This document shows, one piece after another, positions 1-64,000 of a stretch of DNA of 64,000 bases. This DNA is from an uncultured Actinomycetes bacterium. Lineage in GTDB: Bacteria; Actinomycetota; Thermoleophilia; Gaiellales; Gaiellaceae. How positions within the stretch are numbered: position 1 is the stretch's first letter; every line of letters begins with the position of its first letter. The stretch spans positions 14,514 through 78,513 of the forward strand of contig CAWFKM010000021.1 of assembly GCA_963816455.1 (NCBI GenBank), given 5' to 3'. Under the pieces are notes generated by a model. It made no database searches. It saw only the letters and a list, made by a program, of their open reading frames with translations, and was not told the origin of the DNA. Both the position numbers and the translations under genes were made by a program.

Positions 1-847
1 ACGACTTCATCGCGCTGATGCAGGAGAACTACGGGGCGTCGATGTCGGCGCCCGAGTTCGACTGGTGGTTTGACGCGAACCCTGCGGGGCCGCGCATCGT
101 CAACGAGGCGCGTGACGACGACGGCACGCCGCTCGGCGTGCTCGCGATGAGCGGTGCGGCGATGAGCGGCGGGCTCTCGGTGTTTGCCGTGCACGCCGTG
201 ACGACGCCTGCCGCGCGCGGCCGCGGCGTGTTCTCGGCGCTGAGCTGCACAACGAGGAGGACGCGGCGCGGGCGGGCGCGGCGTGGGCGCTCGGTTTCAC
301 GAATCCGATGGCCGGCCCGATCCTCGTCGGGAAGCTCGGGTGGGAGGACATCTGCTCGCTGCGGATCTGGGTGCGGCCGAAGCGGCTGCGCAAGCGCGGC
401 TCGGGCGCCTTGCGCGTGCCGGCTGCGTGTCCTCCGTTCGAGGCGCGGCACGAGACCTCGTTCGACGCGCAGCACATCGTGCGCGACGTCGGATACCTCG
501 ACTGGCGCTACGCGCAGTCGCCGCGCGGGTACCTGCGGATCGACGGCGATCGCGGCTGGGCGGTCGTGACGCACGCGGTGTGGCACGGCTACTCGTCGGC
601 GGTGATCTGCGATGCGGTCGGTGACGGATTGCCCTCGCTGCTCCGCCGCTGCGCGGGCGCCGTCGACGCAGACGTAGCAGTGGCGATGGTCAACCCCGGC
701 GAGGAAAGCTCGTATCTTGCGGCCGGCTTCTTCCCGACCCAGCGGAAGATCCGCTTCATCGGCAAGCGCCTCACCGCCGCCGCGCCGGAGCTTCCGAAGT
801 CCCGCAAGGCGTGGCGCTTCTCCCTCGGAGACCTGGACTTCTTCTAG
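1..847 (+). CDS. GNAT-type N-acetyltransferase; 5' end outside the window; one frame break near nt 242
   Basis: The frame is open from nt 3 (DFIALMQENYG..PEFDWWFDANPAGPRIVNE..AARGRGVFSAL, ORF 18..569). The peptide continues one base out of frame as ELHNEEDAARAGAAWALGFTNPMAGPILVGKLGW.. to the stop at 845-847 (ORF 308..847). The family call is from general resemblance only. Confidence 0.55.
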
Positions 848-877
848 CCGTCTCTCCGCGGCAGGGCTCAAACAGAC

Positions 878-903
878 ACGTCTCGGTGCCTGGCACCGGA
901 CGT
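878..903. repeat. Palindromic repeat, copy 1 (core GGTGCCTGGCACC)
   Basis: ACGTCTCGGTGCC-T-GGCACCGGACGT, about 30 nt after the GNAT stop. The arms are complementary apart from one extra T. The same core recurs at 975-987 and 28054-28066. Confidence 0.85.
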
Positions 904-965
904 CGCCTGCGGGCCATGCCGCGTGACCGCGTTGCCGCTATCCATGCGGAGACCGTTCGAATCGA

Positions 966-993
966 ACATGTCCTGGTGCCTGGCACCGGACGT
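966..993. repeat. Palindromic repeat, copy 2 (core GGTGCCTGGCACC)
   Basis: ACATGTCCTGGTGCC-T-GGCACCGGACGT. Its core lies exactly 90 nt after the copy 1 core. It is abutted by a second small palindrome, GTTCGA-A-TCGAAC (955-967). Confidence 0.85.
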
Positions 994-1086
994 GGCTCGC
1001 GGTGACGTGGTCGGTGGGGCACTGTCTCGGCGGGGCATGTGCGGATCGGTGCCCGGGGTTCCGGTTGCGTAGGCAAGCTGTGCACC

Positions 1087-2098
1087 GTGCGGCGGCTGAT
1101 CTTCGCGACGCAGAAGCTCGATCCGGGCGACCCGGTGCTGGGCGGCGACGGTGCCGATGCTGCGCGCGCTCGCTGCGCGCGTCGACGGCTCGTCGTGCTC
1201 TGCGACTCGGGGGTGCCGGTGGGGTGCCGGCGAACGCGCGAGCGCACGAGTTCGGCGCGCGTACGCAGGCACAGCGCGGCGCGAGGTTCACAGCGGCGCT
1301 CGCGCGGGAGCTGCGGCCGAAGCCGATCGGCGTCGTCGCGCACATGGTCCCGCTCTACGCGGTGCTCGCCGCGCCGCTGGTGCGGCCACTCGGGATGCCG
1401 CTCGTCCTCTGGTACACGCACTGGAAGGCGTCACTCCATCGTGCGCGCAGCGGGAAGGTCTGCACGGCGGTCGTCACCGTCGACCGGCGCTCGTTCCGCT
1501 CGCGTCGCCGAAGGTACGTCGGGATCGGCCACGGGATCGACCTGGCCGAGTTCGCCTGCACCGACGCGCCCCGCGCACGCACGGCCCGCTGCGCGCGCTC
1601 GCGCTCGGCCGCTACTCGCCGGCGAAGGGACTGCGAGACGGTGCTGCGCGGTGCGGCGCTAGCGGCGACGTCCGCGTCGAGGTCCACGGCTCGTCCGGCG
1701 ACGGCGAGGAGCGCGCGCACGAGCCGAGCTGGAGACGGGTTTGCTCGCGGGCTCGAGCGAAGGTGCGGCTCGGAGGACCGGTGCCGCGCGCCGAGATCCC
1801 CGCGCTGCTCGCGCAGAGCGACGTGCTCGTCAACAACATGCGCGCGGGCGCGCCGGACAAGGTCGTCTACGAGGCGGCCGCGACGTGCCTGCCGGTGCTC
1901 GCCTCGAACCCGGTCTTCGACGACCTGCTTCCCGACGAGCTTCGATTCGCGCGCGACGACGCCGGGGACCTCGCGAGCGCGCGCTGCGTCGCGCCGCTCG
2001 ACCGCGCGCGCTCGCCGCCGTCCTGCGCGAGCTCGTCGCGGAGCGGCCACTCGGTCGAGCACTGGGCCGACGCGGTGCTCGAGGCGGCCTCCCGATGA
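1087..2098 (+). pseudogene. GT4-family (GT-B fold) glycosyltransferase; at least 6 frame breaks as sequenced
   Basis: Collinear peptide VRRLIFATQKLDPGDPVLG / ATVPMLRALAARVD / LVVLCDSGVP / GVPANARAHEFGAR..VAHMVPLYAVLAAPLVRPLGMPLVLWYTHWKAS / PLASPKV / GIGHGIDLAEF / LALGRYSPAKGL / VRLGGPVPRAEIPALLAQSDVLVNNMRAGAPDKVVYEAAATCLPVLASNPVFDDLLP..HSVEHWADAVLEAA. It hops among all three forward frames (ORFs 1039, 1151, 1002). GTG at 1087; stop at 2096-2098. Confidence 0.7.
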
Positions 2099-2099
2099 G

Positions 2100-3192
2100 A
2101 TGCTCCTCCACCTCCAGAAGGTCGCCGGCATTTCCGGCTCGGAGGCGCACCTGCTCGCTCTGCTGCCGAGGTTGCGCGATCGGGGATGGGACGCGCGGAT
2201 GCTCATGCTGCACAGGGCGAACCGGGAGCGGGCGCGTTCGTTCGTGCGCTGCGCGAGCGCGAGGTTCCGGTCGAATCCCTGCACTTGCGCGCCGACGTCG
2301 ACCCGATCGCGTTCGTCCGGCTCACGGCGCGAATCGGACGAGCGCGCCCGCTGCTCGTCCACACCCACCTCGTCCACGCCGACGTGTTCGGCCTGCTCGC
2401 CGCGGCCGTCGCGGCGGCCGGTCCGCTTCTCGACCAAGCACGGCTTCAACGAGTTCCGCGAGCGGGAGTAGTTCGGGCCGATCGCTCCGCCGCCGCTCGC
2501 TGCGCACCGGCAGATCGCGATCTCGCATGGGCTGGCGCACTATCTGGCCGAGGACGAGGGCTTCGCGGAGGAGGAGCTTCGAGATCGTCCACTACGGGAT
2601 CGACGCCGGCGCCGAGCCCGACGCGCGCTCCCGAACGCGGCCGCCTGCTCTGCGTCGGCCGCCTGATCCCGATCAAGGGCCACATCGTGCTGCTGCGCGC
2701 GTTCGCCCGAGCGAAGCGCGACTTCCCCGACCTCCAGCTCGACATCGCCGGCCGCGGCCCGCTCGAGCCTGCGCTGAAGGCGGTCGCTGCCGAGCTCGGG
2801 ATCATCGACTCCGGTGCACTTCCTCGGCCACGTCAACCCGATCCAGGGCGCAGATCGAGCAGGCCGCCGTCGTCGTCGTCCCGTCGTTGGGCGAGGGCTT
2901 CGGGATGGTCGCGCTCGAGGCGATGGAGCGCGCGCGTCCTGTGATCGCCGCCGCGATCGGCGGGCTCGGCGAGCTCGTCCGCGACGGCGAGACCGGCGTG
3001 CTCGTCCCCGCAGGCGAGGCGGAGCCGCTGCGCGACGCGATCGTCCGCATCGCCGGCGACCTCGAGCTCGCGCGCCGGATGGGCGAGGCGGGACGACGGC
3101 GTGCACTCTCGCGCTTCCTGCAGCAGTTCTGCACCGACCGCACCGAGCTGCTGTACCGCGGCGCGCTCGAGTACCCCGGCGGTGACCGATGA
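2100..3192 (+). pseudogene. GT4-family glycosyltransferase; at least 5 frame breaks as sequenced
   Basis: MLLHLQKVAGISGSEAHLLALLPRLRDRGWDARMLMLH (ORF 1002 frame). FVRALREREVPVESLHLRADVDPIAFVRL..LLVHTHLVHADVFG (ORF 2186). FEIVHYGIDAG (ORF 1741). RLLCVGRLIPIKGHIVLLRAFARAKRDFPDLQLDIAGRGPLEPALK (2186). VHFLGHVNPIQ (2814). VVVVPSLGEGFGMVALEAMERARPVIAAAIGGLGELVRDGETGVLV to the stop at 3190-3192 (1741). The last block is a classic GT4 E-x7-E block. Confidence 0.75.
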
Positions 3193-3792
3193 CGAAGTCG
3201 GAGTTGCTTGCGCGTGTGCCGCCGCTGTACCGCGTTGCGCACGCGTTGAAGGACTGGCGGTACGAGCGAACGCACGAGCCGATGAGGCAGAAGCACGGAC
3301 TTCTACGCGATGCAGCGCGTCGCCATGGACTTCGCGTCCTCGTCGAGACGGGCACGTATACGGGCGAGACGGCGTGGGCGCTTCGACGCGAATTCGATCG
3401 CATCGATACGATCGAGCTCGAGCCGCGCCTCGCGCATCTCGCTCGCATCCGCTTCGCGCGGACGCCGTCGGTCCACCTGCATGAGGGCGACAGCGCGGCA
3501 GTGCTGCCCGTGATCCTCGAGTCGCTCGACCGTCCGGCGCTGTTCTGGCTCGACGCGCACCCGTCTACCGATAGATCCGCCAGGGACGCGCCGGTGCCGC
3601 TGGCCGCCGAGCTGGCCGCGATCGCGGCACATCCCGTCGCCGGTCATGTCGTGGTCGTCGACGACCTTCGGCTTGCTCGGCAAAGCCGGGTTTCCATCGC
3701 CCGAGGACATTTCGCTGCCGGGTTATCGGCTCGAGCAGGTGGGGGATGTCGGCGTGCTCGAGCCGACTGCGGTGATGACAGACTCACGTTGA
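3189..3792 (+). CDS. Class I SAM-dependent methyltransferase; one frame break near 3665
   Basis: The ATG at 3189 overlaps the upstream stop (ATGA). Peptide: GLRVLVETGTYTGETAWALRREFDRIDTIELEPRLAHLARIRF..VHLHEGDSAAVLPVILESLDRPALFWLDAH..HVVVVDD. It continues in another frame as FGLLGKAGFPSPEDISLPGYRLEQVGDVGVLEPTAVMTDSR to TGA 3790-3792. Confidence 0.7.
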
Positions 3793-4426
3793 TGAGCGAC
3801 GCCGAGGCGAAATACGATTCTCTCGCCGACTCGTGGAGCGGTGGCGCGTACGCCAACCCGTCGTGCTTCTATCGCCGCCGCGCGGATGTCGTCGCGGCGC
3901 TCGGTGGGAAGCTTCGGCCCGGAGCGAAGATCCTCGAGCTTGGGTGCGCCGACGGCGGTCTCTCCGAGGTTCTCGTTGCAGACGGGTACGTCCTCGAAGG
4001 CATGGACGTCAGCACGCGCATGATCGAGCTTGCGCGGCGACGCGTGCCCCATGGCGCCACGTTCGGCGTCGGCGATCTGAACACGTACGCGCCTCCGGAG
4101 CCGGTGGCGGCAACGATCGGGTTTCGGGTTCTCCCGTACGTCGACGATCTGGCTGCGTTCTTCGCGCACGCCGCGTCGTACTCGACGGAGAAGATCGTCT
4201 TCGACCTCGTTCCCAGCACAGGTGCCGAACGCTCGCGGCGGTCCGCTCTGCGCTCGGAGCCGCGGGCCTGGAGCGGGTCGACGTGCACCCGTGGCTGCTG
4301 CCGGCGCGGACGGCGATCCCACGCATCGGAATGTCGCTCGTCTCGGGGCTCGAGCGTGTGCGGCCGGTCGCGCTCGCAATCACCCGCCGCCGGTTCTCTG
4401 TCGTCGTCGCAGCTTCGACGCGCTAA
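3792..4426 (+). CDS. Class I SAM-dependent methyltransferase (Methyltransf_11/25-like); one frame break near 4228
   Basis: The ATG at 3792 shares one base with the preceding TGA (TGATG). Peptide: MSDAEAKYDSLADSWSGGAYANP..GAKILELGCADGGLSEVLVADGYVLEGMDVSTRMIELARRRVPHGATFGVGDL (GxGxG SAM motif). The C-terminus continues in the ORF 3833..4426 frame (LAAVRSALGAAGLERVDVHPWLLPARTAIP..). Confidence 0.7.
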
Positions 4427-5483
4427 GCGCTCGACCAGCGTCGCGTAGAGCGACCGGGTTCGCGTCGGCCATCCGCGCGACGGAGAACTCGGAGTGCGCC
4501 CGCGCCCGGCCCGCGTCGCCGAGCGACGGCTGTTCGAGCGCGCGCGCGACGCCAAGCGCGAGTGCGGCCGGGTCGTCGGGCGGCACGAGGAAGCCCGTCT
4601 CGCCGTCGACGACCAGCTCCGGCAGCGAGCTCACGTTCGACGCGACGACGGGCAGGCCCGCGAGCATCGCCTCGAGGACGGCGAGACCGAACCCTTCCCA
4701 GCGCGCGGGGTGGACGAGCAGCGTCGCGCGCCGCAGCCACGCGGCGACGTCGGGCACGCGCCCCGGCAGGAACACGCGGCCGTCGACGCCGAGCTCGCGC
4801 GCGAGCGACTCGAGCGCATCGCGCTCCGGGCCTTCGCCGAGCACGACGAGCACCGTGTCGTCGGGCAGCGAGTCGAGCGCGCGGATGGCGACGTCGATCC
4901 CCTTCTGCTCCGTCAGCCGCGACACGGCGAGCAGCACGCGCACGCCGTCAGGCACCGCGTCTGCCGGGTTCTCGCCCCACGGCTCCGGCAGATCGTCGAG
5001 CCCGTAGTGGATCGTCTCGACCTTCGCCTCCGGGATCCCGACCTTCTCGACCGTGAACCGGTGCAGGGCGTCGGTGATCGTCACCACGCGGTCGGCAAAG
5101 CGCGTGACCCCGCGCTCGACGTGGCGGAACGGGCCGAGCCGGAACGGATCGTCGTTGTGCTTCGTCGAGACGAGCCGCTCGCCCCGCAGCTTCGCCGCGA
5201 CGCCGCCGTAGACGTCTGCGTGCACGAGATGCGTATGCACGACGTCGGCGCGGAGCGACCGGACAAGCCGCGCCAGCAGCAGCGGGTCGACGTCGCGCGG
5301 CGACGGAATGCGAATCGCCGGCACGCGCAGCGCGCCGTAGAAGTCAGACGCATCCCACGCCGGGTCGTCGAGCCCGACGAGAACGGGCTCGACACCGCGC
5401 TCCGCGAGCGCCGGCAGCAGCGTCAAGAGGTGCCGCTCCGAGCCGCCGATGCCGCGGATGCGATGGACGTGGGCGACCCTCAC
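4380..5483 (-). CDS. GT4-family glycosyltransferase
   Basis: ORF 4380..5546. The likely start is GTG 5483 (VRVAHVHRIRGIGGSERHLLTLLPALAERG). Peptide: LVHTHLVHADVYG..STKHNDDPFR..VLLAVSRLTEQKGIDVAIRAL..LLVHPARWEGFGLAVLEAMLAGLPVVASNVSSLPELVVDGETGFLV. The last ~25 codons may be out of frame, because an alternative frame reads RTRSLYATLVERL. Confidence 0.8.
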   Translation of the reverse strand: MRVAHVHRIRGIGGSERHLLTLLPALAERGVEPVLVGLDDPAWDASDFYGALRVPAIRIPSPRDVDPLLLARLVRSLRADVVHTHLVHADVYGGVAAKLRGERLVSTKHNDDPFRLGPFRHVERGVTRFADRVVTITDALHRFTVEKVGIPEAKVETIHYGLDDLPEPWGENPADAVPDGVRVLLAVSRLTEQKGIDVAIRALDSLPDDTVLVVLGEGPERDALESLARELGVDGRVFLPGRVPDVAAWLRRATLLVHPARWEGFGLAVLEAMLAGLPVVASNVSSLPELVVDGETGFLVPPDDPAALALGVARALEQPSLGDAGRARAHSEFSVARMADANPVALRDAGRALSASKLRRRQRTGGG

Positions 5484-6775
5484 GACGTGCGCCGCTCCTG
5501 CCACCATTCGCCAGCCGCGCTTCAACGTCGCCGTCGCGAGCAGCACGACGAGGAAGTCCCAGCGCGACGCGGTAGCGCGTCGCCCCGACGAACACCGCGG
5601 CGCAGAGACTCTGGTACGCGAGTAGCAGCAGCGCGAGCGCGACGAACGCGCGCGGGGCCAAGAAGAGCCCGCCGATCGCGAGGACGTAGACCACGGACAT
5701 GTACGCCGGCTCGACGACGCGGCGCCCGATGTCGAGGCTTGTGCCTTGTCCGGGCCGCCCGCTCGTCTCGAAGGCGTTCGGCTGCCAGAGCAGCTTCATC
5801 GACAAGCGCCGCGAGCTTCGCCTTGTTCCCCGGATGCTCGCGCCAGTACTGCCGCGTCAGATGTTCGTAGAACGACATCTCGACGCATTCGTTCGGATAG
5901 TGCGCAATCGCGTACGACGGCGGCACGCCGGGCTTGACGTAGTAGCCGTACGCGTCCTCCGGCGTCAGCCGGTTCGGAGCCGGCGGCCGCGGCGAGTTCG
6001 ACGCGATGTTGTCGATCCACTCGCCGGAGCTGAGCAGGCCGTACGTCTGCAGGTTGTTCGCCTTCCACAGCGCGCGGCCGTCCGTCGTCAGCGTCACGCA
6101 CCCGAGCTGGACCTTGTTGCGGACGAGCCACGGCGTCACGGCAGCGGCCGCACCGGCGAGCACGAGCGCCGCCACGATCGCCGTCGCGCGCGCGCGCGGC
6201 AGGCGCCACGCGAGATAGCCGGCGCAGATGACCGGCACGAAAACGAGCCGCGTGTTGCCGAGGATCGCGAGCCCGGTGACGATCCCGAGCAGCGCGGCGA
6301 GCTTCTTCGACGGCCGCTCCGCGACCATCAGCGTCAGCAGCACGAGCGCCGCCGCGCAGACCTGGTCGACGATCTCGCGGTTCACATGCATGTCGTGCCA
6401 GATCAGGTACGGGTTGATCGTCGCGAGCGCGGCGCCGAGGAGGCCCCAGCGCGGGCCGAGGACCCGGCGGCCGATCTCGTAGACGAGCCAGCACGTCACG
6501 ATCGCGAGCGCGAGCTGCGCGAGGCCGACCGATTCCCAGCTTCGCCCGAAGATCCAGTAGACCGGGATCAGGAACCAGCCGTAAAGCGGCTGGGTGGCCG
6601 CCGACGGCTCGCCGGGGATGAAGCCGAACGTCCCGTGCTGGACGAACGTCAGCGCAAAGACGTCGCTCTTCTCGGTGAACGCGGAGAGGATCGTGTCGCG
6701 CTCGCGGACGAGCACCGCAAGGCGCGGAACCGCGCAGACGACGGCGAGCAGCGGATACGCGAGCCGGCGCCTCAC
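5480..6775 (-). CDS. GT-C-like (GT39/ArnT-like) integral membrane glycosyltransferase; 2-3 frame breaks (about 5800, 5560, 5520)
   Basis: The GTG at 6775 overlaps the asnB-like stop (GTGA). The body lies in the ORF 5522..9085 frame (VRRRLAYPLLAVVCAVPRLAVLV..QPLYGWFLIPVYWIFGRSWESVGLAQ..HPGNKAKLAAL). It continues in the ORF 5344..5805 frame (SMKLLWQPNAFE..VGATRYRVA) and then as WDFLVVLLATATLK. It is collinear with, and clearly similar to, the intact paralogue at 9231..10520. The 3' end is uncertain; a TGA at 5480-5482 overlaps the next GTG. Confidence 0.7.
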
Positions 6776-8653
6776 GGCACGGAAACGGGCGCGGCCGCCT
6801 CGACGTGCGTCCGCTGCCACAGCTCGAGCATGCAGAGCGTCCACAGCGCGTGCCCGTGGTCTGCGCGCTCGGACGCGTGCTCGGCAAGCAGCCGCTCGAC
6901 CGCGTCGGCGCGGAACCAGCCGCGGTTCCGCGCGCGCTCGTCGAGGAGCAGCTCGCGCGCGAGTGGACGCAGCTCGCCGCGGAACCAGCGCGCGAGCGGG
7001 ACCGCGAAACCGGTCTTGCCGCGTCCCGCGACGGGCGGCGGCAGCTCCGCGGCAAACGCGCGCCGCAGCGCGACCTTCGTCGTCCTCCCCTGGCTCTTCA
7101 GCTGATCCGGGAGCGAGAGGCCGAGCTCGACGACGCGGTGATCGAGCAGCGGCGAGCGCAGCTCGAGCGAGTGCGCCATCGACGCGATGTCGGACTTCGG
7201 GAGCAGGTCGCCGGGAAGGTACGTCGCGAGGTCGAGCTGCTGGAGGCCGGCGATTCCCGCGCGCGGAGGCGGCCCGAGCAGGATCCCGGGCGACGCGAGC
7301 GGGCCGATCTCCGCCTTCGCCTCGTCCGTCCAGAGATCGGCGCGCGTTGCGAGCGGGACGACCTGCATCAGCCGCCCGTAGCGCTCCGCGCGCGGCACCG
7401 CGGCCGCCTCGAGGAAGCGCGCCGCGCGGAACACCGGCGAGCGCCGCTCGCGCCGCCCAGACGGGATCGCGCGCAGCAGCCGCGCACCCGCCGACGCCGC
7501 GGACGCCGGGACCCGCTCGGCGAGATCGACCGCGGCGTAGCGCTCGTAGCCGGCGAACGACTCGTCGCCGCCGTCGCCGACGAGCGCGACCGTCACCTCG
7601 CGGCGCGCCGCCTCGCAGATCAGGAACAGCGGCAGCGCGGCCTCGTCGCCGAGCGGCTCGTCGAACGCGGCAGCGAGCCGCGGCAGCGTCGCGGCGGCAT
7701 CCGGCTCGAGCACGATCTCCTCGTGCCGCGTCGAGTACCGGTCCGCGACGGCGCGCGCGAACGTCCGCTCGTCGTAGCGGTCGTCCGAGAAGCCGACGGT
7801 GAACGTCCGCACCGGCTCCGCGGACGCGCCCGCCATCAGCGCGACGACGACGGCGGAGTCGATCCCGCCGGACAACAGCGCGCCGAGCGGCACGTCGCGA
7901 CGCGAGCCGCTTCGTCACCGCCGCCGTCACCTCGTCGCGTACGCGCTCCAGCCAGTGCTCGTCCGCGAGCGGCTCGTCCTCGACTTGCGGCTCCCAGTAG
8001 CGCTCGATCCGCTCGCCGTCGCCCTCCGCGACGAGGATCGACCCGGGCGCGAGCCGGTGGATCCCGCGAAGTCCGGTCCGCTCGCCGGGGACGTACTGGA
8101 GCGCGAGATACGCGTCGAGTGCGGCGAGGTCCGGCTCGCGCCGCAGACCCGGCAGCTCGAGCAGCGCCTTCAGCTCCGACGCGAACGCGAGCGTCCCGTC
8201 GTCGAGCCGCGTCCAGACGAGCGGCTTCTTGCCGAGCCGGTCGCGCGCGAGCACGAGCCGGCGGCGTGGGCCGTCCCAGAGCGCGATCGCGAACATCCCC
8301 TCGAGGCGCTCGACGAAGCGCGGCCCGTATTCCTCGTAGAGGTGCGGGATCACCGGCGTGTCGCCGCGCCCGCGAACTTCGTGGCCCTTCGCGGCAAGGT
8401 CGCGCCGGAGCTCGGGGAAGTTGTAGAGCTCGCCGTTGAAGACCGCGACGACGTCGCCCTGCTCGTTCGCGACGGGCTGGTAGCCGAGCTCCGGGTCGAG
8501 CACCTGGAGCCGCTGGTGGCCGAGGACGCACGGGCCGAGCTCCTCGGTCCCGCCCTGGTCCGGTCCGCGGTGGCGGATCCGTGCGCGCATTGCGTCGACG
8601 AGCGCCGCCGGCGGCTGCCCGGACGCCGCATAGAGGCCGCAGATCCCGCACAT
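6772..8653 (-). CDS. asnB: Asparagine synthase (glutamine-hydrolysing)-family amidotransferase; one frame break near 7900
   Basis: N-terminal nucleophile start MCGICGLYAASG..HRGPDQGG..VFNGELYNFPELR (ORF 5522..9085 frame, ATG at 8653). The synthetase domain follows: PLGALLSGGIDSAVVVALM..FTVGFSDDRYDE..DGGDESFAGYERY (ORF 6772..7893). Confidence 0.85.
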
Positions 8654-8672
8654 GCGTGACAGTGTGCCTTCC

Positions 8673-9314
8673 ATGTCTGTCGGGGCCGTCGCCGTGGTGT
8701 CGTGCCATCTGGAGCAGCCGCTCCACGATGCGGCGTGGCAGCGGTTCGACGCGCTCCAGCGGAGCCGGCCCGGCGGCTTCGACATCGTGGCCCTGATCCG
8801 CCCGCCGGACGCAGCGCACCGCGAGGCGGAGGAGCCGTGGCTCGACCGAGCGCGGGCCGCTGCGGCGCGCGCGCCGCTCGGGCTCCACACGCACTGGACG
8901 AGCCCGACGCACGCGAGGCCGACCGGCGGCGACCCCGCGGCGCGCGTCCGCGAGGAGACCGCGTGGCTGCGCGAGCGCGGGCTCGAGCCGCAGTTCTTCT
9001 GCGGCGGCGCGTGGTACACCGACGACGCGGTCGAGGCCGCGGTGCGCGAGCTCGGCCTCGTCGACTGCACGCCGCGCGGCGGCACGCCGTCACCGGGAAT
9101 CCTGCCGACGACACACTCACTCGGGCAGCTCGCGCGCGCCGTGCTGCGGCCGCTGCCGCCGTACGTGCACGCGTACTTCCACGACTACGACCTGCTCGAC
9201 GCGAAGCGTCGCACGGCGCTCGTCGCGTCGCTACGCCTGCTCGGTCGGCGCGCTTCCCCCGCCGACCCGCTTGCGCTCGCGAATGCGCCGGACGATGTCG
9301 ACGAGCGCGGCTGA
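8673..9314 (+). CDS. Hypothetical protein
   Basis: ORF 8652..9314. MSVGAVAVVSCHLEQPLHDAAWQRFDALQRSRPGGFDIVALIRPPD..LGLHTHWTSPTHARP..FFCGGAWYTDD. Composition is protein-like. I prefer the ATG at 8673, because the ATG at 8652 interlocks with the asnB-like ATG. The 3' end overlaps convergent gene 9231..10520 by about 80 nt and may be shorter. Confidence 0.5.
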   Translation: MSVGAVAVVSCHLEQPLHDAAWQRFDALQRSRPGGFDIVALIRPPDAAHREAEEPWLDRARAAAARAPLGLHTHWTSPTHARPTGGDPAARVREETAWLRERGLEPQFFCGGAWYTDDAVEAAVRELGLVDCTPRGGTPSPGILPTTHSLGQLARAVLRPLPPYVHAYFHDYDLLDAKRRTALVASLRLLGRRASPADPLALANAPDDVDERG

Positions 9315-10520
9315 CGCGAGCAGCGCGATCAGGAAGTCCCACGGCACGCGGTAGCGCGTCTCGCCGACGAACAGCATCGCGACGAGGGTCTGGTAGCCGA
9401 GCATGGTCAGCGCGAGCCCGGCGAAGAACCGCGGCACGACGAACAACCCGATGATGCCGAGGATGTAGAGCGGGATCATGTACGCGGGCTCCGCGATCGA
9501 GCGCATCGTGTCGAGCCAGGTCCCGGCGCCGGGGAGATCCGTCACGTCGACGACCGACGGCTGCCAGAAGAACTTCGCGCCGATCGGGACGAGCTTCGCC
9601 TTGTCGCCGGGATGGTGGACCCAGAACGAGATCACCTTGTGCTGAAAGAACGACGCCTGTGCGCACTCGTCGTACGGCAGCACGACGCCCGTGGCAACCC
9701 AGTGGTCGTAGACGTCCTGCGGGCTCGGCGGGTACGACTTCGGCTGCGGCACGTGGTCGATCCACTGCCCGCTCTTCAGCACCGCGTACGTGTTGACGTT
9801 GTTCGCCTTCCAGAGCGCGCGCGAGTCCGTCGTGATCGTCCAGCAGCCGACGTCGGCCTTCGTCCGCACGACCCACGGCATCACGACGACGACCGCGGCG
9901 ACGAGCACCGCGCCCGAGGCGAGCAGCGTCCGGCGCGAGAGCCCCGCGCGAACGAGCAGGTACGCGACGACAACGAGCGGCAGCGCGTCGAGCCGCACGT
10001 TGCCGAGGATCGCGAGCCCGAGCACGGCGCCGAGCGGCAGCGCGCGCCGCCAGCCGAACCGCTCCGCCGCCCACAGCGTCAGGAACACCGTCGACGCCGC
10101 GAGGAAGTGGTCGAGGATCTCGCGGTTCATGTGGACGTCGTGCCAGACGAGGTACGGATGCAGCGCGACTGCGAGACCCGCGATCAGCCCGATCGTCGGC
10201 GTCAGCCAGCGCCGCCCGATCTGCCAGACGACGAGCGTCGTGCAGACCGCGACGGCGATCTGCGCGAGCCCGACGACCTCCCAGTGGCGGCCGAAGATCC
10301 AGTAGAGCGGGATCAGGAACCAGCCGTAGAGCGGCTGCGTGTACGCCGACGGATGGCCCGGGATGAAGCCGTACGTGCCGTTGGCGAGGTACATCCGCGC
10401 GAAGATGTCGCCCTTGTCGACGTTCGCGGAGACGAGTGTCCCGCGAACGTGCAGGAGCGCAGCGAGGCGCGGCAGCGCCGTCGCGGCAACGAGGAGAAGG
10501 GCGGCGGTGCGGGTGCGCAC
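9231..10520 (-). CDS. GT-C-like (GT39/ArnT-like) integral membrane glycosyltransferase; intact
   Basis: Single 429-aa ORF with many hydrophobic spans. QPLYGWFLIPLYWIFGRHWEVVGLAQIAV..LGLAILGNVRLDALPLVV..HPGDKAKLVPIGAKFFWQP..VGETRYRVPWDFLIALL. Paralogue of 5480..6775. Confidence 0.8.
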   Translation of the reverse strand: MRTRTAALLLVAATALPRLAALLHVRGTLVSANVDKGDIFARMYLANGTYGFIPGHPSAYTQPLYGWFLIPLYWIFGRHWEVVGLAQIAVAVCTTLVVWQIGRRWLTPTIGLIAGLAVALHPYLVWHDVHMNREILDHFLAASTVFLTLWAAERFGWRRALPLGAVLGLAILGNVRLDALPLVVVAYLLVRAGLSRRTLLASGAVLVAAVVVVMPWVVRTKADVGCWTITTDSRALWKANNVNTYAVLKSGQWIDHVPQPKSYPPSPQDVYDHWVATGVVLPYDECAQASFFQHKVISFWVHHPGDKAKLVPIGAKFFWQPSVVDVTDLPGAGTWLDTMRSIAEPAYMIPLYILGIIGLFVVPRFFAGLALTMLGYQTLVAMLFVGETRYRVPWDFLIALLASAALVDIVRRIRERKRVGGGSAPTEQA

Positions 10521-10570
10521 GGGCGATCCAGCGTACCGCGGCCACCTGCAGGATCCTCACAGGAGCGGGG

Positions 10571-10576
10571 TAGAAT
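10571..10576 (+). promoter_or_regulatory. Candidate -10 hexamer TAGAAT for a near-leaderless transcript of the sugar transferase gene
   Basis: GGGGTAGAATCGACGGCTCGTG. The hexamer ends 9 nt before the GTG at 10586, inside the 65-nt divergent intergenic region between 10520 (-) and 10586 (+). I recognised no -35 element. Confidence 0.3.
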
Positions 10577-10585
10577 CGACGGCTC

Positions 10586-12118
10586 GTGGCGACCAAGCCT
10601 GTAGTCGGGCGCGCCGACCCGGACGTCGACGGCGCCGGTGACGCCGCCCCGCCCGGACCTCCGCAACACGCCGCGGACATCCGCTCGGTGCGCCTGGTGC
10701 CGTCGCTCGGCCAGCTCCGCGGATTCGCGCGACGCGCCCTCAGCATCGCCGCGCTCATCGTCGTCGACCTGTCCGGGCTTGCCGGCTCGCTGTATCTCGC
10801 GCTTGTCCTGCGCGAGCTCTACTACGGTGAGCGGCCGATCCTCTGGGGGCTGCCGTGGGACGCGGAGCAGAAGTGGCTGCCGTTCCTCGTGCTCGTCACG
10901 GTGCTCGTGTTCTGGCGCGCCGGCCTCTACGCACCGCGCGAGCAGCGCGGCGGCGCCGGGCGCGTCGTGTCGTCGCTTCTGCTTGTGATGGTGATCACGC
11001 TCGCGTTCGCGGTCGGCACCGGCTACCAGCACACGACGTTCGGGCTCTACGTCACGGCGTTCGTGCTCGCGGCGATCGTGATCTCGCTGCTCCGCTCCAG
11101 CTACGAGGTCGTGACGAGCGACGTCTGGCGCGTCGCAGGCGCGCGTCGCCGCGCGGTGCTCGTCGGCGAGGGCGAGCGGCTCGCCGCTCTCCGCCGCGTG
11201 CTCGGACAGGCCCGCGGCGGGATCGACTACGAGTTCGTCGGCGTCCTCTCGTCGGACGGCGAGGTCGCCGGACTGCCGGTGCTCGGCACGCTCTCCGACC
11301 TGCAGACCGTGCTTCAGGAGCAGCCGCTCGACGAGTTGATCGTGAGCGGCGTCGACCTCCGCGAGGACCAGCTGCTCGACCTCGTCGAGGAGGCGCACCG
11401 CTACGGCGTCAAGGTGCGGCTCGCGCCGACGACGGCCGAGCTGCTGCGGCAGCGCGCGGAGTACGTCGCCGGCCAGGGCGTCCCGCTCTTCGAGCTGCGG
11501 CCGCCGGTCGTCGCCGGGCTCGACTGGGCGGTGAAGCGTGCGTTCGACATCGTCGTCAGCGCACTGCTGATCGTGATCGCGTCGCCGGTGTGGGCGGTGA
11601 TCGCGATCTGGGTGAAGCTCGACTCGCCGGGGCCGGTGTTCTACCGCGACCGCCGCATCGGGCTCGCCGAGCGCGAGTTCGGGATGTTCAAGTTCCGCTC
11701 GATGTACACCGACGCCGCGGCGCGCCAGGCCGGGCTCGAGACGTCGAACGAGGCATCGGGGCCGCTGTTCAAGATCAAGGACGACCCGCGCGTCACGAAG
11801 GTCGGCAGGATCCTCCGCCGCTATTCGATCGACGAGATGCCGCAGGTGCTGAACGTGCTGCGCGGCGAGATGTCGCTCGTCGGCCCGCGGCCGCTGCCGC
11901 TGCGTGACTACGTGCAGCTCGAGGACTGGCACCGCAAGCGCTACCTCGTACTGCCCGGGATGACGGGGCTGTGGCAGGTGTCGGGCCGGATCGACCTCAG
12001 CTTCGACGACCTCGTGCGCCTCGACTTCTACTATCTGGAGAACTGGTCGATCTGGCTCGACATCTCGATCCTCGCGAAGACGCTTCCCGCCGTGCTCGCG
12101 CGGAGAGGAGCGTACTGA
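10586..12118 (+). CDS. Polyprenyl-phosphate hexose-1-phosphate transferase (WbaP/EpsL-type bacterial sugar transferase with N-terminal TM + CoA_binding_3 module); intact
   Basis: 510-aa ORF. C-terminal catalytic block: DSPGPVFYRDRRIGLAEREFGMFKFRSMYTDAA..GPLFKIKDDPRVTKVGRILRRYSIDEMPQVLNVLRGEMSLVGPRPLP. Confidence 0.9.
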   Translation: MATKPVVGRADPDVDGAGDAAPPGPPQHAADIRSVRLVPSLGQLRGFARRALSIAALIVVDLSGLAGSLYLALVLRELYYGERPILWGLPWDAEQKWLPFLVLVTVLVFWRAGLYAPREQRGGAGRVVSSLLLVMVITLAFAVGTGYQHTTFGLYVTAFVLAAIVISLLRSSYEVVTSDVWRVAGARRRAVLVGEGERLAALRRVLGQARGGIDYEFVGVLSSDGEVAGLPVLGTLSDLQTVLQEQPLDELIVSGVDLREDQLLDLVEEAHRYGVKVRLAPTTAELLRQRAEYVAGQGVPLFELRPPVVAGLDWAVKRAFDIVVSALLIVIASPVWAVIAIWVKLDSPGPVFYRDRRIGLAEREFGMFKFRSMYTDAAARQAGLETSNEASGPLFKIKDDPRVTKVGRILRRYSIDEMPQVLNVLRGEMSLVGPRPLPLRDYVQLEDWHRKRYLVLPGMTGLWQVSGRIDLSFDDLVRLDFYYLENWSIWLDISILAKTLPAVLARRGAY

Positions 12119-13347
12119 GGCTCCGCCGCGCCGCTCTTCTTCTCCTGTGCGTAGCGCTGCTGCCCGCCGTCATCGGAGCTGTCGGCGCGCGCGCCGCGAC
12201 GACACCGTCGAAACCGCTGCAGCTCGGCCTCGTCGACGACAGCTTCATCTACCACTCGATCGACTCGCTCAACGTCGCGCTCGATCTCGGCCTGCGCACG
12301 GTGCGCGTGAACGCGTTGTGGAGCCCCGGCGGACTGCGCTACGCCGACGCGGTGCACACGCTCGCGGAGAACGCGCACGGCTGGGATGTGCAGATCGTCG
12401 TCGCGTTCTATCCCGGCCGCGCGCGCGACGTTCCGCTGACGGATGCGTCGCGGCAGTCGTTCTGCCAGGCCGCGGCGCACCTCGTGCTTGCGTATCCGCA
12501 GATCAGCTCGATCATCATCGGCAACGAGCCGAACTCGAGCGCGTACTGGCAGCCGCAGTTCAACGCGGACGGAACTCCGGCGTCGCCGCAGGCGTACTTC
12601 CAGACGGCCGCTCTCTGCTACGACCTTCTGCACGCCGCGCGGCCGGCGATCAACGTCGTCGGCCCGGCGACCTCGTCGAACGGCAACGACAACCCGCACG
12701 CGGCGACGCACGCCGGCCTCTCGCCTGGCTCGTTCATCGCAGCGCTCGGCAAGGCGTATCGGGCGTCGGGACGGAACAAGCCGATCTTCGACACGATCGA
12801 CCATCACCCGTACCCGCTCAACGCTGCCGAGCGGCCGTGGAAGAAGCACGCCGACAAGCGCGTGATCGGCGAGGGCGACGAGGCGCGGCTCGTCGCCGCG
12901 TACCAGAGTGCGTTCGCCGGTACCGCGCAACCGGCTCCCGGCCGCTGCGTCGCGGGCCGCTGCGTCTCGATCTGGTACACGGAGGACGGCTTCCAGACGA
13001 AGCCCGACGCGGCGCACGCGGGCCTCTACCGCGGCACGGAGCCGGACAAGCTCGCGCTTCCGGCCGACAGCCCGCCCGAGACGGGACCGCTCCCGGCCGC
13101 CGGCTCGCGCGCGCCGAGCCAGACGCAGCAGCTCCGCGATGCGGTCTCGCTCGCCGCCTGCCAGCGGTACGTGACCGCGTTCTACTCGTTCCAGCTCACG
13201 GACGAGATCTCGCTCCCCGGCTGGCAGTCGGGGCTGCTCTGGGCCGACGGCTCGCACAAGCCGAGCTACGACCTCTTCAAGTCGCTGACGTACGCTGCCG
13301 CCGCCGGGAAGATCGACTGCAGCCGGTACGCGGCGGCTCTCCGCTAA
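12115..13347 (+). CDS. Secreted clan GH-A (TIM-barrel) glycoside hydrolase-like protein
   Basis: ORF 11971..13347 frame. Signal-like peptide LRLRRAALLLLCVALLPAVIGAVGARA. Acid/base-type motif IIIGNEPN and nucleophile-type motif SIWYTEDGF. No ATG/GTG/TTG precedes the signal peptide. A CTG at 12115 overlaps the upstream stop (CTGA), so the start is uncertain. Confidence 0.6.
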   Translation: MRLRRAALLLLCVALLPAVIGAVGARAATTPSKPLQLGLVDDSFIYHSIDSLNVALDLGLRTVRVNALWSPGGLRYADAVHTLAENAHGWDVQIVVAFYPGRARDVPLTDASRQSFCQAAAHLVLAYPQISSIIIGNEPNSSAYWQPQFNADGTPASPQAYFQTAALCYDLLHAARPAINVVGPATSSNGNDNPHAATHAGLSPGSFIAALGKAYRASGRNKPIFDTIDHHPYPLNAAERPWKKHADKRVIGEGDEARLVAAYQSAFAGTAQPAPGRCVAGRCVSIWYTEDGFQTKPDAAHAGLYRGTEPDKLALPADSPPETGPLPAAGSRAPSQTQQLRDAVSLAACQRYVTAFYSFQLTDEISLPGWQSGLLWADGSHKPSYDLFKSLTYAAAAGKIDCSRYAAALR

Positions 13348-13373
13348 CCGTTCCTTCAGATGTCATCGTCAGA

Positions 13374-14597
13374 ATGGGCGCGATGAAGGCGCCCAAGATC
13401 CTCGCCGTCGCCTCGGCGGTCGATCTCGACTTCCGCTACGGCTGCACGCCCGCGTGGTGGCAGCTCTGGAAGGGGATGGCCGAGGCCGGCATCGACCTGA
13501 TCGTGACGCCGTACCGCGGGCGCCCGGTCGAGTCGCCGTGGTGGCGGACCGCGCCGAATCCGATGTACCGCGAGGCGGAGGCATTCGCCGCCGCGCGTGA
13601 CACCGTGGCGCGGCTGAAGGGCGACCGCTACCTGCGGCGCGCGGAGTCGCATCCGGAGGACGGGCGCGCCGACAAGGTCGTGCGCGAGGTGATCTGGCGG
13701 ACAGTCACGCCGCGCTGGCGCCGCCACATCGAGTCGATCCTCGAGCGCGAGGGCGACGTCGACGCGATCGTCGTGTTCACCGTGCCGATGAGTCACTTCC
13801 GCGGCATTCCGACAGCGCTGCGCGAGCGCTTCGACGTGCCGGTCATCTTCTACGACGGCGACGTGCCGATGAGCCTGCCCGAGTTCGGCGGCATGGACAC
13901 CGGCTTCAACTACTACCACGGCGCCGACCCGTCGGAGTACGACCTCGTGCTCTCGAACTCGGAGGGCGGCATCCCGCGGCTGCTCGAGCTCGGCGCGCGC
14001 CGCGCGGAGGCGCTCTTCTGGGCGATCGACCCCGAGCTGTTCGCGCCGCAACCGGTCGAGAAAAGTGCCGACGTCTTCTTCTACGGCTACGGCGACAAGT
14101 TCCGCCGAGAGTGGACGCGCGACCTCGTCGGCGAGCCGAGCCGCCGCCTGCCGGACGTCGACTTCGCGCTCGGCGGCCGTGACTTCCGCGGCGACACCGG
14201 CGCGGCACGGCTGCTCGGCGACGTGCCGTACAACGTCTTCCCGCGCGCGATCTCGGCGGCGCGCGTGAATCTCAACGTGACGCGCCGCTCGCACGCGTCG
14301 GTGTCGGCGTCGTCGACCGTGCGGCCGTTCGAGCTCGCTGGGTGCGGCGCGGCGATCGTCTCGAACCCGGTCGAGGGAATGGACCGTTTCTTCGAGCCCG
14401 GCCGCGAGCTGCTCGTCGTCGCCGACGCGGACGAGGCGACGGCGGCGTACCGCGAGCTGCTCGCCGATCCCGCGCAGGCGGAGGAGCTCGGCCGCCGCGC
14501 ACGCGAGCGCGTCCTCGACGAGCACACGTACGCGCACCGCGCTCGCCGCCTGCTCGAGCTGCTCGACCTCGGCGTTCCGGAGACCGCGCGTGTCTGA
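13374..14597 (+). CDS. CgeB-like / DUF3880-type glycosyltransferase; intact
   Basis: ORF 12147..14597 frame, from the ATG at 13374 (or 13383). MKAPKILAVASAVDLDFRYGCTPAWWQLWKGM..IFYDGDVPMSLPEFGG..VFFYGYGDKFRREW..VNLNVTRRSHASVSASSTVRPFELAGCGAAIVSNP. Confidence 0.65.
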   Translation: MGAMKAPKILAVASAVDLDFRYGCTPAWWQLWKGMAEAGIDLIVTPYRGRPVESPWWRTAPNPMYREAEAFAAARDTVARLKGDRYLRRAESHPEDGRADKVVREVIWRTVTPRWRRHIESILEREGDVDAIVVFTVPMSHFRGIPTALRERFDVPVIFYDGDVPMSLPEFGGMDTGFNYYHGADPSEYDLVLSNSEGGIPRLLELGARRAEALFWAIDPELFAPQPVEKSADVFFYGYGDKFRREWTRDLVGEPSRRLPDVDFALGGRDFRGDTGAARLLGDVPYNVFPRAISAARVNLNVTRRSHASVSASSTVRPFELAGCGAAIVSNPVEGMDRFFEPGRELLVVADADEATAAYRELLADPAQAEELGRRARERVLDEHTYAHRARRLLELLDLGVPETARV

Positions 14598-15340
14598 CCC
14601 GGTCGCGCTCGGCGCAGCTGCGCCGTGTCGCGATCGTCCCCGCGCTGAACGAAGAGCACACCGTGCCGCGCGTGATCGACGAGCTGCGCGCATTCGATCC
14701 CGGCCTCGACATCGTCGTGATCGACGACGGCTCGAGCGACCGCACGGCGGAAGTCGCGGCCGCGAAAGGCGCGCACGTGCTCCGGCTCCCGTTCAACCTC
14801 GGCATCGGCGGCTCCGTGCAGACCGGCTTCCGCTACGCGTACGAGAACGGCTACGAGCTCGCGGTGCGCGTCGACGGCGACGGCCAGCACGATCCCGCGC
14901 AGCTCGGCAAGGTCGTCGAGCCGGTGCTCCGCGACGAGGCCGACATCGTCGTCGGCTCCCGCTTCGCCGCGCAGGACGGCGACGGCTACAAGTCGTCGCG
15001 CACGCGCCGCATCGGCATCCGCATCCTCGCAAGCGTCGTCTCGCGGATCGTCGGCCGGCGCATCACCGACCCGACGTCGGGCTTCCAGGCGCTGAACCGC
15101 CGCGGGATCACGCTGTTCGCGCGCGACTACCCGCACGACTATCCGGAGGTCGAGGCGGCGGTGATGGTGCACCGCCACAAGCTGCGCCTGTGCGAGGTTC
15201 CGGTGACGATGCGCGAGCGCGGCGGCGGCAAGTCGTCGATCACCGCGCTCGGCTCGATCTACTACATGGTGAAGGTGCTGCTCGCGCTGTTCGTCGGCCT
15301 CTTCCGCCGCAACGTCGTCCCGCAGGAGGATCTGCAATGA
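14594..15340 (+). CDS. GT2-family glycosyltransferase (DPM1/Ppm1/GtrB-like polyprenyl-phosphate sugar synthase type)
   Basis: ORF 14342..15340 frame. VAIVPALNEEHTVPRVIDEL..VVIDDGSSDRT..VRVDGDGQHDP..SGFQALNRR. The only in-frame candidate start is the CTG at 14594 overlapping the upstream TGA (CTGA). The alternative is the GTG at 14590 plus a frame break near 14612. Confidence 0.8.
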   Translation: MTRSRSAQLRRVAIVPALNEEHTVPRVIDELRAFDPGLDIVVIDDGSSDRTAEVAAAKGAHVLRLPFNLGIGGSVQTGFRYAYENGYELAVRVDGDGQHDPAQLGKVVEPVLRDEADIVVGSRFAAQDGDGYKSSRTRRIGIRILASVVSRIVGRRITDPTSGFQALNRRGITLFARDYPHDYPEVEAAVMVHRHKLRLCEVPVTMRERGGGKSSITALGSIYYMVKVLLALFVGLFRRNVVPQEDLQ

Positions 15341-15689
15341 CTCCGCTCACCGTCTCGATCGCCGGCGCGATCGCGTCGTTCGCTCTCGTTCTCGTCGTGC
15401 TCGAGCTGATCCGCAGCCGGCGGCTGCGCGAGCGCTACGCGCTGCTGTGGCTCGTCACCGGGATCGTGCTCTGCGCGCTCTCGGCGTGGCGCGCCGGCCT
15501 GAACACGATCGCCGGCTGGGTCGGCGTGCGCAGCTACCCGCCCGCGGTGCTGTTCGCCGTCGGGTTCCTGTTCGTCCTCGCCGTGCTGCTGCACTACTCG
15601 ACGGTGATCTCGCGGCTCTCGGATCAGAACACCGTGCTCGCGCAGCGGCTCGCGCTGCTCGAGCAGGAGCTCAGGGAGCCGCGTCGTAG
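15337..15689 (+). CDS. DUF2304-like small membrane protein (usual partner of the preceding GT2 type)
   Basis: The ATG at 15337 overlaps the GT2 stop (ATGA). MTPLTVSIAGAIASFALVLVVLELIRSRRLRERYALLWLVTGIVLCAL..YPPAVLFAVGFLFVLAVLLHYSTVISRLSDQNTVLAQRLALLEQELR. As sequenced there is no stop until 16491. One extra G at 15674-15676 gives a stop at 15687-15689. Confidence 0.65.
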
Positions 15690-16611
15690 TCTCGCCGTGC
15701 TCGACCGTCTCGGCGACGAAGTAGAGCGGCCGCTGCTTCGTCTCCTCGAAGATGCGCGCGATGTACTGGCCGACGATGCCGATCCCGAGCATCTGCATGC
15801 CGCCGAGCAGGAGTATGACGGCGAGCAGCGACGTCCAGCCCTGCGGCGCGTTGTCGGTGAAGAACCGGACGTAGAGCGTCCACGCGAGCACGCCGAGGCA
15901 GAACACGAGCATCACGGCGCCGAGGCGCGTCACGAGCCGGATCGGCGCGATCGAGAACGACGTGATCCCGTCCGAGGCGAGCCGCATCAGCTTTCCGAGC
16001 GGATACTTGGACTTCCCGGCGAAGCGCGCGTCGCGCCGGTAGCCGACGCCGGTCTGGCTGTAGCCGATCCAGCTCGTCATGCCGCGGAGATAGCGCGCGC
16101 GCTCCGGCATCCGCGCGAGCGCGTCGACGGCGCGGCGCGACAGCAGGCGGAAGTCGCCGGTGTTCGCGGGGATGTCGGTTGCGGTCATCCGGCGGAAGGC
16201 CTTGTAGTACGCCGAGATCGCGAGCAGCCGCAGGCGCGACTCTCCCTCGCGCTGCTCGCGCACCGCGTAGACGACGTCGAAGCCCTCCTGCCAGCGCGCG
16301 ACGAGCTCGGGGATCACCTCCGGCGGGTCCTGGAGGTCGCCGTCGATGAGCACGACCGCGTCGCCGCGCGCGGCGTCGAGCCCGGCGGTGAGCGCGACCT
16401 GGTGGCCGAAGTTCCGCGAGAGGCGCAGCAGGCGGATCCGCTCGTCGGCGGCCGCGAGCTCGCGGAGCGCGTCCCAGGAGCCGTCGGATGAGCCGTCGTC
16501 GACGAGCACGAGCTCGTACGGGCCGAGCGGCGCGAGCGCGGCGGTCAGCCGCCGGACGAGCTCCGCGACGGACTCGCGCTCGTTGTAGATCGGGGAGACG
16601 ACGCTCAGCAC
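15671..16611 (-). CDS. GT2-family glycosyltransferase (ArnC/GtrB/DPM1-like, with C-terminal TM helices)
   Basis: ORF 15262..16611. MLSVVSPIYNERESVAELV..LVDDGSSDGS..LSRNFGHQVALTAGL..VLIDGDLQDPPEVIPEL..GDFRLLSRR..AVILLLGGMQMLGIGIVGQYIARIFEETKQRPLYFVAE. The natural stop is missing as sequenced. The same one-base repair gives TGA at 15671-15673. Confidence 0.8.
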
Positions 16612-16621
16612 GGTGTCAACT

Positions 16622-17713
16622 CTAGAACGGAACCGCGTCCGCGAACAGGACGTACGCGGAAAGCGCGATCGCCGCGACCGCGGCGAGCTCGTCCTCCTCG
16701 ACCGCCGCGAGCGCCAGCGGCCAGAGCGCGTACCAGGGCCGGAGCAGGCTCGACGTGAGGCACAGCGCCGTCGCGGCGAGCGAGAGCCGGGCGCGGCCGG
16801 TCCGCCAGGCGAGCCGGAGAAGGACGACGTAGATCGCGACGAACACGAGCCCGGCGAGAGCGACGGCGTAGCGGTGGCGCAGGCCGAGCTGCGAGAGCCA
16901 GTGCACGCCGCCGAGCGGCGACGTCTGGTGCGCTCCCGCCGTCGCGCCGGAGATCCAGTGCAGGCCGAACGCGGCCGTTGCGACGACGATGATCGCGAGC
17001 GCGGCGCCGGCGAGCCCGAGCCACCAGCGCCGCGGCGCGCGGAACCGCCGCGCCGTGAGCTCCAGCGGCAGCAGGATCGCCGCGACCGGCTTGAACGCGC
17101 CGGAGATGCTCCACGCCGCGCCTCCCGCCGCGGCCGCCGGCGTCGCGACCGCGAACACGAGCAGCGCCGTCATCCACGCGTCGTTGTGCCCGCCGCCCGC
17201 GAAATGCAGTGCGACGAGCGGGCTCCAGCCGAGCAGCGCGACCGCCGCGGGGTTGCGCGTGCGCCGGGCGACGATGAGGACGGCCGCGAGGATCCCGAGC
17301 ACGGCGAAGATGCGATACGCGAGCTCGGCGCGCTTCGCGGAGGTGCCGGCGACGGCGGCCGGGATCGTCCCGAGCGCCGCCCACGCGGGGCCGTACTGCT
17401 CCGTTTCCGTCAGCCAGATCTCGGAGACGCTGTCGTGCGCAGGATCGTTCGGATACGTGTCCGGCGTCGCGCGGTACGGGTTCGCGTGGTGGACGATCAT
17501 GATCCGCGCCTGCGACCAGTAGAGGTAGACGTCCTTCGAGAGCAGCAGCGGCGCCGCGAGCGCGATCGCCTGGACGACGACGGCGACGATGAGCGCGGCG
17601 CGGAGTGAGAACGCGCCGCCGCGCGCGAGGTAGGCGCCGACGACGTAGAGGACGAACGCCGCGACGACTCCCCAGGTCCAGAACGCGTGCCACGGCTCGC
17701 CCGCGGGCGACAC
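16622..17713 (-). CDS. GT-C-like integral membrane protein (GT87/DUF2029-like mannosyltransferase type)
   Basis: 363-aa ORF with about 10 hydrophobic spans. HHANPYRATPDTYPNDPAHD..EQYGPAWAAL..LLGWSPLVALHFAGGGHNDAWM. The frame stays open upstream to about 17801 and encodes a further TM helix (TALVPAGLLVALALAVIGA) with no recognisable start, so the true 5' end is probably upstream. Confidence 0.6.
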   Translation of the reverse strand: MSPAGEPWHAFWTWGVVAAFVLYVVGAYLARGGAFSLRAALIVAVVVQAIALAAPLLLSKDVYLYWSQARIMIVHHANPYRATPDTYPNDPAHDSVSEIWLTETEQYGPAWAALGTIPAAVAGTSAKRAELAYRIFAVLGILAAVLIVARRTRNPAAVALLGWSPLVALHFAGGGHNDAWMTALLVFAVATPAAAAGGAAWSISGAFKPVAAILLPLELTARRFRAPRRWWLGLAGAALAIIVVATAAFGLHWISGATAGAHQTSPLGGVHWLSQLGLRHRYAVALAGLVFVAIYVVLLRLAWRTGRARLSLAATALCLTSSLLRPWYALWPLALAAVEEDELAAVAAIALSAYVLFADAVPF

Positions 17714-17801
17714 GGGAGAGGACGCCGACGGGGACGCGTGCCGCGCGCCGATGACGGCGAGCGCGAGCGCGACCAGGAGGCCGGCCGGGACGAGGGCGGT
17801 T

Positions 17802-19275
17802 CTAGCCCTTGCGGTCGAGATAGATATCGACGTATCCCGGCTGGAGTTGGTAGTGGAGCCGGCGCGCGTACCGCGCGCGGATCCCGGACACGATCGCTGG
17901 CTTCGTCTGGAACATCCGGCCGATGATGACGGCCGTCGGCTTCGTCCGGTCGATCAGCCGGAGCACACCGGCCGGCGGCAGGTCCTCGTCCGCGATCCGC
18001 GCGATCGACGTGTCGATCAGCTGGCCCGGCATCTGCCGGCGCGCGAAGTACGGGACGATCGGCAGGTCGGAGACGACGAGCTGTCCCGGCTGTCGTGTGC
18101 GTTTGCAGCTGCCGCACAGCCCACGCGATCTCCGGCGGCTCGTGCGCCGACGCCGCGACCATCTCGTTGCGCTGCTTGACGATGCCGGCGATCGCAAATG
18201 CCGCGACGGCGGCGGCGAGTGCGATTCCGGCGGGACGCCGCAGCCCGAGCTCCGCGACGAGCAGCCCGAGGCCGACGCCTGCGGGGAGCGCGATCGAGAC
18301 GGCGAGGAAGACCATGTGGTGGTCGTTGAGCGGATGCATCACCAGGACGAAGGCGTACCCGCCGACGATCCAGAGCCACAGTGCCGCGAGCAGCCGCCGC
18401 TCGCGTCCGCGTACTGCGAGGATGATCGACGCGATCGCGCCGGCGATGAAGAGACACCCCGACGGCGTGCGCGGGTCGACGAATGTCGCCGCGCGGTGCA
18501 CGTTCGACGTCGCGGTGTGCGAGCCGAGGATCCGCGCATGCGTGACGAAGACGCCGTGCCAGATCTGCGGCAGCGCGTTGCGATACGCGATGACGATCAA
18601 CGCGATGACGGCGGCGAAGCCGGCCGGCGGCCACAGGAGCCGGCGTGCGAGCGGCCCCGTTCCGCAGAGAAGGGCGAGCGCCGCGATCGGCAGCGCCGCC
18701 GTCAGCCCCGGCAGCTTCACCGAGGTCGCGGCGGCGAGGACGACTCCGGAGCCGAACGCGGCCCACGCGCGGAACCGGCCGCGATAGGCGATGACGGCGA
18801 GCGCGACGGCGACCACCGCGAGCGCCGCGGATGCAGGCTCCGACTCGACGGTCGCCGCGAACCCCGGCAGCGGCCGCGCGACGGCCATCACCGCGGCGGC
18901 GACGATCCCGGCGACCGGGCCGCCGGCGATCCGGCCGCAGACGTACGCGGCGACGACCGCGGCGAGCGTGACGACCGCGAGCCCGGTCCGAACGCCGGTG
19001 AGCGAGTTGCCGAAGGGATACGAGACGGCGACGAGGAGCACGTACCAGCCGGGCGGCTGGTCGAGGAACACGTCCTTCCCGAGCGCCTGGCCGTGGCGCA
19101 GCGCGTCGAGGCTCCCGAGGTAGTTCCCCTCGTCGAAGTTCGGATACGAGTGGACGTCGCGCGTCCAGAGGTAGAGCGCCGCCGCAAGGACGAGTGCCAG
19201 CGCGCCCGCTTCCGCGACGAGCGACGCCGGCAGCGCGCGCGCGCCGCGGTGCCCGGCGGCGACCGGCGTGCTCAC
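17802..19275 (-). CDS. GT-C-like (GT39/GT83-like) integral membrane glycosyltransferase; one frame break near 18090
   Basis: The GTG at 19275 overlaps the upstream stop (GTGA). [66 protein letters not shown].. (ORF 17497..19872 frame). The C-terminus is [41 protein letters not shown] (ORF 17802..18197). Confidence 0.7.
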
Positions 19276-20264
19276 GAGCTCCGGAGCTCCGCCGGCGGCT
19301 GCGGCTGCTGTCGCGGCAGCGTCACGCCGTCGAAGCCGTGGAGCTCGCGCACGAGGTACAGCGGGCGCGCCTTCACCTCGTCGTAGATGCGGCCGACGTA
19401 CTCGCCCACGACGCCGATCACGATCAGCTGGATCCCGCCGATGAACGACGTGACGAGAACGATCGTCAGCCAGCCGGGGACGAGAAACGCGCCGAAGAAC
19501 TTGGAGAGGAGCGTCGCGAGCCCGAACAGGAAGGCGAGGAGTGAGACGACGAAGCCGATGTCGAGCACGATTCGGAGCGGCTTCGTCGAGAAGCTGAGCA
19601 GACCGTCCGTCGCGAGGCGCACCATTCGCCGCACGGTGTACTTCGAGCTCCCGGCGTGACGCGGTGGCACCTCGTACGAGACGCCGATCTGGCGGAAGCC
19701 GAGCCACGCGAACATGCCGCGGACGAAGCGGTTCTGCTCCGGCATCGAGCGGAACGCGTCGATCACGCGCCGGTCGGCGAGCCGGAAGTCGCCGGACGCG
19801 GCGGGGATGTCGACGGTCGCGAGGCGCCGCAGCAGGCGGTAGTACATGCGCGCGGTCGTGCGCTTGAACCATCCCTCCGGCCGCGCGGCCATCACGCCGT
19901 AGACGACCTCGTAGCCGTCGCGCCAGCGCGCCGCGAGCTCCGGGATCAACTCCGGCGGATGCTGGAGATCGCCGTCCATCACGATCACGGCGTCGCCGCG
20001 CGCGAGGTCGATCCCGGCGGTGATCGCGAGCTGATGTCCGAAGTTGCGGGCGAGCTGCGCGACCTTGAAGCGTGGATCGCTCTTGTTCATCTCGACGAGC
20101 ATCAGGTAGCCGAGGTCGGTGCTGCCGTCGTCGACGAAGATCGCCTCGGCGTGACCGTCGAGGCCGGCGAACACCGCGGTCAGGCGGCGTTGAAGCTCCG
20201 GCAGGGACTCCTGCTCGTTGTAGATCGGGATGACGACGGAGTAGGTGGGGGCAGAAGTGCTCAC
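19272..20264 (-). CDS. GT2-family glycosyltransferase (ArnC/GtrB/DPM1-like); intact
   Basis: Lies within the ORF 19272..22895 frame, from the GTG at 20264. [97 protein letters not shown]. Confidence 0.85.
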
Positions 20265-20266
20265 CG

Positions 20267-21962
20267 TCAGGGCACGCGGACTGTAACGGGCGGCCCGATC
20301 GAGAACACGTCGCCCTGGAGCGGATCGTTCAGCCAGTTCGCCTGCAACGCCAGTCGGTATGTCCACGTGCCCTTGCCCGGCCGGTCGACCCAGCCGCGGC
20401 CGGGGTGATTGCCGACGTCGTCCATCGTCAGCGAGCAGTTGTCGCTCGCGTGCGCGACCGGAACGCAGACGGCGCCGCCGTTCGGCGCGCCGCTGCGCCA
20501 GATCCGGTAGATGACCTTCGCCGCGGACGGCTGCTTCGGGTTCCAGCGCAGGAGCACGCTGCGTCCGACCTGCGTCGCCGACAGCTGCAGCGCCGGGTCG
20601 ACCGGGCGAATCAGGATGTCGGACTCGTAGGCCCGAGGGTTCGGCCCGTGCAACGGATGCGCGGCCGCGATCACGACGAGCGGCGACAGCGCGAAGACGA
20701 CGATCGCCGCGCCGAGCAGCCCGAGACGCGTGCGCCGGCTCAACGCGGTGCGCACCGTCGGCGGGCTCGGCCACCGGCCCTTCTTGCCGCGCGGCCAGAG
20801 GTAGACGAGCGACGCGAGCAGGATCAGGAACGCGGGAAACGACGGCATCATGATCCGGAGGAAGCTGCCGCCGAGGATGCCTGCCTGCGCGTACGTTCCC
20901 TTCGTCACGACGAAGGCGCCGAACCAGCCGCCGACCACGAGCGCGGCGGTGAACGACCGCTTGGCGAGCCCGATGAGCCCGGCGAGGACGAGCCACTCGA
21001 TCACGCGCATGCTCCAGAAGTGCTCCTTGATGCCGAGCAGGTTGTTGTTCAGCTGGCCCCAGTTGAACGACACGTAGTGATGGAGCGGGTTGAACGCGAC
21101 GAGCCCGCTCCCCGCGCCGAGTGCGAGCCGCCGCGTCTCCTCCGAGTTGAAGAGCGGAAGGTCTCCGAGACTTCGGTACTTCCAGAGTGCGAGCGTGACG
21201 ACTGCGGGCGCGAGGCCGGCCGCCATGTACGCGGCGCCGAGAAACCGCCGTCGCCACGCGAGCGCAAGAATCGGACCGAGGAGGAAGACCGAGTTCGACG
21301 GCTTGATCGCGATCGCCATGCCCGCGGCGAGCCCGGCCGCGACCGCGTCGATCCAGTCCATCCGGTCGAGGACGCGGAACGTGAAGTAGACCGCGACGAG
21401 CACGCCGACCGTCGACGGGAAGTCCGCCATCGCGGTCAGGCCGTACGACTGCGGCAGCGTCACCTCGGTGTAGATCTGGTGGTAGCCGAGGTCGGTGTAC
21501 TTGATGCCGATCAGCGGCACGACGATCCAGCACAACGTCGCCCAGTACCCGAACACGCGGCCGCCGATCCGGTCGGCGATTCCGTAGATGCAGAGAAGCG
21601 CGACCGGCGCGAGCACGAGGACGTTGAACAGGACGATCGCGGGCAGCGCCGGCACGAGCGTCGGCCCGCCGATCCAGCTCATCGGAATGTCGAGGTACGC
21701 AAGGCCCGGACCGACGACGCCCGCGCGGCAGCGTTCCGTGGCCGAGCAGCCAGCCGCTGCCGTAGTACCAGAGCTGGTCGCCGCCCTGGTAGAAGAGCCA
21801 GCCGTTGTGGCGCACGTCGAGCGCGAGGCCGAGCGTGACGAGCCACTGCACCGCGATCGCGGGCGCGAGCAGCACGACCGGGCGCACGTTCGTGAGCCAG
21901 GCGTGGACGCGCGGCAGCGTCCCCCACGCACGGCGGCCGGCGTCGTACGCGACGCTGGTCAC
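20267..21962 (-). CDS. Large polytopic membrane protein (GT-C-like) with a C-terminal beta-rich extracytoplasmic domain; one frame break near 21720
   Basis: The GTG at 21962 overlaps the fcl stop (GTGA). [59 protein letters not shown] (ORF 19272..22895 frame). It continues as [48 protein letters not shown].. and the tail ..[32 protein letters not shown] (ORF 20267..21931). Confidence 0.6.
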
Positions 21963-22895
21963 GTCGAGGCGGTTCCCGCCGGCTGGTGGCTGCGATACCA
22001 GGCGATCGTCCGCTCGAGACCTTCGCGCAACGACGTGTGCGCGCGGAAGCCGAAGAGCTCCTCGGCGCGGGAGACGTCGAGCTGGCGGCGCGGCTGGCCG
22101 TTCGGCTTCGTCGCGTCCCAGACGATCGTCGCCGTCGAAGCCGGTCAGCTCGCCGATCAGCTCGGCGAGGTCGCGGATCGCGATCTCGGCGCCGGTGCCG
22201 AGGTTCACGGGCTCCGGCCCGTCGTACCGCTGCGCCGCGAGCTGGATCGCCTCGGCGCAGTCGTCGACGTAGAGGAACTCGCGCGTCGGCGAGCCGTCGC
22301 CCCAGAGCACGATCTCGCGCTCGCCGCGCTCCTGCGCGTCGACCATCTTGCGGATCAGCGCGGGGATCACGTGCGACGTCTCGAGATCGAAGTTGTCGCG
22401 CGGGCCGTAGAGGTTGACCGGCAGCAGGTAGACGGTCTCGAGCTCGTACTGCTCGCGGTAGCCCTGCGCCCCGACGAGCAGCGCCTTCTTCGCGACGCCG
22501 TACGGCGCGTTCGTCTCCTCCGGATAGCCGTTCCAGAGGTCCTCCTCGCGGAACGGGATCGGCGCGAACTTCGGATAGGCGCAGATCGTTCCGATCAGGA
22601 CGACCTTGCGCGTCGCCTGCACGCGGCTCTGCTCGAGCACGTGCGCGCCCATCATCAGGTTCGCGTACCAGTAGCGGCCCGGGTTCGCGCGGTTCGCGCC
22701 GATGCCGCCGACCTCGGCGGCGAGATGGATCACGAGCTCCGGCCGGACCTCGGCGAACAGCCGCTCGACGTCGGTGGCGACCGTCAGGTCGTAGTCGCGC
22801 CGCCGCGGCACGAACGGGTCGAGACCGTCCGCGCGGAGCCGCTCGACCAGATGCGAGCCCAGGAAGCCCGCTCCACCCGTGACCAGGACACGCAC
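21959..22895 (-). CDS. fcl: GDP-L-fucose synthase (GDP-4-keto-6-deoxy-D-mannose 3,5-epimerase/4-reductase); one extra base near 22125
   Basis: [106 protein letters not shown]. After ELTGFDG the peptide continues one base out of frame as [48 protein letters not shown] to TGA 21959-21961. Confidence 0.85.
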
Positions 22896-22942
22896 CGGCC
22901 AAGGGTATCGCGGGACCGTTACGGAACCGTGAGCGTCCGGCT

Positions 22943-24448
22943 GTGTCTGCTTTGATCGGGGGCGTGGAAGCCGCCAGCCCCCCGCAGCGCCGGAGCGCCG
23001 TCCGCAGCGGCCTCCTCACCGGGTTCGCCCAGGTCGTCATCGCGTTCGCCGCGGCCGGCGCGGGAGCGCTGCTCGCGCACAAGTTCGGGCGCACCGCGGA
23101 GACCGACGGCTTCCTCGGCGCGTACGCGGTGTACATCGTCCTCGTCTTCGCGGCGCAGTCGTTCCGGATGGTCGTCGTGCCGGACCTGACGCGGGCGCGG
23201 GAGCTCGGCACGCTCGGCGGCGAGACCCGTGCGTTCGGGGTCGCGATCCTGACGCTCGCGGTTCCCGTGTCCCTGCTCGTCGCGCTGCTCGCGACGCAGC
23301 TCGGCGACCTCTTGACGGGGAAGCTGCCGCCGGTGGCGGCGCACGTCGCGGCGCGCGCGCTCGTCGTTCTCGTGCCCGCCGCGTTCGTGCAGCTGCTGGC
23401 GGCGCTCGGCGCCGGCGCGCTCGCTGCGCTCGACAGCTACGGCACCGCCGCGGCGGGATTCGCGCTCGGCGGGATCTCCGGGTTGATCGTGTTCGCCGCG
23501 CTCGCGGACCAGCACGGCGTCGTCGCGCTCGCGTGGGGTCTCGGCGTCAACGCGACGATCGCGCTGACCGTGCCGGTCGTGTCGCTGATGCGGCGGGGAG
23601 CGCTCGGCGGTCCGTGGCCGGAACGGCTGGAGATCGGGCCGCGGCTGCGGCATCTCGTGCAGGGCGCGGCGGTTCCCGTCGCGTTGTCGGGCTGCTACCT
23701 GTTGGCGCTGCGGCTCGCCGCGTACCTCGGAGTCGGCCGCGTCTCGAGCTTCTCGTACGCGTATCTCGCCGCGTCGACGATCGTCGGTGCGACGGCGTTC
23801 TCGCTCGGGCTGATCTCGTCGGCGCCGCTGACGCGGCGCGGCATCGACCCGGTCGCGGCGGGCCGCCACATCGTCGATGCGGCGTGGATCAGCCTCGTTC
23901 TCGCCGGTCCGGTCGCCGGAATCGTCGCGCTCGTCGGCGGCCGGATCATGGGCGTGCTCCTCGGCAGCGCGTACGGCGGCGGCGTCGGGCAGGAGCTCGG
24001 GCATCTCGTCGTCTACCTCGCGCTCTGGATGCTCGCGTGGGTCTGCTTCGCGGTGACGTTCCCGCTCGTGTTCGTCGCGGAGAAGCGCTGGACGCTCGTG
24101 CCGCTCGCGATCATCGGCTTCGTCATCTGCATTCCGGTCGGGCTCGGGCTGCGCACGCTGTGGGGGCTCCAGGGTCTCGCGATTGCGCTCGGCGTCGCGG
24201 CGTCCGTGATCGCCGCCGGGCTGATCTGGACGATCTCGATGCAGACGCTGAAGATCGCCGCGGCCGGGCTCGGACGGCTCGTCGTCGTGATCGGCGGCGC
24301 GACGTTGCTGGCGTTCGGCGGCGCCTCACTGCTGCTGCAGCCGATCCCGGCGGCCGTGGTCGGCGCAGTCGTCTACGCGGGCGTGATCTACGCGCTGCGC
24401 TCGCTCGGGCTGCGCGAGGCGTGGGCGTACGTGCGGGGGCTGAATTGA
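22943..24448 (+). CDS. MurJ/MviN/Wzx-like (MOP superfamily) lipid-linked glycan flippase; intact
   Basis: 501-aa ORF with about 12-14 hydrophobic spans. [35 protein letters not shown]. It is divergent from fcl and coupled to gmd. Confidence 0.7.
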
Positions 24449-25425
24449 GCGCGCCGCGCGCGATCGTCACCGGAATCGCGGGCCAGGACGGCTCGTATCT
24501 CGCGGAGCAGTTGCTCGACCGCGGCTACGACGTCGTCGGGATCGTCCGCACCGCGCCGGGCGACGCGTACCCGAATCTCGAGGCCGTGCGCGACCGGATC
24601 GAGCTCGTCCAGGCGAACCTGCTCGACCGTGATGCACTTGTCGCCGTGCTCACCGAGCACGCGCCGCGCGAGGTCTACAACTTCGCGTCGCCGTCGTTCG
24701 TGCCGATCTCGTGGGAGCAGCCGGTCGTGACCGCGGAGTTCGCGGCGGTCGGCGTCACGTCGCTGCTCGAGGCGGTGCGCGCGGTCGACTCCGGCATCCG
24801 GATCTACCAGGCGTCGTCGAGCGAGATCTTCGGCGAACCGTCGGAGGTGCCGCAGACCGAAGCGACGCCGCTCTCGCCCGTCACGCCGTACGGCGTCGCG
24901 AAGGCGTACGGGCACTTCATCATCCGCTCGTACCGCCGCCGCTACGGGCTCCACGCGAGCTGCGGGATCCTCTACAACCACGAGTCGCCGCGGCGCCCGG
25001 TGAACTTTCTCCCGAGCAAGGTCGCGCATGCGGCCGCGGCGATCTCGCTCGGGCTCGAGGAGGAGCTGCTGCTCGGCGATCTCACCGCGCAGCGCGACTG
25101 GGGCTATGCCGGCGACTACGTCGACGCGATGTGGCGGATGCTCCAGCAGGACGAGGCCGAGGACTACGTGATCGCGACGGGCTCGCTCCACTCGGTGCAG
25201 GAGCTCGTCGAGCTGGCGTTCGCGCACGTCGGCCTCGACTGGCGGGCCCACGTCCGGGTCGACCCCTCGCTGCTACGAGGCCAGGCCGAGCTCCACCATC
25301 TCGTCGGCGACGCCTCCCGCGCGCGCGACCGGCTCGACTGGGAGCCCCAGGTCGGCTTCGAAGAGCTCGTGGCGCTGCTGGTCGACGCGGCCCGCGAGCG
25401 GCTCCTTCCGCTCACGAGTTCGTAA
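24445..25425 (+). CDS. gmd: GDP-mannose 4,6-dehydratase; intact
   Basis: The TTG at 24445 overlaps the flippase stop (TTGA), in the ORF 23533..25425 frame. AIVTGIAGQDGSYLAEQLLDRGYDVVGIVR..VYNFASPSFVPISWEQP..IYQASSSEIFG..SPVTPYGVAKAYGHFIIRSYRRRYGLHASCGILYNHESPRR..RDWGYAGDYVDAMWRMLQ. Confidence 0.9.
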   Translation: MSAPRAIVTGIAGQDGSYLAEQLLDRGYDVVGIVRTAPGDAYPNLEAVRDRIELVQANLLDRDALVAVLTEHAPREVYNFASPSFVPISWEQPVVTAEFAAVGVTSLLEAVRAVDSGIRIYQASSSEIFGEPSEVPQTEATPLSPVTPYGVAKAYGHFIIRSYRRRYGLHASCGILYNHESPRRPVNFLPSKVAHAAAAISLGLEEELLLGDLTAQRDWGYAGDYVDAMWRMLQQDEAEDYVIATGSLHSVQELVELAFAHVGLDWRAHVRVDPSLLRGQAELHHLVGDASRARDRLDWEPQVGFEELVALLVDAARERLLPLTSS

Positions 25426-25451
25426 CACCGCCTCTTTACAATCCCGGCGAA

Positions 25452-25766
25452 ATGTCTGAGCAGCAGGAGCTTTCGGTCGACGAGGTCTACGCGCGCCTGC
25501 GGGAGGCGGTCGACCGGGACTCCCGCGACCTCGCCGCGACCCGCGGGCTCGCCGAGCGGTTCTGGCCCGTCAGCGCCGACGTTCCGCTCGAGCGGCGGCC
25601 CGGCCCGAAGGGCTGGCTCGCGTTCCAGGTGAAGCGCGTCCTGCGGAAGTCGATGCGGTGGTACGTCGAGCCCGCGTTCGCCGAGCAGCGGATCGTCAAC
25701 GACGCGCTGCTCCGGCTCGTCGACGACCTTACGCGCCGCGTCGACGAGCTCGAGAGCAGAAAGTGA
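25452..25766 (+). CDS. Hypothetical small protein (104 aa; helical or coiled-coil look)
   Basis: The ATG at 25452 is in the ORF 24711..25766 frame. MSEQQELSVDEVYARLREAV..RPGPKGWLAFQVKRVLRKSMRWYVEPAFAEQRIVNDALLRLVDDLTRRVDELESRK. Its stop overlaps the next GTG (GTGA). Confidence 0.5.
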   Translation: MSEQQELSVDEVYARLREAVDRDSRDLAATRGLAERFWPVSADVPLERRPGPKGWLAFQVKRVLRKSMRWYVEPAFAEQRIVNDALLRLVDDLTRRVDELESRK

Positions 25767-26797
25767 GACTGGCGGTCTGCATTCCGCAGGTGCCGTTCGA
25801 GCGCGGCGGCGCCGAGATCTTCGCGGACGACCTCGTCGCGCAGCTGCGCGCGCGCGACCACGAGGCGGAGCTCGTCACCGTGCCGTTCAAGTGGTATCCC
25901 GGCGAGCGCGTGCTGACGCAGGCGTTCCTCTGGCGGCTGCTCGATCTCGAGGAGGCGAACGGGCGGCCGGTGGACGCGGTGATCGCGACGAAGTTCCCGT
26001 CGTACGCGATTCGCCATCCGCGGAAGGTCGTCTGGCTCGTGCACCAGTTCCGGCAGGCGTGGGACTTCGACCGAACCGAGCTCGGACAGTTCTCGGAGTC
26101 GGCGGAGGACCGCGCGCTGCGGCGTCGCATCCTCGCGTTCGAGCGGACGGCGTTGTCGGAGGCGCGCGCGATCTTCGCGACGTCCAACAACGTCGCCGGG
26201 AGGCTGCGCGGCTCGACCGGGCTCGAGGCGGAGATCATGCCGCACCCGCCCGCGCCGCTCGCGTATCGCTGCGACGGCTACGACGACTTCGTGTTGTCCG
26301 TGGGTCGGCTCGACCGAACGAAGCGCGTCGACCTGCTGCTCGAGGCGGCGGCAGCCGAGCCCGGGCTGCGCGTCGTGATCGCCGGCGACGGGCCGGAGCG
26401 CGAGCGGCTCGAGCGGCTCGCGCGCGACCGCGGGCTCAACGGGCGCGCCGAGTTCGCCGGCCGCGTCTCCGACGAGCAGCTCGCCGATCTCTACGCGCGC
26501 TGTCTCGGCGTCTACTACGCGCCCGTCGACGAGGACTTCGGGATGGTTCCGTTCGAGGCGTTCCTCTCCGAGAAGCCGGTGCTCACGACGACCGACGCCG
26601 GCGGTCCGCTCGACATCGTCCACGACCGCGAGACCGGACTCGTCGTCGCGCCGAGCGCCGAGGACGTCGCGCGCGGCTGCGCGTGGCTGCGCGGGCACAC
26701 GGACGAGGCGCGCACGTTCGGCCGCGCGGGGCGCGAGCTTGCGAGCGGCGTCACGTGGGATTCCTGCATCGACCGGTTGCTCGCCGCCGTCGCCTGA
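25763..26797 (+). CDS. GT4-family glycosyltransferase; intact
   Basis: GTG at 25763 in ORF 25658..26797. VRLAVCIPQVPFERGGAEIFADDLVAQLRARDHE..VLSVGRLDRTKRVDLLLEAA..VIAGDGPERERLE..YYAPVDEDFGMVPFEAFLSEKPVLTTTDAGGPLDIVHDRETGLVV. Confidence 0.85.
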   Translation: MRLAVCIPQVPFERGGAEIFADDLVAQLRARDHEAELVTVPFKWYPGERVLTQAFLWRLLDLEEANGRPVDAVIATKFPSYAIRHPRKVVWLVHQFRQAWDFDRTELGQFSESAEDRALRRRILAFERTALSEARAIFATSNNVAGRLRGSTGLEAEIMPHPPAPLAYRCDGYDDFVLSVGRLDRTKRVDLLLEAAAAEPGLRVVIAGDGPERERLERLARDRGLNGRAEFAGRVSDEQLADLYARCLGVYYAPVDEDFGMVPFEAFLSEKPVLTTTDAGGPLDIVHDRETGLVVAPSAEDVARGCAWLRGHTDEARTFGRAGRELASGVTWDSCIDRLLAAVA

Positions 26798-26798
26798 C

Positions 26799-28093
26799 GT
26801 GAAGGTCGCGTACTTTTCACCGCTGCCGCCGGATACGTCCGGCATCGCCGACTACTCGGCGCTGCTCCTGCCCGCGCTCGAGCAGCTCGTCGAGGTCGAG
26901 GTCGTGCGCCCGGGTCGCACGCGGCCGGTCGGCGGCGCAGACGTCTCGCTCTACCACATCGGCAACAACCCGGACGCGCACGCGTGGATCGTCGACGCGC
27001 TGCGACGGCAGCCGGGAGTCGTCGTCCTGCACGACTGGGTGATCCACCATCTCGTCGCGGGAATGACGATCGGGCGGAAGGACGGTCACGCGTATCTCGC
27101 GGCGATGGAGCGCGAGGCCGGCGTGCCCGGACGGCTGCTCGGCTACGGCGTCCTCGAGGGACGGCTGCCGCCGCTCTGGGAGGTGCGGCCGGAGGAGTTC
27201 CCGCTCGCCGGCGAGGTGCTCGACCGCGCGACGGGGCTCATCGTCCACTCGCACTACGTCGAAGACCACGCGCGCGAGCACGGCTACGACGGGCCGCTCT
27301 GGCGGATCCCGCATCCGGCGTGGCCGGCGCCCGCGGTCGAGGCGGCGGCGGTCGACGGCGCGCCGCTGATCGGCTGCTTCGGGCATCTGAACGAGAGCAA
27401 GCGCGTGCCGCAGCTGCTGCGCGCGTTCGCAGAGCTGCGGCGCGCGCATCCCGGCGCGCGGCTGCTGCTCGTCGGCTCGGAGGCGCCCGGTTTCGACCTC
27501 GCGGGACGGCTGGAGCGGATCGGGCTCGACGCGGACGGCGTGATCCGCGAGGGCTACGTGGAGGAGGCTCGGCTCTGGTCGCTGATGGCGGCGTGCGACG
27601 CGTGCGTGCTGCTTCGCGCGCCGACGATGGGGGAGACGTCGGGCAGCGCGATCCGGACGCTCTCGCTCGGCAAGCCGCTCGTCGTCAGCGACGTCGGCTG
27701 GTTCGCGGAGCTGCCGGACGACGTCGCGCTGAAGGTTCCCGTCGGCGGCGAACGAGGAGGTCGACGCGCTCGCGGCGGCGCTCGGCGACGCTCGCCGATC
27801 CCGCCGTCGCGGCGCGCATGGGCGAGGCCGCGCGCGCGTACGTCGAGCGGGAGAACGACCTCGGGCGCGTCGCCGGCCTCTACGCCGCCGCGCTGGAGGA
27901 GGCCGCCGGCGACGCGTTCGTCCGCGAGGGCGTGCTCCGCGAGGTCGCCGCGGCCGCCGCGGACACCGGCGTCGAACCGGAGCTGCTGGCGCCGGAGCTG
28001 CGCGCGGCCGCGCTCGTCTCGCCGGACGGACGTGCCCCTGCGGGCCACGTCCCGGTGCCTGGCACCGGGACCCGGCTCCTGCGGTCCTGGCCG
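26799..28093 (+). CDS. GT4-family glycosyltransferase; one frame break near 27740; no stop before the next gene
   Basis: GTG at 26799 (ORF 26739 frame). VKVAYFSPLPPDTSGIADYSALLLPAL..LYHIGNNPDAHAWIVDAL..VVLHDWVIHHL..IGCFGHLNESKRVPQLLRAF..VLLRAPTMGETSGSAIRTLSLGKPLVVSDVGWF. It continues in the ORF 26984 frame (LADPAVAARMGEAARAYVERENDLGRVAGLYAAALE..). All three frames are stop-free from about 27960 to 28094, so the 3' end is undefined. Confidence 0.7.
28049..28071. repeat. Palindromic repeat, copy 3 (core GGTGCCTGGCACC)
   Basis: GTCCCGGTGCC-T-GGCACCGGGAC, a perfect 11+11 palindrome about 20 nt upstream of the ATG at 28094. Confidence 0.85.
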
Positions 28094-30157
28094 ATGTGGA
28101 TCTGGCTCGCAGGGCTCTACGCCGTCTCGGTCGTCGTCCAGTTGACGCTCGGCCTCCGCGTCGTCTCGCCGTGGATCATGGTCGACGAGCTCGTCTACTC
28201 CGACATGGCGCGGAGCTTCGCCGCGACGGGCCACTTCCTGATCCGCGGCGTGCACGGGAACTACGGCTTCGTCTATCCGCTGCTGCTCTCGCCGGCGTAC
28301 GCGATCTTCGGCTCGATGCACGACGTCTACGAATGGGCGCGCGTGCTGAATGCGCTGCTGATGTCGTCGGCGGTCGTCCCGGCGTATCTCGTCGCACGCC
28401 GCGTCGTCCGCCCGTCCGCTGCGCTCGCCGCCGCTGCGCTCGCCGTCGCGATCCCGTCGCTCGCCTACGTCGGGATGCTGATGACGGAGAACGCGTTCTA
28501 TCCGCTCTTCCTCTGGCTCGCGTTCGCGCTCGTGCTGATGCTCGAGAAGCCGACGCTCGCGCGGCAGCTCGCGGTGCTCGGACTCTGCGTGCTCGCGTTC
28601 GTCACGCGCGCACAGACGGTCGCGCTCGTCGCCGGCGTGCTGACGGCGCCGCTCGTCCTCGCGTGGATCGAACGCGGGCGGCCGCGGAGCCTCAAGGCGT
28701 TCGCGCCGCTCTACGGGATCGTCGTCGGCGGCGCCGCGCTCGTCGCGATCGTCGAGGTCGCGCTCGGCCGCTCGCCGACGCACATCCTCGGCAACTACTC
28801 GAAAGCAACCGGCGGCGGCTATCACTTCTGGACGTCGCTGAAGTGGCTGATCCTCCACCTCGCGGAGCTCGACCTCTATCTCTGGATCGTCCCGTTCGCG
28901 GCGGTGATCGTGCTCGTCGCGAACGCGCGGCATCTCGACCGCCGCCTGCGCGTGTTCGCCGCCGTGACGGTCTCGCTCTCCGCGTGGCTCGTGCTCGAGG
29001 TCGCGGTGTTCGCGTCGCGCTACTCGCTTCGGGTGGAGGAGCGGAATCTTTTCTACGTCGCGCCGCTGTTCCTCGTCGCGCTGCTCGCGTGGATCGAGCG
29101 CGGCCAGCCGCGGCCGCCGCGCGCCGCCGTCGCCGCGGCCGGTGTCGCAGCCGCGCTGCCGGGCGCGCTGCCGTTCGCGCATCTGCTGAACATCACGGCG
29201 GAGTCCGACACGCTGCGGCTTCCAGCCGTGGTGGTACGTCGGCGACGCGTGGGCAAGCATCGCCAGCGTTTCCGTCGTTGTCGTCGCTGTCTCGATCGGG
29301 CTCGGCGCTGCGTTCCTCTGGCTGCCGCGCCGCTGGGCCCCCGTCCTGCCGATCGTCGTCGCGCTCGGCTTCGTCGCGACGTGGATCCCGCTCGAGGCGT
29401 GGAAGCACGGGCCGCCGAGCCTGTCGAAGAGCGCGCTCGCGCAGGGCATCGGCCGCCGCGACAACAGCTGGATCGACGACGCCGTCGGCCGCGACGCGAA
29501 GGTCGCGGTGCTCTGGTCGGGCGGGAACCAGCAGTCGGTCTGGCAGAACGAGTTCTGGAACCGCAGCGTCGCGCGCGTCTACGACCTCGGCACGCCGCTC
29601 CCGGGCGACATGCCGTCGATTCCCGTCTCGGTCGACTCGCGCACCGGCGTTCTCCACGATCGCCACGGCAACCCGATCGCCGAGCGCTACGTCCTCACGA
29701 CGAACTCGGTGCAGCTCGTCGGGACCGCCGTCGCACGCGACCCGGCGAAGCAGCTCGTCCTCTACCGCGTCGCCGGCCCGGCGCGCGCGACGACGCAGGT
29801 CAGCGGCCTCTACCCGGGCGCGTTCCATCCATGGTCAGGCCCGAATCTGACGTGGACGCGCTCGTCGTGTACGGGCGGCAACCTGACCGTCACGGTCGAG
29901 AGCGACGCGCGCCTGTTCAGGAACACGACGCAGACGGTGACCGTGACGGGCACGACGCCGACACGGACGTTGCATGTGCCGTCGACGACGTCCGGTCGCA
30001 CATTCACCTTCCCGCTCACGCCGCAGAACGGCGTCTGCAAGGTCTCGCTCGCGATCTCGCCCGCGCGCCGCCCGTCGACTACCCGAAGCTCCACCTGAAC
30101 GACCCGCGCCTGCTCGGTCTTCACTTCGACACGATCCATTTCTCGCCGACGCGGTGA
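28094..30157 (+). CDS. GT-C-like polytopic membrane glycosyltransferase with a C-terminal extracytoplasmic domain; frame breaks near 29215 and 30068
   Basis: MWIWLAGLYAVSVVVQLTLGLRVVSPWIMVDELVYSDMARSFAATGHFLIRG.. (an acidic DE pair in the first loop, as in GT-C enzymes), through ..SLRVEERNLFYVAPLFLVALLAW (ORF 26984 frame). Then QPWWYVGDAW..NEFWNRSVARVYDLG..TFTFPLTPQNGVCKVSLAISP (ORF 29508 frame). Then VDYPKLHLNDPRLLGLHFDTIHFSPTR to the stop at 30155-30157. Confidence 0.7.
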   Translation: MWIWLAGLYAVSVVVQLTLGLRVVSPWIMVDELVYSDMARSFAATGHFLIRGVHGNYGFVYPLLLSPAYAIFGSMHDVYEWARVLNALLMSSAVVPAYLVARRVVRPSAALAAAALAVAIPSLAYVGMLMTENAFYPLFLWLAFALVLMLEKPTLARQLAVLGLCVLAFVTRAQTVALVAGVLTAPLVLAWIERGRPRSLKAFAPLYGIVVGGAALVAIVEVALGRSPTHILGNYSKATGGGYHFWTSLKWLILHLAELDLYLWIVPFAAVIVLVANARHLDRRLRVFAAVTVSLSAWLVLEVAVFASRYSLRVEERNLFYVAPLFLVALLAWIERGQPRPPRAAVAAAGVAAALPGALPFAHLLNITAESDTLRLPAVVVRRRRVGKHRQRFRRCRRCLDRARRCVPLAAAPLGPRPADRRRARLRRDVDPARGVEARAAEPVEERARAGHRPPRQQLDRRRRRPRREGRGALVGREPAVGLAERVLEPQRRARLRPRHAAPGRHAVDSRLGRLAHRRSPRSPRQPDRRALRPHDELGAARRDRRRTRPGEAARPLPRRRPGARDDAGQRPLPGRVPSMVRPESDVDALVVYGRQPDRHGRERRAPVQEHDADGDRDGHDADTDVACAVDDVRSHIHLPAHAAERRLQGLARDLARAPPVDYPKLHLNDPRLLGLHFDTIHFSPTR

Positions 30158-31235
30158 GGATCGTCGTCGACGTGTCGCCGCTGTCGCACGAGCGCACCGG
30201 CGTCGGGAACTACATCCGCGGTTCGCTGCTCGGGATCGTCGAGGCGTCGGCGGGCGCGGACGAGGTCGTCGCGTTCGCGCCGGCGAGCACGCGCGGCAAG
30301 CGCGAGATCGAGTCGGCACTCGACGGCGTCGGCGTCGAGCGGCGGCTGCGCGGTTCTGCCGGCAGCGCACGCGTTTCGCACGGCGTGGAGCCGCGTCGGG
30401 ACGCCGCCGCTCGAGCGGTTCGCAGGCGCGCTCGACGTCTTCCACTTCAGCGACTGGATGTACCCGCCGCAGCGGGCCGGGATCCGGTCGACGATGATCC
30501 ACGACCTGGTGCCGCTCCACCATCCGGAATGGGTTCACGCGAAGACGCAGCGGATGCACGGCGCGAAGTACCGCCATGCGGCCGAGGCGTGCGACGTCGT
30601 GATCGTCAACTCGCGGTTCACCGGCGACGACGTTGCGGCGACGCTCGGCGTCGACCGCGCGCGGATCCACGTCGCGTATCCCGGCGTCGAGCCGGGCTTC
30701 TCCGCGGACGGCGAGCGGTTCGAGGTCGCCGGCGGCCGCCCGTATGCGCTCGCCGTCGCAACGCTGGAGCCGCGGAAGAACTTCGCTCGTCTCGTCGAGG
30801 CGTACCGGCTGCTCGATCCGGCAGACCTTTCACTCGTCGTCGTCGGCGCGGCCGGCTGGGGCGACCAGCCGGAGCTCGACGCGCCGGGGATCGTGCGGCT
30901 CGGCTACACGCCGACGCGACGAGCTCCCGCGTCTCTACCGCGGCGCGAGCGCGTTCGTCTATCCGTCGCTGTTCGAGGGCTTCGGGATGCCGGTCGCCGA
31001 GGCGATGGCGTGCGCCACGCCGTGCGTCGTCTCGGCGCATCCGTCGCTCGACGAGGCGTGCGGCGATGCTGCCGTGCGCGTCGACCCGGACGACGCCGCG
31101 GCGATCGCGGCGGGGATCGAGCGGGCGCTCACGGAGCACGACGACCTCGCGTCGCGCGGCCTCGCGCACGTGCAGCAGTTCACGTGGCTTGCCAACGGCC
31201 GCGCGCATCTCGCCGCGTGGCGGGCCGCCGCGTGA
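30154..31235 (+). CDS. GT4-family glycosyltransferase; frame breaks near 30350 and 30915
   Basis: The GTG at 30154 overlaps the upstream stop (GTGA). VRIVVDVSPLSHERTGVGNYIRGSLLGIV.. (ORF 29974 frame). AHAFRTAWSRVGTPPLERFAGALDVFHFSDWMYPP..MIHDLVPLHHPEW..ALAVATLEPRKNFARLVEAY (ORF 30458 frame). DELPRLYRGASAFVYPSLFEGFGMPVAEAMACATPCVVS.. (ORF 30633..31235). Confidence 0.8.
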
Positions 31236-32213
31236 ACGTCGCCGTCGACGTGACGGCGCTCGCGCAGACGCGCGCGGGCACCGCGCGCTACCTCCGCGCG
31301 CTGCTGCCGCGGCTCGAGCGCGACGTCTCGCTCCGCCGCGTCAGCGGCTACGCCCGCGGCGCGCCGGGCACGCTCTGGCTCGACCTCGCGTGGTACCCGC
31401 ACGTGCTCTCGCACAAGGCGCGCGGCGCGGACGTGCTCCACTGCCCGACCTATCGCGGGCCGGTGCGCGACGGCGCGACGCCGGTCGTCGTGACGGTGCA
31501 CGACGTCGCGGTGTTCCGTCATCCCGAGGTCTTTCCGCGCTGGACGCGCGAGTACAGCACACGCGTCGTCCCACGGGTGCTTCGCAACGCGCGGCGCATC
31601 GTCGCCGTCTCCGAGTTCACCGCGGGCGAGCTGGAGTCCGTGCTGCGCGTGCCGCGCGAGAAGATCCGCGTCGTTCCGAACGCGGTCGACGCGGTCTTCA
31701 CTCCCGACGGACCGCGTGCGGACGGCGACTACGTCCTCGCGGTCGGCACGCTCGAGCCGCGCAAGAACCTCGCGCGCGTTGTCGAGGCGGCGAAGCGGCT
31801 CGGCGTCGAGCTGCGCGTCGCCGGCGCACGCGGCTGGGGGAACGTCGAGGCGCGCGGTGACGGCGTCACCTGGCTCGGCGAGGTCGGTGACGACGAGCTC
31901 GCGCGGCTCTACCGCGGCGCGCTGTGCGTCGCGTATCCGTCGCTCTACGAGGGCTTCGGAATCCCGATCGCCGAGGCGATGGCCTGCGGCGCGCCTGTCG
32001 TTACGTCCGCCGGCGGCGCGACGGAGGAGGTCGCGGGCGGCGCCGCGGTGCTCGTCGACCCGCTCGACGCCGGCCGCGATCGCCGCGGGAATCGAGGATG
32101 CGATCGCGCGCCGCGACGAGCTTCGCACGCGCGGCATCGAGCGCGCGCGAGCGTTCTCGTGGGACGACGCGGCCCGCGACACGCTCGAGGTCTACCGCGA
32201 GGCGGCGGCGTGA
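31232..32213 (+). CDS. GT4-family glycosyltransferase; one frame break near 32070
   Basis: GTGA overlap at 31232-31235. VNVAVDVTALAQTRAGTARYLRALLPRL..VTVHDVAVFRHPE..VLAVGTLEPRKNLARVVEAA..LYRGALCVAYPSLYEGFGIPIAEAMACGAPVVTSAGGATEEVAGGAAVLVDP (ORF 30458 frame). Then AAIAAGIEDAIARRDELRTRGIERARAFSWDD.. (ORF 31716..32213). Confidence 0.85.
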
Positions 32214-33220
32214 GCGACCCACTCGTCGTCGTCGACGCCGACGTGCTCGGCCGGCAGCGCACCGGCGACGAGACGTACGTCGCGCAGCTGCTCCGCGCGC
32301 TCCCGGCCGCCGCCGGCGGGCTGCGCATCGCGGCGATCACGCGGCGGCCCGACCTCGTTCCCGCGGGCGTCGAGCCGATCGAGCTGCCGGCGCGCTTCCA
32401 GGAATTGCGCATGGCGGTCCGCGTGCCGCTGTTGCTCCGGCGCTTGCGTCCGGCGCTTGCGCACTTCGTCCACTCGCTCCCGCTCGTGCTGTCGTGTCCC
32501 GGCGTGCTCACCGTGCAGGATCTCTCGTTCGAGCGCGACCGCTCGCTGATGGGAGCACGGGAGACGGCGATGTTCCGCATGGTCGTCCCGCGCTCCGTTC
32601 ATCGCGCGCGCGCCGTGATCGCGATCTCGCAGCGTACGAAGGACGATCTGATCGAGCTCTACGACGCCGCGCCGGAGAAGGTCGTCGTGACGCCGCTCGC
32701 ACCGGATCCGGCATTCCATCCGGGCGGGACACGCGGCGGCTACCTGCTCCTCGTCGGCTCGGTCGAGGAACGGAAGAACCCGCTGCTCGCCGCCGATGCC
32801 GCGCAGGCCGCCGGACGGAAGCTCGTCGTCGTCGGCCCCGAGCGCGATGCGACGCTCGCCGCCGAGCTGCGACGCCGCGGCGTCGACGTGCGCGGCTTCG
32901 TGACGCACGACGAGCTGGTCAAGCTTGTCCAGGAGGCCGCGGCGCTGCTCTTCCCGACGAAGTACGAGGGCTTCGGCCTCCCCGTCGCCGAGGCGATGGC
33001 GTGCGGCACGCCGGTCGTCGCGACGCCGGACGCCGCCGTCCGCGAGGTCGGCGGCGAGGCGGTCGCGTACGCGCATCCCGAGGCGTTCGCCGAGACCGTG
33101 GCGTGGGTGCTCGCCGATCCGGAGCCGTGGTCGCGGGCTGCGCTGCTCCGCGCCGAGACCTTCTCGTGGGAGCGCACCGCGGAGGCGACGGTCGCCGTCT
33201 ACAAGGACGTGCTCCGATGA
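32210..33220 (+). CDS. GT4-family glycosyltransferase; intact
   Basis: GTGA overlap at 32210-32213. VSDPLVVVDADVLGRQRTGDETYVAQLLRAL..LTVQDLSFERD..LLLVGSVEERKNPLLAADAA..LLFPTKYEGFGLPVAEAMACGTPVVATPDAAVREVGGEAV. Confidence 0.85.
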   Translation: MSDPLVVVDADVLGRQRTGDETYVAQLLRALPAAAGGLRIAAITRRPDLVPAGVEPIELPARFQELRMAVRVPLLLRRLRPALAHFVHSLPLVLSCPGVLTVQDLSFERDRSLMGARETAMFRMVVPRSVHRARAVIAISQRTKDDLIELYDAAPEKVVVTPLAPDPAFHPGGTRGGYLLLVGSVEERKNPLLAADAAQAAGRKLVVVGPERDATLAAELRRRGVDVRGFVTHDELVKLVQEAAALLFPTKYEGFGLPVAEAMACGTPVVATPDAAVREVGGEAVAYAHPEAFAETVAWVLADPEPWSRAALLRAETFSWERTAEATVAVYKDVLR

Positions 33221-33981
33221 AGGTCTCCGCCGTCGTCATCTCGCACGGCCACGCGGCGGAGCTCGAGCAGTCGCTGCCGCCGCTCGCGCCGCAGGTCGAC
33301 GAGCTGCTCGTGATCGCGAACATCCCCGGCAGCGTCCCCGCCGAGCTGCCGCCGCACACGCGGGTGCTGGAGAACGCGCGGCCGCTTTCCTTCGCCGCAA
33401 ACGCGAACCTCGGCGCGGAACGGACGGAGCACGAGCTGGTGCTGATCGTCAACCCCGACGCGATCGCCGACCCGGACGCCGTCGCGATCCTCCGCACATT
33501 CATGGAGGAGCATCCGCGCTGCGGCGCCGCCGGCCCGCAGATGCTCTACAACGACGGCACCTGGCAGGCGTCGCGCCGCAGCTTCCCGACGATCGGCGGG
33601 ACGATCGTCCGCCGCACGCCGCTGCGCAAGCTCTTCCCGCCGCTCGAGTGGCAGAAGCACCACTACCTGCTCGACGATCGTCCCACGGAGCCGGTAGAGA
33701 CGGACACGATGCTCGGCGCGTTCCTGCTCCTCCGCCGCGCGATGCTCGACGAGATCGGCGGCTGGGATGCGGGCTTCCGGATGTATTGCGAGGACATCGA
33801 CCTCAACTACCGCGCCGCGCAGGCGGGCTGGGAGCGGTGGTACGTCCCGGCGGCGGTCGTGCACCACGAGTACGCCGCCGTGATCGACAAGCGCTTCCTC
33901 ACGCGTCACACGATCTGGCACGCGCGCGCGATGCTCCGCTTCCTGCGCAAGCATCCCGAGCGGCTGCTCGCGCTGCGATGA
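33217..33981 (+). CDS. GT2-family glycosyltransferase (rhamnosyltransferase-like); intact
   Basis: ATGA overlap at 33217-33220 (ORF 31924..33981 frame). MKVSAVVISHGHAAELEQSL..LLVIANIPGS..LSFAANANLG..LIVNPDAIADPDAV..GAFLLLRRAMLDEIGGWDAGFRMYCEDIDLNYR. Confidence 0.8.
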   Translation: MKVSAVVISHGHAAELEQSLPPLAPQVDELLVIANIPGSVPAELPPHTRVLENARPLSFAANANLGAERTEHELVLIVNPDAIADPDAVAILRTFMEEHPRCGAAGPQMLYNDGTWQASRRSFPTIGGTIVRRTPLRKLFPPLEWQKHHYLLDDRPTEPVETDTMLGAFLLLRRAMLDEIGGWDAGFRMYCEDIDLNYRAAQAGWERWYVPAAVVHHEYAAVIDKRFLTRHTIWHARAMLRFLRKHPERLLALR

Positions 33982-34012
33982 CGACGAGCGTGGCGCGTGC
34001 TCCGCGCGCGGT

Positions 34013-36266
34013 TCACCTACATGTGTTGGGCGTCACGTGCTTCGGCGCGTGCCTGAAGAACTGGTAGCTGACCTCCGCCCCGAGGACGCGCACGTCGCCC
34101 GACGTTGGGTCGACCTGCTGCGGTATGAACTTGTTCTGGACGAGCACGGCCGCGCCGAAGCGGTCGGCGGGTGCATGGAGCCAGCAGACTTTCGTCTGCC
34201 CGCTGTCGATCGTGAGCGGGATCGTCAGCTTCGTGCGGCTCAGCGCGGGCTGGCGTGCGATCGGTGATCACGAGCGGCGCCACGAGGATGCTGACCGGGC
34301 TCGGCCCGGTCTTGCCGCCCCAGTCCTTGCGCGAGACGACGACGCGCAGCCAGCCGTTCGCGCCATCGCTGAAGCGGTAGTACGCGCTGTCCGCCGCGCC
34401 GCTCCAGCCGTCCGGATAGATGCCGTTGCAGACGGCGCGTAGCCGGTTCGGATGCGTCAGCTGGATGAGATGCCACACCTTCGTCCCGCCGCCGGCGCGG
34501 TAGAAGTGCCTGCCGCGATACGTGCCGGCGAAGTCGATGCACGGATAGTCCTCGACCGCGAACGCGTACTGGCGCCCGGGGTTCGCGGGATCGGGAGTCC
34601 AGTAGAGCGAGCCGTTCTCGGTGAGGTTCGGCGAGCCGGCCGGTCCGGGGCCGCCGACGGAGCCGTCGAAGCTGCCGACGGTGACGATCGAGCGGTTCCA
34701 GAACTCGAGCATCCACTCGGGGTTCTGATCGGCTTCTCCTTCGCCGAGATAGAGCGTCGGCTGCTGTTTCGTGATGTCGTCGACCCAGGTGAACGGATGG
34801 CGGAGCGTCGCGGCCTGGGTGCGGCTGATCGAGTTGGTGCCCGCGGCAGCGCCGATCTCGCCCGTGAGGTTCCAGCCGACGATTCCGACCGCGAGCACGG
34901 CCGCGATCACGCCGGCGAGCCGTGCCCGTCCGCGCAGCAGCGCCAGCGCGACGATTGCGACGACACCGCCTGCGAGCACGGCGATGCAGCACCCACTGTC
35001 CCGTGTTCGGCGTCCAGTAGAGATAGCGGTTCGCCTGCTGGAGGATCGCCAGCCCGAGCGCGTCCGAGTAGAGCTGGAGGCCCATCTGGTACGGCGTGCC
35101 CACGACGAGATAGAACGCGTACGCCGTCGCCGCCGCGAGCGCGTACCAGTTCACGCGGCGCCGCTCGAGCACGATCGCAGTGCCGATGAGGAGGAGCGGG
35201 GCGACGTAGATGAGGTTGCGCTCCTCGACGCGCGTCGCGAAGTACGTCGGAGGTACGCGGCCTTCATTCCGGTGTATATCCCGACCGCGATCAGGCCGGC
35301 GAGCGTGACGCAGCGGAACATGCGCAGCTCGCGCGTCGTCTCCTCGCCGGGCGCGCGAAAGAGCGACGTCAGCCCGGCGACGAGCGGGATCACGCCGAGC
35401 CCGATCGCAAGCGACCCCGCGGCCCAGTCGCCGAGGACGAGGGCTCGGTGCTTCCAGTACGTCGTCACGCCGTACCACTGCTGCGAGTGGTGCGTCGCGA
35501 TGCCGCTGATGATGAAGACCGCGCCGAAGCCGAGCGCGATCACTCCGAGCCAGTCGCCGTACGACCAGTACGCGCGTCGCGCTCTGGCCCACCCGCTCGA
35601 CCAGACCGCGAAGAAGACGGCGAATGCGAGCGCGATCGGGATCACGACGAGCTCGCCGCGCACCGCGGGCGCGATCACGCTGGCGACGACGGCCCCGGCC
35701 GCCCAGCCCCACGAACGCCGTCCCCGTCGCCAGCAGACGAGCGCCTTCGCGATCAGGAAGAAGCAGAGCGCCGCGTACGGATACGCGAGCGTCTCCTCGA
35801 CGATGTACGACGAGTACGCGAGCGACGGAATCGCGCCCGCGGCCGCCGCCGCGAACAGCGACCAGCCCCGTCCGACGACCATCCGCGCGAGGAAGTACGT
35901 CGGAAACACGACCGCAGCCATTACGAACACGTCGAGGTACTTCACGCCGGAGTACGCCTGCGCGACGTCGTGGATCAGCCAGAGCGGCGCGGTCATCACG
36001 GTGTACAGCGAGTCGAACGAATGCGCCTCGCCGCGCCGGGCCGCGTGTCCGGTGTTCGCGATCGACCGCGACAGCTGCGTCAACTCGAGCTCGTCCGTGA
36101 AGAGCCACGGCGTGACGCGGTTCCACGCCTCGACGAGGAAGACGATGCAGAGCCAGACGTAGACGCTGGCGAGCGGGAGCACCGCGATGACGCGGTCGTT
36201 GAACGTCCGCTCGGGAACGGCGCGGGCCTCGGCCTCGCGCGGGGAAGGAGTTGCCGTCGCGCTCAC
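34013..36266 (-). CDS. GT-C-like polytopic membrane glycosyltransferase, paralogue of 28094..30157; frame breaks near 35260, 34985 and 34255
   Basis: The GTG at 36266 overlaps the upstream stop (GTGA). ..VTPWLFTDELELTQLSRSIANTGHAARRG..AIPSLAYSSYIVEETLAYPYAALCFFL.. (ORF 35151..36266). TYFATRVEERNLIYVAPLLLIGTAIVLE..ANRYLYWTPNTGQWV (ORF 34240..37521 frame). ..HPFTWVDDITKQ..MLEFWNRSIVTVGSFDG..NGIYPDGWSGAADS.. (ORF 34017..34979). LTIPLTIDSGQTKVCWLHAP..DPTSGDVRVLGAEVSYQFF to TGA 34013-34015 (a frame not in the ORF track). Confidence 0.65.
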
Positions 36267-37068
36267 TCGACTGCTGCGCCGAGGACGACACCGGGATCGA
36301 GGTCGATCTCACGGCGGACGAAGCGACAGGGAACGCCTGCGCGCGAGCAGGCTTCGATGATCGCGTCGAGGCGCTCGCGCGGCGCCTCCGGAATCGTGAC
36401 GAGCACCGAGTCCGGCTCGAACCGGCCGAGCACCCAGCCGATCTCCTCGATCGCACCGACCACCTGGACGCCCTGAATGCGGCGGCGGCGCAGCCGCGGA
36501 TCGTCGTCGACGAATCCGATGACGCGCTCGCCCGGCGTCTCGCGAAGCTCGCGCAGAGACTGCGTCCGCTCCGCCCGGCACCGATGATCAGATCGCGTCG
36601 CTGGTCGCCGCGCCCGACGATCGTCGAAAGCGCGTGGGCGATGCCGCGCTCCCAGAAGCGAGCGGCGCCGATCAGCATCGTGCAGAGCAGCATGTCGATG
36701 AAGAAGACGCCGCTCGGGAACCCGTTGAGCGGCATCGCCAGGTAGATGAAGATGAACGCGGCCCCCGTGGCCACCGCGACGGCGGCGAAGATGTTGACGG
36801 CGTCGCGTGCTCCCGCGTACCGCCACACGCTTCGGTAGAGGCCGAAGGCGATGAACGCGATGTAGCGGGCGATGAGCACGACCGGCAGCGCACGGTGAAG
36901 GATCGTGCGATCCCAGACCGTGCCTTCGCCGTGGATGCGAATCGCGTATGCGGCGACGAACGACGCGCAGATCAGTGCGAAGTCGACGAGCACCTCGACG
37001 AGCCGCCGCCGGTGGACGAGCAGCGAGCGCGCGAACGACGGCGCGACGCTCGCGCGTCCGCGTCGCGC
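36263..37068 (-). CDS. Stand-alone CapD/WbaP-type N-terminal module (4 TM helices + Rossmann/CoA_binding_3-like domain) with no catalytic domain; one frame break near 36590; 5' end undefined
   Basis: SLLVHRRRLVEVLVDFALICASFVAAYAIRIHG..ALPVVLIARYIAFIAFGLYRSVWRYAGARDAVNIF..DLIIGAGRSGRSL (ORF 34240..37521 frame). Then LRELRETPGERVIGFVDDDPRLRRRRIQGVQVVGAIEEIGWVLGRFEPDSVLVTIPEAPRERLDAIIEACSRAGVPCRFV to the stop at 36263-36265 (ORF 36263..36826). The first in-frame start (GTG 36993) lies inside the predicted first helix. Confidence 0.55.
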
Positions 37069-38084
37069 GCGTGCCCGCTGTCGGCGAGATAGCTGCCGAA
37101 CTGGAGCAGGAACGCGAACGTGATCAGCACGCCGGCGAGCGTCACGAGCGTGTCGTCGAGCACCTTGTACGCGAGGCTCGTCAGTCCGAGCGCCGCGGAG
37201 ACGACGCAGAGGAGAACGACCGCGCGCTTGTCCGACAGTCCCTGGTAGACGAGCCGGTGCGAGCTGTGGTCCCGCCCGCCCTCGGTCACCGGGCGCCCCT
37301 CGAAGAGCCGGACGACGGTGACGAGCGTCGTGTCGAGGATCGGCACCGCGAGCACGAGGATCGGCAGCAGCAGCGTCGCGACCGTCGAGCCGGCGACCGT
37401 CCAGCTCGCCGCGAGGCCGAGCGACGCGAGCGCGAACCCGAGCACCTGGCTGCCGCTGTCGCCCATGAAGACGGCGGCCGGGCGGTTGAGGCGGAGGTTG
37501 TACGGCAGGAAGCCGAGGCACGCGAAGCAGACGCCGAGCGAGAGCACCGCGATCGTGTCGCTGGGATGGATCGTGAACGCGTCGATCGCGAAGAACGAGC
37601 AGGCGATCGCGGCGAGCGTCGCCGCGAGCCCGTCCATGTTGTCCAGCAGGTTGAACGCGTTCGTCATCCCGACGAGCCAGAGGAACCCGAGCGCGGTGGC
37701 GAGGATGTCGTTGGAGATGATCTCGACGCGGACGCCGGCGGCGAGGACGAGCGCCGCCGCGGCGGCCTGGGCCGCGATCTTCGCGAGCGGCGGGAGCCGG
37801 TAGATGTCGTCGAGCAGGCCGGCGGTGAAGAGGATCGCGCAGCCGCCGACGATCCCGGCGAGCTCCCGGGTCGCGGGGATCAGATGCGCCGCGAGCGCGA
37901 CGCCGACGGCGACGAGCAGCCCCGCCATGATCCCCGGCCCGCCGAGGAGCGGCGTCGACTTCTTGTGCCAGCGGTCGGCGCGGGGAGCGGCGACGACGAT
38001 GTGCGCAGCCGGGGTACGCAGCAGCGCCCAGATCGTCAGCAGGCTTGCGGGGAGCGCGGTGAGTGCAGCAGCGGCGACCGTCAC
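36972..38084 (-). CDS. wecA: WecA/MraY-family polyprenyl-phosphate N-acetylhexosamine-1-phosphate transferase
   Basis: ORF 36972..38513, from the GTG at 38084. VTVAAAALTALPASLLTIWALL..GLLDDIYRLPPLAKIAAQ..LVGMTNAFNLLDNMDGLAATLA..VFMGDSGSQVLGF..LDTTLVTVVRL. The last ~30 codons (Arg/Ser-rich) overlap the next gene and look out of frame, so the true stop is unclear. Confidence 0.75.
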   Translation of the reverse strand: MTVAAAALTALPASLLTIWALLRTPAAHIVVAAPRADRWHKKSTPLLGGPGIMAGLLVAVGVALAAHLIPATRELAGIVGGCAILFTAGLLDDIYRLPPLAKIAAQAAAAALVLAAGVRVEIISNDILATALGFLWLVGMTNAFNLLDNMDGLAATLAAIACSFFAIDAFTIHPSDTIAVLSLGVCFACLGFLPYNLRLNRPAAVFMGDSGSQVLGFALASLGLAASWTVAGSTVATLLLPILVLAVPILDTTLVTVVRLFEGRPVTEGGRDHSSHRLVYQGLSDKRAVVLLCVVSAALGLTSLAYKVLDDTLVTLAGVLITFAFLLQFGSYLADSGHARDADARASRRRSRARCSSTGGGSSRCSSTSH

Positions 38085-38212
38085 GGGGCAGCGCGCCTCA
38101 GCCGCGCGGTCTCTGCGGCTCGTACCACGTGCGCCAGCGTAACGAAGTGCTGTTAAGCGGGTGTATGGGCAGCGGCGGCATTCGGCTTCTCTGCGGTAGT
38201 TTGGCCGCCCAG

Positions 38213-39142
38213 GTGGACGCGCCGCTCCTCGAGCTGCTCCGTTGCCCGTTCTGCCGCACCTCGCTCGACGAGGCCGGCGGTTCGCTGGCGTGCCCGCGGC
38301 TGTGGGCGCTCGTTCGCCGTCGAGAACGGGATCCCGCTCATGCTCCACGAGGATCTGCCGGGCGCCCGGGAGAAGCTCGGCGAGACCGCCGGCTGGGTCG
38401 AGAAGGCCCGCGCCGAGGGCTGGTACGAGCCCGACGACCAGGTCGACGCCGTCCTGCCGTTCGTGAACCGGGAGCTCGGCTGGGACAACCAGACCTGGCT
38501 CGCGAACGGCCACTCGTTCCAGGTGCTGCTCGACCGCTACATCGGCGACCTGCGCGGCCTGCGCGTGCTCGAGGTCGGCGCGGCGAAGGCCTGGGGCTCG
38601 CGGTTCTGGCTCGAGCGCGACTGCCAGTACGTCGCGACCGACATCCTCGTCGACGAGAAGATCGGTCTCGGCCGCGGCGCGTTCTACGGCGACTTCGGGC
38701 CGCGTGCAGGCCGACGGCGAGCACCTGCCGTTCCCGGACGGCGTCTTCGACGTCGTCTACTGCGTGGCGACGCTCCACCACGCGCTCGACCTGACGCTGA
38801 TGGTGAAGGAGATGGCGCGCGTCGCCCGGCGCGGCGGCGTCGTCGCCGGGCTGAACGAGGGGACGAAGGGCGTGCGGCAGAGCTCCGAGAACCCGGACCA
38901 GGAGGCGGAGAAGGCGCTCGGGATCAACGAGCACGTCCACACGATCTGGGCCTACGTCTATTCGTTCTCGCGCGCCGGTCTCGTCGTGCGGCGGCTCGAG
39001 CGCGCCGACGGCTGGCCGCCGGTGCCGTACGGGCGCGCGCTGTCGACAGATTCCGAAGGTCGGCCCGTCGCTCGGCGCGCTGGCGCACCTCACCGCCGCG
39101 CAGTACTCCGGCGTCTCGATCTACGCGCGGAAGCGCGCGTGA
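38213..39142 (+). CDS. Trm112-like zinc-ribbon + class I SAM methyltransferase; frame breaks near 38295, 38700 and 39045
   Basis: GTG at 38213. VDAPLLELLRCPFCRTSLDEAGGSLACP (ORF 38063). CGRSFAVENGIPLMLHEDLPGAREKLGET..LRVLEVGAAKAWGSRFWLERDCQYVATDI (ORF 38340). VQADGEHLPFPDGVFDVVYCVATLHHALDLTLMVKEMARVARRGGVVAGLNE (ORF 38704). IPKVGPSLGALAHLTAAQYSGVSIYARKRA to TGA 39140-39142. Confidence 0.65.
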
Positions 39143-40189
39143 GGGCGACGTTCGTCTATCCGAACTCGCGCGCGAGGTGATCGCCGAGGTCTCGCGCGAG
39201 GCGTCGAGCCCGACTCGACGCTGCTCGGCGCGAACCATCTCGCCGGAGCACGGAATCGAGGTCGACCGTACCACGACCCACTGCTGACGCGGCGGCCGCT
39301 GCCGGCGGCCACTCGACGGTCGCGTGGAATCTTCGCGAGCTGACGATGCCGTTCGAGCTGGGCGGGATCGACGTCGTGTTCACGCCGCTCGCGGACGTCG
39401 CTGCCGCTCGCGGCGCGGCTGCGTCGACTGCCGGTCGTCGTGATGAACTTCGGGCTGAACCTCATCTCGGCGTGCGTCGCCGGCGACGGCGCCGACTGCT
39501 CGCGCGTCGCTCGGCGCGCGGCGCGGTCGTGTGCTTCGGCGAGTCGCAGACGACGGAGCTCGTGTAGCTCGTCGGGCTTCCGGCGTCGCACGCTGACGCT
39601 GCCTGCTGCCGATCGACGACCGCTTCTTCACGCGCGCCGGCGCCGCCGGTCCGAGCGGCCGCCGTCGTCTCGGTTGGCAAGGATCTCGCGCGCGACTACG
39701 GAACGCTCACGCGGCGGTCGACGGGCTCGATGCTCGACGTCGAGGTGGCGGCCGATGCCGCGGAACCTCGGCGGTATGCGAATTCCCGCGAACGTTCAAC
39801 GGCTCCGGCACATCCGGTCGAGGTCCGGGATCTTTACGCGACCGCGGACTCGTCGTTCTGCCGCAGCGTCCCGACGAGCTATCGCGTACGGCTCCGAGGG
39901 AGGCGGTCTCACGACGCTGCTCGAGGCAATGTCGATGGGGAAACCGGTCGTCGCGACGCGCCGGGCGATCCTCCGGACTACGTCGACGACGGCGTCGACG
40001 GGATTCTCGTTCCGCCGTCGGATCCGCAGGCGATGCGAGCCGCGATCGAGCGCGTGCTCGGCGACCACGGCTGCCGCCCGGCTCGGCGAGGCGGGCCGCG
40101 CGCGCGTGGAGCGGGCCCACACGACGCGCGGCTTCGCGGCGCAGCTCGCGCCGGTCCTCCGCGACGTCGTCTACCCTCGGTCATCGTGA
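39139..40189 (+). pseudogene. GT4-like glycosyltransferase; at least 5 frame breaks as sequenced
   Basis: The GTG at 39139 overlaps the upstream stop (GTGA). Collinear fragments lie in all three frames: VRATFVYPNSRA / EVIAEVSR / MPFELGGIDVVFTPLAD / VVMNFGLNLIS / AVVCFGESQTTEL / YGSEGGGLTTLLEAMSMGKPVVAT / DYVDDGVDGILVPPSDPQAMRAAIERVLGD / ARLGEAGRARVERAHTTRGFAAQLAPVL. Stop at 40187-40189. Confidence 0.55.
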
Positions 40190-40978
40190 ACACGTACGTC
40201 GACGTCTACCGGTACCGCGAGCTCTTCTCGAACCTCTTCCGCCGCGACCTGCAGGCGAAGTACCGCGGCTCGGCGCTCGGCGTCGTCTGGACGGTGGCGA
40301 ACCCGCTGCTGCTGATGGGCGTGTACCTGCTCGTGTTCGGCGTCGTTTGGAAGACGCGCTTCTCGAGCGGAGGTCATTACGCGCTGTTCCTGCTTTCCGG
40401 TCTCGCCGTCTGGACGTTCGTCGCCTCCGCGCTCCAATCGGCGACACGCTCGATGCTCGACAACGCGAACCTGATTCGCAAGACCCGCTTCCCACGCCAG
40501 CTCGTGCCGCTGTCGGTTGTCGGCGCACACGTCGTCGCCTTCGGCGCGATGGTCGTGCTGCTGCTGATCGTGAATTTCATCGCCCTGCCGCGCGTACGCG
40601 CGACCGAGTGGCTCGCGATTCCGCTCGCCGTGCTGCCGATCGCATTCGTTGCCGGCATCTCGCTCGTGGCCGCGTCGCTCAACGCGATCTTCCGCGACGT
40701 CGAGTTCATCGTCGCGGCGATCATGGTGCCGTGGTTCTTCTTGACGCCGGTGATCTACCCGCTGTCGCAGCTCGCCGCGCACCAGCACGTCGTCTGGGTG
40801 ATCCACTGGCTGAACCCGCTGTCGCCGATCATCCAGATCGATCCGCGCGCCGCTCTTCCTCGGCACGCTGCCGCCGCTCGCGGACTTACTCTACGCGGTG
40901 CTCGTCTCGCTGCTGTCGCTCGCCGTCGGCGCGTGGGTGTTCAGTCGCGTGGACGATCAGATCGCGATCGAAGTCTGA
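40186..40978 (+). CDS. wzm: ABC-2 type polysaccharide/O-antigen export permease; one frame break near 40845
   Basis: GTGA overlap at 40186-40189. VNTYVDVYRYRELFSNLFRRDLQAKYRGSALGVVWTVANPLLLMGVYLLVFGVVW..YALFLLSGLAVWTFVASAL..MLDNANLIRKTRFPRQLVPLS..IFRDVEFIVAAIMVPWFFLTPVIYP (ORF 39730 frame). Then IRAPLFLGTLPPLADLLYAVLVSLLSLAVGAWVFSRVDDQIAIEV to TGA 40976-40978. Confidence 0.8.
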
Positions 40979-41651
40979 GCACGAGCCTGCCGTCGAACAT
41001 CGACGGCTCGTCCCGCTCGGGCACGAACGCCGGGAGTCCGGCGACCTCCGTGTTCGGCTCGAGCGGCGGCAGCAGCGACGGGCAGACGAGCGGGTGCGGG
41101 AACCGCGGATGGCGGCCGCCGCCGGGCGTGTACGGCGCGAGCTCCGCGTTCTTCCGCCGCAGCAGGCCGCGCTCCGGCTCGACGGCGCCGCCGACCGCGG
41201 AGTAGCCCTCTGCGTGCAGCGCGCGCGCGAGCTCGAGCCAGTCGTCCGCCGGCTCGGCACCGTCCGGGAAGAAGGTGCGCGCGGCCGATGCGTCGCGCGG
41301 CACGACGTCCACAACCTCCTCGAGCGGCGCGTTGCCGAGCTCGGCGAGCCAGAAGCGGAGCTCCTCGACGATGTCGACGGCGAGCCGGTAGCGGCCCGGC
41401 GGGATCGGCGCGCGCAACACGAACCGCTGCCGCAGCCTCTCACCCGGCGCGACGGAACGGTCGAACGCGGTGCGGCGACCGTCCCAGACGATCGGGTTGC
41501 CGCGCTCGTCGAGCCAGTGGTACGCGACGAAGAGCCCGTCCTGCGGACCGCGCGTCCGCCACGTCGCCGAGCCCGCGTTCTCGAGCTCGACCGTCGCCTC
41601 CTGGATCGCGCCGGCCTCGACGGGTGCGTGCTCGAGTGCGTGCCAGCGCAC
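40941..41651 (-). CDS. Hypothetical protein
   Basis: 236-aa ORF. MRWHALEHAPVEAGAIQEATVELENAGSATWRTRGPQDGLFVAYHWLDERGNPIVWDGRRTAFDRSVAPGERLRQRFVLRAPIPPGRYRLAVDIVEELRFWLAELG. The composition is protein-like with a beta-sandwich-like feel. I recognised no family. Confidence 0.5.
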   Translation of the reverse strand: MRWHALEHAPVEAGAIQEATVELENAGSATWRTRGPQDGLFVAYHWLDERGNPIVWDGRRTAFDRSVAPGERLRQRFVLRAPIPPGRYRLAVDIVEELRFWLAELGNAPLEEVVDVVPRDASAARTFFPDGAEPADDWLELARALHAEGYSAVGGAVEPERGLLRRKNAELAPYTPGGGRHPRFPHPLVCPSLLPPLEPNTEVAGLPAFVPERDEPSMFDGRLVLRLRSRSDRPRD

Positions 41652-41697
41652 GACGAGGGGGGCCGGGGGAGTTCACGCCGGGGCTAGTCTAGGCCGC

Positions 41698-42725
41698 GTG
41701 ACGGAGCCTCTTCTCGTCCGGGCGGCGCGGCGCGAGCCGGTCGAGCACACGCCGGTCTGGTTCATGCGCCAGGCCGGTCGCTCGCTGCCGGAGTACCGCG
41801 CGCTCCGCGAGAAGTACAGCTTCTTCGAGCTCGCAGGGACGCCGGAGCTCTGCGCCCAGGTGACGTTGGAGCCGGTACGCCGCCACGGCGTCGACGCGGC
41901 CGTGATGTTCGCCGACATCATGTCGCCCGTCCCGCCGATGGGGATCGACGTCGAGCTCGTCGAGGGCGTCGGTCCGGTCGTCGACCGGCCGCTCGCGACC
42001 GCGGCGGACGTCGAGGCGCTGCGCGTGACCGACGCCGGCCGAGTGGGGCGCGCCGATTCTCGAAGCGGTGCGCATCGTGCGCGCGCGAGCTCGAGCCGGA
42101 GCGCGCAGTCGTCGGCTTCTGCGGCGGCCCGTTCACCGTCGCCGGGTATCTCATCGAAGGGAAGCCGAGCCGCGACTTCATGCGGACGAAATCGCTGATG
42201 TTCAACGAGCCCGATGTCTGGCACGCGCTGATGGAGAAGCTCACCGAGCAGTTCTCGCGCTACGTCGTCGCGAAGGTCGCCGCAGGCGCCGACGTGATCC
42301 AGCTCTTCGACTCGTGGATCGGCGCGCTCTCGCCTGCGGACTACGTCGAGTTCGTCGCGCCGTACTCCGCACGCATCCTCGCGTCGGTCGACGTGCCGAC
42401 GATCCAATTCGGCACCGGAGCGTCGACGCCGCTGCTCGCCGCGATGGCGGCCGCCGGCGGCGACGTGCTCGGGCTCGACTGGCGCGTGCCGCTCGACACC
42501 GGCTGGGAGATCGCGGGCGAGGATCGCGGCGTCCAGGGCAACCTCGACCCGGCGCTGCTGCTCGGCCCGTGGGAGCGCGTCGAGGCGGGCGCGCTCGACG
42601 TGCTCGCCCGAGCCGGCGGCCGGCCCGGGCACATCTTCAACCTCGGCCACGGCGTGCTCCCGCCGACCGACCCCGACGTGCTCGGCCGGCTCGTCGAGCT
42701 GGTGCACGCGCGCGCGCTGGTTTAG
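41698..42725 (+). CDS. hemE: Uroporphyrinogen decarboxylase; frame breaks near 42040 and 42085
   Basis: GTG at 41698 (ORF 41470 frame). VTEPLLVRAARREPVEHTPVWFMRQAGRSLPEYRALREKYSFFELAGTPELCAQVTLEPVRRHGVDAAVMFADIMSP. Then ..VVGFCGGPFTVAGYLIEGKPSRDFMRTKSLMF..VIQLFDSWIGALSPADY..VQGNLDPALLLGP..HIFNLGHGVLPPTDP (ORF 42180..42725). Confidence 0.9.
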
Positions 42726-43906
42726 CTCTTCGTCCGCGCAAGCTCCTTCGCCGCGGCACCGTCGGTCGCGGGCATGTCGTCGAACTTGCGGCCGTACGTG
42801 TTCTCGTACTCCTCGAGCGTGAAGTCCGAGAGGAACGCTGCCGTCGCCGTCTTGCCGTTGTTGATCAGCATGTTCTGGTCGGCCTGCGTGAGGTTGAACT
42901 GCGTCGTGCCGACGTTGCCGGCGTCGACCGCGATCGTGCGCACGCGCGTCGAGTGCGACACGAACCGCTTGTCCCACGCCTCCTGCGACGTGTGGAAGAT
43001 GTCGAAGCCGAAGCGGACCGCCCACGGCATGCGCGCGACCGCGTTGTTCAGCCCGGCGCCGACGCCCTTGCCGCCGGTGAGCGTGAAGCCGAACGTCGGC
43101 CGGCGCAGCGGCTGATTCGGCGTGTCGACGTCGAAGAGCCAGACCGGGAAGTTCGAGAGCGTGCCGCCGTCGATGATCACCGACACCTGCTGCTTCAGCT
43201 CGGCGTTGTCGAGCTCGCGGAAGCTCGCGGCCTTGCCGTTCGCGCCGAGCGCCTTGTTCGCCGCTTCGACGTCGAGCCTGTCGTTCGGCGCGCCGTTGAC
43301 GAGCCCGGCGGTGTCGCCGAGGTCCTGGACGAGCACGCGGTCGCGCACGAGCAGCACCGGCTCGAAGAAGTACGGGATCGACATGCTCATCCGCGCGGCG
43401 CTCGCGATCTCGAACTCGTCGGGCACGATCGCCTTCGGCTGGCCCGGGAGCCGGTAGCGCACCAGGTCGTCCGGGAGGACGAGCAGCGCGCGGTTCGTCG
43501 CGTCGCACGCGATCAGCTTCAGGCGGTGGTCGTCGCTGTCCGGGACCTTCGTGTCCGCGAACGTCGCCTTCTCGAGCGTGTCGTTGAACCAGGTGCGGAA
43601 CTTCTCGCCGTGCGCGAGGCCGTGCTTGCGGAACAGGTTCGGGAGGCCGCCGAAGTACTCGCCGCCCTTCGGGAAGTCCTGGAAGTCGGCGAACTTCGTC
43701 TTCTTCATCAGGTCGACCATCTCTTGCGCGTCGTGACCCGTCGCGAGATAGCACGCGATGATCGCCCCGGCGCTCGCGCCGGCGACGTTCACCCATTTCT
43801 TGACCGGCTTGTCCGTGCTCTCGGCAAATCCGAGCAGCGCGCCGGCGAGGCCGAGGCCCTTGACGCCTCCACCTCGGAAGACGCCGTCAGCTTCTTCGAT
43901 CCACAT
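42722..43906 (-). CDS. Patatin-like phospholipase; intact
   Basis: 394-aa ORF. Oxyanion motif FRGGGVKGLGLAG, serine-lipase motif AGASAGAIIACYLA, Asp motif IIDGGTLSNFP. It is unusually Lys-rich for this window (KPVKKW, MKKTKF, ...). Confidence 0.85.
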   Translation of the reverse strand: MWIEEADGVFRGGGVKGLGLAGALLGFAESTDKPVKKWVNVAGASAGAIIACYLATGHDAQEMVDLMKKTKFADFQDFPKGGEYFGGLPNLFRKHGLAHGEKFRTWFNDTLEKATFADTKVPDSDDHRLKLIACDATNRALLVLPDDLVRYRLPGQPKAIVPDEFEIASAARMSMSIPYFFEPVLLVRDRVLVQDLGDTAGLVNGAPNDRLDVEAANKALGANGKAASFRELDNAELKQQVSVIIDGGTLSNFPVWLFDVDTPNQPLRRPTFGFTLTGGKGVGAGLNNAVARMPWAVRFGFDIFHTSQEAWDKRFVSHSTRVRTIAVDAGNVGTTQFNLTQADQNMLINNGKTATAAFLSDFTLEEYENTYGRKFDDMPATDGAAAKELARTKS

Positions 43907-43997
43907 GTCGCCCAGCCCCCTAGCTCGCGGTTTGTCGGGGCCGCAGGCTTGGGACCGTAGCGCGACCGGCGCGTGCGGACAAGGCTATGGTCATCCG

Positions 43998-44710
43998 GTG
44001 GAGCCGCCGACAACTGTCGCGGAGGTCGTTGCCCGGATGGAGGCGATCGCCGCGCCGCTGCCGCGCTCCGACGGCGTCAGCTGCTTCACGCGGCTCTATC
44101 TCGCGGTCACGCAGGGCGTGAAGATCGATCTCGACGGGCCGATGTTCCACGACGCCCGGTTCGTCGAGCGGCTCGACGTCGTCTTCGCGGGGCTGTTCTT
44201 CGACGCGCTCGACGCCTTTCAGACGCGGCCCGGCTCGGAGCCGCACGCGTGGTCGCCGCTGTTCCAGGCGCGCGGCCGGCGCGGGATCGCGCCGCTCCAG
44301 TTCGCCTTCGCGGGGATGAACGCGCACATCAACCGCGACCTTCCCGTCGCGCTTGTGACGACCGCACGGGAGCTTGCCGTCGAAGTCGAGGACGGCACGC
44401 CGCAGCACGCCGACTTCGTCGCCGTCAACGCGCAGCTCGGCGCGACCGAGGCGAAGGTGAAACGGGACTACGTGACCGGCTGGCTGCGTCGCCTCGACCG
44501 GATCGTGCACCGGTTCGACCGCATCGACGACATCGTCGCGATGTGGGACGTCGCCCGCGCTCGCGACGCGGCGTGGACGAACGGTGAGGCGCTCTGGGCG
44601 ATCCGCGACAGCGCCGACCTGTCGCAGGCGTACCTCGACTCGCTCGACCGGATGGTCGGCTTCGCCGGCCGCGGCCTGCTCGTCCCGGCCGACACCTGGC
44701 TGCGCCCTGA
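43998..44710 (+). CDS. DUF5995-like protein; 3' end uncertain
   Basis: ORF 43758..46058 frame, from the GTG at 43998. VEPPTTVAEVVARMEAIAAPLPRSDGVSCFTRLYLAVTQGV..FVERLDVVFAGLFFDAL..PLQFAFAGMNAHINRDLPVAL..DIVAMWDVARARDAAW. The family name comes from my memory of that conserved block. The in-frame stop is missing as sequenced. An out-of-frame TGA lies at 44708-44710, and the structured non-coding stretch follows. Confidence 0.55.
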
Positions 44711-45000
44711 GAAGCTTCGCTTCTCGAAAGGTGACGGAACTCCGCGCGCCGGAGAGCGCGGTCTCCGGCGCGCTTCGTGCGGGAGTTGCTCTCGGCCGTC
44801 TCGTTCGCTTGCCGGACCCGGCGCGTCGGCCGTGCCCTGCGGGCATGCCCGCACGCTGGTTCGCGGTTCGGCCGCGCCGCGCCGCGCGCTTCGGGACGTA
44901 GCGCCTGTTGCCAGCGAGCAACCTTGTGTCGCTCGGCACGACCGCGTACCCTCCAATCCACCGAAAACGCAGCTGCGGCGTGATCAGGGGGAGGTCGAAC

Positions 45001-46014
45001 GTGACCGAGGTGCTCCAGCCGCTGGCCGCGGAGCCGAAGCAGCGAACCGTCCATGCCGTCTCGACGCATTCGCACGAGCCGTCCTTCGCGGAGCTCGTGT
45101 ACTCGCATTTCGAGTGGTGGCGAGACTTTCGCGACGACGCGAAGGTCGACGCGGCATCGACGTACCACCAGGTCCTGACGCATTTCGAGCGCTCGCACGG
45201 CCGGCTCGTCCATTCGTTCTGGTGCTCGCACGTCGCGAGCGCCGTCGCGCTCACGGAACGGAAGCCGCGCTATCCGTGGCAGCGGGCAACGTCGACCTTC
45301 CACCGCGAGAGCGACTGGGCGACGAAGGCGCATCCCGAGATCACGCTCCAGCTCCACCGCTGCGACGACCTCGCCGTCCGTGCGCGCACCGTCCTGACCG
45401 GCGTCCGCCAGCGGATCTGCCTCCAGCTCGTCGCGCAGTGCGCGGGTCACCTGCTCGCGCTCGTCGACGTCAGCTCGAGCCACGCCCCGACGTCGACCTC
45501 GACAAGGCGCTCGCAGACGGAGATCGCCGCGCTCGACGACGCGGAGACGTACTACCGCCAGGCCGCGAACGGCCAGGCGCAGATCGTCTACTTCTCGGGG
45601 ATGGTCTCGGTCGCGGCGCTGACGTCGCTGCTCGCGTTCCTGTTCCTCTCGGTCGAGTGGAAGAGCGGCGTCGCCGCGTTCGTCGCCGGCTCGGTCGGCG
45701 CGGTCGTCAGCGTGATCCAGCGGATCAACAACGGCTCGTTCGAGCTGAGCTACGACGTCGGCCGCCCGTACGCGTTCTTCCTCGGCGGGCTGCGGCCGCT
45801 GATCGGCGGCGCGTTCGCGCTCGCGATCACGTTCGCGTTTACGAGCGGGATCCTCCATCTGCCGATCTCGAGCAGCGACCCGGCCGCGGACGACCGTCTC
45901 GCGATCCTCGTCGTCGGCTTCCTCGCGGGCTTCAGCGAGCGCTGGGCCCAGGACACGCTGACGACGGCCCTGCCCGACCCGGGGGACGGCGGCAAGGAGA
46001 CGGCGAAAACCTGA
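45001..46014 (+). CDS. Hypothetical protein: about 200-aa His/Trp/Cys-rich soluble N-domain plus a C-terminal 4-TM domain; intact
   Basis: The GTG at 45001 is preceded by GGGGGAGG (44987-44994), in ORF 44908..46014. VTEVLQPLAAEPKQ..FAELVYSHFEWWRDFRDD..HSFWCSHVASAV... TM region: IVYFSGMVSVAALTSLLAFLFLSVEW / GVAAFVAGSVGAVVSVI / FFLGGLRPLIGGAFALAITFAF / LAILVVGFLAGF. Confidence 0.65.
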   Translation: MTEVLQPLAAEPKQRTVHAVSTHSHEPSFAELVYSHFEWWRDFRDDAKVDAASTYHQVLTHFERSHGRLVHSFWCSHVASAVALTERKPRYPWQRATSTFHRESDWATKAHPEITLQLHRCDDLAVRARTVLTGVRQRICLQLVAQCAGHLLALVDVSSSHAPTSTSTRRSQTEIAALDDAETYYRQAANGQAQIVYFSGMVSVAALTSLLAFLFLSVEWKSGVAAFVAGSVGAVVSVIQRINNGSFELSYDVGRPYAFFLGGLRPLIGGAFALAITFAFTSGILHLPISSSDPAADDRLAILVVGFLAGFSERWAQDTLTTALPDPGDGGKETAKT

Positions 46015-46045
46015 GTCACCGGCGCTCGGGGGCGCGTGAGCTACC

Positions 46046-46940
46046 GTGCGCGCCGTGAAGGCTGCGGTCGTCCTGATGGCCTACGGCTCCCCGGAGCGGC
46101 TCACCGACGTGCCCGCGTACTACGCGGACATCCGCGGCGGGCGGCCGGTCGCGCCGGAGAACCTCGCCGACCTCGTCGAGCGCTACCGCCGGCTCGGGAT
46201 CGAGGACTCGTCGCCGCTGAACGCGATCACCGAGGAGACGCGCGCCGCGCTCGAGGCGGAGCTCGGCGTGCCGGTCTTCACCGGGATGAAGCACTGGACG
46301 CCGCGGATCGCGGATGCCGCGGAAGCGGCGCTCGCGGCGGACGCGGGAGTGGTCGTCGGCCTCGTCCTCGCGCCGCACTATTCCGCCCTGTCGATCAAGG
46401 GCTACCGCGAGCAGCTCGAGGCGGCGCTCGGCGGCCGCGCCGAGCTGGCGTTCGTCGAGAGCTGGCACGACGAGCCGGGCTTCGTCGACCTGCTCGCCGA
46501 CCGCGTGCGCGGAACCGACGCACACGTCGTCTTCACCGCGCACTCGCTTCCGGCGCGGATCCTCGAGCATGGGCGACCCGTACAAGGAGCAGCTGCTCGA
46601 GACCTCCGCGCTCGTCGCGGAGCGCGCGGGGCTCGGCGACAACTGGAGCTTCTCGTTCCAGAGCGAGTCGCCGACCGGCGAGCCGTGGCTCGGGCCGGAC
46701 ATCCTCGACCACCTCACGGCGCTCCACGAGGCCGGCGTCGCCCACGTGCTCGTCTGCCCCGTCGGCTTCGTCTCGGACCACCTCGAGATCCGCTGGGACC
46801 TCGACGTCGAGGCGCAGGAGAAAGCCGCCGAGCTCGGGCTGCAGCTCGAGCGGATCGAGATGCCGAACGCCGATCCGGCCTTCATCCGGACGCTGGCGGG
46901 GATCGTCCGGCGAGCGCTCCCGGTAGCGTCACGGGCGTGA
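46046..46940 (+). CDS. hemH: Ferrochelatase (probably coproporphyrin ferrochelatase type); one frame break near 46565
   Basis: VRAVKAAVVLMAYGSPERLTDVPAYYADIRGGRPV..RYRRLGIEDSSPLNAIT..GMKHWTPRI..VLAPHYSALSIKGY..VVFTAHSLPARILE (ORF 46046 frame). Then GDPYKEQLLETSALVAE..SFQSESPTGEPWLGPDI..VLVCPVGFVSDHLEIRWDLD (ORF 46314..46940). Confidence 0.9.
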
Positions 46941-48190
46941 AGTCGGGCGGAATCCAGGTCGAGCGCGCCGCGCGCCGCTTTCGCGTCTACCCGCGCGAGC
47001 AGCGGACGCTGAAGGACGTGCTCTTCACGCGCGGACGCGTGCCGGGCGTGGACGTGTGGGCGTTACGCGACGTCTCCTTCTCCGTCGAGCCGGGCGGAGC
47101 GGTCGGTCTCGTCGGCCGCAACGGCTCCGGGAAGACGACGCTGCTGCGGCTGCTCTCCGGAATCATCAAGCCGACGTCCGGCACGGTGGCGGTCGGCGGG
47201 CGCGTCGGCTCGCTGCTCGAGCTCGGCGCCGGCTTCCACCCGGACATGACGGGGCGCGAGAACGTCTACCTCAACGGCTCGATCCACGGCCTCCGCCGCG
47301 CGACGATCCGCGAGAAGCTGGACGAGATCGTCGCGTTCGCCGGGCTCGAGGACTTCATCGACCTGCCCGTGCGGACGTACTCGTCGGGGATGTACATGCG
47401 TCTCGGCTTCGCGGTCGCCGCGCACATCGAGGCCGACGTGCTGCTGCTCGACGAGGTGTTCGCCGTCGGCGACGAGGCGTTCCAGCGCAAGTGCTTCGGG
47501 AAGATCTTCGAGTTCAAGCAGCGCGGCGGCACGATCGTGTTCGTCTCGCACGACGCGTCCGCGGTCGAGCGGCTGTGCGACCGCGCGGTGCTCCTGAAGG
47601 ACGGTGCGGTTGCGTTCGACGGCCCGACGCACGAGGCGATCGTCCAGTACCGGCGGCTGCTCGCCGGCGAGCGCAACCCGGAGGAGCGCGCGGCGGGACT
47701 GAAGGAGTGGGGCGGCGACCTCGCGCGCGTCGACGGCGCGCGGCTGATCGGGCCCGAGGGCGTCGAGCGGACGCAGGGCCTGCTCGCCGGCGAGGGGTTC
47801 GGGATCGGGGTCGATGTCTCCGCCGACGGTCCGCTGCCGGCGCCGCGGCTCGTGTGGGAGCTGCGGGACGACGCAGGCATCCTCGTCGCCTCGGGCGAGA
47901 CGATCGACCGGCGAGCTCGGCTGGGACGACGCGACGCGCCGGCTCTCGCTTCGGTTCGACGCCGACCGGCCGCCGTTTTCGGACGGACGGCTGCATCTCC
48001 GCGTCGACCTCACCGACGCGCGCGGCGACACGCAGTACCACTCGATCGACGACGCGCTCGTCTTCGTCGTCTATCCCGCGGGCGACGAGCGCGGCCTCGT
48101 CCGCCTCGACGGCCGCTGGTCGCGCGACGAGGCGAAGGTGGAGACGACCGGCATGAGCTCGCGCACCTGCTCCCGACTGGCCGGAGCTGA
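46937..48190 (+). CDS. wzt: ABC transporter ATP-binding protein of the Wzt/TagH polysaccharide-export type, with a C-terminal extension; frame break near 47905 and possibly near 48150
   Basis: The GTG at 46937 overlaps the hemH stop (GTGA). Walker A GRNGSGKTTLL, signature YSSGMYMRLGFAVA, Walker B VLLLDEVFAVGDEAF. The C-terminal domain continues in the ORF 47814 frame (GELGWDDATRRLSLRFDADRPPFSDGRLHLRVDLTDARGDTQYHSIDDALVFVVYP). Confidence 0.8.
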   Translation: MKSGGIQVERAARRFRVYPREQRTLKDVLFTRGRVPGVDVWALRDVSFSVEPGGAVGLVGRNGSGKTTLLRLLSGIIKPTSGTVAVGGRVGSLLELGAGFHPDMTGRENVYLNGSIHGLRRATIREKLDEIVAFAGLEDFIDLPVRTYSSGMYMRLGFAVAAHIEADVLLLDEVFAVGDEAFQRKCFGKIFEFKQRGGTIVFVSHDASAVERLCDRAVLLKDGAVAFDGPTHEAIVQYRRLLAGERNPEERAAGLKEWGGDLARVDGARLIGPEGVERTQGLLAGEGFGIGVDVSADGPLPAPRLVWELRDDAGILVASGETIDRRARLGRRDAPALASVRRRPAAVFGRTAASPRRPHRRARRHAVPLDRRRARLRRLSRGRRARPRPPRRPLVARRGEGGDDRHELAHLLPTGRS

Positions 48191-48433
48191 TGGAGCTCGC
48201 GCCGGAGCTCCAGTTCAAGCACTACACGGTCGCCGAGGCGCAGTCTCCCGGCCGACGCGTTGATGCTGGTCAAGGACGTGCAGCTCTCCGACGTCGCGAT
48301 CTGCTGCGACCTCGACAAGAACGTCTTCTACGCGGCCCACACGGACGAGGGCGTCGCGGCGGCCCTGCTCGCGAGCCACTGGTACGAGATCCAGGGCTGG
48401 ATCGCCGCCGGCCGGCCCGGCGCAGACTTCTGA
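48190..48433 (+). CDS. Hypothetical small protein (about 80 aa); one frame break near 48240
   Basis: MELAPELQFKHYTVAEA (ORF 48190), then SLPADALMLVKDVQLSDVAICCDLDKNVFYAAHTDEGVAAALLASHWYEIQGWIAAGRPGADF to TGA 48431-48433. Confidence 0.4.
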
Positions 48434-48462
48434 GCCTGCCCGCACGCGGCTAGGCTCTCGCC

Positions 48463-49050
48463 ATGCCGACGGTCATCGTTCCTTTCGCCGGCGCGTCCGG
48501 GAAGACGCGTCTCGACGCGCCCGATCCGGTGCGGCGCGAGATCTCGCTGGCGATGCTCGGCGACGTGCTCGACGCGGCCGTGTCGTTCGGCTCGACCGTC
48601 GTCGTCTCGGCGGACGCCGCCGCCGAGGAGCTCGCGGCGGAGCTCGGCGCCGAGTCGTTCGCGGATCCCGGCGGCGGTCAGGGCGCCGCGGTGCTGGCCG
48701 CGCTCGCCGGGATCGCGGGGCCGGTGCTCGTGGTGAACGCGGATCTTCCCTGCGTCGAGGCGGCCGACCTCGAGCGGCTTGCCGCGGCGGGCGGGTTCGC
48801 GCTCGTCGAGGCGCGTGACGGGACGACGAACGCTCTCTCGATTCCGAGCGGCGACGCGTTCGCGCCGCTGTACGGCGCAGGCAGCGCGGCGCGCTTCCGG
48901 GCTCACGCCGCGGCGCTCGGTCTCGACGTCGTCGACCTCGCGATCGAGAACCTCGTGGACGACGTCGACACGCTCGACGATCTCCGACGTCTCGCCGCGC
49001 GTTGCGGCCCACGCACGCGCGCCTGCCAGCTCCAGGAGATCTCCGCGTGA
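48463..49050 (+). CDS. cofC: 2-phospho-L-lactate (or phosphoenolpyruvate) guanylyltransferase of F420 biosynthesis; intact
   Basis: MPTVIVPFAGASGKTRLDAP..REISLAMLGDVLDA..GGGQGAAVLAAL..PVLVVNADLPCVEAADL..ARDGTTNALS..FAPLYGAGSAARF. Confidence 0.8.
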   Translation: MPTVIVPFAGASGKTRLDAPDPVRREISLAMLGDVLDAAVSFGSTVVVSADAAAEELAAELGAESFADPGGGQGAAVLAALAGIAGPVLVVNADLPCVEAADLERLAAAGGFALVEARDGTTNALSIPSGDAFAPLYGAGSAARFRAHAAALGLDVVDLAIENLVDDVDTLDDLRRLAARCGPRTRACQLQEISA

Positions 49051-49971
49051 AGGTCGTCGTCCTCTCGGGCGGTGTCGGAGGCGCGCGCTTCGTGCTCGGC
49101 GTCGTCGACGCGATCGATCCGCGTGACGTCACGGTGATCGGCAACGTCGGCGACGACGTCGACGTGCTCGGGCTGCACGTCTCGCCGGATCTCGACTCGA
49201 TTCTCTACGCGCTCGCCGGTCTCAACGACGAGGAGCGCGGCTGGGGCCGCGCGGGCGAGACGTGGAACGCGCTCGAGAGCGTGCGTGCGCTCGGCGGCGA
49301 GTCGTGGTTCGCGCTCGGCGACCGCGACCTCGGCGTTCACCTCGTCCGCACCGCGGCGCTGCGCGCGGGGGAGCCGCTCTCGGCGGTGACCGCGCGGCTC
49401 GCGACGTCGCTCGGCGTCGCGACGACGCTGCTGCCGGCGACGGACGACGAGCTGCGGACGTGGATCGACACCGCCGCGGGCTCGTTCCCGTTCCAGGAGT
49501 GGTTCGTCGCCCGCGGCCACCGCGACGAGGTCGACGGCGTCCGTTTCGAAGGCGCCGGCGCGGCGGCTCCCGCCGCCGGGCGTGCTCGACGCGATCGAGG
49601 CGGCCGACGTGCTGCTCGTCGCGCCGAGCAACCCGTTCGTCTCGATCGAGCCGATCCTCGCGGTGGCGCCGATCCGCGACGCGCTCGCGCGCCGGCGCGT
49701 GCCGTGCGTCGCCGTCAGCCCGCTGATCGGCGGCCGCGCCGTCAAAGGTCCCGCCGACCGGATGCTGACGCGGCTCGCGGGCGGGACCTCGCCTCGTCAC
49801 GTCGCCGGCTGCTACGCGGGTCTGATCGACGCGATCGTCGTCGACGAGGCCGACGCCGACGACCTCGACGGGCTCGACGGCGTGCAGCCGATCGTCGCGC
49901 GGACGCTGATGGTCGACGCCGACGCGCGCCGGCGGCTCGCGGAGGCCGCGCTCGGCGGGGTGCCGGCGTGA
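49047..49971 (+). CDS. cofD: 2-phospho-L-lactate transferase (LPPG:FO transferase); one frame break near 49570
   Basis: GTGA overlap at 49047-49050. [79 protein letters not shown] (ORF 49002 frame). Then [48 protein letters not shown] (ORF 49582..49971). Confidence 0.9.
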
Positions 49972-50585
49972 AGGTCGCCGTCGTCGGCGGCACGGGCGAC
50001 TTCGGACTCGCGCTCGCGCAGCAGCTCGTCGCAGCGGGAGTGGACGTCGTGGTCGGCTCGCGCGACGCCGCACGCGCGCAGGAGAAGGCAAACGAGATCG
50101 GAGCGACCGGCGCGACGAACGAGGACGCCGTTCGCGGCGTCGATCTCGTCGTCCTCGCGACGAAGGCCGAGGCGACGCTCGCGACGGCCGAGTACCTCGC
50201 CGACGCGATCGGCACGACGCCGGTGCTGAGCGTCGCGAGCGAGCTGAACTTCACGAAGCAGGGCGTCTATCCGACGGAGGACGAGCGCTCGATCGCGGAG
50301 CGGCTCGCCGAGCTGCTCGACGCCCCTGTCGCCGCAGGTCTCCACTCGCTCGCCGCGTCGTCGCTCGCCGCCGGCCCCGCCGGGTGCGACGCGCTCGTCT
50401 GCGGCGACGATCTCGCGGCGAAGGAGCTCGCGCTCGACCTCGCCGCGAAGGTCGTCACCGGCCGCGCGCTGGACGCCGGGCCGCTCGCGAGCGCCCGCGC
50501 GCTCGAGGGCATGACGGCGGTGATCGTGAACCTCAACCGCCGCTACAAGGGTCACGCGGGCTTCAGCGTCACCGGCCTGCCGTGA
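49968..50585 (+). CDS. npdG: NADPH-dependent F420 reductase; intact
   Basis: GTGA overlap at 49968-49971. [114 protein letters not shown]. Confidence 0.75.
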   Translation: MKVAVVGGTGDFGLALAQQLVAAGVDVVVGSRDAARAQEKANEIGATGATNEDAVRGVDLVVLATKAEATLATAEYLADAIGTTPVLSVASELNFTKQGVYPTEDERSIAERLAELLDAPVAAGLHSLAASSLAAGPAGCDALVCGDDLAAKELALDLAAKVVTGRALDAGPLASARALEGMTAVIVNLNRRYKGHAGFSVTGLP

Positions 50586-51326
50586 GCGGCTTCAGCGCCA
50601 CTCCCGTCACCGGCATCCCGGAGCTCCGCGAGGGCGACGACCTCGCCGCGCTGATCGCGGAGCAGATCGAGCTCGAGGACGGCGACGTACTCGTCGTCGC
50701 GCAGAAGGCGATCTCGAAGATCGAAGGACGCGTCGTGCGTCTCGACGACTACGAGCCGTCGGACCAGGCGCGCGAGATCGCCGTCGCGGATCCCGAGAAC
50801 CAGACCGACCCGCGCCGGATCGAGGCGATCCTGCAGGAGGCGAAGCGGATCGTCCGCGTCCGCCCGCCGCTCGTGATCTGCGAGACGCGGCACGGCTTCA
50901 CGTGCGCCTCGGCCGGCGTCGACGCGTCGAACACGCCGGGAGAGGGAACGCTCGTGCTGCTGCCGCTCGACCCCGACGCGTCGGCCGCGCGCCTCCGCGA
51001 CGCGCTGCGCGACGCGCACCGGCCGCGACGTCGGCGTGATCGTCGCCGACTCCTTCGGCCGTCCCTGGCGCCGCGGCACGACCGACGTCGCGCTCGGCGC
51101 GGCCGGGATCGACGTCGTCCGCGAGTACATCGGCGAGCGCGATCCGACGGGCTACGAGCTCCACGCGACGGTGATCGCGATCGCGGACGAGATCGCCGGC
51201 GCGGCGCAGCTCGTGATGGGCAAGCTCGACCGCGTCCCGGTCGCCGTGATCCGCGGCCTCGACGTCGCCGGCAGCGGCAGCGCGCTGGAGCTCGTGATCC
51301 CGGAAGCGGAGGATCTGTTCCGGTGA
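50582..51326 (+). CDS. cofE: Coenzyme F420-0:L-glutamate ligase (stand-alone CofE domain); one frame break near 51020
   Basis: GTGA overlap at 50582-50585. ..VTGIPELREGDDLAALIAEQ..GDVLVVAQKAISKIEGRVVRL..ICETRHGFTCASAGVDASN..TLVLLPLDPDASAARLR (ORF 50384 frame). Then VGVIVADSFGRPWRRGTTDVALGAAGI..ELHATVIAIADEIAGAAQLVMGK (ORF 51036..51326). Confidence 0.85.
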
Positions 51327-51568
51327 CCGACCCGATCGCAGCCGCGAACGACGCGCTCCGCGACAAGGGCTACGCCGAACGCGACCTCGCCGTCCATCCC
51401 GGCCCGCGCGGCAAGGCGCTGCTGAAAGGGAACCGGATCATCAGCCCTCTGAGCGACGACGCGGCGGTCGTGCTGCGCGTCGTGAACGAGCTCGTCCCGC
51501 CCGAGGGCGAGCTCGGCGCCAAGATCCTGCGACCCGCGGAGCTTCGTGCCCGCCTCGAGCTGCCGTAG
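51323..51568 (+). CDS. Hypothetical small protein (81 aa), translationally coupled to cofE
   Basis: GTGA overlap at 51323-51326. VTDPIAAANDALRDKGYAERDLAVHPGPRGKALLKGNRIISPLSDDAAVVLRVVNELVPPEGELGAKILRPAELRARLELP (tail of ORF 50384..51568). Confidence 0.45.
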   Translation: MTDPIAAANDALRDKGYAERDLAVHPGPRGKALLKGNRIISPLSDDAAVVLRVVNELVPPEGELGAKILRPAELRARLELP

Positions 51569-51588
51569 ATACGCGGGATAATCGATCG

Positions 51589-53229
51589 ATGGAGTCGACA
51601 CGAGAGCGGACGAAGGCGCTCGTCGAGGCCGGCATCGCGCTCAGCTCCGAGCTGTCGCTCGACGCGCTGCTGCAGAAGCTCGTCGAGACGGCGGCCGACG
51701 CTCACGGATGCGCGGTACGCGGCGCTCGGCGTTCTCGACCCGAGCGGCAGCCGGCTCGAGCGGTTCATCACCACCGGCATCGACGACGCGACGCGGGCCG
51801 AGATCGGCGACCTCCCGTCGGGCCGCGGCATTCTCGGCGTGCTGATCCGCGAGGCCACGCCGCTGCGGCTTCACGACCTCGGCGAGGATCCGCGCTCGGT
51901 CGGCTTCCCGCCCGGCCACCCGCCGATGCGGTCGTTCCTCGGCGTGCCCGTCGCGCTCCGCGGCGTCCAGTACGGGAACCTCTATCTCACGGAGAAGGCC
52001 GACGGCGCGGACTTCGACGAGGACGACGAGGTCGCCGTCGCGCTGCTCGCGTCGCAGGCGGCCGTCGCGATCGAGAACGCGCGCCTGTACGAGTCGGCGA
52101 CGCGCTGGTCGGCGCAGCTCGAGTCGCTGAACGAGGTGATGAACGTCACTCGTCACGGAGTTCGACCTCGACCGCCTTCTCGCAGCTGATCGCGACCCGC
52201 CTGCGCGAGCTGCTCGGCGCGCGCCTCGTGACGATCGCGCTGCCGCACGGGTCGTCCGCTCGGATCGAGGTCGCAGCCGGCGACGAGTCGGACGCGTTCG
52301 TCGGCCTGACCCTGCCCAGCGCGCTCGAAGACGATGCGCGTTCTGCGAGCGGATGCGCAGCGAGCGGGTCGACTCGGTGCTCGACGATCCCGAGATCGAC
52401 CAGGAGTCGATGCGGCGGCTCGGCGCGCGCACGTCGCTCTACGTCCCGCTCGTCGTCCGCGGCAGCGCGATCGGCGTCATCGCGGCGCACGACAAGCAGG
52501 CCGCCGACCCGCGCTTCACCGAAGACGACCTGCGCATCGCCGAGATCTTCGCCGGGCCGCGCAGCGGTCGCGGTCGAGCTCTCCCAGCGCGTCGCGCGCG
52601 ACTCGATGCGGCGGGTCGTCGCCGCGCAGGAGCTCGAGCGCCGCCGGCTCGCCCGCGAGCTCCACGACGAGACCGGACAGGCGCTGACGTCGATCCTGCT
52701 CGGCCTACGCACGGTCGACGAGGCCGGCGACGAGACCCAGCTGCGCGCCGCGGTCGAGGTCGTCCGCGACCTCGTCCGCACGACGCTCGAGGACGTGCGC
52801 CGGCTCGCGGTCGAGCTGCGCCCGAGCGCGCTCGACGACTTCGGTCTCGTCCCCGCGCTCGAGCGGCTGACGCAGACCTTCGGCGAGCAGACCGGGATCG
52901 ACGTTCGCTTCGAGCAGCTCCTGCCGACCGCGGATCGTCTGCCGGCGGAGGTCGAGACCGCGCTCTACCGGATCGTGCAGGAGTCGCTCACGAACGTCGT
53001 CAAGCACGCGCGGGCCGGTCAACGTCCGAATCGTGCTCGCGCGAACCGACGACTCCGTCTCCCTGTTCATCGAAGATGACGGCGTGGGATTCGACCCGAA
53101 CAGTCCGAGCGAGAGCGGCATCGGCCTCGTCGGCATGCGGAGCGCGTCGCGCTGCTCGGCGGACGGCTGACAATCGAGTCGCGTCCCGGTGCGGGCACGA
53201 CGTTCGTTGCGGAGGTGCCGCTGCCGTGA
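51589..53229 (+). pseudogene. GAF-GAF sensor histidine kinase (HisKA_3 + HATPase_c; DevS/NarX class); at least 6 frame breaks as sequenced
   Basis: MESTRERTKALVEAGIALSSELSLDALLQKLVETAAD / RYAALGVLDPSGSRLERFITTGID..GRGILGVLIREATPLRLHDLGEDPRSVGFPPGHPPMRSFLGVPVALRGVQYGNLYLTEK (ORF 51839) / LIATRLRELLGARLVTIALP / RVDSVLDDPEIDQESMRRLGARTSLYVPLVVRGSAIGVIAAHDK (ORF 52353) / ELERRRLARELHDETGQALTSILLGL..LRPSALDDFGLVPALE..ALYRIVQESLTNVVKHA (ORF 51589 frame) / VRIVLARTDDSVSLFIEDDGVGFD / RVALLGGRLTIESRPGAGTTFVAEVPLP to TGA 53227-53229. Confidence 0.75.
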
Positions 53230-53876
53230 TCCGTGTCCTGATCGTCGACGACCACGCGCTCGTCCGCTCCGGCCTGCGCCTCCTGCTCGAGGCCGAGGAG
53301 GACGTCAGCGTCGAGGACGAGGCCGGCAACGCCGAAGATGCCGTCCGCAAGGCGCGCCTCCACAAGCCGGACGTCGTGCTCCTCGACGTCGTCATGCCGG
53401 GCGGGAGCGGGCTCGACGCGGCGCCGCTGATCCTGGAGGCCGCGCCGAAGTCGCGGATCCTCGTGCTCTCGATGCAGGACGACCCGAGCTACGTCCGTCA
53501 GGCGTTCAGCGCCGGCGCGAACGGCTACCTGCTGAAGGAGGCCGCGGACGCGGAGCTCGTCGCCGCCGTCCGCGAGGTCGCCGCCGGCGGAAGCTACGTC
53601 CATCCGACGCTCGGCGCGCGGCTCGCCGCCGCCGAGGCCGACGCGCAGGCGCGCGCCGCCGCCGACCCGCTCTCGGACCGCGAGCGCGAGGTGCTGCGGC
53701 TGCTCGCCCTCGGCCACACGAACCAGGAGATCGCGAAGATGCTCTACATCTCCGTCCGCACGGCCGAGACGCACCGCGCGCACATCATGCAGAAGCTTCG
53801 CCTCTCGACCCGCGCCGAGCTCGTCCGCTACGCGCTCGAGCACGGGCTGCTCGACGAGGCCGCCGAACCTTCGTAG
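53226..53876 (+). CDS. NarL/FixJ-family response regulator (REC + LuxR-type HTH; DevR/DosR-like); intact
   Basis: GTGA overlap at 53226-53229. VIRVLIVDDHALVRSGLRLLLEAE..PDVVLLDVVMPGGSGLDA..ILVLSMQDDPSYVRQAFSAGANGYLLKEAA..LSDREREVLRLLALGHTNQEIAKMLYISVRTAETHRAHIMQKL. Confidence 0.9.
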   Translation: MIRVLIVDDHALVRSGLRLLLEAEEDVSVEDEAGNAEDAVRKARLHKPDVVLLDVVMPGGSGLDAAPLILEAAPKSRILVLSMQDDPSYVRQAFSAGANGYLLKEAADAELVAAVREVAAGGSYVHPTLGARLAAAEADAQARAAADPLSDREREVLRLLALGHTNQEIAKMLYISVRTAETHRAHIMQKLRLSTRAELVRYALEHGLLDEAAEPS

Positions 53877-53957
53877 CAGCTAGCACCGTACTTTCCCGAA
53901 TCACGGCTCAGAACGGCCGCGGATTCCGCCGGGCGTCCGTGTCGCCAGCATTCGCAC

Positions 53958-54275
53958 ATGGATAGTCACGCGGTGCTCTGGAGCGGCCCGAGCGGCAAGG
54001 TCGTCGCCGGCAAGCTCGAGCTCGAGACGATTTGTCTCCGCTTCTCCGGCTCGAGTGGCGGGCACTCGACGGCGCACGACCACCGGATTCCGTACGAGGA
54101 CATCGAGTCCGTGCATGTCGGTCACGGCGCGGAGCGGCTCGGCGGCCGGCCGGCGCTCGTGCTGGAGCTCGCGTCCGGCGGCCCGGTGCGAATCGCGTCG
54201 CTCGGCGGCGTCGGGATGCTGATCGAGCTGGCCGAGCAGATCGGCGAGCTGAAAGCCGCCGGAGCGGTCGCATGA
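53958..54275 (+). CDS. Hypothetical small protein (105 aa)
   Basis: Intact ORF. MDSHAVLWSGPSGKVVAGKLELETICLRFSGSSGGHSTAHDHRIPYEDIESVHVGHGAERLGGRPALVLELASGGPVRIASLGGVGMLIELAEQIGELK. Its stop overlaps the next ATG (ATGA). Confidence 0.5.
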   Translation: MDSHAVLWSGPSGKVVAGKLELETICLRFSGSSGGHSTAHDHRIPYEDIESVHVGHGAERLGGRPALVLELASGGPVRIASLGGVGMLIELAEQIGELKAAGAVA

Positions 54276-54592
54276 GCAGAATCGCCGTCGTCGTCCCGAT
54301 CCGGCCCGGAGCGTACGAGGCGGCGCGCACGCTTGTCGAGAGCGGCCCGCCGTTCCGGCTCGAGGACACGCCGCTCGACGGCCATTGCGTCTACCTCACC
54401 GAGTACGAGGCGGTCTTCGTGTTCGAGGGGCCCGAGGCGCGCGCCGTCGTCGAGCAGCTCGTCGGCGAGTCGTCGCTGTGGCGCGCGGCGAACGAATGGC
54501 GCGCGTGCCTCGACGGCAAGCCGCGCGTCGCCGACACCGCGTTCGCGTGGCGGAAGGATGCCGCCGCGCCGTTTCACGTTCCGGGGCTCTAG
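54272..54592 (+). CDS. Hypothetical small protein (106 aa)
   Basis: ATG at 54272 in the ORF 54032..54592 frame. MSRIAVVVPIRPGAYEAARTLVESGPPFRLEDTPLDGHCVYLTEYEAVFVFEGPEARAVVEQLVGESSLWRAANEWRACLDGKPRVA. Confidence 0.5.
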   Translation: MSRIAVVVPIRPGAYEAARTLVESGPPFRLEDTPLDGHCVYLTEYEAVFVFEGPEARAVVEQLVGESSLWRAANEWRACLDGKPRVADTAFAWRKDAAAPFHVPGL

Positions 54593-54915
54593 CTAGCTCT
54601 CGCGCCCGAGCCGCGCTCGAACAGCACGAGCACGGCGAGGTGCTCGTACGCGACGAAGCGGTGGTCGGCACCGGCCTCGACGAAGACGGCGTCACCTAGC
54701 TTCACCGGCGTGTCGACGCCGTCGACCTGGAGGATGCCCTCGCCGTCGAGGACGACGTAGATCTCGTCGTCCTCGTGCGGCTGCTGCTTGTCGGCTTCCG
54801 GCGCGACGAGCACGTAGACGCCGAGCTCGACTCCGGGCGACTCGTGGACGATCTCGTAGCCGCCGCCGGCAGCCCGGAGCTTCTCGACGACCGCTGCGAC
54901 GCCGAACGCATGCAC
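54589..54915 (-). CDS. Cupin-domain protein; intact
   Basis: 108-aa ORF. ..GVELGVYVLVAPEADKQQPHEDDEIYVVLDGEGILQVDGVDTPVKLGDAVFVEAGADHRFV. This is the typical two-motif cupin pattern (H-x-D/E .. G .. H). Confidence 0.7.
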   Translation of the reverse strand: MHAFGVAAVVEKLRAAGGGYEIVHESPGVELGVYVLVAPEADKQQPHEDDEIYVVLDGEGILQVDGVDTPVKLGDAVFVEAGADHRFVAYEHLAVLVLFERGSGARAS

Positions 54916-54937
54916 GACGTGGACGCTATCGAACGCG

Positions 54938-55575
54938 CTAGACCTCGGTGGTCTCGTGCACCTCGATCGAGACGACGCCCGGGACGAGGGACACGCGCCG
55001 GATCAGCAGGTCGCGATCCTCATCCTTACGCGAAGTGCCCGGCGACCGAGACTTCGCCGCGCGTCACGGTCAGCTGGAAGTCCTCCGGGCGGAGCCAGAG
55101 CTCGTGCAGGAGTACCTCGTCGCGGATCTCGCGGATGATCTCGTCGTCGGTGTGGACGAATGCGCGGACGAGATCGGCGCGCGTGACGATCCCGACGAGC
55201 AGGCCCTGCTCGTCGACGACGGGAAGCCGGTTCACGCTGCGGTCGAGCATCAGCGACGCCGCCACGTCGACGCGCCGCGATCCCTTCACCGTCACCGCCG
55301 GCGAAGTCATCGCCTCCGCCGCAGTCGTCGCGGTCCGCTTCGCGTCGTCTCCGTCGTGCCGGTGGAGCCATCCGGTCGAGCTTCGTCGGCTTCGCGGACC
55401 GGCGCTCCTTCTGGAGGATGTCGGCCTCGCTGACGACGCCGAGCACCAGGCCGTCGCCGTCGACGACCGGCATTCCGGAGATCCCGCGTGCGGTGAGCAT
55501 CTCGGCGACCTCTTTCAGCGAGGTCTCCGGCGTGACCGTGAGCACCTTCGTTGTCATGACGTCTGCGATTCTCAT
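54938..55575 (-). CDS. CBS-pair + BON domain protein; frame breaks near 55372 and 55026
   Basis: The ATG at 55575 is preceded by AAGGAGAG. MRIADVMTTKVLTVTPETSLKEVAEMLTARGISGMPVVDGDGLVLGVVSEADILQKE.. (ORF 55003..55674 frame). AMTSPAVTVKGSRRVDVAASLMLDRSVNRLPVVDEQGLLVGIVTRADLVRAF..LTVTRGEVSVAGHFA (ORF 55026..55310). KDEDRDLLIRRVSLVPGVVSIEVHETTEV to TAG 54938-54940. Confidence 0.7.
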
Positions 55576-55589
55576 GGCTCTCCTTCGGT

Positions 55590-58232
55590 TCACCAGGTCT
55601 TGGTCGTCGTGCGGCGCGGAGGCCGCGCGACCCTGACGCGCGCGTCGACGCAAAGCAGCGGTCGGCGAGTGCAAGGACGGGATTGAGGTCGAGCTCGGCG
55701 ATCTCCGGGAAGTCGTCGGCGAGCTTCGCGAGGCGGAGCAGGAGGTCGACGAGCGCCTCCTCGTCCGCCGGCGGCGTGCCGCGGAAGCCCGCGACGAGGC
55801 GGCCGGCCTTGCCGCCGCGGACGAGATCGCTCGCGTCGAGGTCGGTGAGCGGCGCGAGCCGGAACTGCGCCTGGCCGATCAGCTCCGCGAGGACGCCGCC
55901 CGGCCCGAACGCGACGAGCGGCCCGAAGACGGGATCCTGCACCGCGCCGGCGAGGAGCTCGGCGCCGCCGGCGATCATCGGCTGGACGAGCACCGGCGAG
56001 CCGATCCGCTCGGCGGCCGCGCGCACCTCCGCCTCGTCGGCGAGATTCAGCGCGACGCCGCCCGACTCGGTCTTGTGCGCGCCGGCGGCTGCGCTCTTGA
56101 CGACGACGGGGAAGCCGAGCTCGCGTGCGGCCGCGACAGCCTCGTCGGTCGAGCCGGCGACGCGCTCCGGGACGACCGGCAGCCCGTACGCCTCGAGGAG
56201 CGCGCGCGTCGCGGCCGGGTCGAGCCAGGCGTCGTCGGCGGCGCCGAGCGCGTCCGCGACGACGGCTTCCGCCGCGGCGCGATCGACGTCGAGCTCCGGG
56301 ATCGTGCCGGGCGGACGGCGCAGCCAGTCGCCGCGCTCCGCGGCGCGGCCGAGCGCCCGCGCGGCGGCTTCGGGATACGAGAACGACGGCACCTGCGCGG
56401 CGCTGCGCAGTGACGCGGGCGCGCCCCTCGCGCTGAGGAACGCGCAGAGTACGGTCTTGTCGCCGGCGCCGACTGCGGCGCTGCTGATCGCGGCGCCGAC
56501 CTCGTCCTCGTCGACGCCGACGGTCGGGACGAACAGGACGATCACCGCGTCGATTCCGGGATCGGCGAAGCACGACCGGCAGCACGTCGCGGAAGCTCTT
56601 CGCGTTCGCGGAGCCGAGCATGTCGACCGGGTTCGCGCTGCTGCCCTCCGTCGGCATCACGGCGGCGAGCGCGTGCCGCGTGCTCTCGGCGAGTGTCGGC
56701 AGGTCGAGTCCCGCCGCCTCGCAGGCGTCGGCGCAGAGGATGCCGAGCCCGCCCGCGTTCGTGACGAGCGCGACGCGCCGGCCGCGCGGCACCGGCTGCG
56801 CGGAGAGGAGCGACGCGACCTCGACGAGCTCGTCGAGCGTCCGCGTCCGGATCACGCCGGCCTGGTGGAAGAGCGCGTCGACCGCGGCCTCCGACCCGGC
56901 GAGCGCTGCGGTGTGCGAGCTCGCGGCCTTGCTCCCGGCGTGCGTCGTGCCGCCCTTCACGGCGAGGATCGGCTTCGTGCGCGCGACGCGCCGCGCGATG
57001 CGCGCGAACGCGCGCGGGTTGCCGAACGACTCGAGGTAGAGCAGCACGATCTCCGTCGCCGGGTCGTCCTCCCACCATTCGAGGAGGTCGTTCGACGAGA
57101 CGTCGGCCTTGTTTCCGATCGAGACGAACGCCGACAGGCCGAGCCCGCTCGCTTCCGCGCGCTCCAGCACCGCGAGCCCGAGCGCGCCGCTCTGCGACGA
57201 GAAGCCGATGTTCCCGGTCGGAAACGCGCGCGGCGCGAACGTCGCGTTGAGCCGGACCGCGGCGGACGCGATGCCGAGGCAGTTCGGGCCGACGATCCGC
57301 GCGCCGTGCTCGCGCGCGAGCTCGACCAGCCGCTCCTGGCGCCGCCGGCCCTCGGCGCCGATCTCGGCGAAGCCGGCGGAGATGACGCAGAGCGCGCGGA
57401 CGCCGGCCTCGAGCGCTTCCTGCGCTGCGCCGAGCACGTGCTCGCCGGGCAGGCAGATCACGGCGAGATCGACCTGCTCCGGGATGTCGGCGACGCACGA
57501 GTAGCCGCGGACGCCGGCCACCGGCTCGCCGCCGCGGTTGACGGGATAGGCCGCGCCGGAGAAGTCTCCGGCGAGGACGTTGCGGAAGAGCTCGCCGCCG
57601 ATCGAGCCGCGCCGCGCGGACGCGCCGATCACGGCCACGCACGACGGCGCGAAGAATCCCTTCAGCGACGCGGTGACCGCGACGTGGTTCCGCTCCGCGA
57701 CGCGATCGCGGTAGAGCTCTGTCGCTGCGATCGGGAAGCGAACCTCGACCGCGCCGCCGTCGAGCTCGCGCACGATGTCGAAGCCGGCGTCACGGAAGAC
57801 GAGCAGCATCGGACGGTTCTCCGGGAGCACCTCGGCGACGAACTCCTCGATCCCGGCATCCGCCGCCAGCGCGACGAGGCGCTCGAGCAGGCGGGTGCCG
57901 ATGCCGCGGCCCTGGTGCTCGTCGTCGACGGTGAACGCGACCTCGGCGGCGCGGCGGTTGCGCAGCCGCGCGTAGTTGGCGAGAGCGACGATGCGTCCGT
58001 CGAGACACCCGATCAGCGCGCCGCGCTCGTCCCAGTCCGGCTCGACGAACGACTCGACGAGCTTCGGCGAGAGATGCGGGAAGCCGTGGAAGCGCAGGTA
58101 ACGGCTCCGGTCGGAGAGGCGGCCGAAGAAGTCGAGGACGGCCTCGGCGTCGGCGGCGAGCGGCGGCCGCAGTCGCAGCGTCGTGCCGTCGCGGAGGATC
58201 ACGTCTTCGGGATCGTGAGTCAGTGCGCTCAT
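55590..58232 (-). CDS. Pat-type protein acetyltransferase: N-terminal GNAT fused to an NDP-forming acyl-CoA synthetase-like domain (CoA-binding, ligase-CoA, ATP-grasp); frame breaks near 56560 and 55650
   Basis: ORF 55590..58232. ..[61 protein letters not shown] (GNAT). ..[59 protein letters not shown]... It continues in ORF 55307..56545 ([56 protein letters not shown]). The tail returns to the first frame (VDARVRV..). Confidence 0.8.
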
Positions 58233-58323
58233 GTCGCACCTCCAATGCTCGTTGTCGGCCCGCTGACCTGCATCGTGGCACCCGCCGACGCATTTCGCGG
58301 CTTTTCCGCACTACGCTCCTGCT

Positions 58324-58915
58324 ATGGACGAGCGCGACCTCGACCCGGACCCGCTGCGGCAGCTCGCGGCGCTGGTTCGAGGAGGCGCGCGCCGTCGTCC
58401 GCGCGCCGGAGGCGATGGCACTCGCGACCGCGGACGCGAGCGGCTCGCCGTCGGTGCGGATGGTGCTGCTGAAGGGCTTCGACGAGTCGGGCCTCGTCTT
58501 CTACACCAATGTGACGAGCCGGAAGGGGGCGGAGCTCGACGCGAACCCGCGCGCGGCGCTGCTCCTCCACTGGGATCCGCTCGGGCGCCAGGTGCGGGTC
58601 GAGGGCCGGGTCGAACGCGTGTCGGCGGAGGAGTCCGACGCGTACTTCGCGGGCCGGCCGCGCGGCGCGCAGATCGGCGCGCACGCGTCGGATCAGAGCT
58701 CGGTCATCGCCGATCGCGCCGAGCTCGAGCGCCGCGTCGAGGCGGCCGAGCGCGCGTTCGAGGGCGCCGACGTCCCGCGGCCGGAGAGCTGGGGCGGCTA
58801 CCGCGTCGTCCCGGACGCGTGGGAGTTCTGGCAGCACCGCGACAGCCGCCTCCACGACCGCTTCCGCTACACGCGCGACGGCGCCGGCTGGCGCATCGAG
58901 CGGCTCGCGCCCTAG
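58324..58915 (+). CDS. pdxH: Pyridoxamine 5'-phosphate oxidase; one frame break near 58372
   Basis: [15 protein letters not shown] (ORF 58324). Then [134 protein letters not shown] (ORF 58223..58915). Confidence 0.9.
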
Positions 58916-59235
58916 CGCCGCCTCTCGAGGCTGCGCGCGAGCTTGTCGAGGCGGTCGTCCCAGCGCGCGCCGACCTCGACCATCCACGCGACCGCGTCCT
59001 CCAGCGGCCCGGGCGTGAGCTCGTAGCGCGTCTCGCGGCCCGTGCGCGTCGCGCGAAGCAGCCCCGCGTCCGCCAGCGCCGTCAGCTGCTTCGCCACCGC
59101 CTGCCGCGTCACCGGCAGCTCCGCGGCGAGCTCCGTCGCCGTCGCGCTGCCGCGCGCCGCGACGGCCTCGACGAGTGAGCGCCGGCCCGGGTCGCCGAGC
59201 GCGGCGAAGACGCCGTCTACGCGGCGAGCGCGCAC
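58912..59235 (-). CDS. ArsR/SmtB-family transcriptional regulator
   Basis: Tail of ORF 58912..59847, from the GTG at 59235 (107 aa). [67 protein letters not shown]. It overlaps the upstream SRPBCC gene by 19 nt. Confidence 0.8.
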
Positions 59236-59564
59236 GCCGAGGCGCGCAGCTCGAGCGCGATGCCGAACGCCGGCGACGTCTCGACGACGTGGAGGATCGT
59301 TCCGCCCTCGACCTCTTCGAGCTCGAGCACGACCTCGCCGCCGTCGTCCCAGTCGAGCACCAGCCGCTCGCCGGGCTCCGCCTCGCGGACGGTTGCCCGC
59401 TGCTCCTCGCCGTCGCCCCAGCGGAAGATCCCCTCGCCGCCCGGACGCGGGTCGAGCTCGACCTCCGTCGCGAACCACTCCTCGAGCCGCTCGGGCTCCG
59501 TCAGCGCCTCCCACAGCTCGTCCGGGGACTCCGGGAAGGCGATCTCGCGCTCGACGATCTCCAC
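59217..59564 (-). CDS. SRPBCC-superfamily (AHSA1/START-like) protein
   Basis: ORF 59217..59594. I prefer the GTG at 59564, preceded by GAGAGGAG. VEIVEREIAFPESPDELWEALTEPERLEEWFATEVELDPRPGGEGIFRWGDGEEQRATVREAEPGERLVLDW. The ATG at 59594 lies inside the predicted operator. Confidence 0.7.
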   Translation of the reverse strand: MEIVEREIAFPESPDELWEALTEPERLEEWFATEVELDPRPGGEGIFRWGDGEEQRATVREAEPGERLVLDWDDGGEVVLELEEVEGGTILHVVETSPAFGIALELRASACALAA

Positions 59565-59585
59565 GGTGCGACTCCTCTCGCGACG

Positions 59586-59629
59586 CGCAACCATTCGGTT
59601 GCGTATAGTATGCGCAACTGCTGAGTTGC
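59586..59629. promoter_or_regulatory. Twin palindromic operators GCAAC-N6-GTTGC flanking a TATAGT hexamer, in the divergent SRPBCC-arsR / clpP intergenic region
   Basis: cGCAACcattcgGTTGCg (59586-59603), TATAGT (59604-59609; reads TACTAT-like on the other strand), GCAACtgctgaGTTGC (59614-59629). Both left arms share the context GCGCAAC. The clpP GTG is at 59651, with GAAGGGAG upstream. Confidence 0.5.
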
Positions 59630-59650
59630 ACTTTAGCGAAGGGAGCCGCC

Positions 59651-60253
59651 GTGCAGCACCTTGTCCCGATGGTCGTCGAGTCCGACGGCCGCTTCGAGCG
59701 CTCGTTCGACATCTTCTCGCGGCTGCTGCGCGAGCGGATCGTCTTCCTCGGCTCGGAGGTGGAGGCGCAGTCGGCGAACCTGATCGTCGCGCAGCTGCTC
59801 TTCCTCGAGGCCGAGGACCCGGACGAGGACATCCGCATGTACGTCAACTCGCCGGGCGGCGACGCCTACGCCGGGATGGCGATCTACGACGCGATGCAGT
59901 TCGTCAAGCCCGATGTCCAGACCTTCTGCGTCGGGATGGCGATGTCCGCAGGCGCGATGATCCTCGCCGGCGGCGCGGCCGGCAAGCGTCACGTCCTCCC
60001 GAACTCGAAGGTGATGATCCATCAGGGCTCCGGCGGCACGCGCGGCACGCCGGCGGATATCCAGATCGCCGCGCGCGAGATCCTGTCGCTGACACGCAAG
60101 TACGCTGAGGTGATCGCGCGCCACTCGGGACGCGACGTCGAGCAGGTGCTGGAGGACATCGACCGCGACCGGTACCTCAACCCGGAGGAAGCCGTCGAGT
60201 ACGGGCTCGCCGACAAGGTGCTGCCGACGCGGGACGCGGTGCTTCCGGAGTAA
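59651..60253 (+). CDS. clpP: ATP-dependent Clp protease proteolytic subunit; intact
   Basis: 200-aa [136 protein letters not shown]. Confidence 0.95.
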
Positions 60254-60263
60254 CCTCGCCCTC

Positions 60264-61653
60264 GTGGCGGTCACCGCCGACCTGCGCGAGGAGCTGCTCC
60301 GGCTGATCCCGGACGAGCGGCGCGTGAGCGACGGCGAGTCCGTTCTCGACCAGCACGCGGGCGATCTCAGCTATCACCGGCCGCGCCGTCCCGACGTCGT
60401 CGTCTTCCCGGAGTCGACCGCAGAGGTCGCGGCGGTGCTCGAGTACGCAGACCGCGCCGGAGTGCCCGTCGTCCCGTTCGGCGCGGGGTCGAGCCTCGAG
60501 GGGCATGTGATTCCGCTGCACGGCGGGATCTCGCTCGACCTGACGCGGCTGAACCGGATCGTCGCGTTGTACGCCGACGATCTCAGCGTGGTCGTCCAGC
60601 CGGGAGTGACGCGCTCGCAGCTCGCGGAGGCCGCGGGTCCGCACGGGCTGTTCTTCCCCGTCGACCCGGGCGCGGACGCGACGCTCGGTGGAATGGCCGC
60701 GACGAACGCGAGCGGAACGACGACCGTCCGCTACGGCGGGATGCGCACGCACGTGCTCGCGCTCGAGGTCGCGCTCGCCGGCGGGCGCGTCGTGCGCACC
60801 GGCACGCGCGCGGTGAAGACGTCCGCGGGCTACAACCTGACGAATCTCTTCATCGGCTCGGAGGGGACGCTCGGCGTGATCACCGAGCTGACGCTGCGCC
60901 TGCATCCGATTCCCGACCGCTCTGTCGTCGCCCGCGCTGCGTTTCCGTCCGTCGAGGCGGCGTGCCGTGCGGCGGCGGCGCTCGTCGGCGCGGGCGTTCT
61001 CCTCACGCGCTGCGAGCTGCTCGACGCGACGACGATCGGCGCGCTGAACGCCTACAAGGGGACGACGTTCCCGGAGTCGCCGTATCTCTTCGTCGAGTTC
61101 GGCGGCAGCGAGGCCGCCGTCGCCGCCGATCTCGAGGCGGCGCGCGAGATCGCGGCGGACGAGGGCGCGTCGGCGTTCGAGAGCGAGAGCGACCCGACGG
61201 CGCGCGCGCGGATGTGGGACGCGCGCCACAACGCGCTGCACGCGTCGCTCGCGCTCGCGCCGGGCTCGCGCGCGATGACGACGGACGTCGCGGTGCCGGT
61301 GTCGCAGCTCGCGGGCGCGATGGAGCACGCGCGCTCGGCGCTCGACGCGTCAGGGCTTCGCGGCGGCATCGTCGGCCACGCCGGCGACGGCAACTTTCAC
61401 GTCGCGTTCCTGCTGGATCCGGACGACGCGGGCGTCGATCGCGCGCGCGGAGAAGCTGAACACGGCGGTCGTCGAGGACGCACTCGCGCGCGGCGGCACC
61501 TGCACCGGCGAGCACGGCGTCGGCTTCGGCAAGCTCGCGTATCTCGAGAAGGAGCACGGCGACACTCTGCCGCTGATGCGCGGGATCAAGGAGTTACTCG
61601 ACCCGAACGGGATCATGAACCCCGGGAAGGTGATCCCCGCCCCCGTCGCGTGA
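60264..61653 (+). CDS. FAD-linked oxidase (GlcD / D-lactate dehydrogenase family); one frame break near 61440
   Basis: ORF 60264..61790. ..PDVVVFPESTAEVAAVLEYADRAGVPVVPFGAGSSLEGH..VVVQPGVTRSQL..FFPVDPGADATLGGMAATNASGTTTVRYGGMR..KTSAGYNLTNLFIGSEGTLGVITELTLRL..GHAGDGNFHV. Then EKLNTAVVEDALARGGTCTGEHGVGFGKLAYLEKEHGDTLPLMRGIKELLDPNGIMNPGKVI to TGA 61651-61653. Confidence 0.85.
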
Positions 61654-61687
61654 CCCGAGGGGACGTGCCCCGTCGAGACGTGGCGGT

Positions 61688-61718
61688 TCTCTTAACGGGG
61701 TCTGACCCCGTTAAGGGA
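61688..61718. terminator. Strong hairpin between convergent genes (candidate bidirectional intrinsic terminator)
   Basis: tctCTTAACGGGG-tctga-CCCCGTTAAGgga: a 10-bp perfect stem (61691-61700 / 61706-61715), extendable to 13 bp with one wobble. It lies between the stops at 61653 (+) and 61730 (-). There is no U-tract, as is common in high-GC genomes. Confidence 0.55.
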
Positions 61719-61729
61719 CGCGCGAGCCG

Positions 61730-62191
61730 TTACTCGCCGGCGAGGCGGCGCAGCGCACTCTCGCGGCCGCGCTCCATCGTCCAGTTGTGATTCGAGCGAA
61801 ACAGCGGACGCAACACGGGGGAGAGCTGCTTGACGCCGGCCTTCTGAACCGACGGACGCCAGTCGAGCTGCGCGCGCGTGCCGTCGCCCTCGCGTTGGAG
61901 GAGCCAGGTGCCGGTGCCTTCGAAGTCGCCGTCGAGCCGCGAGTGGATCCGGTACGGACGCTCGACCTCGAGTGTCGTCAGCGAGAAGTGCAGCCGGTAC
62001 GGCAGGAAACCGCGCGCCTCGACCGAGACCTTCTTCCCCGGTGCCGGATCGCCGCCGTCGCCGTTCGCGGCGACGAACACTGCGCCCCACCAGTTCGGGT
62101 AGTCGAGCGGATGGCCGACGAGGTCGTAGACGCGTTCGATGTCCGCCGGCAGATGCCACTCGTCGAGGAAGCGGTACTCGCAGCGCTGCAA
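61730..62191 (-). CDS. SRPBCC-superfamily (START/polyketide cyclase-like) protein
   Basis: C-terminal 153 codons of ORF 61730..63346, from the TTG at 62191. LQRCEYRFLDEWHLPADIERVYDLVGHPLDYPNWWGAVFVAANGDGG..VSVEARGFLPYRLHFSLTTLEVERPYRIHSRLDGDFEGTGTWLLQREGDGTRAQLDW. It could instead be a C-terminal domain of the patatin, since no stop separates them. Confidence 0.6.
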   Translation of the reverse strand: MQRCEYRFLDEWHLPADIERVYDLVGHPLDYPNWWGAVFVAANGDGGDPAPGKKVSVEARGFLPYRLHFSLTTLEVERPYRIHSRLDGDFEGTGTWLLQREGDGTRAQLDWRPSVQKAGVKQLSPVLRPLFRSNHNWTMERGRESALRRLAGE

Positions 62192-63346
62192 GCCGAACCG
62201 CTCCGCTCGCGCAGCTCTCCGCGTCGCGCAGCCGCGTGAGCGTCGTAGCCGCGCGCGATCAGCTCGCGCTTCGCGTCGTCGCTCCACGGCTTCGGGTTGC
62301 GCAGCCCGGCTTCGAGGCTGACCGCGCCCGGGCCGGCGGAGACTGCGATGCGCGGGACGAGCCGGTCGGTGCCGAACGGGAATCGCGCAGCCGCGAAGCG
62401 CTCGTCGACGGCGGCGGCGACGCGCGTGCCGCGGCGTCCGCCCTCGCGCTTCACGATCGCCGCAACGTCCTCCCGCAGCGCGGCGAGCGCGGCGATCGCC
62501 TGGTCCTTCTCGACCGCCGCGCGCTCCTCGAGGATCGTGTTCTGCTGGACGGCGACACGCATCAGGCGCACGATCATGTCGCCCCAGTGCGCCGGCTCGC
62601 CGCGCGCGTCGCGTTCCTCCGCCTCGCGCAGCTCGTCGATCAGCGCGCGCACCGGCGGCAGCTTCGGGAAGCGCTCGAGCCGGTGGCGCAGCCGCGATGA
62701 GCCCGTCGGAGGAGAAGCGCGGATAGCTCGGCAGGTAGCGGAAGCTCACGATCAGCTCGACGCCCGGCTGGTCGTACGCGTAGCCGAGCGGGAAGTTCCG
62801 CACCCACGCGCCGTCGGTCGCGATCTTCTCGCCGATCGGCCGCGGCAGCACAAGCGCACTGATCGCCGCCGACGCGAGCACGGCCTGCGCGAAGATCTCC
62901 GGCGGCGTCGTGCGCGCGGAGTACGCGAGCTCGTATGCGCGGGCGCCCGCGTCGTGCTCGACGCCCGTCACGTCGGTCGCGCAGACGACGAGCTCGATCG
63001 GCGCCGTCGCGAGCTTGCGCGCCATCTCGACCAGCTTCCCGACCCGCTCGTCGATCGTCTCGGGCAGCCGGTAGTCGTGCGTGCCGAGGAGCGGCAGCCG
63101 CCAGAGCGAGTGCGGCCGGAACACGTCGTTCGGCTGCAGGCCGAGCATGAACTCCTCGAGATCGTCGAGCCGGTCGAGCGCGGCCATCATGCCGCAGAGC
63201 GCGCCGGCGGATGTGCCGTAGATCCAGCCGACGCGCGGCCAGATCGCGCTCTCGCGCAGGCGCTTCAGGAAGCCGAGCTCCAGCAGCACGCCGTTGACGG
63301 CGCCGCCGGAGAGGACGAGCGCGACGTCGGGTTCCATCCGACTCAT
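62192..63346 (-). CDS. Patatin-like phospholipase; one frame break near 62695; 3' end undefined
   Basis: ATG at 63346. MSRMEPDVALVLSGGAVNGVLLELGFL, serine motif IYGTSAGALCGMMAA, Asp motif IATDGAWVRNFP (ORF 61730..63346 frame). Then RLRHRLERFPKLPPVRALIDELREAEERDARGEP..AKRELIARGYDA (ORF 61978..62652). All three frames are stop-free from about 62300 to 61978. Confidence 0.7.
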
Positions 63347-63360
63347 GGTACGTAGACACC

Positions 63361-63960
63361 GTGGATCCGGCGTTCGTCGACGAGCAGATCGATCTCGCGG
63401 GCCGGCGGCTCTCGCTGCTCCGGCCGCCGAGCGCGGACGCGCTCATCGACGAGGACGCCTTCGACGAGGACGAGTTCCTGCCGTACTGGGCCGAGCTCTG
63501 GCCGAGCGGGCTCGCGCTCGCGCGCGCGGTCGCGACGCTCGACCTGCGCGGCGCGCGCGTGCTCGAGCTCGGCGCCGGCCTCGGGCTGCCGTCGCTCGCG
63601 GCGGCACTTGGCGGCGCGGACGTCCTCGCGACCGACTGGGCCGACGACGCGATCGAGCTGCTGCGGCGCAACGCGGAGCGGAACGGGATCGCGCTCCGCG
63701 CGGAGTCCGTCCGCTGGGACGAGCCGGAGCCGCTGCTGCGCGAGGCGCGGTGGTCGCTCGTGCTCGGCGCGGATCTCCTCTACGAGCGACGCAACGCCGA
63801 CCAGCTGCTCGAGCTGCTGCCGCAGCTCGGCGGCGACGCGCTGCTCGCGGATCCCGGCCGGCCGTTCGCGAAGGGCTTCGTCGAGCGCGCGACCGCCCGC
63901 TGGGACGTCGCAACGGAGACGGAAGGGACGATGGTCCTGCACCGCTTGCGGCTACGGTGA
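63361..63960 (+). CDS. Class I SAM-dependent methyltransferase (Methyltransf_16 / protein-lysine methyltransferase-like); intact
   Basis: 199-aa ORF. ..FLPYWAELWPSGLALARAVATLDLRGARVLELGAGLGLPSLAAALGGADVLATDWADDAIELLRRNAERNG..VLGADLLYERRNADQLLELL. Confidence 0.75.
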   Translation: MDPAFVDEQIDLAGRRLSLLRPPSADALIDEDAFDEDEFLPYWAELWPSGLALARAVATLDLRGARVLELGAGLGLPSLAAALGGADVLATDWADDAIELLRRNAERNGIALRAESVRWDEPEPLLREARWSLVLGADLLYERRNADQLLELLPQLGGDALLADPGRPFAKGFVERATARWDVATETEGTMVLHRLRLR

Positions 63961-64000
63961 CGCGATGCTCGCCGCCCTCCTCGCCGCGCTCGCGCTGGCC

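Follow-up and report, generated by a model that had tools for sequence, protein, structure and literature searches.

Reading-frame breaks in a 64 kb stretch of a soil actinomycete draft genome are probably consensus errors

The window analysed here, a stretch of 64,000 nt from a draft metagenome-assembled genome of an uncultured soil Actinomycetes bacterium (G000), carries about 75–77 breaks of reading frame inside its genes. These breaks are confirmed as real features of the sequence as given, and we consider it highly probable (roughly 94%) that they are consensus errors of the draft assembly and not mutations of the organism. The first-pass annotation had preferred the same reading, assembly or polishing error with perhaps a few real pseudogenes, and it is supported by breaks that are private to the window, are purely small indels, lie in genes still under purifying selection and extend throughout the genome, while the sister genome (G014, 92% identical to the window) and a contig of the same bin that duplicates part of the locus (C20) are broken elsewhere.

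An HMM based on GC3 periodicity split the 64 kb into 120 segments, and a calibrated junction test detected 39 frame-break-like junctions, compared with 4 in 80 kb of a good-quality relative (G015). Segments shorter than 60 nt are ignored by the HMM, so that dense patches are unseen in its junction counts, and tblastn HSP chains, which were ambiguous in a dense patch, were replaced by our own frameshift-aware alignment to intact orthologues. This alignment gave 51 events in 47 genes (44,601 nt), namely 39 insertions and 9 deletions of one base and 3 insertions of two bases, and a control alignment between good genomes gave 4 events in 33,990 nt. The window total of about 75–77 adds to these 51 the events from further alignments and the breaks at 7897, 54937, 55028 and 55369; no intact reference was found for the region 17,800–21,990, and its HMM switches (18092, 21719 and 21975) are left out of the count. 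Single Pfam domains likewise continue in another frame: URO-D (5–113, then 127–345), Ferrochelatase (1–198, then 202–316), CofD (1–152, then 162–255), F420_ligase (4–136, then 139–218) and FAD-oxidase_C (2–180, then 185–248). The breaks fall within single genes and far exceed the method background. The earlier figure of about 60 was modestly too low, with approximately 77 counted. Nine of its ten example positions were verified (242, 3665, 7900, 22125, 46565, 49570, 51020, 58372 and 61440), but the tenth, 15675, is a mere boundary between convergent genes. The housekeeping genes said to be affected (hemE, hemH, cofD, cofE, pdxH, and the fcl-like and asnB-like genes) each carry one or more events. 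The broken genes are listed below in 5' to 3' order, with the evidence for each in parentheses.

3..805, + strand: gene with one base missing at about 240–242 (one-base deletion at 240 by alignment; extra C in G014 at 242; HMM switch 242/243)
1087..2080, + strand: glycosyltransferase in hot patch 1, 8 events at 1141, 1187, 1219, 1431, 1453, 1584, 1634 and 1668 (intact G015 orthologue)
2090..3189, + strand: GT1-family glycosyltransferase in hot patch 1, about 8 events at 2214, 2414, 2478, 2498, 2574, 2638, 2813 and 2853 (intact C20 copy as reference)
3189..4448, + strand: ORF open by chance, with window-private extra bases at 3670, 3766, 4224–4225 and 4426 (three-way alignment of window, G014 and C20; G014 indels)
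4436..6778, − strand: one GT4/GT1 and one PMT_2 gene, insertions at about 4460, 5562 and 5804–5806 (alignment; inserted bases absent from G014)
6778..8635, − strand: asnB-like gene, extra G at 7897 between the GATase and Asn_synthase domains (HMM switch 7897/7898; Pfam domains in separate frames; G lacking in G014)
21998..22910, − strand: fcl-like NAD-dependent epimerase, extra C at 22127 (alignment; G014 intact there)
26799..29591, + strand: glycosyltransferase-plus-PMT_2 gene, one-base insertions at 27751 and 27784 that are private, and a +1 near 29222 common to G014 (alignment)
30145..32174, + strand: two glycosyltransferase genes, extra bases at 30349–30350, 30914–30917 and 32069–32072 (Pfam; alignment)
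34040..38084, − strand: two genes, events at 34220, about 35001, 35249, 36558 and about 37046–37076 (alignment)
38225..39124, + strand: Trm112p-like plus methyltransferase gene, extra bases at 38294–38296, 38697–38700 and 39046–39048 (alignment; soil-metagenome contigs one base shorter at 38697)
39127..40177, + strand: glycosyltransferase-like accessory gene forming hot patch 2, with 15 events over 1.05 kb (reference ORF from G053)
40186..40975, + strand: ABC-2 permease, extra A at 40837 (alignment; G014 indel comparison)
41689..42713, + strand: hemE (URO-D), one base too many at each of 42036 and 42085 (Pfam; alignment; G014 intact)
46106..46919, + strand: hemH (ferrochelatase), extra G at about 46567 (Pfam; alignment; soil contigs one base shorter at 46568)
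46937..48424, + strand: ABC ATPase followed by a small gene, extra bases at 47905, 48171 and 48244 (alignment; soil contigs one base shorter at 48171 and 48244)
49035..49962, + strand: cofD, one base missing at about 49558 (Pfam; alignment; placed by three-way alignment)
50588..51320, + strand: cofE (F420_ligase), extra C at about 51013 (Pfam; alignment)
51586..53223, + strand: GAF-GAF-HisKA_3 histidine kinase, hot patch 3, 7 events at 51700, 52145, 52182, 52315, 52554, 53020 and 53138 (three independent references)
54590..55612, − strand: Cupin and CBS-domain genes, events at 54937, 55028 and 55369 (called from HMM switches that coincide with 1-nt indels relative to G014)
55623..58229, − strand: GNAT / CoA-binding / ATP-grasp gene, one base missing at about 55654 and extra A at 56569 (Pfam; alignment; 0 events in G014)
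58318..58906, + strand: pdxH, extra C at 58367 (Pfam; alignment)
60264..61632, + strand: FAD-linked oxidase, extra G at 61430 (Pfam; alignment)
62284..63334, − strand: patatin-like gene, extra T at 62698 (alignment)

The breaks had been described as strongly clustered, and the spread is indeed uneven (chi-square of 94, where simulation gives 46 on average; Monte Carlo p = 0.00065), but the unevenness comes from hot genes only; once three of these are removed, the remaining 44 genes agree with a constant rate of 0.78/kb (p = 0.88), and the break-free genes of 1–1.5 kb that had been pointed out are therefore not surprising. The three dense regions were correctly named, although the load suggested for them, at least 5–6 breaks each, was too low: there are about 16 events in 1087–3189, 15 in 39127–40177 and 7 in 51586–53223. 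In the second gene of hot patch 1, the Glycos_transf_1 profile is matched at 18–73 and 91–172 in different frames. The gene of hot patch 2 was called non-coding by the HMM and is matched in 7 of the 61 genus genomes searched, G000 included; relative to the G053 reference it has no events in G031 and 7 in G014. A dispersion test on the HMM junctions within the window (variance-to-mean 0.73–0.98, no clustering) was discarded, since the HMM ignores segments below 60 nt and so misses the dense patches. Break density correlates with GC content (rho 0.31–0.50), a correlation to which the HMM's way of detecting frame may contribute.

Natural bacterial indels show a bias towards deletion and towards slippage at repeats. 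The spectrum in the window is different, with 42 insertions versus 9 deletions and with run lengths at insertion sites that equal the background: the extra base belongs to a run of 1, 2 or 3 identical bases in 22, 9 and 3 of 34 cases (background fractions 0.66, 0.27 and 0.06), and A or T was inserted in 11 of the 34. The inserted bases are not slippage products. That no slippery motif accompanies the breaks, as first reported, holds, and no homopolymer context was seen either; shifts do occur in both directions, but lopsidedly, about four-fifths being insertions. The typical residue of nanopore assembly is homopolymer deletion, and in this respect the window, with its dominant insertions and uninvolved homopolymers, is unlike errors of that type.

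Forty-five of the 51 events, including seven of the eight in the first gene of hot patch 1, coincide, within 9 nt and in matching direction, with an indel relative to G014, which keeps its frame at these places. G014 has numerous events of its own: on its contig C4, 28 genes (29,037 nt) have 76 single-base and 7 double-base insertions and 9 single-base deletions, and on C7, 24 genes (18,316 nt) have 16 single-base insertions, the rate rising from 0.87/kb on C7 to 3.2/kb on C4, two contigs that are adjacent by synteny. The counterparts of the two genes at 34040..38084 have 21 and 5 such events, and that of the histidine kinase has none. Per-gene loads in the window and G014 are uncorrelated over 44 genes (Spearman 0.18, p = 0.26 for counts; 0.09, p = 0.57 for rates). 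Contig C20, 92% identical to the window, duplicates 16 kb of the locus including hot patch 1; it carries 11 different events, and its copy of the glycosyltransferase gene hit hardest in the window is intact. In alignments with G014, C20, G015, G012 and G002, the break sites are not conserved. Only one of the 51 events, the +1 near 29222, is plausibly common to the window and G014, and it is at most this one break that is a candidate for a real change.

Contigs from other soil samples (sets X1–X4), which are relatives of the source organism and so give indirect evidence, restore the frame at several sites. Only their indels bear on the question; indel-free stretches, joints and loose ends count neither for nor against a break. 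Among the best-supported 12 of 134 indels between these contigs and the window, six fall on breaks and bring the reading back into frame (38697, 46568, 48171, 48244, 51695 and 53139, the last two in the histidine kinase gene), a seventh (38703) adjoins 38697, and the other five are frame-neutral. Support at 38697 is partial, with the deletion in 84.3 of 151 depth in X4 and in 0 of 13.6 in X2. Of the 22 sequencing runs compared with sampled words of the window, the best contains 0.18 of them and none contains half, so the source reads were not found among these runs.

No in-frame stop was found in 12,678 aligned residues. The only one reported, at 2469 (gene 2090..3189), between two indels of hot patch 1, is dubious and comes from the C20-based alignment. 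Substitutions relative to G014 favour codon position 3 (66% of 2,159), and most singly broken genes have 71–91% of their substitutions at this position in both parts; in the asnB-like gene the two halves give 84% and 91%. By these substitution patterns, the broken genes are still under purifying selection on both sides of their breaks. The usual signs of genome decay (nonsense mutations, larger deletions, relaxed selection) were not seen, as the indels are of 1–2 nt only and the third-position bias is kept.

The breaks extend well beyond the window. G000 has 1,796 frame-break-like junctions over all 22 contigs (0.54/kb), compared with 0.05/kb in G015 and 1.59/kb in G014. Among essential genes of G000, alaS is broken into at least three frames and secA into two, and the long genes rpoB, rpoC, gyrB and leuS are without breaks; the rpoBC region is 97.5–98% identical to that of G014, with 2+2 gap openings in 12,177 aligned columns. 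Break-free gaps longer than 10 kb number 43 genome-wide, with 8 expected. Selection against real frameshifts would give the same pattern of intact long essential genes and long break-free gaps. Completeness is 70.41% in 22 contigs for G000, 72% in 7 for G014 and 94% in 40 for G015, and the low marker completeness of the first two, despite few, long contigs, is what would be expected of an artefact.

Consensus indel errors of long-read assemblies resemble the breaks of the window in that single-base indels split conserved genes, raise the apparent numbers of genes and pseudogenes and lower marker completeness. Such errors are described as aggravated by low coverage and by regional heterogeneity (PMC8103633, PMC11017572, 10.1101/2021.08.23.457338). 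In PMC8103633, the completeness of two long-read genomes went up from about 85% to 94–95% after their frameshifts were corrected, with a greater effect at low coverage, and PMC11017572 attributes spurious pseudogenes to coverage, platform and assembler. The proovframe preprint (10.1101/2021.08.23.457338) links low abundance and local population heterogeneity to unpolishable regions, and gives approximately 8% insertions versus 3% deletions for raw PacBio reads.

If the breaks are consensus errors, noisy long reads at low depth would leave a uniform background of about 0.8 indels/kb, and patches of 4–14 indels/kb could form where depth fell to a read or two, or where related, co-occurring populations were mixed. 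Such patches would be likeliest in the strain-variable glycosyltransferase region, and the conserved core, such as rpoBC, would come out clean. Local low coverage is a candidate cause of the hot patches. The kinase patch (51586–53223) lies in a conserved gene, outside the reach of the heterogeneity argument. An artefact could also have taken its hot patches and insertion bias from a processing step and not from low depth, for example uneven polishing with short reads or against a reference, or a consensus drawn from mixed, related populations. The second copy of 16 kb with hot patch 1 in the bin indicates that related populations co-occurred at the locus, rpoBC is clean in G000 and G014 alike, insertions dominate in both, and the G014 rate jumps between adjacent contigs. 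At the level of sequence, a processing step has the same expectations as low depth, while a background that fits one uniform rate without the hot genes, and a dense patch in a conserved, single-copy-looking kinase gene, speak against it; we regard it as possible but rather unlikely.

Real, recent and massive pseudogenisation, with genuine frameshifts tolerated in non-essential genes, would fit the intact rpoB, rpoC, gyrB and leuS, the excess of break-free stretches over a uniform rate and the shift near 29222 common to two lineages. The resemblance to reductive evolution as in Mycobacterium leprae is that a high-GC genome of actinobacterial type has interruptions in many genes that look like housekeeping genes. 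Unlike such reduction, the window is without clear nonsense mutations, keeps its coding signal and its codon-position bias on either side of the breaks, and shares its breaks with the sister lineage in one possible case only, while the essential alaS and secA are affected. Moreover, hemE, hemH, cofD, cofE and pdxH are all hit in one window, insertions dominate away from homopolymers, 45 of 51 events are missing from a 92%-identical genome whose own events differ, and frames are restored in C20 and in independent soil contigs. We therefore consider pseudogenisation very improbable. Were the breaks real, this lineage and its sister would each have been gathering private, insertion-biased frameshifts in hundreds of genes, alaS and secA included, which is very improbable, and their survival would imply extremely recent decay or some frame-correcting decoding. 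Programmed recoding, whether by ribosomal frameshifting, transcriptional slippage or quadruplet decoding, would be consistent with broken genes that look functional, and nothing further was found in its favour. In prfB and dnaX, too, two frames together encode a functional protein, but their programmed sites are conserved across relatives and have slippery or stimulatory motifs, whereas the sites in the window are private and free of a common motif or homopolymer, include both +1 and −1 changes, and number up to 15 in one 1 kb gene. Its likelihood is close to nil.

Given that consensus errors are the preferred explanation, gene and pseudogene counts from G000 are not to be trusted until it is re-polished, and its 70% completeness is probably an underestimate. 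Calls of split or fused proteins and of pathway loss (haem, F420, PLP, GDP-fucose) are, like gene and pseudogene calls, unreliable for both G000 and G014, and counts from other genomes of the genus with few contigs and low completeness probably are as well. Protein fragments from such species representatives pass into public protein databases. G000 needs frameshift-aware annotation or re-polishing ahead of biological interpretation. If only the +1 near 29222 is real, a glycosyltransferase and PMT_2 gene of approximately 1,100 aa would be split; its counterpart in G015 is a single ORF of 1141 aa.

The studied Gaiellaceae draft metagenome-assembled genome (G000) comprises 3.32 Mb in 22 contigs with 70-74% G+C, and is 70.41% complete and 0.67% contaminated. 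Its closest relative among the genomes searched is the sister genome G014 (7 contigs, 72% complete), which matches the window at about 92% DNA identity along its full length via C4:26001-75015 and C7:98001-133164. Contig C4 terminates at about window position 38876, and synteny resumes on the reverse strand of C7. Good-quality but more distant references were available in G015 (40 contigs, 94% complete), G012 and G002 (91% each). Genome G001, flagged as unpublished, contributed only to tallies across genomes, and no other conclusion draws on it.

The window was segmented with an HMM of codon-position G+C that penalizes in-frame stops, giving 120 segments and about 1.7 coding segments per kb; the corresponding values were 1.06 for G015 (median 831 nt) and 2.77 for G014 (median 193.5 nt). 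When the 102 HMM fragments of the window were scanned against Pfam, single domains were found split across frames, in agreement with the first-pass annotation, which had seen proteins continuing in another frame.

Pfam domains split between frames in the window (profile positions)
URO-D: 5-113, then 127-345 in another frame
Ferrochelatase: 1-198, then 202-316 in another frame
CofD: 1-152, then 162-255 in another frame
F420_ligase: 4-136, then 139-218 in another frame
FAD-oxidase_C: 2-180, then 185-248 in another frame
Glycos_transf_1: 18-73, then 91-172 in another frame

A junction test, which counts same-strand frame switches where the upstream frame has no stop within 30 nt, returned 39 frame-break-like junctions in the window and 4 in 80 kb of G015. 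The observation of frame breaks is real.

The frameshift-aware comparison with orthologues that the first-pass annotation had called for was made by a custom frameshift-tolerant protein-to-DNA alignment, for which orthologue segments that stay in one frame in G015, G012 and G002 served as references. It detected 51 frame-changing indels (events) over 47 non-overlapping window genes (44,601 nt): 39 insertions and 9 deletions of one base, and 3 insertions of two bases, besides one 'stop' at 2469 within a very broken stretch. The good genomes, aligned to each other in the same way, showed 4 events over 33,990 nt, each close to a gene start. The gene at 2090-3189 shows about 8 events with the intact copy on C20, another G000 contig, as reference, but only 4 with that of G015; the gene at 39127-40177 shows 15 against an intact ORF of genome G053 (none in genome G031, and 7 in G014). 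Within the ORF at 3189-4448, a three-way comparison identified extra bases private to the window at 3670, 3766, 4224-4225 and 4426, and HMM switches at 7897, 54937, 55028 and 55369 match 1-nt indels relative to G014. The breaks previously estimated at about 60 are confirmed, but that count was low, the sum being about 77; nine of ten example positions were verified, while 15675 is the boundary of convergent genes.

Window and G014 differ by 233 + 129 indels, most of them single-base (203 + 101). For 45 of the 51 events there is a G014 indel no more than 9 nt away and in the correct direction, and the frame is kept in G014 there. Among the exceptions, 49575 corresponds to a one-base deletion at 49558 adjoining a real codon-length difference, 2644 is frame-equivalent to a neighbouring G014 indel, 35001 probably represents the indel of G014 at 34987, imprecisely placed (14 nt off), 1668 and 34220 lie within messy stretches, and 29222 is common to both genomes. 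G014 is itself broken elsewhere: 28 genes (29,037 nt) of C4 carry 76 insertions and 9 deletions of one base and 7 insertions of two bases, and 24 genes of C7, spanning 18,316 nt, carry 16 one-base insertions. Across the contig change at about 38876, the events of G014 drop from 3.2/kb (C4) to 0.87/kb (C7). The 44 genes common to both carry 43 events in the window and 93 in G014, and per-gene loads are uncorrelated (Spearman 0.18, p = 0.26 by count; 0.09, p = 0.57 by rate); a kinase gene has 7 events in the window and none in G014, and the gene at 34040-36266 has 3 and 21, respectively.

We attribute the breaks to consensus errors in a draft metagenome-assembled genome (probability about 0.94). 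Real pseudogenisation is contradicted by the tests run and is very improbable; recoding, contradicted likewise, is hardly credible at all. There were no in-frame stops in 12,678 window residues aligned to G015 proteins, and 2,159 coding-segment substitutions relative to G014 fall 21%, 14% and 66% at codon positions 1, 2 and 3. In most singly broken genes, 71-91% of substitutions are at position 3 in both parts (84% and 91% in the two parts of the asnB-like gene). For the 34 well-placed inserted bases, the run length is 1 in 22 cases, 2 in 9 and 3 in 3, against a background of 0.66, 0.27 and 0.06, and 11 of these bases are A or T. Natural indels are biased to deletions and repeats, and the indel spectrum of the window is the opposite.

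Of all the breaks, only the +1 shift near 29222, seen relative to G015 in window and G014 alike, is a candidate for a genuine mutation. The gene encodes a glycosyltransferase plus PMT_2, is a single 1141-aa ORF in G015, and retains third-position substitution bias 3' of the shift, which could be a real gene split, an ancestral frameshift or an identical error made twice.

The uneven spread of breaks described in the first-pass annotation was borne out, per-gene counts being heterogeneous (chi-square 94, simulated mean 46, p = 0.00065). Once three hot genes are set aside, the remaining 44 are consistent with a uniform rate of 0.78/kb (p = 0.88), under which 30-45% of genes of 1-1.5 kb should be clean, so the clean genes that had been taken as a sign of non-uniformity need no special explanation.

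Hot patches, with dense events
1087-3189: patch 1, about 16 events, 7.6/kb
39127-40177: patch 2, 15 events, 14/kb
51586-53223: patch 3 (the kinase gene), 7 events, 4.3/kb

Patch 1 lies within a stretch that has a second, 92%-identical copy (C20) in the bin. Patch 2 is an accessory gene that adjoins the end of C4 and has a match in 7 of the 61 searched genomes of the genus (G000 among the 7). Both patches may reflect locally heterogeneous populations or shallow read depth in flexible regions, while the conserved core would have better effective depth; the C20 copy and the accessory status of patch 2 fit this, but the kinase patch is not accounted for. Such behaviour is described in passages of PMC8103633, PMC11017572 and the preprint 10.1101/2021.08.23.457338, the introduction of which also quotes PacBio raw errors as rich in insertions.

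C20 (16,184 nt) aligns over its full length, reversed, with C21:6635-22816 at 91.8% identity and 209 gap openings, and has 11 events of its own at sites different from those of the window. The matching stretch covers window 1-8303; with G014, C20 shares 89-91% identity. Either the glycosyltransferase region is truly duplicated, or C20 is a haplotig from a related population that ended up in the same bin. Contigs of four public soil metagenomes, from relatives and not the source sample, were compared with 38001-58000. Among the best-supported 12 of 134 indels, six fall on break sites, where they restore the frame (38697, 46568, 48171, 48244, 51695 and 53139), a seventh (38703) adjoins 38697, and the remaining five leave the frame unchanged (two +1/-1 pairs and a 3-nt insertion). 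Support at 38697 is partial: 84.3 of 151 depth in contig set X4 and 0 of 13.6 in X2.

Across all 22 G000 contigs there are 1.18-2.41 coding segments per kb, and the junction test gave 1,796 frame-break-like junctions in total (0.54/kb); with C21 at 0.62/kb, the window is typical of G000. The alaS gene is spread over at least three frames and secA over two, and rpoB, rpoC, gyrB and leuS are unbroken. Junctions have a variance-to-mean ratio of 2.0-3.7, and 43 gaps of more than 10 kb lack them (8 expected), including a clean 19.6 kb around rpoBC, where 12,177 aligned columns of G000 and G014 show 97.5-98% identity and 2+2 gap openings. Junction density increases with local G+C (Spearman 0.31-0.50 by bin size), a trend that may stem from biased detection by the GC3-based HMM or from a true composition dependence of the errors.

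The gene content is what would be expected of a genome resembling that of a soil actinobacterium. In 1-39000, glycosyltransferase, PMT_2, sugar-epimerase and asnB-like genes form a large cluster, and an F420 biosynthesis set (CofC-like, CofD, F420-dependent oxidoreductase and CofE) lies at 48469-51556, with hemE and hemH nearby. A 240-nt intergenic insert at 848-1087, missing from G014 and 99.3% identical in C20, contains a near-palindromic 19-mer twice (885 and 975). This 19-mer occurs 22 times in G000 (up to 2 mismatches), often paired about 90-115 nt apart, and looks like a REP- or MITE-type element.

Follow-up and report, generated by a model that had tools for sequence, protein, structure and literature searches.

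The window that we analysed is a 64,000-nucleotide stretch from an uncultured Gaiellaceae bacterium, and the region described here occupies the variable middle part of a large glycan locus of the cell envelope, whose synteny extends through the order Gaiellales, uncultured soil actinobacteria. Six genes lie on its minus strand: fcl (21959–22895), coding for a GDP-L-fucose synthase-like 3,5-epimerase/4-reductase; GTC1 (20267–21962), for a membrane protein of 564 aa that has a predicted GT-C fold and belongs to an unclassified family; GT2b (19272–20264), for a GtrB-type polyprenyl-phosphate glycosyltransferase; GTC2 (17802–19275), for an ArnT/PMT_2-like GT-C membrane protein; a gene for a "GT87-like" GT-C membrane protein of the MptA/MptB family (16622–17713); and GT2a (15671–16611), for a second GtrB-type enzyme. 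A plus-strand operon converges on them, comprising g4 (13374–14597), a cytoplasmic glycosyltransferase, GT2c (14594–15340), a short DPM1/PpgS/AglJ-type polyprenyl-phosphate glycosyltransferase, and a small GacJ/Rv3632-like DUF2304 membrane protein (15337–15690). Divergent from fcl, also on the plus strand, are a polytopic MOP/MurJ-like flippase (22943–24448) and gmd (24445–25425), a GDP-mannose 4,6-dehydratase. The junctions are tight: GTGA overlaps join fcl to GTC1 (21959–21962) and GT2b to GTC2 (19272–19275), an ATGA overlap joins GT2c to DUF2304 (15337–15340) and a TTGA overlap the flippase to gmd (24445–24448), with spacings of 2 nt between GTC1 and GT2b and of 10 nt between the GT87-like gene and GT2a. 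The gene order and overlapping junctions of the original prediction were thus confirmed, with every gene where it had been placed. Third-position GC and a frame-segmentation model marked all genes of the array as coding, and their synteny in 79 related species excludes chance open reading frames. The wider locus contains a priming polyprenyl glycosylphosphotransferase of the Bac_transf family (10586–12118, plus strand; PF02397, 3e-65; TIGR03025, 387 bits, above cut-off), whose gene is syntenic in related loci, together with many GT4 genes, other PMT_2 proteins, a WecA-like gene, an ABC-2 permease and a fusion protein of ~1,110 aa (26792–30150, plus strand) in which Pfam matches on separate pieces revealed a cytoplasmic GT4 domain and a PMT_2-type GT-C membrane domain.

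The best family matches of fcl (NF047922, 3e-89) and gmd (TIGR01472, 6e-97) agree with the identities proposed earlier for both genes, yet their scores stay below the NCBIfam equivalog cut-offs (299 bits against 500 and 325 bits against 415, respectively). The best solved structures for Fcl are GDP-L-fucose synthases (3.5e-64). The flippase matched TIGR01695 far below its cut-off (2e-11) and had no Pfam match; its position is kept in nearly all Gaiellales loci, and no GtrA-type flippase is present. The g4 product belongs to Glyco_trans_1_2 (PF13524, 8e-36); its orthologue aligns over 13374–14588, and the gene occurs in most Gaiellales loci.

Both GtrB-type enzymes align over their full length with Synechocystis GtrB (PDB 5EKP; 4e-85 for GT2a and 2.4e-87 for GT2b), which converts UDP-glucose to undecaprenyl-phosphate-glucose (PMC4728340). 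GT2a also matched PgfS (1e-77) and ArnC (7.5e-57), has two C-terminal membrane helices and keeps all of the GtrB residues D94, D96, R122, D157 and R200; GT2b, which also matched ArnC (4e-54), keeps the same set except for R122, replaced by Met. The DXD motif is retained in both. Because they are 43% (GT2a) and 44% (GT2b) identical to a UDP-glucose enzyme and stand much further from the GDP-mannose enzyme DPMS, they are poor candidates for an enzyme that uses GDP-fucose. GT2c is of a different type, with a single C-terminal membrane helix, a PF00535 match (1e-26), matches to the NCBIfam families PpgS (1e-29) and AglJ (1.5e-28), both below cut-off, and DPMS (5MLZ, 2.6e-11) as its nearest solved structure. 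Its start codon is uncertain. The DUF2304 protein scored above the Pfam cut-off (PF10066, 1e-20).

GTC1 stayed below the cut-off of every Pfam and NCBIfam family, and 18 of 35 members of its family match PMT_2 weakly. In its AlphaFold model (pLDDT 84, pTM 0.87) the top Foldseek transmembrane matches were all GT-C enzymes (ArnT, AglB, STT3, PglB, Emb and ALG9), with modest scores (TM-score 0.35–0.42, E ~3e-4); GTC1 is thus predicted to be a GT-C-like membrane protein outside the curated families. Its invariant GGDQLW motif places an Asp directly behind the first membrane helix, and an FN3-like domain lies at the C terminus. GTC1 diverges much faster than its neighbours, as one would expect of an enzyme that decorates the cell surface: in locus L006 its identity is 50%, against 84–89% for fcl, the flippase, gmd, GT2c and g4. 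The window copies of GTC2 (PMT_2, 9e-5) and of the GT87-like protein (TIGR03459, 2.5e-14, far below) fall under the curated cut-offs; GTC2 homologues carry PF13231 and the JGI name "ArnT-like", and for the GT87-like protein the 99%-identical product of the near-identical contig L001 is annotated with PF26314. Taken together, the family and fold matches bear out the earlier proposal that three polyprenyl-phosphate GT2 genes each sit beside a GT-C-type protein.

Several of these reading frames are broken in the window. Intact orthologues from locus L004 align in two reading frames each to fcl, GTC1 and GTC2, three of the six minus-strand genes, with frame switches near 22126, 21715–21720 and 18089, respectively. 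Full-length homologues exist for GTC1 (564 aa) and for GTC2 (490 aa, 92% identical). The GT2a stop at 15671 is not in the frame of the gene body and DUF2304 has lost its true stop, with no in-frame stop before 16491; both defects go back to a difference of 4 bp at 15683, where L001 has four extra bases and a DUF2304 product of 118 aa. In the GT87-like gene the coding signal runs to ~17806, beyond the end of the open reading frame at 17713, and start-codon analysis found no canonical start that would take in the first membrane helix. The GT4–GT-C fusion has at least two frameshifts, its orthologue aligning in three pieces and two reading frames, and intact orthologues of 1,103–1,119 aa exist. 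Small indels from long-read assembly are most likely what breaks fcl, GTC1, GTC2 and the ends of GT2a and DUF2304. Genuine mutations that would have left the operon largely pseudogenes in this genome seem very unlikely to us, even with at least five frame switches within 21 kb of otherwise conserved genes, an identical fcl frameshift sequence in the independent contig L001 and a public GTC1 call there that is truncated to 471 aa. The L001 contig is noisy as well, a long-read assembly with 241 gap openings in 21 kb relative to the window, many of them inside open reading frames that are intact in the window, and it lacks the extra G that the window has at 21720 and at 18090. Moreover, the fcl frameshift site common to both coincides with a GATC motif, where nanopore sequencing may plausibly err in a systematic way; the frame switches are scattered over the whole window, and third-position GC exceeds 0.9 on both sides of every one of them, giving no sign of relaxed constraint.

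When gene order was compared among 79 Gaiellales species, a conserved core emerged within the syntenic glycan locus of ~20 kb, consisting of the flippase, a dehydratase–fcl–GTC1 unit and DUF2304–GT2c–g4. In 63 of 68 loci fcl is the direct upstream neighbour of GTC1 on the same strand, and the two genes overlap in the window, L004 and L006; most Gaiellales other than the window have a LegB/RmlB-like dehydratase upstream of fcl instead of gmd. DUF2304 lies downstream of GTC1 (65/65 loci), as does GT2c (59/59 evaluable loci). GT2b–GTC2 and GT87–GT2a, on the other hand, are cassettes of two genes each, which only some lineages have inserted between GTC1 and DUF2304: five loci have the GT87–GT2a cassette without the other (L012, L013, L020, L074 and L077), two have the GT2b plus PMT_2-type cassette alone (L009 and L086), and most fcl-bearing loci have neither. 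That each pair moves as a unit in evolution fits synthase/transferase pairs in extracytoplasmic glycosylation. Five loci (L007, L027, L041, L056 and L064) keep GTC1 and DUF2304, and GT2c where the flank is long enough, with no local fcl; the divergence of their GT2c and GTC1 is no greater than in the related fcl-bearing locus L013. Conservation of the fcl linkage, which the original prediction had proposed to check, therefore holds for GTC1 and for GT2c(–DUF2304) and fails for the GtrB-type enzymes GT2a and GT2b. Nor does the fcl unit comprise the whole alternating array, as first proposed: fcl is coupled to GTC1, and the convergent GT2c–DUF2304 pair provides the conserved GT2 partner.

We consider it likely that the region is an envelope glycan locus that combines synthase/GT-C pairs with conventional use of GDP-fucose. 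The Bac_transf phosphoglycosyl transferase would start a lipid-pyrophosphate-linked glycan, which cytoplasmic GT4-type enzymes would lengthen before its export. Outside the membrane, GT-C enzymes fed with polyprenyl-monophosphate sugars would decorate this glycan or another envelope acceptor. In the core pair, GT2c with DUF2304 as its helper would form a polyprenyl-phosphate sugar at the cytoplasmic side of the membrane, the MOP-type flippase may carry this lipid across, and GTC1 would transfer the sugar, its FN3-like domain probably helping to hold the acceptor. Alternatively, the flippase, whose resemblance to MurJ is weak, may serve to export the main lipid-linked glycan. GT2b would supply the donor for GTC2, and GT2a that for the MptA/B-like enzyme, the two lineage-specific cassettes thereby adding further decorations. 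Gmd and Fcl would provide GDP-L-fucose or a close 6-deoxyhexose for the glycan, with a conventional cytoplasmic glycosyltransferase, g4 or a GT4 enzyme, as its likeliest consumer. The donor sugars, the acceptors and the substrate of the flippase are all putative in this scheme.

A fucose-lipid donor, with GT2c and DUF2304 loading polyprenyl phosphate with L-fucose drawn from GDP-fucose (or with a different 6-deoxyhexose made by Gmd and Fcl), the MOP protein flipping the product and GTC1 adding fucose outside, is in our judgement improbable. The near-constant position of fcl directly upstream of GTC1 speaks for it, and from the dehydratase–fcl–GTC1 operon of most Gaiellales one could just as well conclude that the GT2c/GTC1 route receives the product of Fcl. 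The dehydratase and fcl are the sole genes for sugar nucleotides in the conserved core. GT2c also falls in a DPM1/DPMS-like branch that includes a GDP-sugar enzyme. However, because synteny extends over the entire ~20 kb locus, adjacency discriminates little and tells little about which enzyme uses GDP-fucose; the five loci without local fcl keep the GTC1/DUF2304/GT2c set, neither PpgS nor AglJ, the best family matches of GT2c, is a fucose enzyme, and g4 and several GT4 enzymes could take GDP-fucose directly. In DPMS the base is recognised through main-chain atoms and an Asp that is generally conserved, which leaves sequence unable to tell a GDP from a UDP donor. None of the papers listed by our literature search on polyprenyl-phosphate-fucose had the phrase "phosphate fucose". 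The original prediction was aware of no polyprenyl-phosphate 6-deoxyhexose as a GT-C donor, which overlooks the decaprenyl-phosphate-rhamnose that Birch and colleagues are said to have proposed in 2009 for RptA of C. glutamicum. The role of RptA is cited in PMC3123699.

It also seems unlikely, if less so, that the GT-C enzymes glycosylate proteins, by PMT-like O-glycosylation, or membrane lipoglycans, as MptA/B-like enzymes, rather than the polysaccharide of this locus, sharing only regulation or ancestry with their neighbours. GTC2, g1 and the fusion protein do match PMT_2, which takes its name from protein O-mannosyltransferases, the GT87-like protein matches the MptA/MptB family of lipomannan mannosyltransferases, and the fold matches of GTC1 include oligosaccharyltransferases. 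PMT_2, however, also takes in ArnT-like lipid and glycan transferases, as the JGI name of the GTC2 homologues indicates, and visual inspection of GTC1 showed no WWDxG motif, which is characteristic of STT3-type oligosaccharyltransferases. Furthermore, the GT-C genes share overlapping stops and starts with their neighbours inside a polysaccharide-type locus, one that has its own priming transferase, GT4 enzymes and flippase, and their synteny holds throughout the order.

The mechanism that we favour for this locus, in which a synthase, a flippase and a GT-C enzyme together carry out extracytoplasmic glycosylation, is already well known. Three-component systems have been described in which the GT-C enzyme carries a C-terminal carbohydrate-binding domain (PMC11127046). 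GT2c and its overlapping DUF2304 gene resemble the PpgS/Rv3632 and GacI/GacJ pairs, and with the flippase in the core all parts of a GacI/J/K/L-like system adjoin fcl. In those pairs the DUF2304 proteins Rv3632 and GacJ stimulate PpgS and GacI, respectively, with the product serving as substrate for the GT-C enzyme GacL (bioRxiv 10.1101/180810); the help that DUF2304 is proposed to give GT2c would be of the same kind.

Because the G+C content of the window is 72%, raw ORF lists are crowded with spurious frames. We assigned coding frames from sliding-window third-position GC together with a seven-state frame-segmentation model, the latter being used instead of a plain third-position GC filter on ORFs, which overlooked frameshifted genes. 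Both measures gave a coding pattern that, from 13.3 to 25.4 kb, agreed with the gene map of the original prediction. The plus strand carries g4, encoding a cytoplasmic glycosyltransferase, the GT2 gene GT2c and the DUF2304 gene; the minus strand carries the GT2 genes GT2a and GT2b, those of the three GT-C-type membrane proteins (GT87-like, GTC2 and GTC1) and fcl; and the flippase gene and gmd again lie on the plus strand. The predicted junctions, namely GTGA at 21959-21962 and 19272-19275, ATGA at 15337-15340 and TTGA at 24445-24448, are all present, and the remaining minus-strand junctions examined have gaps of just 2 nt and 10 nt. A six-gene operon on the minus strand is plausible. The genes and junctions of the prediction stand; frameshifts in several of the ORFs had escaped notice. 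In the 4 related loci examined, the convergent 3′ ends of GT2a and DUF2304 overlap by 23-44 nt (L001:15994-16016, L002:16223-16266, L003:16322-16353 and L004:16373-16401; window 15671-15700), an overlap that could couple their expression.

We then compared the genes with those of loci from public Gaiellales contigs (L001 to L086). The intact L004 orthologues of fcl, GTC1 and GTC2 each align to the window in two reading frames, with minus-strand frame switches near 22126, 21715-21720 and 18089, respectively, and the L004 orthologue of a GT4-GT-C fusion gene aligns in three pieces and two frames. Verified frame-switch sites lie at 22126, 21717, 18089, 15683, 27745-27790 and 29214. For GT2a, the stop assigned by the original prediction at 15671 is in a frame other than that of the gene body, and the first in-frame stop of DUF2304 in the window is found at 16491. 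When window positions 10289-31572 were compared with the near-identical public contig L001 (ENA ERZ25039551), we obtained 94.5% identity and 241 gap openings, many of them within ORFs intact in the window, so L001 is taken to be a long-read assembly, rich in errors, from a close relative. L001 lacks the extra G that the window has at 21720 and the one at 18090, and four additional bases of L001 at 15683 give normal ends to GT2a (314 aa) and DUF2304 (118 aa). The fcl frameshift at 22120-22130 (…GACGATCGTC…), with one surplus base directly before GATC, is identical in the window and at the equivalent position of L001; base calling may err systematically at a methylated motif here, or the mutation may be real and specific to the lineage. 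Third-position GC exceeds 0.9 on both sides of every frame switch, and full-length homologues exist for GTC1 (564 aa, 82% identity) and GTC2 (490 aa, 92% identity). Taken together, the frameshifts are very probably assembly errors. Throughout the checked regions, same-strand frame switches occur within conserved genes every ~3-4 kb, and the frame-segmentation model suggests many further switches at 46-53 kb; the window probably derives from an imperfectly polished long-read metagenome assembly.

By homology, GT2a and GT2b are GtrB-type polyprenyl-phosphate glycosyltransferases. Both matched Synechocystis GtrB (PDB 5EKP) over their full length at 43-44% identity (4e-85 for GT2a and 2e-87 for GT2b), the next PDB matches being ArnC (~1e-52) and, far weaker, archaeal DPMS (~1e-17 to 1e-20). 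With phmmer, residues 7-316 of GT2b aligned to positions 27-337 of the 341-residue 5EKP chain and residues 2-301 of GT2a to positions 28-328, and both proteins have the GtrB architecture of a GT domain, a juxtamembrane region and two C-terminal membrane helices. GtrB converts UDP-glucose to undecaprenyl-phosphate-glucose; D94 and D96 form its DXD motif, D157 is the putative catalytic acid and R122 and R200 are among the key active-site residues (PMC4728340). Alignment with the Synechocystis protein showed that the DXD motif and D157 are kept in both enzymes. R122 and R200 are both conserved in GT2a. In GT2b, R200 is conserved, Met stands in place of R122, and an Arg follows three positions further on. 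Since the best NCBIfam scores, from PgfS (261-268 bits) and ArnC (193 bits), are below the cut-offs of 500-529, neither enzyme has an assignable equivalog.

GTC2 scored 23.2 bits against PF13231 (PMT_2), under the cut-off of 26.1, and neither sequence nor profile searches matched it to PDB sequences; many of its homologues (35-80% identity) carry PF13231 in precomputed annotation, and JGI gives homologues the name ArnT-like. The GT87-like protein appears, by profile, to match the MptA/B family below the model cut-off (TIGR03459, 2.5e-14, 53 bits against 439). A Pfam scan of the window protein gave no match and a search of PDB sequences nothing useful; PF26314 is recorded on its 99%-identical counterpart in L001 and on orthologues. 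Its ORF has no canonical start codon that takes in the first membrane helix. As far as the stop codon of GTC2 the frame remains open and looks coding (17713-17956, minus strand), a stretch from which ATG, GTG and TTG are absent and in which the only CTG lies at 17776, and the orthologues begin at an ATG overlapping the GTC2 stop. A sequence error may have removed the start codon; alternatively, translation may begin at a non-canonical one.

GT2c is shorter than GT2a and GT2b and has one C-terminal helix. Its best NCBIfam matches, PpgS (1e-29) and AglJ (1.5e-28), are both far under the equivalog cut-offs, and its best match among solved structures is DPMS. As it scored 104 bits against the PpgS model NF058614 (cut-off 370) and almost the same against AglJ, we regard GT2c as a relative of PpgS and not an orthologue. 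The overlapping DUF2304 gene product matched PF10066 with 74 bits, above the cut-off of 25.5.

For GTC1, the product of the gene directly downstream of fcl, no Pfam or NCBIfam family was found at E ≤ 0.01; PMT_2 appeared below threshold in 18 of 35 family members (best 2.6e-5). We aligned these 35 sequences, predicted the structure with AlphaFold (pLDDT 84, pTM 0.87) and compared the model with the PDB using Foldseek. The membrane part retrieved solely GT-C enzymes (ArnT, AglB, STT3, PglB, EmbA/B/C, ALG9 and Pmt), with E-values of 3e-4 and weaker and TM-scores of only 0.29-0.42 among the twenty best matches, and the last ~120 residues matched FN3-type domains. According to the model, GTC1 has a polytopic GT-C membrane fold. 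GT-C enzymes carry a catalytic acid in the region after the first membrane helix; directly after that helix, GGDQLW with D62 is invariant in the 35 sequences; D62 would lie in the first extracytoplasmic loop and is a putative catalytic residue. We also considered an STT3-type oligosaccharyltransferase and rejected it, as the WWDxG motif is absent and the C-terminal domain is just a ~120-residue FN3-like sandwich. Homologues of GTC1 were found solely in metagenome-assembled genomes of Gaiellaceae, Gaiellales and Thermoleophilia, and a pattern-based scan of genomes yielded no cultured strain. No other gene of the locus evolves as fast as GTC1 (in L006 it is 50% identical to that of the window, and fcl, flippase, gmd, GT2c and g4 are 84-89% identical), a rate that suits a protein acting on a variable surface structure.

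To place these genes in context, all window proteins were mapped by tblastn onto 79 species-level loci. The whole ~20 kb locus is syntenic. It runs GT4 genes - GT4/GT-C fusion - GT4a - (small protein) - (gmd) - flippase, and beyond the flippase it continues with (dehydratase)-fcl-GTC1 / DUF2304-GT2c-(g4)-Bac_transf / PMT_2 protein, Bac_transf being a priming transferase. DUF2304 follows GTC1 convergently in all 65 evaluable loci, and GT2c, paired with it, in 59 of 59. The same-strand upstream neighbor of GTC1 is fcl in 63 of 68 loci (58 within 400 bp, and five more in noisier contigs, where it is the hit that comes next); L007, L027, L041, L056 and L064 lack fcl. The GT2b-GTC2-GT87-GT2a block, on the other hand, occurs only in the clade of the window. 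Elsewhere the same site holds GT87 and GT2a alone (L012, L013, L020, L074 and L077), a GT2 and PMT_2 pair alone (L009 and L086), or is empty. Because the contents of the site vary as pairs, the alternating array resolves into one conserved core pair and two accessory two-gene cassettes, each made of one synthase gene and one GT-C gene. Of the evidence gathered here, this joint gain and loss argues best for each synthase serving the GT-C enzyme encoded beside it. An apparent second, diverged module in L082 (g4′, GT2c′, DUF2304′, GTC1′ and fcl′), which would have shown independently that fcl moves together with the pair, was discarded as a foldback assembly artefact: positions 1-5196, at a long-read contig end, are an inverted copy of 5228-10483 with 85% identity and 175 gaps. 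In protein searches the foldback (L082:1-10483) mimics a diverged paralogous gene module.

Fcl scored 299 bits against an NCBIfam equivalog cut-off of 500, still its best match by far, and the solved structures closest to it are without exception GDP-L-fucose synthases (3.5e-64); for Gmd the best match by far was TIGR01472 (6e-97, 325 bits, cut-off 415). In most species a LegB/RmlB-like 4,6-dehydratase gene lies directly upstream of fcl in place of gmd (L025:7972-8973, L047:7972-8949, L086:1289-2437 and ~30 other loci). In the clade of the window a canonical Gmd adjoins the flippase, and Fcl is ~70-75% identical between the two locus types. Judged by homology, the dehydratase looks like a non-orthologous replacement. 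Loci without fcl keep a Gmd-like gene of 56-62% identity encoding 295-303 aa (L002:6884-8436 and L003:6928-8456; also L041, L056 and L064), and in L002 and L003 a gene for a SAM-dependent methyltransferase comes next; this suggests that those species make a different 6-deoxyhexose derivative. The flippase, conserved beside the core, gave a weak MurJ/MOP match (43 bits against a cut-off of 235). No GtrA-family flippase gene was found in the Pfam-scanned parts of the window, and the MOP/MurJ-like protein may flip a lipid other than a polyprenyl-phosphate sugar.

The wider window also encodes a priming transferase, many GT4 enzymes, two more PMT_2 proteins, an AsnB-like amidotransferase, a WecA-like protein and an ABC-2 permease, all parts of a wall-polysaccharide pathway. 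Among the flanking envelope genes, at 5805-10520 and 37052-40841, the AsnB-like amidotransferase gene is flanked on both sides by those of the second and third PMT_2 proteins, and the WecA/MraY-family transferase and the ABC-2 permease are also encoded. From these flanks, the glycan locus may span ~1-41 kb of the window. A fusion of a cytoplasmic GT4 and a PMT_2-type GT-C membrane domain (~1,100 aa) is conserved across Gaiellales (window 26792-30150, plus strand, with at least two frameshifts; L002:2193-5510, L003:2243-5554 and L004:1787-5146). Nucleotide-sugar-dependent and lipid-sugar-dependent glycosyltransferases in one chain would be unusual. Between gmd and the first GT4 gene, 25451-25756 (plus strand) encodes a ~100-aa protein that was recovered by tblastn in ~10 related loci and had no Pfam match.

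By analogy with described systems, the gene arrangement matches a three-component synthase/flippase/GT-C scheme, the mechanism class that the original prediction had proposed: a GT2 enzyme would load a sugar onto polyprenyl phosphate in the cytoplasm, the lipid-linked sugar would be flipped across the membrane, and a GT-C enzyme would transfer the sugar outside. The prediction had further tied this scheme to GDP-fucose. When this idea is moved to the core pair, GT2c and DUF2304 would convert GDP-L-fucose to polyprenyl-phosphate-L-fucose and GTC1 would put the fucose on an envelope glycan outside the membrane, a reading that we consider improbable. It draws on the conservation of the dehydratase-fcl-GTC1 operon and on a core without any other sugar-nucleotide gene. 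A lack of conservation of the fcl linkage had been set as a finding that would refute it; the linkage proved strongly conserved, and the reading is not refuted on this count. The linkage, however, is that of GTC1 and GT2c and not of the GtrB-type enzymes. GT2a and GT2b are similar to an enzyme of UDP-glucose, and most loci with fcl do not have them. Even for the core, adjacency to fcl discriminates little because the entire locus is syntenic.

Other results also weigh against fucose on the lipid. In five loci GTC1 and DUF2304 persist with no fcl nearby, as does GT2c where the flank is long enough to show it; compared with L013, a related locus that has fcl, neither GT2c nor GTC1 is more diverged in them. 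In addition, g4 and the GT4 enzymes are conventional candidates for GDP-fucose use, and the nearest named relatives of GT2c are not fucose enzymes. We sought a GDP-versus-UDP signature in the nucleotide contacts of DPMS and dropped it: since these involve main-chain atoms and a generally conserved Asp (DPMS structure paper), sequence cannot separate GDP from UDP donors. In the literature searched for polyprenyl-phosphate-fucose the phrase ‘phosphate fucose’ was not found, and nothing relevant was retrieved on Gaiellales cell wall or envelope chemistry. By analogy with the rhamnosyltransferase RptA, a donor in which polyprenyl phosphate carries a 6-deoxyhexose would have a precedent.

If the core pair does carry fucose on a lipid, it would represent a new donor type for extracytoplasmic glycosylation, and GTC1 would found a GT-C family confined to Gaiellales; to our knowledge, neither a fucosyl-phosphate-polyprenol donor nor a GT-C fucosyltransferase has been described before. 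Otherwise, the locus adds one more case to a mechanism known from Shigella, streptococci and mycobacteria. The Gaiellales, an abundant group of soil actinobacteria, are almost entirely uncultured. What emerges for them is an envelope-glycan locus of ~20 kb, conserved throughout the order, in which a fixed core (flippase, dehydratase-fcl-GTC1 and DUF2304-GT2c-g4) can be told apart from a variable site of swapped synthase/GT-C cassettes. The points of note are this order-wide locus, its cassette insertion site and the unclassified GT-C family of GTC1, which is open to direct characterization.

Among described systems, GacI/GacJ/GacK/GacL of S. pyogenes, which adds the GlcNAc side chain of the group A carbohydrate, comes closest. 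In it the DUF2304 protein GacJ binds GacI and stimulates it, the GT-C enzyme is GacL, and GacK serves as a Wzx-type flippase (bioRxiv 10.1101/180810). Its counterparts here are a predicted GT2 synthase for a polyprenyl-monophosphate sugar with an adjoining DUF2304 gene, a predicted polytopic GT-C transferase, a candidate Wzx/MOP-type flippase and a cell-wall polysaccharide setting with a WecA-like initiator and an ABC-2 exporter nearby. Unlike the Gac system, the locus belongs to a deep-branching actinobacterium, its core operon includes a dehydratase gene and fcl, it has inserted synthase/GT-C cassettes, and GTC1 has no detectable tie to a named GT-C family. In M. tuberculosis, PpgS (Rv3631), Rv3632 and Rv3779 place galactosamine on arabinogalactan. 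PpgS, the best NCBIfam match of GT2c, is co-transcribed with the DUF2304 protein Rv3632, which the GacI/GacJ report describes as stimulating it (bioRxiv 10.1101/180810); GT2c is likewise paired, and by the gene overlap predicted to be co-transcribed, with DUF2304. A GT-C enzyme uses the lipid-linked sugar there, as would be the case here, and GTC1 is set beside Rv3779 by description only; GT2c, however, is no PpgS orthologue (104 bits against 370).

The accessory cassettes are more like GtrA/GtrB/Gtr-type O-antigen glucosylation and ArnC/ArnT, in that the synthase gene adjoins the GT-C gene and the pair is gained or lost as a unit, but they are without a GtrA-family flippase gene, and GT2b has Met at GtrB R122. 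Three-component pentofuranose systems consist of a polyprenyl phosphoribose synthase, a MATE flippase and a GT136 GT-C enzyme with a C-terminal carbohydrate-binding module (PMC11127046). Their combination of synthase, MOP-superfamily flippase and GT-C is the one proposed here, and their C-terminal domain is comparable to the FN3-like domain of GTC1; their synthase uses PRPP, whereas the GT2 synthase here would use a nucleotide sugar, and no sign of pentofuranose chemistry was seen in the locus. The nearest precedent for a fucose lipid, by description only, is C. glutamicum RptA, a GT-C enzyme that, according to one report, adds rhamnose to arabinogalactan (PMC3123699). In common would be the transfer of a 6-deoxyhexose onto a cell-wall polysaccharide by a GT-C enzyme. 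Decaprenyl-phosphate-rhamnose was reportedly proposed as the RptA donor by Birch et al. in 2009. The rhamnose of RptA derives from dTDP-rhamnose, while the sugar of the proposed core pair would come from GDP-fucose.

Follow-up and report, generated by a model that had tools for sequence, protein, structure and literature searches.

In a 64,000-nt stretch of a Gaiellaceae contig (hereafter, the window), a membrane protein of an undescribed family (TM4) is encoded with a patatin-like phospholipase and a DUF5995 protein between the heme genes hemE and hemH (Table 1). Most related species likewise encode TM4 next to a phospholipase or another degradative enzyme, a pattern suggestive of a new module that attacks the envelope. 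The gene content agrees with that proposed in the initial annotation of this DNA, i.e., a patatin, a DUF5995 protein, and a membrane protein without a known family.

Gene content of the hemE-hemH insert

Analysis of related contigs revealed that hemE abuts hemH (≤235 bp apart) in 57 of 68 informative cases, with the three-gene module occupying the junction in 5 contigs (as it also does in 5 genome loci and the window) and other cargo in another 6. The window-type arrangement corresponds to a single clade of the TM4 tree. This distribution indicates that the three genes are inserted between hemE and hemH in one Gaiellaceae sub-lineage, as the initial annotation had read the locus; they are not found at this junction in all relatives, and they co-occur beyond the sub-lineage. 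The stop codons of hemE and the patatin gene overlap by 4 nt, and hemH starts 32 bp past the TM4 stop codon. Both border genes are interrupted, hemE between 42036 and 42087 (tblastn of the intact hemE from L005, which maps to two window frames) and hemH near 46566 (tblastn frames). The window carries probable assembly indels.

Table 1. Features at the hemE-hemH junction of the window
Feature	Coordinates	Strand	Basis
hemE (uroporphyrinogen decarboxylase), left border of insert	41683..42725	+	tblastn, ORFs, sequence
Patatin-like phospholipase, 394 aa, no signal peptide	42722..43906	-	PF01734, E = 2.3e-25
Divergent intergenic region patatin/DUF5995, 94 bp	43907..44000	.	sequence
DUF5995 protein, all-alpha	44001..44734 (approx.)	+	PF19458; AlphaFold2 pLDDT 85.5
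Spacer segment, 245 bp	44702..44946	.	blastn vs L004; X4 joint
Putative promoter-like motif TTGTGT-N17-TACCCT upstream of TM4 gene	44924..44952	+	sequence reading, inferred
Ribosome-binding site GGGGGAGG	44987-44994	+	read from sequence
TM4, undescribed membrane protein family, 337 aa	45001..46014	+	homologues, alignment, AlphaFold2, hydropathy
hemH (ferrochelatase), right border of insert	46046..46940	+	ORFs; PF00762 on L001 orthologue

The patatin gene contains no frame breaks, as noted earlier, and its product carries the oxyanion motif GGGVKG (residues 12-17), the nucleophile motif GASAG (Ser45), and DGG (Asp246). Across 20 patatin homologues, GGGxKG, GxSxG, and DGG do not vary, and by these motifs the window patatin is predicted to be catalytically intact. 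More than 1100 homologues were found, the best 120 of which share 67-95% identity. A sigma-70 consensus scan of the divergent region between the patatin and DUF5995 genes gave no match.

The freedom from frame breaks does not extend to the DUF5995 gene, whose frame, matched by PF19458 from 43758 onward (E = 5e-60, 203 bits), stays open to 46058 with no earlier in-frame stop. Comparison with the C-termini of relatives showed that the native end (WLQKLxRxxx and a stop) is replaced in the window, and a short-read contig retains the ending ...WLQKLARALH followed by a stop. The real end is probably the TGA at 44732-44734, assuming that AAAGG has lost one G. The closest relatives (L004 and a contig from run X4, in which 44701 is joined to 44947) do not have the spacer, which took the place of 35 bp with the DUF5995 stop codon. 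Three hairpins lie in the spacer, one of which, GCGCCGGAGA-N6-TCTCCGGCGC at 44746-44771, is unique within the window; the sole Rfam match to the segment falls short of the threshold (PtaRNA1, 25 bits vs a 47-bit cut-off). DUF5995 also occurs in a Streptomyces polyketide cluster (PMC11672594).

The ORF of TM4 spans 44908-46014, and its start was placed at GTG 45001 from homologues and the GGGGGAGG ribosome-binding site. The promoter-like motif upstream was not picked up by a strict sigma-70 consensus scan; similar motifs (TTGTGC/TTGTGT...TACCCT) occupy the same position in L009 and L068. Hydropathy analysis revealed three strongly hydrophobic segments and a weaker, amphipathic fourth, and all four are helical in the AlphaFold2 model (pLDDT 78.8), so the earlier description of a four-TM protein is approximately right. 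In the model, an N-domain (residues 29-158; alpha/beta plus helical), predicted to be cytoplasmic, is followed by a long helix (164-216) leading into a bundle of 3-4 membrane helices. Conservation within the Gaiellales subfamily is high (57-95% identity, many invariant residues), and alignment revealed the invariant motifs AANGQAQ, VVSVxQRIN, YDxG..YA.FLGGLRP, and GFSER.AQD. No match to TM4 was found in Pfam, NCBIfam, PADLOC, PHROG, or PDB. TM4 is a previously undescribed membrane protein and the invariant component of the module. The TM4 gene had also been described as free of frame breaks, which holds insofar as no stop is created. All short-read contigs from four soil runs, however, differ by +1 at 45487 and -1 at 45512 or 45514, and the corrected reading restores the conserved ...DVDLDKALETE...; therefore, the window TM4 carries a compensated -1/+1 double frameshift (45488-45514) of approximately 10 codons.

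Composition and origin of the insert

The initial annotation had argued for a foreign origin from a drop in GC and a lysine-rich patatin. Sliding windows confirmed the drop (69.3% vs 71.7% for the whole window, i.e., 2.4 points under the mean, with an SD of 1.1% for same-size windows), which places the insert in the first percentile; however, the drop is small and matched elsewhere (69.0% at 33650-36950), and it carries no codon-usage signal. Specifically, the GC3 values of the three genes (0.96, 0.94, and 0.94) lie at the top of the host range (0.80-0.95 for the other window genes), and the deficit is confined to GC1 and GC2, reflecting amino-acid content rather than codon usage. The lysine richness of the patatin was likewise borne out (23 K in 394 aa, 5.8%, vs 0.4-2.9% elsewhere in the window), with 22 of the 23 encoded by AAG. 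Given the host-like GC3 and lysine codon choice, the compositional case for foreign origin fails. Moreover, among the matches listed, close relatives of all three proteins belong to the Gaiellales/Thermoleophilia, with the closest in the Gaiellaceae, and the divergence of the module proteins keeps pace with that of the flanking genes (71-79% identity to L001, vs 88% for hemE and hemH). Flanking repeats were not found around the module, nor was an integrase among the genes immediately flanking it (hemE and hemH). Hence, recent acquisition from a lower-GC foreign donor, despite the GC deficit and the lysine content, appears extremely improbable. Codon usage and relatedness instead indicate that the module is native to the order Gaiellales and moved within this lineage, with no low-GC donor.

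Linkage of TM4 to degradative enzymes in Gaiellales

We analyzed the neighbours (≤4 kb) of TM4 at 80 species-level Gaiellales genome loci that a TM4 profile search had identified. Patatin, the commonest partner, was present at 60 of the 80 loci (59 by tblastn and 1 by motif), Peptidase_C1 (papain-like protease) at 40, DUF5995 at 34, An_peroxidase (heme peroxidase, PF03098) at 21 (65-83 bp upstream in ~17), Metallophos at 9, and an endolysin-type wall hydrolase with PG_binding_1 at 14 (GH25 at 8 and Amidase_2 at 6, summed); at least one of these partner types occurred at 73 loci, although the counts overstate independent associations because all 80 loci are related sequences from one order with clade-specific gene orders. 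Among sister lineages, PLD and heme peroxidase-MBL are also found as partners, and 9 loci have a BTAD regulator divergent from TM4.

The patatins around TM4 fall into three subtypes, and no fewer than eight gene orders occur. A co-directional operon, DUF5995-Metallophos-GH25-TM4-C1-patatin, is present in L053 and L071, and L036 has the same order with a larger gap, while in L002 and L003 the surroundings are unrelated, yet a divergent patatin gene lies 147 bp upstream of TM4. In a 473-kb control of hemH-centred contigs, patatin motifs were confined to module-bearing loci with one exception, a motif-only match in L085 within an APH-like kinase insert.

These genes might be neighbours by shared descent that form no functional unit, with the arrival between hemE and hemH a neutral rearrangement. 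The inflation of the counts by relatedness is in line with this idea, as are the basal TM4 clades in which no partner was found within 4 kb (L027, L042, L075, L077, L078, and L081). However, the linkage outlasts at least eight rearrangements, inversions included, as well as the swapping in of three patatin subtypes and the movement of the TM4-patatin pair to unrelated genomic contexts; a more distant TM4 member (L167) has the same partner set, and patatin is essentially absent from the same-lineage control. We therefore regard mere shared descent as very unlikely and a functional link between patatin and TM4 as highly probable. The earlier suggestion of a small accessory module is thus supported by patatin neighbours in 60 of 80 species, across many gene orders and genomic contexts, and by the co-occurrence of DUF5995 homologues.

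Candidate functions of the module

Distant homologues provide a further context. P0350 and P0347 are nSTAND1 NTPases with a complete TM4 module at the C-terminus (hhalign of the TM4 module vs the fusion C-terminus: probability 99.9%, E = 2.5e-31, 298 columns), which is usually the sensor position in such proteins, and a SIR2_2 gene directly precedes both; the one upstream of P0350, the only one scanned, encodes a ThsA-like SIR2 domain (PADLOC, E = 2e-13). nSTAND1 has been defined in counter-invader systems (PMC8195603). Unlike these Avs-like arrangements, the window TM4 stands alone, with no NTPase or SIR2 gene nearby.

Our tentative proposal, which we hold with somewhat less than even confidence, is an envelope-breakdown or conflict mechanism. 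The N-domain of TM4 would reside in the cytoplasm, with a single long helix coupling it to 3-4 membrane helices that form a polar-lined bundle, and TM4 would serve as a membrane-resident sensor or gate. Once triggered, it would recruit or license the co-encoded leaderless cytoplasmic hydrolases against the cell's own envelope: in the window, the patatin (Ser45/Asp246), cleaving membrane phospholipid; in sister lineages, a papain-like protease, endolysin-type muramidase/amidase, PLD, metallophosphoesterase, or heme peroxidase; in distant lineages, the whole TM4 module would work fused to a STAND NTPase beside a SIR2 gene. The outcome would be regulated envelope breakdown of the abortive-infection, programmed-death, or lysis type. 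We infer the physical or functional coupling of TM4 and patatin, its trigger, and its biological purpose from these arrangements. Against this proposal, only the generic patatin, SIR2, and PLD domains of the module and its relatives match PADLOC; no NTPase, cyclase, or other recognised sensor is encoded in the window module; and several partners (heme peroxidase-MBL, the BTAD regulator, and DUF5995) do not belong to the classical immune effectors. Furthermore, given one TM4 locus per genome among the 80 listed, clade-specific gene orders, strong conservation, and host codons, the Gaiellales TM4 subfamily looks vertically inherited, a pattern that fits lineage-specific physiology better than it fits defence genes with their fast turnover.

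The same inheritance pattern favours lineage-specific housekeeping lipid physiology, in which patatin would free fatty acids from membrane lipids for remodelling or for oxylipin-type signalling via the heme peroxidase, with TM4 acting as a membrane scaffold or lipid handler under the neighbouring BTAD activator. The An_peroxidase superfamily includes fatty-acid dioxygenases, which gives weight to the peroxidase genes close upstream of TM4; LPG_synthase_TM neighbours TM4 in L002, in Solirubrobacteraceae an SCP2-domain gene immediately precedes the gene of a distant TM4 homologue, and the divergent BTAD regulators fit as well. This explanation nevertheless appears doubtful: it leaves the papain-like protease, the endolysin-type wall hydrolases, PLD, the metallophosphoesterase, and the STAND-SIR2 fusions unexplained, and most relatives have no module at the hemE-hemH junction, which accepts varied cargo.

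Alternatively, TM4 may open the membrane in a holin-like manner, so that leaderless enzymes (patatin, papain-like protease, muramidase/amidase, PLD, phosphoesterase, and peroxidase) are exported for nutrient scavenging or antagonism towards neighbours, with no self-killing, as in holin/peptidoglycan-hydrolase 'type 10' secretion or a domesticated lysis cassette. Patatin, DUF5995, and the C1 protease showed no N-terminal signal peptide, and all partner enzymes inspected lack one. Actinobacteriophage LysB/LysA/holin cassettes combine a lipid esterase, an endolysin, and a membrane protein, and the 14 loci with GH25 or Amidase_2, some directly upstream in the same operon, resemble them; these endolysin-type partners match phage endolysin PHROGs. 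In addition, the Foldseek matches to the TM4 membrane part that fall short of significance include a few small phage holins, and Pfam Holin-X gave an E-value of about 0.008 in 3 of 30 TM4 members. However, comparison with Pfam, PHROGs, BFVD, and PDB revealed no significant resemblance of TM4 to any holin, and 2.9 million viral contigs yielded no TM4 relatives; unlike small holins, TM4 is 337 aa long with a conserved 190-aa cytoplasmic domain, and the window has neither a wall hydrolase nor a phage context. We consider holin-like release unlikely.

The view that no described system can be assigned was upheld. Comparison with patatin defence catalogues gave only weak matches, by the N-terminal third, to defence phospholipase models (PADLOC PDLC00758, E = 1.7e-10; NF041079, E = 3.4e-7). 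CBASS CapV/patatin effectors share the patatin fold, Ser-Asp dyad, oxyanion GGGxKG, and presumed target (the cell's own membrane) with the window patatin, which scores far under the equivalog cut-off (29.8 vs 200 bits); unlike CBASS, the window module has no CD-NTase or nucleotide-signalling gene, and its patatin is paired with a membrane protein that belongs to no known family. ExoU and Legionella VpdC share the catalytic motifs, with a weak N-terminal match to VpdC (NF043045, E = 3.5e-9, 35 bits vs a cut-off of 1000); unlike these effectors, the window patatin has no secretion-system context or chaperone gene, and its host is a soil actinobacterium. Finally, the window patatin is a 394-aa single-domain protein (17 bits vs a cut-off of 262 for TIGR03607), whereas the partner patatin of several TM4 clades is of the patatin-DUF3376 (TIGR03607) type, 750-1000 aa in length.

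Gene content and composition of the hemE–hemH insert

The insert was found to contain the three genes originally described for it, which encode a patatin, a DUF5995 protein and a membrane protein without a family that we refer to as TM4. The patatin matches PF01734 over residues 9 to 258 with 90.4 bits (cut-off, 27.7; E = 2.3e-25), and its GGGVKG (residues 12–17; oxyanion), GASAG (43–47, with Ser45) and DGG (246–248, with Asp246) motifs proved invariant in 20 homologues, divergent subtypes among them. No signal peptide was found on the window patatin, a sequence search of the PDB with this protein revealed nothing significant, and a literature search for Gaiellales patatins was equally empty.

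Coordinates of the analyzed features (window positions unless another contig is named)
Feature	Position	Strand	Remark
Three-gene region	42722–46014		69.3% GC
Patatin gene	42722–43906	−	394 aa
DUF5995 gene	~44001–44734	+	
Segment in place of 35 bp that include the DUF5995 stop	44702–44946		245 bp
TM4 gene	45001–46014	+	GTG start; 337 aa
Compensated frameshift in TM4	45488–45514		−1/+1
hemE frame split	between 42036 and 42087		
hemH frame change	near 46566		
Low-GC region	33650–36950		69.0% GC
Low-GC stretch within an ABC-2 membrane-protein gene	40200–41000		~66% GC
c9 gene	6814–7845 of L001		342 aa
SIR2_2 and nSTAND1–TM4 genes	1–3188 of L164		two-gene unit
Peroxidase/metallo-beta-lactamase fusion gene	~7.4–10 kb of its loci	same as TM4	826 aa
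Second TM4 paralogue	~5.5–7 kb of L008 and L016		33% identity

The DUF5995 protein covers profile positions 1 to 225 of 225 in PF19458 (203 bits; cut-off, 27), and its predicted structure is all-alpha (pLDDT 85.5). Fold recognition gave a best E-value of 0.65 and PDB sequences gave no significant match, i.e., neither structure nor sequence revealed a relative of known function, and the sole mention of DUF5995 found in the literature is a gene of unknown role in a polyketide cluster (PMC11672594). The window reading frame has no stop until 46058, and the proteins of relatives end in ADTWLQKLxRxxx directly before the stop codon. The 245-bp segment that occupies the position of this stop in the window is absent from the closest relatives, and in a related soil population, a short-read contig omits exactly this segment and reads WLQKLARALH followed by a stop. 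Three hairpins lie within the segment (GAGAAGC/GCTTCTC, GCGCCGGAGA/TCTCCGGCGC and TGCGGGCA/TGCCCGCA), with no second copy of the spacer hairpin elsewhere in the window; the sole Rfam match of the spacer was PtaRNA1, at 25 bits versus a 47-bit cut-off (E = 0.11). Its 3′ end provides a −35-like TTGTGT for the TM4 gene, and scans with promoter and terminator consensus sequences yielded nothing useful.

The initial annotation had taken the lower GC content and the Lys-rich patatin as signs of a foreign origin. The GC drop is real, as the whole window averages 71.7% and, among windows of equal size (SD, 1.1%), the region ranks in the first percentile without marking the window minimum; two further stretches, one of them within an ABC-2 membrane-protein gene, are as low or lower, indicating that such dips are ordinary here. 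Likewise, the patatin does contain 23 Lys residues (5.8%, versus 0.4 to 2.9% in the other ORFs of the window), and 22 of these 23 are encoded by AAG. The GC3 values of the patatin, DUF5995 and TM4 genes (0.96, 0.94 and 0.94, respectively) reach the upper end of the host range, and codon positions 1 and 2 account for their GC deficit, which means that the lower GC content mirrors amino acid composition. Composition thus offers no evidence for a foreign origin, and recent acquisition from a foreign donor, as judged by host-like GC3 and Lys codons, is essentially excluded.

Occupancy of the hemE–hemH junction

A metagenome scan with the N-terminal part of hemH retrieved 80 related contigs (77 to 88% identity), onto which hemE, hemH and the module proteins were mapped. 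The gap between hemE and hemH did not exceed 50 bp in 52 contigs and measured 100 to 235 bp in 5, while the patatin/DUF5995/TM4 module occupied the junction in 5, other inserts were present in 6, and 12 were too short to tell. The junction is therefore empty in 57 of the 68 informative contigs, bearing out the initial description of an insert and revealing a presence/absence polymorphism with alternative cargo. Such unrelated cargo, seen in the Gaiellales contigs L084, L085, L088, L106, L121, L142 and L161, ranges from an APH-like kinase and an MBOAT acyltransferase to a small membrane protein and a 1.2-kb piece of 63% GC without an ORF. Insertions thus recur at the hemE–hemH junction in this lineage.

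Five genome loci (L001, whose synteny equals that of the window, together with L004, L005, L009 and L068) have the arrangement found in the window and form one clade in the TM4 tree. In the window, the patatin stop codon overlaps that of hemE by 4 nt, direct and inverted repeats around the insert are at chance level only, and neither immediate flank (hemE and hemH) contains a mobility gene (integrase or transposase). Taken together, the three genes constitute an accessory module that is native to Gaiellales and was inserted at a cargo-prone junction. The L004 patatin looks degraded in tblastn (46% identity), but an allele swap was considered and rejected, as it is the same gene at ~93% DNA identity with many indels. 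In the nearest module-bearing relatives (L001, L107, L119 and others), a conserved protein of family c9 is encoded between DUF5995 and TM4; it is absent from the window, L004 and L005, and gave no match in Pfam, PHROG or PADLOC.

The TM4 family and its partner genes

The TM4 start was placed at a GTG codon on the basis of homologues and a ribosome-binding site (GGGGGAGG). A word-indexed search returned more than 1,000 TM4 homologues, with the best 120 listed sharing 57 to 95% identity, and a profile search against 1.84 billion representatives yielded 1,911 clusters (50% identity) at E ≤ 1e-3, including 256 at E ≤ 1e-30. In the TM4 alignment (A1), residues H36, W39, C75, R102, D105, W106, C121, D122, C140 and H150 of the N-terminal domain are invariant, as are the membrane motifs AANGQAQ, VVSVxQRIN, YDxG..YA.FLGGLRP and GFSER.AQD; the window protein, row one of A1, has all family motifs. 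By hydropathy analysis, three segments are strongly hydrophobic and a fourth is less so, and the AlphaFold2 model (pLDDT 78.8) shows two helices, a three-stranded sheet and more helices in residues 29 to 158, followed by a long helix (164–216) that continues as membrane helix 1 of 4. We found no TM4 match in Pfam, NCBIfam or PADLOC, no significant Foldseek hit (best E = 0.24 in PDB and 0.067 in BFVD), and nothing significant with the A1 profile among PDB sequences (HMMER). A phage origin was considered and rejected, as PHROG had no match for any of the three window proteins and a scan of IMG/VR with strict peptide patterns gave no TM4 relatives. Pfam scans of 30 TM4 members revealed no significant family, with Holin-X appearing below the cut-off in 3 of 30 (E ≥ 0.008). 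TM4 thus represents a new membrane-protein family and is the anchor of the module.

A genome scan with A1 identified 80 loci, one per assembly, nearly all of which are Gaiellaceae/Thermoleophilia MAGs, and neighbors within 4 kb of TM4 were counted by neighbor clustering, tblastn maps and Pfam scans. The co-occurrence of module genes extends well beyond the window: a patatin gene of one of three subtypes accompanies TM4 in 60 of the 80 loci, followed by Peptidase_C1 (papain-like protease; 40), DUF5995 (34), an An_peroxidase–metallo-beta-lactamase-fold fusion (21), endolysin-type genes (GH25 or Amidase_2 with PG_binding_1, with PHROG endolysin matches; 14), Metallophos (9) and a BTAD regulator (9). 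Of the 80 loci, 73 have one or more members of the set patatin, C1, DUF5995, peroxidase, endolysin-type, Metallophos and PLD, and a PLD-like protein and three families of unknown kind also recurred. In the control (473 kb of hemH-centered contigs from the same lineage), patatin-motif matches occurred only in module-bearing loci, except for L085, where the match is motif-only, lies inside an APH-like kinase insert and was discarded.

The loci are related by descent, and their partner counts are not independent events, which leaves merely inherited synteny as one explanation for the linkage. However, we counted at least eight gene orders, every one of them clade-specific; L002 and L003 have unrelated surroundings, yet in both a divergent patatin gene precedes TM4 at a distance of 147 bp, L053 and L071 host a single co-directional operon DUF5995–Metallophos–GH25–TM4–C1–patatin (the order is equal in L036, with a larger gap), and the distant member L167 has an unchanged partner set. 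That the linkage outlasts inversions, subtype replacement and relocation argues for selection on it and makes inherited synteny the less likely explanation. The TM4 family shows tight linkage to degradative enzymes that lack a leader, with patatin as the most frequent one.

In L010, L014, L020, L024, L025, L028, L044, L054, L059, L070 and L080, the heme-peroxidase/metallo-beta-lactamase fusion gene is located 65 to 83 bp upstream of TM4. This peroxidase partner forms a curious parallel to the seat of the window module among heme-biosynthesis genes. TM4 itself also has invariant His and Cys residues. In L008 and L016, the second, divergent TM4 paralogue lies beyond an amidase/patatin-DUF3376 pair, i.e., two TM4 genes flank the enzymes.

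Among distant profile matches, the representative clusters P0347, P0350 and P0365 have an nSTAND1 NTPase (PF20703) N-terminal to a complete TM4 module; hhalign aligned P0350 with TM4 over 298 columns (probability, 99.9%; E = 2.5e-31). A SIR2_2 gene precedes both P0350 and P0347, and the SIR2 domain upstream of P0350 (the only one of the two scanned) is ThsA-like. Two-gene units of SIR2_2 followed by the nSTAND1–TM4 fusion were observed in L164 and the P0347 contig. They resemble a STAND-type defence architecture that is so far undescribed, in which the membrane domain takes the sensor position. The definition of nSTAND1 comes from counter-invader systems (PMC8195603). Other distant TM4 members adjoin an SCP2-domain gene or 2-oxoacid-dehydrogenase and lipoate genes and have no patatin in the vicinity.

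Known systems and possible roles

Patatin-based effectors, STAND–SIR2 systems and holin–endolysin cassettes belong to established kinds; the novelty lies in the TM4 family and in the way its genes recur, in reshuffled orders, beside genes for patatin, papain-like protease, DUF5995, peroxidase and endolysin. Consistent with the initial view that no described system applies, PADLOC 2.0 yielded only generic patatin N-terminal matches for the module and none for TM4 or DUF5995. The defence-phospholipase models cover only the N-terminal third of the patatin and score far under the equivalog cut-offs; for the CapV-type CBASS lipase (NF041079), the window patatin reaches 29.8 bits versus a cut-off of 200. 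Whereas CBASS places a CD-NTase beside its effector, the window neighbors (hemE, DUF5995, TM4 and hemH) include no cyclase by Pfam or tblastn, and DUF5995 and TM4 have no PADLOC match. Unlike STAND-NTPase defence systems, the window module lacks an NTPase domain, which is found only in the three distant fusions. Ten recurrent neighbor proteins (nine families) were also run through PADLOC, with nothing for eight families and a weak DrmC domain (E = 3.5e-05) in the PLD-like family c24, and a literature search revealed no matching system of patatin, STAND and transmembrane components.

The best-supported reading, as we infer, is envelope breakdown: TM4 would reside in the membrane as a sensor or gate and license an attack on the cell envelope by the hydrolases encoded with it, such that the module may act as a regulated envelope-breakdown device in conflict, cell death or lysis. 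This reading draws on the effector-like interchangeable partners, the endolysin-type partners and the STAND–SIR2 fusions. The same endolysin-type genes bring up holin-like enzyme release as a serious rival; however, holins are small and endolysin-adjacent, whereas TM4 is 337 aa long and wall hydrolases are absent from the window, and TM4 lacks a significant match to holin families (none in PHROG, Holin-X below the cut-off and BFVD holin matches at E ≥ 0.56). Counting against envelope breakdown are the vertical, single-copy and strongly conserved character of the TM4 subfamily, its host-like codon usage, the missing defence-catalogue match, the non-classical partners (peroxidase–MBL and BTAD) and the partnerless clades. 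Housekeeping lipid remodelling or oxylipin metabolism is likewise a serious rival.

If the coupling is functional, the cell-death/defence repertoire built on patatin and STAND proteins would gain TM4 as a new membrane partner or sensor, with patatin plus TM4 as a testable two-gene core; if the role is housekeeping, a lineage-specific lipid pathway is indicated. Either way, the hemE–hemH junction stands as a recurrent cargo site of the lineage. In a bolder version, which we consider unlikely, the TM4 module would be an immune or stress sensor domain of a new, membrane-embedded kind that reports envelope perturbation and switches on interchangeable killing enzymes, in trans in Gaiellales (patatin, papain-like protease, wall hydrolases and others) and elsewhere in cis, where the fused STAND NTPase would in turn activate a SIR2 NADase. 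Such a sensor would imply a previously unrecognised, widespread defence/cell-death family in soil Actinomycetota. Few soil actinobacteria are as abundant as Gaiellales, which are almost uncultured, so that their accessory biology is mostly unexplored.

Frame breaks and assembly quality

The hemE gene, split over two frames in the window, is in one frame in the Illumina-based relative L005, and frame breaks of a similar kind occur in many related assemblies, which are long-read bins. This suggests that most window indels are assembly errors and that the hemE and hemH frame breaks are probably assembly indels rather than pseudogenes. Contigs from four independent soil runs differ from the window by +1 at 45487 and −1 at 45512 or 45514, converting PTSTSTRRSQ of the window into the conserved DVDLDKALETE; the window TM4 gene thus carries a compensated frameshift that puts ~10 codons out of frame. 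Two short contigs with typical Gaiellales-type TM4 and DUF5995 genes, L055 and L056, are labeled as Burkholderiales and Gemmatimonadaceae MAGs and are probably mis-binned.
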